Notes under the pieces: model-generated
Database searches by the model: none
The model's input: only the letters and a program-made list of their open reading frames with translations
Told to the model about the DNA's origin: nothing
Translations under genes and position numbers: made by a program
Shown: in pieces, positions 1 to 36,027 of the stretch
How the letters are laid out: the number at the start of each line of letters is the position of its first letter
How positions within the stretch are numbered: position 1 is the first letter of the stretch
NCBI GenBank assembly: GCA_048213135.1
Contig: PS015595.1
Span: 1 to 36,027, forward strand
Direction of reading: 5' to 3'
Source: Reclinomonas americana ATCC 50394
Lineage: Eukaryota
DNA: 36,027 nt

Positions 1-416
1 ATGTTGAGTGCGAATGATGCTCGGCGAGGGGAGGGCTGTCTCTTCTTGGCATCAAATTGTCTCTTCCGCTTCTCATCTTTCTTGAATTCATTCATGTTCT
101 TGTTGAGTTGATGTTCTTCTTGTGTTTTGTTCTTCATCTCCACATCCTTCGTATCTCACTTTCGACCTCAACTCCCCGTTTATTTCACATCTCGTCTCCT
201 TTCTCTTCGTCCTCTTCCTCTCTTCTTCTGCATCTTCTCCTCCCTCTTTTACTTCTGCATCATTATCTCTTGCCTGTCGTTTGTGTCCAGTGTCATTAGA
301 GTCACGGTTATCTTGTGCCACCCTCCATGTCCCTTTGCATCGGTTTTACAGATTGATTTACGTCTAACATCCGCACCTACATATGTTGCCATTCGCATTC
401 CCACTTGCCCCACCTT

Positions 417-779
417 TTGTTCCCACTCGCTCTGCCCGTTTGTTCCCACTCGCTCTGCCCGTTTGTTCCCACTCGCTCTGCCCGTTTGTTCCCACTCGCT
501 CTGCTCGTTTGTTCCCACACGCTCTGCTCGTTTGTTCCCACTCGCTCTTCTCGTTTGTTCCCACTCGCTCTTCTCGTTTGTTCCCACTCGCTCTTCTCGT
601 TTGTTCCCACTCGCTCTGCTCGTTTGTTCCCACACGCTCTGCTCGTTTGTTCCCACTCGCTCTGCTCGTTTGTTCCCACACGCTCTGCTCGTTTGTTCCC
701 ACTCGCTCTGCTCGTTGTTCCCACACGCTCTGCTCGTTTGTTCCCAGTCGCTCTGCTCATTTGTTCCCACACGCTCTTC
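417..779. repeat. 23-bp minisatellite, unit about TTTGTTCCCACTCGCTCTGCTCG, about 16 copies, ending near an assembly gap
   Basis: TCCCACTCGC recurs at 421, 444, 467 and onward with period 23 and no unique spacers. Confidence 0.95.
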
Positions 780-1477
780 TATATTTCCCNNNNNNNNNNN
801 NNNNNNNNNNNNNNNNNNNNNNNNNNNNNNNNNNNNNNNNNNNNNNNNNNNNNNNNNNNNNNNNNNNNNNNNNNNNNNNNNNNNNNNNNNNNNNNNNNNN
901 NNNNNNNNNNNNNNNNNNNNNNNNNNNNNNNNNNNNNNNNNNNNNNNNNNNNNNNNNNNNNNNNNNNNNNNNNNNNNNNNNNNNNNNNNNNNNNNNNNNN
1001 NNNNNNNNNNNNNNNNNNNNNNNNNNNNNNNNNNNNNNNNNNNNNNNNNNNNNNNNNNNNNNNNNNNNNNNNNNNNNNNNNNNNNNNNNNNNNNNNNNNN
1101 NNNNNNNNNNNNNNNNNNNNNNNNNNNNNNNNNNNNNNNNNNNNNNNNNNNNNNNNNNNNNNNNNNNNNNNNNNNNNNNNNNNNNNNNNNNNNNNNNNNN
1201 NNNNNNNNNNNNNNNNNNNNNNNNNNNNNNNNNNNNNNNNNNNNNNNNNNNNNNNNNNNNNNNNNNNNNNNNNNNNNNNNNNNNNNNNNNNNNNNNNNNN
1301 NNNNNNNNNNNNNNNNNNNNNNNNNNNNNNNNNNNNNNNNNNNNNNNNNNNNNNNNNNNNNNNNNNNNNNNNNNNNNNNNNNNNNNNNNNNNNNNNNNNN
1401 NNNNNNNNNNNNNNNNNNNNNNNNNNNNNNNNNNNNNNNNNNNNNNNNNNNNNNNNNNNNNNNNNNNNNNNNNNNNN

Positions 1478-3700
1478 CTCGGTCTCCGCACTGCTGCTGG
1501 CCCTCGCCTCTGGCGTGCTCACCTACATGCTGCCGCTGCCACCCATCGATCGCGGATTCGGGCCATTCGATGTTGCGCGCTCACCGATCGTCGAAGGTGC
1601 TCTTCTTCTTCTTCATTGTTGTCTCACTCACCCCGCATCACACAGACCGGCTTCCACGAGGCGACCATCACCGACGCAAACGGCCACTCGCACGTTGTCC
1701 GCGTGTACTACCCGAGCGATTATGAGGACGAGCACCGCGTTCTCCTGGCGCGCTATCCGACACCGTACTTCACGCATGGAGTGCGGACTGCGGTGCGTGG
1801 CTACACAGCAGCTCAAGGGGCGGTGGTCCATGCCCTCTTCCCTTCCCCTTCTCCCTTTCCCCCTTGTCCCCCTTTTCCTTTCTCATCCCTTTCCCTTCCA
1901 CCCCCTTCAGCGCGCTCTGGCTTCCTTCGCCAAGCTCCCCGCCTTCGTGTTCGAACACCTGCGACTGCTCGACCTGCCATCTCTTCGCGGCTCTCCCATG
2001 GTAGAGTTTGGTCGCGGCGTGCGACCCGCCCTGCCTGTCGTCCTCTTCTCGCACGGCCTCGGCGGCAATCGCGACATGTGCGTCTCGTCAACCGTCAATC
2101 TCCATCATCATCATCATCATCGTCACCCTAATCCTCCTTCTCCTAGTTACGCCTCTGCGGTGCTGAATCTCGCCTCGCACGGCTTCATTGTCATTGTGCT
2201 GGAACACAATGATGGATCCGCGTCGCTGACCGTTCAGCTGGACGGAACGCACACTCCATACCGGCCACTCACTGCCGAGGAGGCGGCCGATAAGGTTGTG
2301 TGCAAAAAAGGACCGAAAAACTGTGGATGCTGACGCTGATGGTGCCTCGCACAGACACTGGAAGCCGCCGTACGACGCGGTCAGCTGCTGCAGCGCGTGG
2401 CCGAGGTGGAGTCGACCCTGGACTGCGTTCACGAGTGGACCGCAGGGCGGATGGGCCGTGCCAAAGCTGACGTGACCGACGAAGTGTGGCTGGCCATGTT
2501 CACGGGGCGTCTCAACACGAATCGCGTGGGCGTTGCGTGGCGCACCTGAGTGACTGGAAGGGTGCATACATTGATAGACGTCTGCGCAGATTTTCGGCCA
2601 CAGCTTTGGCGCCTCGACGGCGTTCTTGGCGGCCGCCAAGGACGAGCGCATTCATTGCAGTGTGATTATGGTGAGCATGTGCACTTGGTGACTCTCTGTC
2701 TTCTCTGTTTCCTCATTTCGCCTTGTGCAACACAGGATATCTGGTATCTTCCGTTGGTGAGTCTGAGTCTGCCGGCTTGCACCATTCGTTCTCCCTCACC
2801 CTTCCAACTCACCGTGATGTGCAGCTCGACCCCGCCTCGCCTGACACGATGCCGGTACCGCCAAAGGTTTGCACGAAGCTTCCCTCCTCTCTCTCTCTCA
2901 TGCATACAGAAGCACACATTCGTACTCGTCTACTCTTGCCCGCAAGCGAAGACACCTTCGCTCTCTTCTCCCTCCTTTCCCTCCCTCTCCTCTCCTCTCC
3001 TCTCCTCTCCTCTCCTCTCCTTCCCTCTCCCTCCCTCTCACCCATCCCTCTCCTTCTCCTCTTGCAGACACCGATGCTGCTGATGCAAAGTGAAGCATGG
3101 CTCCGATGGAAGATCAACCACGAATTCTCCGAGCGAGTCGCACAGATGGCGCCTCGTGCTTCGTTCTTGGTGTGTGTGTGATGTTTGTATGTTGTTGTCC
3201 TTTTCTGCTATCGTGCTCCTCACTCGCTGCCTGCAGACTATTGCCGAAACCGGCCACCAGGTATTGACACATCTCTGTCTCCCTCCTCTCCTCGTCCGTC
3301 GTTCCACTCACCTTTGCTGTGTTGCAGAACTTTTCCGATTTCCCGCTCTTTGGTAATCTCTTTCACCTCTCTCTCTTCTTTCTTGCCTCCCACCCCGCAT
3401 CTCACCCTTGCCGATCACCCCCGAATAGGCGAAACGATCCAGCGACGCATGCGCCTGGCTGGCAACATTTCCGCGCGGCGTGCGCTGGAAATCGCCAACG
3501 ACTTTACGTGCAGCTTCTTCCGCTGGTGCCTGCTCAACGACGCCAGCAACTGCGTGCTGCTGCCGAATCCGCCGACCGATCCACAAATCTTGTGGCACTC
3601 ACACAATCTGCGTGTCGAGGTGCCTGGCGGTGAGGGAGCGGCGGCGGAAGCAACAGCAGCCGCATCTCCATCGTCCGAGTCAGAAAATCCTCCACGATAG
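1478..3700 (+). CDS. PAF-acetylhydrolase / Lp-PLA2-like alpha/beta hydrolase (5' end in gap; 11 visible introns)
   Basis: Inferred introns: 1572-1645, 1793-1910, 2078-2146, 2295-2354, 2532-2589, 2671-2735, 2757-2824, 2867-3067, 3170-3236, 3261-3327, 3353-3428. The spliced product is open and contains VRVYYP, PVVLFSHGLGGNRDIY, LASHGFIVIVLEHNDGSA, nucleophile IFGHSFGA, MDIW (Asp) and TGHQNFSDFP (His). These are characteristic PAF-AH family motifs. Stop TAG at 3698-3700. There is an N-terminal hydrophobic segment (SALLLALASGVLTYMLP). Confidence 0.9.
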
Positions 3701-3736
3701 AAACCACTCAATGCAAAACATGTGTTGTCTACAATG

Positions 3737-20252
<16,516 letters not shown>

Positions 20253-21420
20253 CGACCAACCTGTCTCACTCTCTCTCTTGAGTGTGAGTGCACCTGTGCG
20301 CGCGTCAAGTGGTCGGAGAATGATTTGACTGGCCAATGCGTTCACTGACCGAACAGTGAGTCAGTGAGTCGTCTCGCTGGCAAGTTGATTGACAGCAGCC
20401 CACATGCAAACCGCAGCTGCGTTGGTGCGTATGTGCGATAGTCTGTGTGCGGTGAAGATCGCAGTTCTCGAGCTGCTCGACGTTCCGAGAGCGAATTCGA
20501 ACACACACATGTACACGCAAGAGAACCTGCTGCTGCTTTCTCGACTGGTTGGGAGTTGGTCAGCAAGACAGCTGTTGCTTTGGTGGAATGAATTGTTGCT
20601 ACACAAACGCAACGCAATCAACCATGGCGCCGGCATGCGCAGCAGCATTTTTGTATGTGTGTTCGGATTTCTCTACTCCCGAGTCCTAGCGTTGAGTGGC
20701 ACGCACGTCCAGGCCTCAACATGTCCGCGCCGATTATGGCGCCAGATTGAGAGATCACCCTATGGCCGAAGACGAGGCTTGCAGTGCGCGTTTGGCTGTG
20801 CTGAAGAGTCGTTGGCTGCTTGCGGCTCCGAATCCTCATTGCGACGATTCGACAACTTGGTGGCGTCTCTTGCAGGCAAACGCGCTGCGCAGCAGCTGCC
20901 ATTGCCCTGTTGCTTCGATGCCCCCCGCCCCCACTGGGCTGTGTGCATCGTTATCTCTCCGCACAGACGTGAAGCACGCGATTCCTGTCGACAATCAAGG
21001 CGCACAGATGCCGTTACCCTTTGCTGTTGTTGCCGCAATGCCACTCCACATGACTGTGTTCATCGCCAAGCACACCAATGCGAAGCACATAACGCCAAGT
21101 CCTACAAACGCGGTGTGGCAGGTGCTGTTGCCCTGTTGCTGTCGCATCGATGCCACTTCTCACCGCTGCATATATCGCACACCAACGCGAAAAAAGCGAC
21201 GCCGGGTCCTTCGCGCAGTTATTGTTGCCCTGTTGCCGTCGCAACGATCCCACCCCACTCGGGGGAGCATATCACTATCTCCCCACATGCAACGCGAAGC
21301 AAGCTAACAAAGACAGCACGTCAGCAAGCACGACCGTAACTGCCATCCCTCTAATCTCCCCTTCCAATGCCACTTGTCGACAAAACAGTTGAGTTTTACA
21401 CGGCGCGCTCTTTCTTCCGC

Positions 21421-22872
21421 TCACGGTAACATGGTTCCCTTCGACGAGTCTAGTGACTCGGAATAACTTCGTAAGAACATGGCGCAGTACGAGGCCCCCA
21501 CCTGCGCAAATCACAAGACTCGGTGTCAGGGCCAGAGAAGCGACAGACAATGGAAGAGAGAGAGAGCGCAACTTGGATGAACGACACCACAAAGAAGAGC
21601 ACCAGGGCCCAGATGAGGACCGAGGTTGTGCGATCGCACAGCTCCTTGGGTGGGGCGCGGCAGCCGGTGCCCTGGAGCGAGGTGAGGAAACTGGAAAGAA
21701 GAATGGAGCAGGAGAGAAGGGAACAGCACCTGCAGATTGTCCCACGTGCATGTGTTGGATGCGGCGCACGCCAGGACGTCGCAGCGGCGGAAACTGCAAG
21801 TGGGGGAAAGGCAGTTAGTCGGGGCAGCATTCAANNNNNNNNNNNNNNNNNNNNNNNNNNNNNNNNNNNNNNNNNNNNNNNNNNNNNNNNNNNNNNNNNN
21901 NNNNNNNNNNNNNNNNNNNNNNNNNNNNNNNNNNNNNNNNNNNNNNNNNNNNNNNNNNNNNNNNNNNNNNNNNNNNNNNNNNNNNNNNNNNNNNTATTTG
22001 AATAAATGCTCCCACAGTGATGGACCCCATGGTGGGTGCCGTGTACTTCGGCAAGCTGGATACTCTCGCTGCACACTCGCTCTCTCACGCACACGCACTC
22101 GCTCTCTCCAATATTCCTTGTGCGTGTGTGCATCTCTCACGTTCTCTCTCTCTCTATTTCGAGAGGAGGTGGGAAGGGGAGAGACAAAGGTAACGGAAGA
22201 GCAGGGAAGGAAGCGTCGACACAGACAAGAATTACATGAATGTGAATTGCATTGAATAAAAGGAGACGAGCGCGCGAGCATACGCACATCGATCTCTGCC
22301 TCTCTTCTCACTCTCTCTCAATGTCTCTGCCTCTCTCTCCCTCTCTTCACCCCCACCACCCTCACCTCGTCTGGTTAATGTCACACCCGACCGTCATCAC
22401 TGCCAGCAGCACGAACAAGCTGCTGACAAAGATGCAGAGGGCGAGGATGCAGCACAAGAAATACTGCAAGAGCGAATCACATGAGGTGAGGAAAGAGAAC
22501 GATGAGAGCGTAGTCGCCGCCGCCGAACGCAACATACAGCAGCATGTTGGCGTGTTTTCTGTGGGCGCCGATAATGCCGAGGATGGTCGGTAGTATGATG
22601 GTGACGCCTGTACGCACGAGCACATGAGCTCACGACTCGAAGAGACAAAGCGGAACGAGAAGACGTACGACGCACCCGCAATGATACCGGCAATGAGACC
22701 AATCTTCTTGGCGCCGGCGAATATTACGAGTCCAATACCAAGGCCGCCGATGACCTGCGTGGAGGGGAAGAGAGGATGAGGGAAAGGGAGGGAAGAGAAA
22801 GGATGCCGTGGAGTCACGTTCACTGCATTCAGACAACGCATGACTCCAACGAGGTTTCCCAGAGGAGGGAAG

Positions 22873-22928
<56 letters not shown>

Positions 22929-24971
22929 TGNNNNNNNNNNNNNNNNNNNNNNNNNNNNNNNNNNNNNNNNNNNNNNNNNNNNNNNNNNNNNNNNNNNNNN
23001 NNNNNNNNNNNNNNNNNNNNNNNNNNNNNNNNNNNNNNNNNNNNNNNNNNNNNNNNNNNNNNNNNNNNNNNNNNNNNNNNNNNNNNNNNNNNNNNNNNNN
23101 NNNNNNNNNNNNNNNNNNNNNNNNNNNNNNNNNNNNNNNNNNNNNNNNNNNNNNNNNNNNNNNNNNNNNNNNNNNNNNNNNNNNNNNNNNNNNNNNNNNN
23201 NNNNNNNNNNNNNNNNNNNNNNNNNNNNNNNNNNNNNNNNNNNNNNNNNNNNNNNNNNNNNNNNNNNNNNNNNNNNNNNNNNNNNNNNNNNNNNNNNNNN
23301 NNNNNNNNNNNNNNNNNNNNNNNNNNNNNNNNNNNNNNNNNNNNNNNNNNNNNNNNNNNNNNNNNNNNNNNNNNNNNNNNNNNNNNNNNNNNNNNNNNNN
23401 NNNNNNNNNNNNNNNNNNNNNNNNNNNNNNNNNNNNNNNNNNNNNNNNNNNNNNNNNNNNNNNNNNNNNNNNNNNNNNNNNNNNNNNNNNNNNNNNNNNN
23501 NNNNNNNNNNNNNNNNNNNNNNNNNNNNNNNNNNNNNNNNNNNNNNNNNNNNNNNNNNNNNNNNNNNNNNNNNNNNNNNNNNNNNNNNNNNNNNNNNNNN
23601 NNNNNNNNNNNNNNNNNNNNNNNNNNNNNNNNNNNNNNNNNNNNNNNNNNNNNNNNNNNNNNNNNNNNNNNNNNNNNNNNNNNNNNNNNNNNNNNNNNNN
23701 NNNNNNNNNNNNNNNNNNNNNNNNNNNNNNNNNNNNNNNNNNNNNNNNNNNNNNNNNNNNNNNNNNNNNNNNNNNNNNNNNNNNNNNNNNNNNNNNNNNN
23801 NNNNNNNNNNNNNNNNNNNNNNNNNNNNNNNNNNNNNNNNNNNNNNNNNNNNNNNNNNNNNNNNNNNNNNNNNNNNNNNNNNNNNNGAAATGAAGAGAAC
23901 GAATCACCACAGAGACACCGAATCATCTCATAGAGAGTGACAAGTGAGACGAGAAAGAGACAAGTGAGGAGAGAAGAGCAACAGTAAGCGAGTCAAGATC
24001 GTGCACCTCTCACTCTCAAACCACTCAATCACAGTGCACCTCTCCTCCACTAGATGACGAGCGAATCATCAGAGCCGAGAAAGAGAGTGCGGGAGAAAAG
24101 TGAAAAGAGAGAGAAGAGTGACAAGTGAAAGAGAGAGAGAGAGAGACAAACAAGAGACAAGCAAGACTGCGCGCACCTCATACACGTCTCTAACTCTCCT
24201 CCACGAGCACCCGTTACGTACAGAGACAGACAAGAGAGACAAGAGAGAACGGAGACTGCACATATGCCAAGCCCCCTTCTCCATTCCTGCTTGTCTCACT
24301 CGTTACACATCATTCTCTCACAGACACTCTCATCGCAGAGGAAAGACAAGAGAGAGAAACAAGCAACCTCATACACGCTCTCACGTGTGATGATGAGTGA
24401 ATCACCCGTTACACATCATTCTCTCGAAGACACGGTCATCTCAGAGACAAGAGAGAAAGTGACATGTGAGATGCGTGTGTGAGAGAGAGACAAGCACGAC
24501 TGCGCGCACCTCAAGTCCCTGCACGCCCTCACTCCCAAACCATTCAGTCACAGCACACTTCTCCACAAGTGAGTGAATCACCGTTACACATAGTCGCTCA
24601 CTCAACTCGTCTCAGAGACAGACAAGAGAGAGAGAGAGAGAGAGACAGAGAAGAGTGCCCTTCTCCACTCCTGCTTCTCTCACTCGTTACACATCATTCT
24701 CTCACAGACACTCTTATCGCAGAGGAAAGACAAGAGAGAGAAACAAGAGACAAGCAACCTCACACACTGATGATAAGTGAATCACCGTTACACATTGTCG
24801 CTCACACACTCTCATCTCCCTCTCTCTCTCCCTCCCCTTCACTCTCTTCTCCTCTTCTTACGCAACAATCTGCACCGAGGCCATACAATAGAGAAACGCC
24901 TGATACTTCCACACACGACGACCGCGACCGGCCTTTGCGCCATTGTTCCCAAACGACGATCCTCTTCCCAT
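21421..24971 (-). CDS. Tetraspanin-like 4-TM protein with a Cys-rich large extracellular loop
   Basis: Exons: 24971-24867 (MGRGSSFGNNGAKAGRGRRVWKYQAFLYCMASVQI); 22754-22676 (VIGGLGIGLVIFAGAKKIGLIAGIIA); 22607-22534 (GVTIILPTILGIIGAHRKHANMLLY); about 22463-22366 (YFLCCILALCIFVSSLFVLLAVMTVGCD); a gap-interrupted loop (LPKYTAPTMG...FRRCDVLACAASNTCTWDNLQ GTGCRAPPKELCDR); TM4 VLIWALVLFFVVSFIQ|VGASYCAMFL; stop TGA at 21421-21423. The GxxGA-basic-LLxYF pattern across TM2-TM3 is typical of tetraspanins. No CCG motif is visible, but part of the loop lies in a gap. Confidence 0.7.
23930..24800. repeat. Degenerate nested repeats in intron 1 of the tetraspanin-like gene
   Basis: AGTGAATCAC(C)CGTTACACAT at about 24396, 24572 and 24776. 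A ~60-bp block CTCACTCGTTACACATCATTCTCTCACAGACACTCT...GAGGAAAGACAAGAG occurs at about 24295 and 24679. Confidence 0.8.
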
Positions 24972-26751
24972 CTTCTCTCTCACACACACTCACAGTGAGA
25001 CACACTCACTCACTCGCTCTCACTCGCACAACTCACACGTGCGCGCTCTGTCTGTGTGAGTGTGTGAGTTGATTTCGCGCGTTTTTTGGCTCGGATATCC
25101 GTTCGAGTGCTCGCGCGCGCGTTTTTTGTCGCATACCTCTCTTCGTGCGTGGGCTGTGCGCCTGATATGCACGCACAGACGACATGAGGCATCCGCGCTG
25201 CTCTCTGTCTGCCTCTCGAGCTCACACACACAAAAAATCGATATCGCCGTGCTGCTAATTCCTTTGCGCAGTTTGCATACGCACGAGATGGTTGGCGCTC
25301 CAGTGCGTGTGTGCGTGTGTGCGTGCGTGAGTTGCAGATTGATTCGCGCGCTTTTCTGCTCGGAAATATGTGCTGGTCGACATCGACACGGAAATCGAAC
25401 GCGCCTGTTTCTTTGCTTTTTCTAGCTCTTCCTGCGTTTTCCTTGTGCGTACGCGCATGTACGCCTCTTCTCACGCACGCTGCAGACATCAGGCACGGTG
25501 AAATGAGCGATTTTTGCCAAGTCGACTTGGAAATAAGTTCGAGAAAAAGCCGTTCACTTCACTTTCCTTGCTCTATCTTCGTTGGTCTTGTACGTGCACC
25601 GGTGTGTGCCTCTTTCCACGCTCCCTGCAGACGGTCAAATGAGCGATTTTTGCCAAATCGACGCGTACGTCGACATGAAAACCAAATTCGAACAAGCGCT
25701 GTCTCCTCACTTGCTGCGCTTTGCCTTCTTCTTCTTCTTCTTGCTCGCTTTGTCGCACACTCTCTAGTTTCTCACCTCCCCTCCACTTCTCAAGTATCAT
25801 GATTTTCCACCAAGTCGACCGTCGACATCGACCCCGCGCGAGCCACGCACTCACGCACGCTCAATCACAAACGCACACACTCTTCCCTCTTTCCCTCTTC
25901 CCTCACCACTCGCCTTTCACCACCACCACTGGCGAGAGAATCGCCACTCACGGTTTATCGTTTTCCAGCAATTGTCTCTGTCTGCCTCTCTGTCTCTCTG
26001 TCTCTGTCNNNNNNNNNNNNNNNNNNNNNNNNNNNNNNNNNNNNNNNNNNNNNNNNNNNNNNNNNNNNNNNNNNNNNNNNNNNNNNNNNNNNNNNNNNNN
26101 NNNNNNNNNNNNNNNNNNNNNNNNNNNNNNNNNNNNNNNNNNNNNNNNNNNNNNNNNNNNNNNNNNNNNNNNNNNNNNNNNNNNNNNNNNNNNNNNNNNN
26201 NNNNNNNNNNNNNNNNNNNNNNNNNNNNNNNNNNNNNNNNNNNNNNNNNNNNNNNNNNNNNNNNNNNNNNNNNNNNNNNNNNNNNNNNNNNNNNNNNNNN
26301 NNNNNNNNNNNNNNNNNNNNNNNNNNNNNNNNNNNNNNNNNNNNNNNNNNNNNNNNNNNNNNNNNNNNNNNNNNNNNNNNNNNNNNNNNNNNNNNNNNNN
26401 NNNNNNNNNNNNNNNNNNNNNNNNNNNNNNNNNNNNNNNNNNNNNNNNNNNNNNNNNNNNNNNNNNNNNNNNNNNNNNNNNNNNNNNNNNNNNNNNNNNN
26501 NNNNNNNNNNNNNNNNNNNNNNNNNNNNNNNNNNNNNNNNNNNNNNNNNNNNNNNNNNNNNNNNNNNNNNNNNNNNNNNNNNNNNNNNNNNNNNNNNNNN
26601 NNNNNNNNNNNNNNNNNNNNNNNNNNNNNNNNNNNNNNNNNNNNNNNNNNNNNNNNNNNNNNNNNNNNNNNNNNNNNNNNNNNNNNNNNNNNNNNNNNNN
26701 NNNNNNNNNNNNNNNNNNNNNNNNNNNNNNNNNNNNNNNNNNNNNNNNNNN

Positions 26752-26979
26752 GGCCAGCTGCGGGACAATGTCGCCGCCGCCGCTCGACGCCGCCGGCGAC
26801 TGCATGGGCGTGGTGGCGCGGGACGAGGAGGCCGACAGCGCAATGTTCTCCTGCACCAGTCGGTTGTGCGACGACGGTTTGAACGAGGTGGGCACGGGCG
26901 TGGTGAATTCGCCTTCGGTGGCGGTCGGGTCGCGACGTGGAGCCTTGCGCGGCTTGGTGGGCGCCGGTGCACAAAACAT
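26752..26979 (-). CDS. N-terminal coding fragment of an unknown Ser/Pro-rich protein (contig possibly misoriented)
   Basis: ATG at 26979 follows a UTR-like leader. It begins a GC-rich open frame MFCAPAPTKPRKAPRRDPTATEGEFTTPVPTSFKPSSHNRLVQENIA... that runs into a gap. Confidence 0.6.
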
Positions 26980-27507
26980 TCTCTTTTCTTTACACACACG
27001 GACTTCTTCTCCTCTCACACACTTCTTTCGAAAACGATAAGCGGGGAAAAACGGTTTGAAAAGGAGCGGAGGGGGACAGAGACGGGCATCAAGAGACANN
27101 NNNNNNNNNNNNNNNNNNNNNNNNNNNNNNNNNNNNNNNNNNNNNNNNNNNNNNNNNNNNNNNNNNNNNNNNNNNNNNNNNNNNNNNNNNNNNNNNNNNN
27201 NNNNNNNNNNNNNNNNNNNNNNNNNNNNNNNNNNNNNNNNNNNNNNNNNNNNNNNNNNNNNNNNNNNNNNNNNNNNNNNNNNNNNNNNNNNNNNNNNNNN
27301 NNNNNNNNNNNNNNNNNNNNNNNNNNNNNNNNNNNNNNNNNNNNNNNNNNNNNNNNNNNNNNNNNNNNNNNNNNNNNNNNNNNNNNNNNNNNNNNNNNNN
27401 NNNNNNNNNNNNNNNNNNNNNNNNNNNNNNNNNNNNNNNNNNNNNNNNNNNNNNNNNNNNNNNNNNNNNNNNNNNNNNNNNNNNNNNNNNNNNNNNNNNN
27501 NNNNNNA

Positions 27508-28411
27508 AGCAACTGCGCGAGCGCGCCTCGTCTGTGACGCGATCACGGCGGCAGTCGGCGCCTCTGGTCACCGAGTACACAACGAGTGTGCCGAGCACGT
27601 TTTCGCCGTCGTCGTTCCACGTCATGGCCAAGCAGAACATTGCGCGCGCGCAGGAGCTGAATCGTTTGACGGCATCGACGCCGGTGCCTGGAGCCACGGA
27701 CAATGGCGGCTCGAGTGGCGATGACGGGTCGAGCTCGCGACGCGGACACAAGGTGCACAGTACCGCCGGTAATGTGTGGGATCGCCTGCAGACCGACGCG
27801 AGTAAGTGGATCGACAGCAAGCGACGGGCGTCGACGGCGGCACTGACGCCGACGTCGTCGGCGCCGGGATCGCCACAAATGTCCGCCGGATCGCCCGAGG
27901 CAAGCCCTGGTGCGTCGTCACCGTCGGTCAGTTTCATGACAAGACGATTTACATTGTACTGTTTGTCTCGGTGTATTGATTGCTGACTTGCGTGTGTGAA
28001 CCAACAACAGCACACTCTGGGCAAACGAAGGCTGGTCTTCCGCGCCCCCCTTCTCGCCGTGGATCTGCATGCCGGGCGACGCTCATCCAGCCCTTCTATA
28101 CCCGCAATGGTTGTGTGCAGACCACGGCCCTACGGGAGAGCGATTTGATGGCCGACGGCGACGAGCGGGCGGCGGCGGTGGCGGCGGCGTTGCGGAGCAG
28201 CGAGGATGAGCATGAGCGGCGTTTCAATCCGTGGCATCAGTCGTCGGCGTTTGATGAGGTGTTGAAGCATCCGCGTGGCTCCTTCTCCAAGGAGCCGCGG
28301 TTTGGACGCGAGGCACCAATCGTGACACCGTGCCGCGCCCGCTCACCCTCTCCTGGCCCCCTCTCTCGTTTCTCTGCAATTGCAATGGCTGGCAGCAGCA
28401 GCATGGTGTGA
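27508..28411 (+). CDS. C-terminal part of an unknown low-complexity Ser/Pro/Arg-rich protein
   Basis: GC-rich open frame from the gap edge. Intron 27910-28010 (GTGCGT...CAACAG) joins ...SPEASP to AHSGQTKAGLPRPPSRR... Stop TGA at 28409-28411. Confidence 0.65.
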
Positions 28412-29111
28412 TGTGTACCACCACTTCATTTTTTCTCCTTTGTGTTGTGTTGTTTTTTTCTTTCGTTGTTGTATGCATAGTTGGTGGTGGTTGATTGATT
28501 GAGGAGAAGGGGGAGATAGAGAGCGAGAGAGCGAGGCAGCAAATCTGGTTGTCTATTGTTTGTTTGTTGTTAATTTGTTGGAAAGGGTGGCTGGTGGCTG
28601 CGAATGAGAAAAATACACGGCTCAGTTTTGATTGCGAAAAGTGGGGGGAGAAGGGGGCGAAGGAGGAGAAGGGGAAGGAGGAGAAGGAAAAGGAGAGGAG
28701 GAGAAGGAGAAGGATTCACCGGGAACAAGAGAAGGAGGGGTGCGGAGGCGAGGGAAAGGTGAGGAGAGCGCTGCGAGAGAAGAATGGGAAGAAGAGGAGA
28801 GAGGACAACGATGCAGAAAAATGGACCGCAACTCGAGAAGAGAAGCTGCTAGAACGTGCTGAGAATTGAGACAACACGTCGCTGCAACCATGGATACTTC
28901 GCCAACACAGCAGTGCCGATCGCGATCGATATCAGCGTCCAGCAAAAGGAGAATACTGCGCGCGCGCGCTGATCGTCTTCTTCTCATGGTGCGGAGGTGG
29001 AAGTCTTCACGAAAGAAGAAGAACAAAAGCGTGTGCATTCGATCGCCATTCACCCTTCACCCTTGAAGCTTCATCTTTTCTCCACTACCCCTTCTCCTCT
29101 CCCTCGATATC

Positions 29112-29364
29112 CAATCAAAGTGACAAACGTCGCAAATACCGTGTCCCGATCGCATCCAATCACCAATCAACAACCACGAGCGCACAAACTCGCATAAACA
29201 GCACACTGGCCACACTCTCCACCTCTCTTCCTCTCCCCTTCGAAACAATCAAAGTGACAAACGTCGCAGATACCGTGTCCCGATCGTATCCAATCACCAC
29301 GAGCTCGCAATCAAGAACTGCATGTCACGAGCGCACAACCTCGCATAGACAGCACACTCGCCAC
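29112..29364 (+). promoter_or_regulatory. Direct duplication (~100-120 bp, two copies) rich in CCAAT/CAATC motifs upstream of the SPX-EXS gene
   Basis: CAATCAAAGTGACAAACGTCGCARATACCGTGTCCCGATCGYATCCAATCACCA occurs at 29112 and 29246, 110-360 bp before the ATG. The regulatory role is inferred from position only. Confidence 0.45.
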
Positions 29365-29368
29365 CATC

Positions 29369-29404
<36 letters not shown>

Positions 29405-29470
29405 GCGCACATTTCACTTCTTTGGCGGGAACAATCAAAACTCTCTCCTTTTGCAAGTACGTCGTAGACA

Positions 29471-32400
29471 ATGAAGTTTGGCAAGCACCTGGAGGAGCAC
29501 TCGGTGCCAGAGTGGGAGTCCATGTACCTCAACTACAAGGGACTGAAGAAGCTGCTGGCGGCGACCGCGAAACTCCTCAAACTACGCGAGTCGGAGCCGC
29601 TGTTGCAGGGCGATGAGTCGAAGCGCATTCAGGAGAAGATAAGGTGAGGAGATGGGGATGAGATGGGGAGGAGAATGGGAGGAGAANNNNNNNNNNNNNN
29701 NNNNNNNNNNNNNNNNNNNNNNNNNNNNNNNNNNNNNNNNNNNNNNNNNNNNNNNNNNNNNNNNNNNNNNNNNNNNNNNNNNNNNNNNNNNNNNNNNNNN
29801 NNNNNNNNNNNNNNNNNNNNNNNNNNNNNNNNNNNNNNNNNNNNNNNNNNNNNNNNNNNNNNNNNNNNNNNNNNNNNNNNNNNNNNNNNNNNNNNNNNNN
29901 NNNNNNNNNNNNNNNNNTGTGGGGGATGATGCGCAATCAATCGTCACTATCGATTCAGCTGATCGCACCTTCTCGTCATGCTTTCACTGTGTCAGTTGGC
30001 GCATCTCTCTCTCTCTTTCTCTCTGTGCCTCTCTATCTCTCGCTCTCGCGCTCTCTCACTCTGTGTATGCGTGTGTATTTCTGTTTCTGTGATCATTGTG
30101 CTTCTCCCTCGCGAAGTCATGTTCCTCTGTGCCTTCTTTCTGTGCATGATCGCACCTCTTGTCATGGTGTTCTCACGGTGTCAGTTTGCGCATCTCTCTC
30201 ACTGTGTGTATGTGTGTGCGTGTGTGTGTGTGCGTACGATTGTGCTGTTTCCTCGCGTGGTCGTGCCTGTTTGTTTCTTCTGAGAACATGATCGCACCTT
30301 CTTTTCATGCCTTCTCTCACTGTGTCAGTTTACGCATCTCTCTTGCACTGTGTTTGCGTGCCTACGATTCCCTGCATTGTCATGTTCCTCCGTTCCTTTC
30401 TCTTTGAGCGATCTGTGAATCATGATTGTTTCATGCTTTCTCTCAGGTTGCATGTCTCACTGGCGTGCCCTTTCTGCATGATCGCTCCTTGTCGCGCTCT
30501 TTCTCACTCGTTTGCGCATCTTCTGTGTGTACGACTGTGCATTCTCCTCGCGTTGTCATGTTCCTCTGCCTCCATCTTCTATGACAAAGAGCATGATCGC
30601 TCCTTGTCATGCTTTCTCTCACTGTGTCAGTTTGCGCACCTCTCTCTCTCTATCTTTGTATCTCACTGTGCGTGTGTGCCGTCTCTCTGCAGTTGGTGCA
30701 CGCAGAAGGCGTGATCGGTCCTTGTCGTGTTTCTCTCTCTCTCTCTCGCTGTCTTTGTATCTGTGACGATTGTGCTTATCTCCCTTCTCTCTCTCTGTAT
30801 TGCCTTCCTTGTCATGTACCTCTGTCTGTGTCTCTCCTTCATAATCCATGAGGCGAGAGTGAGCATCTGACTGCGACAATGGTCAAGGAGAGGAAGAAGA
30901 ACGGCCTGCACGAGTTGTCCATCCATTCCCCCCCCCTCCCTCACTCCCCTTTTCCCACACAGCCTCATTCGCGAGCGCTTCAACTTCCCGGTGCTGCCCG
31001 ACCACGTCGACGAGAGCGCGGTGCTCGGCCGCGAGGCCTCCATCGGACTCTTCCTTGGCGTGTTCGACAGCGAGATCGAAAAAGTCAACAACTTCTTCTC
31101 CGACAAGTGGTCGCTCGCCGAGCAGCGATGGCAAGACCTGAAGGACGACGCGTCGGAGCTGCTGCGGCTGGACAGCGGCAGCAAGTCGTACCAGTCGGCG
31201 GCGCGCAAGCTGGAGATCAACTTTCAGGAGCAGTACCAGTTGTTGTATCATTTGCAGGTGAGTGGGACGAGAGAAAGGGAGAAGGGCAAGACGCACCGAA
31301 GTGAGAAGACTGTGAGCGTGTGAGTGGCATGCTGTCTTGATGTCGCTTGGCAGACGAGGTGTGGAGAGGAGAGAGCAAAGCGAGAAAGTGAGCGAGTATC
31401 GATTAGTTGTCGCGCCAAGAGCTGGAGTGATGGTATAATAGTGTGAGCGAGCAACATGTCGTCTTGATGTTCCGACAGCAGCAGGTGATTTTGTGCGAGT
31501 TAACGAGCGAAAGGCAATCGACGATTCTGTTCAGAGACAGAGTGGAGAGCAAGTGCAGTGCCATCTGCAGGTGATTTGAGGGAACTTGTGCGCGAGTTGG
31601 TGGACGAGAGTCAATCAGCGGTTCCTTACAGGGATGGAGTTAGTGGATGAGATGCCGTCTTACAGTCCCGAGTTTCTGTGTCACCTGCAAGTGGTTTGAG
31701 GGCATCTGTGGGTGAGATAGCGAGCGCCGTATAATCAGAAGTTGCAAACAGACAAAGTGAGCGAGTGACATATCGATTTGCTGTTTCGAGAGCAGCAGCA
31801 AATAATATGAGGGCAATTGCGGGTGAGCTTGTGAGCAGAAGCTGTGTTGCAGTGAGAAGAATAGTATTTGAGCGTGCATCTCACTTGTCTTTCCCTTTCC
31901 CTCCCCTCCACAGAACTACTGCATTCTCAACTACACCGCCGGCTTCAAGATCCTCAAAAAGATGCGCAAGGCCTCGCGCTTCGAAACCACTGCCGAGTTG
32001 GCACGCCTCAAATCGGAGCCGTTTTATCGCGGTATGGACGACGCCGAGCAGATGCGCGAGGAGTTGGAACAGCTGTACACGACCGCTTTCAAGGGCAACA
32101 AACGCGCCGAGGCCATGAAGGAGCTGCGCACGCCGACGGCGGAGCCGCCGCAGGAGACCAACGCCTTTCACGCCGGCCTCTTCACCGGCGCCTTTGTCAT
32201 CCAGCTCGTGGTCATTGTGTACGTCTTTGTCAACGACACCTCCCTGCCGCTGCTCAATCGGGTGGATTTCGCGGCCGATTTTGCCATTTTCCGTGGCCTA
32301 TCACTGTTGGTGGTGGCCGGGTGGATGTGGGCCGCCAACGTCACAGTGTGGCATCGGTGCAAGATCAACCACGTCTTTATTTTCGACTTTGATGTGCGCT

Positions 32401-34643
32401 CGCGCATGTCGCGGCAGGATATTCTTCTCGTCGCCGCCGCGTACTCCTTCTTCCTGTCGGTCATGTTCCTGCTCTTCCTGACCACCATCACCAACACCAT
32501 GACGATTGCCGGCCTGCCGCACCAGGTGTACACGTACGCCGCGCTGACCACCACGGTGGCTGTGCTGTTTGGTCCACTGCCGCTCTTCTTCCACAAGAGT
32601 CGGTTGTACATGCTGCGCACACTGGCGCGCATCGTGATGGCACCGTTCTTTGTCGTCTTGTTCCAGGACCTCTTCCTCGGCGATCAGCTGACCAGCATGT
32701 CGCCTCTGTTCATCGATTTGGTGTCGGGGGTGGCGTCGTGGGCGTCGGGCGAGTCGGCGTTCAGTTCGCGCTTCCGCAAGTACACCGCCGTCACGTTTTA
32801 CATGCTGCCGAATGTGTTTCGCTGTCTCCAGTGCTTCCGACGGTACCGCGATTCGGATCATCAGCGGGTGCATTTGTGGTGAGTGAGGGGGAAAGAGAGG
32901 GGAGGGGAGGAAGAAGGGGGCAAGGGAGAGCGAGGAGATGGAAGATGGAGGAGGGAGGACAAGGGATAGCGAGGAAGGACGGTGGGAATAGGGGAGCGAG
33001 GAAGTAAGTGAATAGACTGCGCGACGAGGGGAGAGTATGGTGCGTCAGAGGGGGCTTCGTGAGGAAATAGGGGAGCAGAGAAAGCTCAGGATTGAGGCGG
33101 AAGTGGAACGTCTTTCAGTGTGTGAACAGTGTGCTTTCGTCCTCCATCGTGAAGTCCGAGCGACTGCGTATCAGTCAGAGTGAATGGAGAGGGAGAGAGA
33201 GAGAACACTTGAATTTATCGGGCACTCCATGTGTCTTTCTCCGACATCTGCGCCATCGCTGACTTCGATTCCTTGCCCCTTTCGCGCAGGAACGCCGCCA
33301 AGTACTGCTCCTCCTTCCCCTCCATCATCCTCGCTGCGCTCCACTCGAATAACATTGCCAAGTTGCGTTTCATGCCCCTTTATGGAATTCCTTGAGCCGC
33401 GAGAACACACCGTCCCCCCCCCCCCCCCACCACACACACACACACNNNNNNNNNNNNNNNNNNNNNNNNNNNNNNNNNNNNNNNNNNNNNNNNNNNNNNN
33501 NNNNNNNNNNNNNNNNNNNNNNNNNNNNNNNNNNNNNNNNNNNNNNNNNNNNNNNNNNNNNNNNNNNNNNNNNNNNNNNNNNNNNNNNNNNNNNNNNNNN
33601 NNNNNNNNNNNNNNNNNNNNNNNNNNNNNNNNNNNNNNNNNNNNNNNNNNNNNNNNNNNNNNNNNNNNNNNNNNNNNNNNNNNNNNNNNNNNNNNNNNNN
33701 NNNNNNNNNNNNNNNNNNNNNNNNNNNNNNNNNNNNNNNNNNNNNNNNNNNNNNNNNNNNNNNNNNNNNNNNNNNNNNNNNNNNNNNNNNNNNNNNNNNN
33801 NNNNNNNNNNNNNNNNNNNNNNNNNNNNNNNNNNNNNNNNNNNNNNNNNNNNNNNNNNNNNNNNNNNNNNNNNNNNNNNNNNNNNNNNNNNNNNNNNNNN
33901 NNNNNNNNNNNNNNCCCCACCCCCCCCCCCCACCCCCCCCACCCACACACACACACACGCCTTTATCACCTTGTTCCCTCGCCTCACCACTCACCCTTTT
34001 CCGCAGGGAGATCACCTGGCCGGCCTGGCTGGTGTTCTCCGCGCTCTCCGCCGTCTTTAAACTATACTGGGACTTCATCAAGGACTGGAGCATCCTCAAC
34101 TTTTCGCAGCGGCGCAACTTTGCGCTGCGCAAAGTGATCAAGTACCCGGCGTGGACCTACTACGTGGCCATCCCGTTCAACATCATTCTGCGCTTCACGT
34201 GGCTCATCCAGATGTTTGTGATGATCGAGAGCGACATTTTCCAGCACGGTCTCGAGTTGCTGTTTGCGGTGCTGGAGGTGCTGCGTCGCTTCGTGTGGAA
34301 CTTTTTCCGCCTGGAGAACGAGCACGTGAACAACTGCGATCAGTTCCGCGCCGTCAAGCTCACGCCGCTGCCGTACTTTGCGTCGGAGAAGGCGGCGGCG
34401 CTGTCGCCGGCCGCCGCCTCCACCGCACGCTACACCATGGGCGTTGTCGCGCCGCCGTCGCCCCCACCGCCACCGTCGCAAGTGCCGCCATCGCCGGGGG
34501 TGAATCTGCTGACGCCGTCGGCGGCCATGCAGTGGCGGCAGCCGTTTTCCGATTCCACTGCGTCCGCGCAGCTGCGCAGTGCGAGGGAGGTGGCCATGGA
34601 GATGGATTTGCCGTTTGTGTCGAGGTTTGCGGAGACGGAGTGA
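29471..34643 (+). CDS. XPR1: SPX-EXS domain phosphate exporter (XPR1/SYG1/PHO1 family), 713 aa, 5 exons
   Basis: Exons 29471-29643, 30963-31257, 31914-32878, 33290-33361 and 34007-34643 splice in frame (2142 nt). SPX motifs: MKFGKHL...PEWESMYLNYKGLKK, EIEKVNNFF, LNYTAGFKILKK. EXS motifs: KINHVFIF, DLFLGDQLTS, RCLQCFRRYRD, HLWNAAKY, YWDFIKDW, NIILRFTW, LEVLRRFVWNFFRLENEH. Confidence 0.95.
29950..30830. repeat. Degenerate repeat array in intron 1 of the SPX-EXS gene
   Basis: Units of about GATCGCWCCTT...CACTGTGTCAGTTTGCGCATCTCTCT start at about 29961, 30148, 30290, 30480, 30595 and 30713. Confidence 0.8.
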
Positions 34644-35238
34644 AGGGAAAAGGAGGAGGAGGGAGGAAGACAAACAATCGCGACATGCTCTCTTGTGACA
34701 CCTGCTCTACTTTTGCGTGCTTCCCGGATCTCGACCGGCTTCGCCTTGGCGCTGAAATAGACAATGCTCGCGCTTCTGATATCCGTACCCCTTCGTCTGA
34801 NNNNNNNNNNNNNNNNNNNNNNNNNNNNNNNNNNNNNNNNNNNNNNNNNNNNNNNNNNNNNNNNNNNNNNNNNNNNNNNNNNNNNNNNNNNNNNNNNNNN
34901 NNNNNNNNNNNNNNNNNNNNNNNNNNNNNNNNNNNNNNNNNNNNNNNNNNNNNNNNNNNNNNNNNNNNNNNNNNNNNNNNNNNNNNNNNNNNNNNNNNNN
35001 NNNNNNNNNNNNNNNNNNNNNNNNNNNNNNNNNNNNNNNNNNNNNNNNNNNNNNNNNNNNNNNNNNNNNNNNNNNNNNNNNNNNNNNNNNNNNNNNNNNN
35101 NNNNNNNNNNNNNNNNNNNNNNNNNNNNNNNNNNNNNNNNNNNNNNNNNNNNNNNNNNNNNNNNNNNNNNNNNNNNNNNNNNNNNNNNNNNNNNNNNNNN
35201 NNNNNNNNNNNNNNNNNNNNNNNNNNNNNNNNGCAGAG

Positions 35239-35867
35239 ATGCGGTTGCCTCTTCTGCTCCTTTTTCTCACTCTGGTCGCCACCGTCGCCTTTACTTGCGC
35301 CCGCGCCGCCACTGCCCGCGAAGACCTTGAGTCGTTAGAGGAGCTGGTGAACAGCCTTTCGCCGCAGTTTGCCAGCGGTGAGGACGACGAGGAGATCAAT
35401 GATTTCAGTGCGAGCGAATTGTTGGAGTTGCTTGAGGCAGCCCGGCATGAAGACTTGGTGCATGCCATGAGTCAGGTGGAGATCCCAGCATTGCCAGTGT
35501 ACGGCAACTGGTGAGCACACACGACGGAGTGTTCTTCGTACGCGTATTGTACTCATCCGTGCGCATGCGCAGGTGTGGTCCTCATGTTGCGTGCACGACA
35601 CTGCTGATATTCATGCCCAGTTGTTGTTGTTGTTGTTGTTGTTGTTGACGTTGTTGTGCTTCGATGTGAGTAGTATGGCAACGGCACTCCCATTGACCGT
35701 GCCGACGGCTTCTGCAAGGTGACTTCTTTGAGTATGTGTGTGTGTCTTGAAGCTCTCTCGCTCATGGCCATGGCGCTACTGTGACTGGTGTAGGTTCATG
35801 ACAGGTGCTATGGTGAGGCTATGCGACGAAACAATGGCGTGTGGGCCATGGATCCGTGTTGCGACAA
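35239..35867 (+). CDS. Secreted Ca2+-dependent phospholipase A2 (His-Asp type), 3' end beyond the window
   Basis: Signal peptide MRLPLLLLFLTLVATVAFTCARA, then an acidic segment. Exons 35239-35510, 35573-35585, 35674-35718 and 35794-35867 give YGNWCGPHYGNGTPIDRADGFCKVHDRCYGEAMRRNNGVWAMDPCCD. This contains the Ca-binding loop YGxWCG and the catalytic CxxHDxCY motif. Confidence 0.88.
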
Positions 35868-35898
35868 GTTGAGCGTCGAGTATTCCACTCTCTCTCTC

Positions 35899-36004
<106 letters not shown>

Positions 36005-36027
36005 CTACTACTACCTACCTACCTACC

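What the first reader, a model, noticed from the sequence alone, without database searches (positions are those of the whole stretch)
1572..35874. Abundant class of +1-shifted 5' splice sites (GTTGCG[T/C]), anti-correlated with the exonic -1 G
Seen: about 18 of about 92 hand-inferred donors look like an ordinary donor of this genome with an extra T at +3, which moves the conserved G from +5 to +6. GTTGCG x10 (+ strand 1572, 2532, 33362, 35586; - strand 7589, 8676, 12491, 21572, 22533, 24866). GTTGAG x2 (-5873, +35868). GTTGTG x2 (+2295, -10166). GTTTCG x3 (-11582, -13195, -13873). GTTACG x1 (-11777). Position +7 is T in 14 of 18 and C in the rest. Sixteen of 18 have no G at exon -1, whereas roughly 80-85% of the other donors do. 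Several are fixed by conserved motifs (RVG|IFGHSFG, CGPH|YG, the EXS exon 4/5 join). The class occurs in five of the six genes. Known: rare mammalian atypical donors of the GUUAAGU type are read by U1 in a shifted or bulged register. Inference: this lineage uses such a register for about one intron in five, which suggests a modified U1/U6 snRNA, a second U1, or altered donor-recognition proteins.
Basis: partly seen in the sequence, partly recalled or inferred. Interest (0 to 1): 0.8.

Follow-up and report, generated by a model that had tools for sequence, protein, structure and literature searches.

The report
Splice donors shifted by one base
About one intron in five in this stretch of a eukaryotic nuclear genome seems to begin with GTTGCGT, the organism's usual intron-start signal moved along by one base, which would be an unusually heavy use of a rare way of recognising introns, although no RNA data were available to prove it.

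Summary
All 18 motifs are at the stated coordinates. The counts hold: exon -1 is not G in 16 of 18, and +7 is T in 14 and C in 4.

No transcript data, whole genome or snRNA gene could be reached, so donor use rests on gene modelling and protein homology.

In my part-automatic, part-hand-curated set of 78 introns, 15 are GTTNNG. Of these:
- 13 have no nearby in-frame GT alternative.
- 2 (GTTGTG) are ambiguous with a GT three bases downstream.
- Three further listed sites (8676, 24866, 35868) could not be verified.

Main results:
- -1G occurs in 2 of 15 GTTNNG donors against 52 of 63 others.
- +3T goes with +6G and against +5G (p about 1e-7).
- Letting the ordinary donor matrix be read one base downstream raises the gene-model score by 48.5 bits. 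Five control offsets give 0 to 11.3 bits.
- Pfam coordinates fix RVG|IFGHSFG. An EXS profile needs the small exon that ends at 33362.

Best reading: these are real GT-AG introns bound by U1 in the +1 shifted register, a mechanism known from rare human sites. Their abundance would be new. A modified or second U1 is neither needed nor testable here.

The parts
1572..1645 (+). Intron of gene A (PAF acetylhydrolase-like), donor gat|GTTGCGC, 74 nt
   Evidence: It joins ...LPPIDRGFGPFD to TGFHEATITD.... It was kept by the canonical-matrix gene model. The only nearby in-frame alternatives are a GC at +3 and GTCGAA at +18. It is not fixed by the profile, because exon 1 gave no Pfam hit.
2295..2354 (+). 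Intron of gene A, donor aag|GTTGTGT, 60 nt (ambiguous)
   Evidence: It was picked by the GT-only model. An in-frame GT at 2298 (GTGTGC) is preferred by the two-register model. The acceptor at 2354 is supported because exon 2355-2531 matches HMM 170-223, whereas the shorter 2385-2531 gives no hit.
2532..2589 (+). Intron of gene A, donor ggc|GTTGCGT, 58 nt
   Evidence: Residue 58 of exon 2355-2531 matches PF03403 position 223, so its last residue falls on 224. Exon 2590-2670 starts at position 225. There is therefore no gap across RVG|IFGHSFG. The in-frame alternative at 2526 would delete two profile positions.
33362..34006 (+). Intron of gene E (SPX-EXS), donor caa|GTTGCGT; 645 nt including an N gap
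   Evidence: With a profile of 37 EXS homologues, the claimed splice gives one domain of 452 bits. Dropping the small exon gives 410 bits and truncating it gives 418 bits, each as two split domains. It is the only frame-compatible GT before the in-frame stop; GC sites at +3 and +12 remain possible. It was picked by the GT-only model.
35586..35673 (+). Intron of gene F, donor cat|GTTGCGT, 88 nt, following a 13-nt micro-exon (35573-35585)
   Evidence: The frame of the long first exon (phase 2 at 35511) closes with YGNGTPIDRADGFCK / VHDRCY only if the 13-nt exon is included. The phospholipase-A2-like motif is recalled, not tested: searches found nothing. The automatic models did not find this structure.
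35868..35874 (+). Candidate donor caa|GTTGAGC of gene F (unverifiable)
   Evidence: The downstream exon lies beyond the window. The frame stays open into a CA repeat. A second GTTGCG lies 10 nt upstream at 35858.
5808..5873 (-). Intron of gene B, donor gta|GTTGAGT, 66 nt
   Evidence: An in-frame TAG overlaps the site, so the exon must end here or earlier. The only near alternative is GTAGTT at -3, with canonical score -4.2. It has 8.5 U1 pairs in the +1 register against 2.5 canonical. It was kept by the matrix-based models.
6867..7589 (-). Intron of gene B, donor cga|GTTGCGT, 722 nt, full of purine-rich repeats (plausible)
   Evidence: This is a hand model. The signal-peptide exon (phase 1), a 26-nt exon and the next exon close the frame. 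Alternatively the gene may start at the ATG at 6773.
8609..8676 (-). Candidate intron of gene C, donor aca|GTTGCGC, 68 nt (unverified)
   Evidence: There is a strong 3' module, CTGAC about 20 nt upstream of the CAG. The flanking exons are uncertain and the models chose other paths.
10107..10166 (-). Intron of gene C, donor caa|GTTGTGT, 60 nt (ambiguous)
   Evidence: It was picked by the GT-only and the two-register models. An in-frame GT at 10163 (GTGTTT) cannot be excluded.
11509..11582 (-). Intron of gene C, donor aca|GTTTCGT, 74 nt
   Evidence: It was picked by the GT-only model. The junction ...LVSST|VRWNTAN... keeps the S-T-x-x-x-N-x-A spacing seen in other repeat units of the same protein. 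It has 7 U1 pairs in the +1 register against 2 canonical.
11724..11777 (-). Intron of gene C, donor cag|GTTACGT, 54 nt
   Evidence: It was picked by all models. It has -1G and more pairs in the canonical register (7) than in +1 (5.5), so it may be an ordinary-register donor.
12421..12491 (-). Intron of gene C, donor gca|GTTGCGT, 71 nt
   Evidence: It was picked by the GT-only model. It joins GGGAMFVASS to (N)LLLNSTFFSHNS. No in-frame GT lies nearer than 27 nt.
13134..13195 (-). Intron of gene C, donor gct|GTTTCGT, 62 nt
   Evidence: It was picked by the GT-only model. It joins ...GGGGALLG to (F)YSVSVYQSTFTNS. The nearest in-frame GT is at -18, with canonical score -2.9.
13811..13873 (-). Intron of gene C, donor gga|GTTTCGT, 63 nt
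   Evidence: The two-register model picks it. The other models pick GTTTGG at 13855, which gives a 45-nt intron. 13873 restores a GG|GAIL repeat motif.
21502..21572 (-). Last intron of gene D, donor caa|GTTGCGC, 71 nt (plausible)
   Evidence: This is a hand model. It has a CT-rich body, a CTGAC about 22 nt upstream of the CAG, and a short last exon that ends at a stop. Read-through is also open. In-frame GTs lie at -15 and -30, with canonical scores 0.1 and 2.3.
22464..22533 (-). Intron of gene D, donor tat|GTTGCGT, 70 nt
   Evidence: This is a hand model. Two hydrophobic, possibly membrane-spanning exons are joined in frame. Read-through meets a stop. It is the only frame-compatible GT with this acceptor; a GC lies at +3. 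The upstream intron, 22675-22608, has an ordinary GTGCGT donor.
24767..24866 (-). Candidate intron, donor att|GTTGCGT (unverifiable)
   Evidence: It lies in repetitive, low-confidence sequence upstream of an N gap. I could not establish the coding status of the flanks.

Best explanation
These are ordinary short GT-AG (U2-type) introns. Their 5' signal, consensus A|GUUGCGU, is this organism's usual signal AG|GUGCGU displaced one base into the intron.

Proposed mechanism:
1. U1 snRNP binds with its standard 5' end in the +1 shifted register. Intron +1G faces U1 C9, +2U is the single mismatch, +3U faces A7, +6G faces C4, +7U faces A3, and exon -1 faces U10.
2. After hand-over, cleavage is still set at the GU by U5, U6 and Prp8.

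What is shown: the motif, its covariation, and its exclusive fit at offset +1.

The class makes up about 19% of donors in this window (15 of 78 curated).
For: - All 18 motifs are present.
- In the curated 78 introns, GTTNNG accounts for 15. +3T goes with +6G (15 of 17, against 10 of 61 for other +3 bases; p 7e-8) and against +5G (3 of 17 against 53 of 61; p 1.5e-7). -1G is 2 of 15 against 52 of 63 (p 8e-7). -1A is 7 of 15 against 3 of 63 (p 2e-4).
- Mean counted U1 pairs: the class has 5.67 at +1 and 4.27 canonical. Ordinary donors have 6.88 canonical and 3.71 at +1.
- With the ordinary-donor matrix applied at offset +1, 15 of 15 class members lie above the 95th percentile of 1628 background sense GT sites. 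At offsets -2, -1, +2 and +3 the figures are 0, 1, 0 and 2 of 15.
- Using only the columns that do not define the class, the 15 donors beat 70 non-donor sense GTTNNG sites (mean 1.97 against -1.51; Mann-Whitney p 1.5e-6).
- Adding a +1 register to the gene model gains 48.5 bits, and 10 introns use it. Offsets -3, -2, -1, +2 and +3 gain 0.4, 5.7, 0.0, 0.9 and 11.3 bits. The antisense strands gain 4.1 bits.
- A model that knows only GT picks 8 of the 17 listed sites it could see.
- Sense-strand GTTGCG[TC] is found 14 times against 6.0 expected, and 2 times antisense.
- Pfam continuity fixes the 2532 junction. The EXS profile supports the exon that ends at 33362.
- The class has the same intron length (median 68 against 70 nt), the same acceptors and the same branch motif as ordinary introns.
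- The shifted register is an established mechanism in human cells (passages of PMC4856993).
Against: - No RNA evidence: cleavage at these GTs is not shown.
- The curated set is partly circular. Five sites (7589, 13873, 21572, 22533, 35586) were placed by hand after reading the finding. The matrix-guided models favour -1G among ordinary donors.
- The unbiased GT-only model gives weaker statistics: 10 of 96 donors are GTTNNG against a 4.85% background (p 0.018), and +6G with +3T gives p 0.024.
- A model with the canonical matrix at full weight keeps only 2 of the 16 listed sites it could see, by taking other paths.
- For 3 of the 14 listed sites among the 15 GTTNNG donors scored (11777, 21572, 22533), the canonical register has as many or more U1 pairs. 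The fifteenth site scored there was 13855, not 13873.
- Exon -2 is mostly A (9 of 15), not the C a full shift would favour opposite U1 G11.
- The three GTTTCG sites place U at +4, where the shifted matrix expects G or A.
- The conserved G+6/U+7 would sit one base too far from the cleavage site for the canonical U6 pairing described in PMC11162779.
- This is one window of 36 kb, with 5544 N.
Confidence: 0.5

Rival explanations
1. The donors are real but are read differently. One option is a bulged-U register: +1G and +2U pair canonically and +3U is flipped out. Another is recognition mainly by U6, U5 or proteins, or by a variant U1 snRNA. In these readings the TGCGT block is what is recognised, and its distance from the GU is tolerated.
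For: Bulge and asymmetric-loop registers are proven in human cells and are commoner there than the shifted one (passages of PMC4856993). G+6/U+7 is as conserved in the class (15 of 15 and 13 of 15) as G+5/U+6 is in ordinary donors. These are also the U6-pairing positions, so a bulge at +3 would serve both U1 and U6. Three sites pair at least as well with U1 in the canonical register.
Against: A bulge register keeps exon -1 opposite U1 C9, so it predicts -1G as in ordinary donors. The observed figures are 2 of 15 G and 7 of 15 A. No snRNA gene is available to support a variant U1.
Confidence: 0.25
2. Many of the junctions are mis-inferred. The true donors are other sites: a GT three bases on in GTTGTG, a GC at +3, more distant GTs, skipped or unrecognised exons, or exons hidden in N gaps. 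On this view the class is an artefact of hand annotation that favours a look-alike motif.
For: No transcript evidence exists. Two sites have an in-frame GT at +3. Three sites are unverifiable. Codon-usage models were poor for genes B, D and F. A full-weight canonical matrix removes most of the class. Five sites rest on my hand models.
Against: A GT-only model with no donor information picks 8 listed sites. Apart from one pair (35511 to 35673) that is out of frame with gene F's first exon, none of the ranked in-frame alternatives shown (five per intron) reaches the ordinary donors' median score of 4.2; the best is 2.3, and they are often 15 to 75 nt away, which would delete protein-like sequence. 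Profile continuity supports the junctions at 2532 and 33362. The +1 offset is specific against five control offsets and the antisense strand. The heptamer is enriched on the sense strand only.
Confidence: 0.17
3. There is no distinct class. The donor consensus of this organism is simply loose (GTATTG, GTAATC and GTTTGC also occur), and GTTNNG sites are its tail.
For: Donors are diverse. GTT donors with +5G and -1G also occur: 2867 is in the curated set, and 4096 was seen only by eye and is not verified.
Against: The +3T/+6G/+5G/-1 covariation is strong (p about 1e-7). The independent-position expectation for +3T with +6G is about 5.4 of 78; this is my arithmetic from the counts (17/78 x 25/78 x 78). 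The observed number is 15. The free columns reproduce the ordinary consensus at offset +1.
Confidence: 0.05

Closest known systems
Human atypical 5' splice sites read by U1 in the +1 shifted register. Source: Roca and Krainer 2009, as cited and re-measured in Tan et al. 2016 (PMC4856993; passages read). The 2009 paper itself is not held.
   Same: A GU followed by an extra base, so that the block which normally pairs with U1 C4/A3 lies one position further on. More pairs with U1 at +1 than in the canonical register. Cleavage is still assumed to be at the GU.
   Different: In human cells these sites are rare. All proven noncanonical registers together are put at 1.5% of 201,541 human 5' splice sites. 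Here the class is about 19% of donors in one window. The motif here is GUUGCGU (+3U, then G/C at +4/+5); the test oligonucleotide in Tan et al. reads GUCAAGU. Nothing here has been tested at the bench.
Bulge and asymmetric-loop U1 registers. Sources: Roca et al. 2012 (reference only) and Tan et al. 2016 (PMC4856993; passages), plus the review PMC9311317 (passages).
   Same: One extra nucleotide at +2/+3 relative to the consensus could equally be drawn as a bulged U.
   Different: A bulge register keeps -1G paired. This class lacks -1G (2 of 15) and is rich in -1A (7 of 15).
Tandem donors three bases apart, and the non-canonical U6 register of STAT3 exon 21 (PMC11162779; passages).
   Same: The two GTTGTG sites (2295, 10166) are such GT-N-GT tandems. 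The paper shows that the U6 pairing can sit one base off its usual distance from the cleavage site.
   Different: The STAT3 case is one base closer (4 nt). This class would need one base further (6 nt), which that paper does not describe. 13 of the 15 sites are not tandem GTs.
The two major 5' splice-site classes, exon-side against intron-side pairing: LUC7 classes (PMC11842720) and U5/U6 classes (PMC11732430). I saw only the search listing and the start of each abstract.
   Same: An anticorrelation between exon -1G and intron-side consensus positions.
   Different: Those classes share one register and trade -1G against +5G. This class lacks both in the canonical register and regains them only at offset +1.

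Membership tests
U2-type GT-AG spliceosomal introns | GT at the 5' end, AG at the 3' end, and a branch-site-like motif shortly upstream of the AG | tested here: met
   All 15 curated class members start with GT. They end in CAG (13) or TAG (2). 12 of 15 have CTNAY in the last 50 nt, against 53 of 62 ordinary introns. Median length is 68 against 70 nt.
U2-type GT-AG spliceosomal introns | Removal from the mRNA at exactly these boundaries | not testable with these tools
   No RNA run could be listed and no genome is held.
Shifted-register (+1) 5' splice sites | More base pairs with the U1 5' end in the +1 register than in the canonical one | tested here: met
   Mean is 5.67 against 4.27 pairs for the class. 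Taken singly, 11 of the 14 listed sites scored there meet the criterion; 3 do not (11777, 21572, 22533). This organism's own U1 was not seen.
Shifted-register (+1) 5' splice sites | The organism's own donor consensus reappears one base downstream and at no other offset | tested here: met
   15 of 15 class members lie above the 95th percentile at +1, against 0 to 2 of 15 at four other offsets. The +1 offset gains 48.5 bits, against at most 11.3 for the controls.
Shifted-register (+1) 5' splice sites | Exon positions follow the shift: -1 faces U10 (favouring A) and -2 faces G11 (favouring C) | tested here: inconclusive
   -1A is 7 of 15 against 3 of 63, which meets the prediction. But -2 is A in 9 of 15 and C in only 3 of 15.
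Shifted-register (+1) 5' splice sites | Rescue by suppressor U1 mutations in the shifted register only | not testable with these tools
   This is a bench experiment.
U12-type introns | A donor of the type [AG]TATCCTT (motif recalled) | tested here: not met
   None of the 18 sites reads GTATCC.
GC-AG introns starting three bases downstream (GTT|GCG...) | A GC donor with otherwise strong consensus (criterion recalled) | tested here: not met
   The GC candidates at +3 score -1.5 to -4.2 on the ordinary matrix including a -3 penalty for GC, against an ordinary median of 4.2. For 33362 they cannot be excluded by the protein profile: 452.3 against 452.2 bits.

The most novel reading that the evidence does not exclude
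This lineage has a second major class of 5' splice sites, about one intron in five. In it both the U1 helix and the later U6 ACAGAGA pairing sit one base further from the cleavage site than in any described spliceosome. That would mean the ruler between the U6-paired G and the scissile bond is relaxed, or a U at +3 is routinely extruded. It would make a natural system in which the register choices of U1 and U6 can be separated.
Probability: 0.3. Interest if true: 0.85.

Novelty: new variant of a known kind. Interest (0 to 1): 0.6.

Why it matters
Shifted and bulged U1 registers are known as rare exceptions in human genes. All proven noncanonical registers together are estimated at 1.5% of human sites (PMC4856993).

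A genome in which roughly a fifth of donors use one such register would have three consequences:
- It would show that the register is an evolvable, genome-wide property and not only a tolerated accident.
- It would give hundreds to thousands of natural test cases for how the cleavage site is fixed after U1 leaves.
- It would matter in practice. Gene finders trained on a single donor matrix would mis-annotate about one intron in five here. My own canonical-matrix model did so, keeping 2 of the 16 listed sites it could see.

My searches found no paper describing such an abundant class. These covered open-access texts only.

Tried and rejected
- RNA evidence: no RNA holder was listed for window 8073-14739.
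- Whole genome: none is held.
- snRNA genes: an Rfam scan of the window gave 0 matches.
- Earlier notes of this scan: nothing by place, by words or by sequence.
- Homologues to test junctions:
  - A repeat-protein exon gave none among 8000 scored candidates.
  - A PAF-AH exon gave none; only 16 candidates shared words.
  - The EXS exon gave 1286 relatives at 24-37% identity only, so there are no close relatives for comparing intron positions.
- PDB search: PAF-AH exon 2 gave only a chance match. The gene F exon gave none.
- Pfam on gene F and gene B exons gave nothing useful.
- Six-frame Pfam scan of 150 open frames: mostly empty.
- Codon-usage gene models without signals or with a generic table were unreliable. 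They were replaced by models with acceptor and branch-site terms and gene-specific tables.
- Considered and rejected:
  - U12-type donors: the motif is absent.
  - Cleavage one base downstream (G|TTGCGT): this would need a non-AG 3' end, because the base after the AG is G at only 3 of 14 checked sites.
  - Transposon-derived intron families: an all-against-all blastn of 78 introns found only microsatellite matches.
  - A one-base sequencing artefact: reading frames and profiles close with the extra T in place.
Full report
**What the window is.**
- It is 36,027 bases with 12 runs of N totalling 5544 bases.
- It contains GC-rich exons and many short introns of 55-90 nt. These have CTGAC/CTCAC-like motifs shortly before a CAG, and microsatellite-rich spacers.
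- No whole genome is held. No RNA run could be listed. No Rfam family reaches threshold. Earlier notes of the scan hold nothing.
- Everything below therefore rests on the window itself, on protein families and on a set of distant EXS homologues.

**Genes.** The labels are mine.
- A, + strand, 1479-3700: a PAF acetylhydrolase-like hydrolase (PF03403).
- B, - strand, 7713-3740: a protein with long hydrophobic stretches and no family hit.
- C, - strand, about 19060-8100: a very large repeat protein with GGAI...F..N.A units. It has one weak Chlam_PMP hit and no relatives were found.
- D, - strand, about 22754-21421: a small hydrophobic protein. The sequence upstream of it (26008-23887) could not be interpreted.
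- E, + strand, 29471-34640: an SPX-EXS protein (PF03124). Its best relatives among 1.84 billion representatives are only 24-37% identical.
- F, + strand, from 35239: a secreted protein whose YGNWCGPHYGNG...FCKVHDRCY string recalls phospholipase A2. That is memory only; Pfam and PDB searches with the one usable exon found nothing.
- Strand assignment is backed by the gene-model score: 1660 bits on the sense strands against 176 on the antisense strands.

**The observation.**
Exon -1 is not G in 16.
- The bare hexamer is not enriched: 24 found against 21.4 expected.
- On the sense strand of the gene regions, GTTGCG[TC] occurs 14 times against 6.0 +/- 2.6 in 300 dinucleotide shuffles (1 of 300 reach 14), and only twice antisense.
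- The ordinary donor word GTGCGT behaves the same way: 32 against 11.8, with 6 antisense.

**Are they donors?** I wrote a dynamic-programming gene model with codon log-odds, a simple acceptor and branch-site term and an intron-length term.
- *GT-only model.* With no donor information beyond GT, and a codon table trained on gene C for that gene, it predicts 96 introns in seven regions. It picks 8 of the 17 listed sites that lay inside those regions: 2295, 2532, 10166, 11582, 11777, 12491, 13195 and 33362. Most of its other picks are plainly ordinary donors (GTGAGT, GTGCGT, GTACGT, GTAAGT). This shows that the model finds real introns without being told the consensus.
- *Moderate canonical matrix.* Trained on its own output, this model still keeps 9-10 listed sites and adds 1572 and 5873.
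- *Full-weight canonical matrix.* This removes most of them, keeping 2 of the 16 it could see, by skipping or reading through. The result therefore depends on the model.
- *Hand models.* Five more sites rest on my hand models of genes B, D, F and C (7589, 22533, 21572, 35586, 13873).
- *Not verified.* Three sites could not be verified. At 8676 the exons are uncertain, 24866 lies in repetitive sequence, and the next exon after 35868 lies beyond the window.

**Junctions fixed by homology.**
- In gene A, residues 3-58 of exon 2355-2531 match PF03403 positions 170-223. Exon 2590-2670 starts at position 225. RVG|IFGHSFG is therefore continuous. The in-frame alternative donor at 2526 would delete two profile positions, and the alternative acceptor at 2577 would insert four residues.
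- In gene E, I built a profile from 37 homologues. It aligns the claimed splice as one domain of 452 bits through HLWNAAKY...NNIAK|EITWPAW. Dropping or truncating the 72-nt exon costs 34-42 bits and splits the domain.
- Within that exon's frame, 33362 is the only GT before the stop that fits the acceptor. A GC at +3 scores the same, 452.3 bits.
- In gene C the junctions at 11582, 12491, 13195 and 13873 keep the spacing of the protein's own repeat motifs. This is supportive but loose.

**Alternatives at each site.**
- I enumerated the frame-preserving GT or GC donor and AG acceptor pairs within 75 nt for the 15 class members. One search lists the five best-ranked pairs per intron.
- Ordinary donors score a median of 4.2 on their own matrix (10th percentile -0.1).
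- One listed pair scores 4.5: 35511 to 35673, which would skip the 13-nt exon. It is out of frame with gene F's first exon, so I discount it.
- Apart from that, the best listed alternative scores 2.3, and most score below 1. Many would delete 15-75 nt of protein-like exon.
- The real ambiguities are the two GTTGTG sites, with a GT at +3 (scores 0.8 and -1.1), and site 21572.

**Statistics on the curated set.** The set has 78 introns, part model and part hand. It is not exhaustive: at least one ordinary intron of gene B, 4420-4334, was left out.
- 15 introns are GTTNNG.
- +3T goes with +6G: 15 of 17, against 10 of 61 for other +3 bases (p 7e-8).
- +3T goes against +5G: 3 of 17, against 53 of 61 (p 1.5e-7).
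- -1G is 2 of 15 against 52 of 63 (p 8e-7).
- -1A is 7 of 15 against 3 of 63 (p 2e-4).
- On the unbiased but noisy GT-only output the same trends are weaker. GTTNNG is 10 of 96 against a background of 88 of 1816 sense GT sites (p 0.018). +6G with +3T gives p 0.024, and -1G gives p 0.011.
- The curated figures are inflated to an unknown degree by selection, mine and the matrix's.

**The register test.**
- The ordinary-donor matrix (62 sites) was applied to the class at different offsets. At offset +1, 15 of 15 lie above the 95th percentile of 1628 background sense GT sites. At 0, -2, -1, +2 and +3 the counts are 0, 0, 1, 0 and 2 of 15.
- GTT and +6G define the class, so I repeated the test using only the other columns and 70 non-donor sense GTTNNG sites as background. 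The means are 1.97 against -1.51 (p 1.5e-6).
- The free columns show +4G in 11 of 15 against 24 of 70, +5C in 12 of 15 against 24 of 70, +7T in 13 of 15 against 24 of 70, and -1A in 8 of 15 against 11 of 70.
- I also let the gene model use the ordinary matrix at a second offset. Offset +1 gains 48.5 bits and 10 introns use it. Offsets -3, -2, -1, +2 and +3 gain 0.4, 5.7, 0.0, 0.9 and 11.3 bits. The antisense strands gain 4.1 bits.
- The class is thus the usual signal AG|GTGCGT read one base further on: A|GTTGCGT.

**Mechanism.**
- I counted pairs with the conserved U1 5' end.
- The class averages 5.67 pairs in the +1 register and 4.27 in the canonical one. Ordinary donors average 6.88 canonical and 3.71 at +1.
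- Taken singly, 11 of the 14 listed sites scored there prefer +1. Three do not: 11777, 21572 and 22533.
- The lack of -1G and the excess of -1A fit a shifted helix, in which -1 faces U10. They do not fit a bulged U, in which -1 still faces C9.
- The A-rich -2 position does not fit a full shift.
- G+6/U+7 are also the bases that would have to meet the U6 ACAGAGA box, one base further from the scissile bond than the fixed distance described in PMC11162779. Either +3U is extruded there, or that distance is flexible in this organism.
- None of this can be tested here. No modified or second U1 is needed to explain the data, and none can be sought without the genome.

**Other readings.**
- U12-type donors are excluded by sequence.
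- Cleavage one base downstream would need a non-AG 3' end.
- The introns of the class share nothing with each other beyond the signals and microsatellites. They have the same length, acceptors and branch motifs as the rest. They are therefore not a transposon-derived family.

**Literature.**
- Shifted, bulged and asymmetric-loop registers are established for human U1. All proven noncanonical registers together are put at 1.5% of 201,541 sites (passages of PMC4856993; review PMC9311317).
- My searches found no report of a lineage in which such a class is abundant. A cross-kingdom study of donor couplings does not mention registers (term search of PMC10599564).
- Only open-access texts were searched. 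The 2009 paper that defined the shifted register is not held, and no supplementary files were opened.

**Verdict.**
- The shifted-register reading is the best available. The snRNA speculation is unsupported.
- RNA-seq and a genome-wide donor table would settle it.

Noticed in passing
window 35573-35585 (+), 6219-6236 (-), 2736-2756 (+), 6841-6866 (-): There are very short internal exons of 13, 18, 21 and 26 nt. Each is needed to close the reading frame between well-supported neighbours, and each is flanked by good splice signals.
   Followed up: partly
window 2867 (+) and 4096 (-): Two donors read AG|GTTTGC. They have T at +3 but G at +5 and G at -1, so they are a GTT donor in the ordinary register and contrast with the class. 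The second would be a 63-nt in-frame, stop-free intron (4096-4034) in the last exon of gene B. It was seen by eye only.
   Followed up: no
window 15880, 20613, 18584, 17510, 8654 (-): Further sense-strand sites score as high as class members at offset +1 (GTTGAGTTT, GTTGCGTTT, GTTGCGCTC and others). They are not in any of my models. 15880 lies just before the N gap that splits gene C and could be a missed donor.
   Followed up: no
window about 400-790 (+): A tandem array of a 28-nt unit of the type GTTTGTTCCCACTCGCTCTGC(C/T)C runs into the first N gap.
   Followed up: no
window about 6900-7560 (-): Purine-rich imperfect tandem repeats (GAGTGGAGCGAGTGGGAAGCAAA-like) fill what I model as the 722-nt first intron of gene B. 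Codon-based models mistake them for exons.
   Followed up: partly
window 8100-19060 (-): A giant repeat protein has GGAI...F..N.A units, with one weak Chlam_PMP hit. It is split by about 45 introns, has a Cys-rich C-terminal part, and no relatives were found among 8000 scored candidates.
   Followed up: partly
window 24300-24766 (-) and 30119-30657 (+): Locally duplicated segments give near-identical open frames: ...SCFSLLSFLCD.SVCERMMCN occurs twice, and ...CQFAHLS... occurs twice. They are probably repeats in non-coding sequence.
   Followed up: no
window 31872-32879 (+): The EXS exon has much stronger third-position GC (0.82) than the other genes (about 0.5-0.7). For this reason a single codon table failed across the window.
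   Followed up: partly
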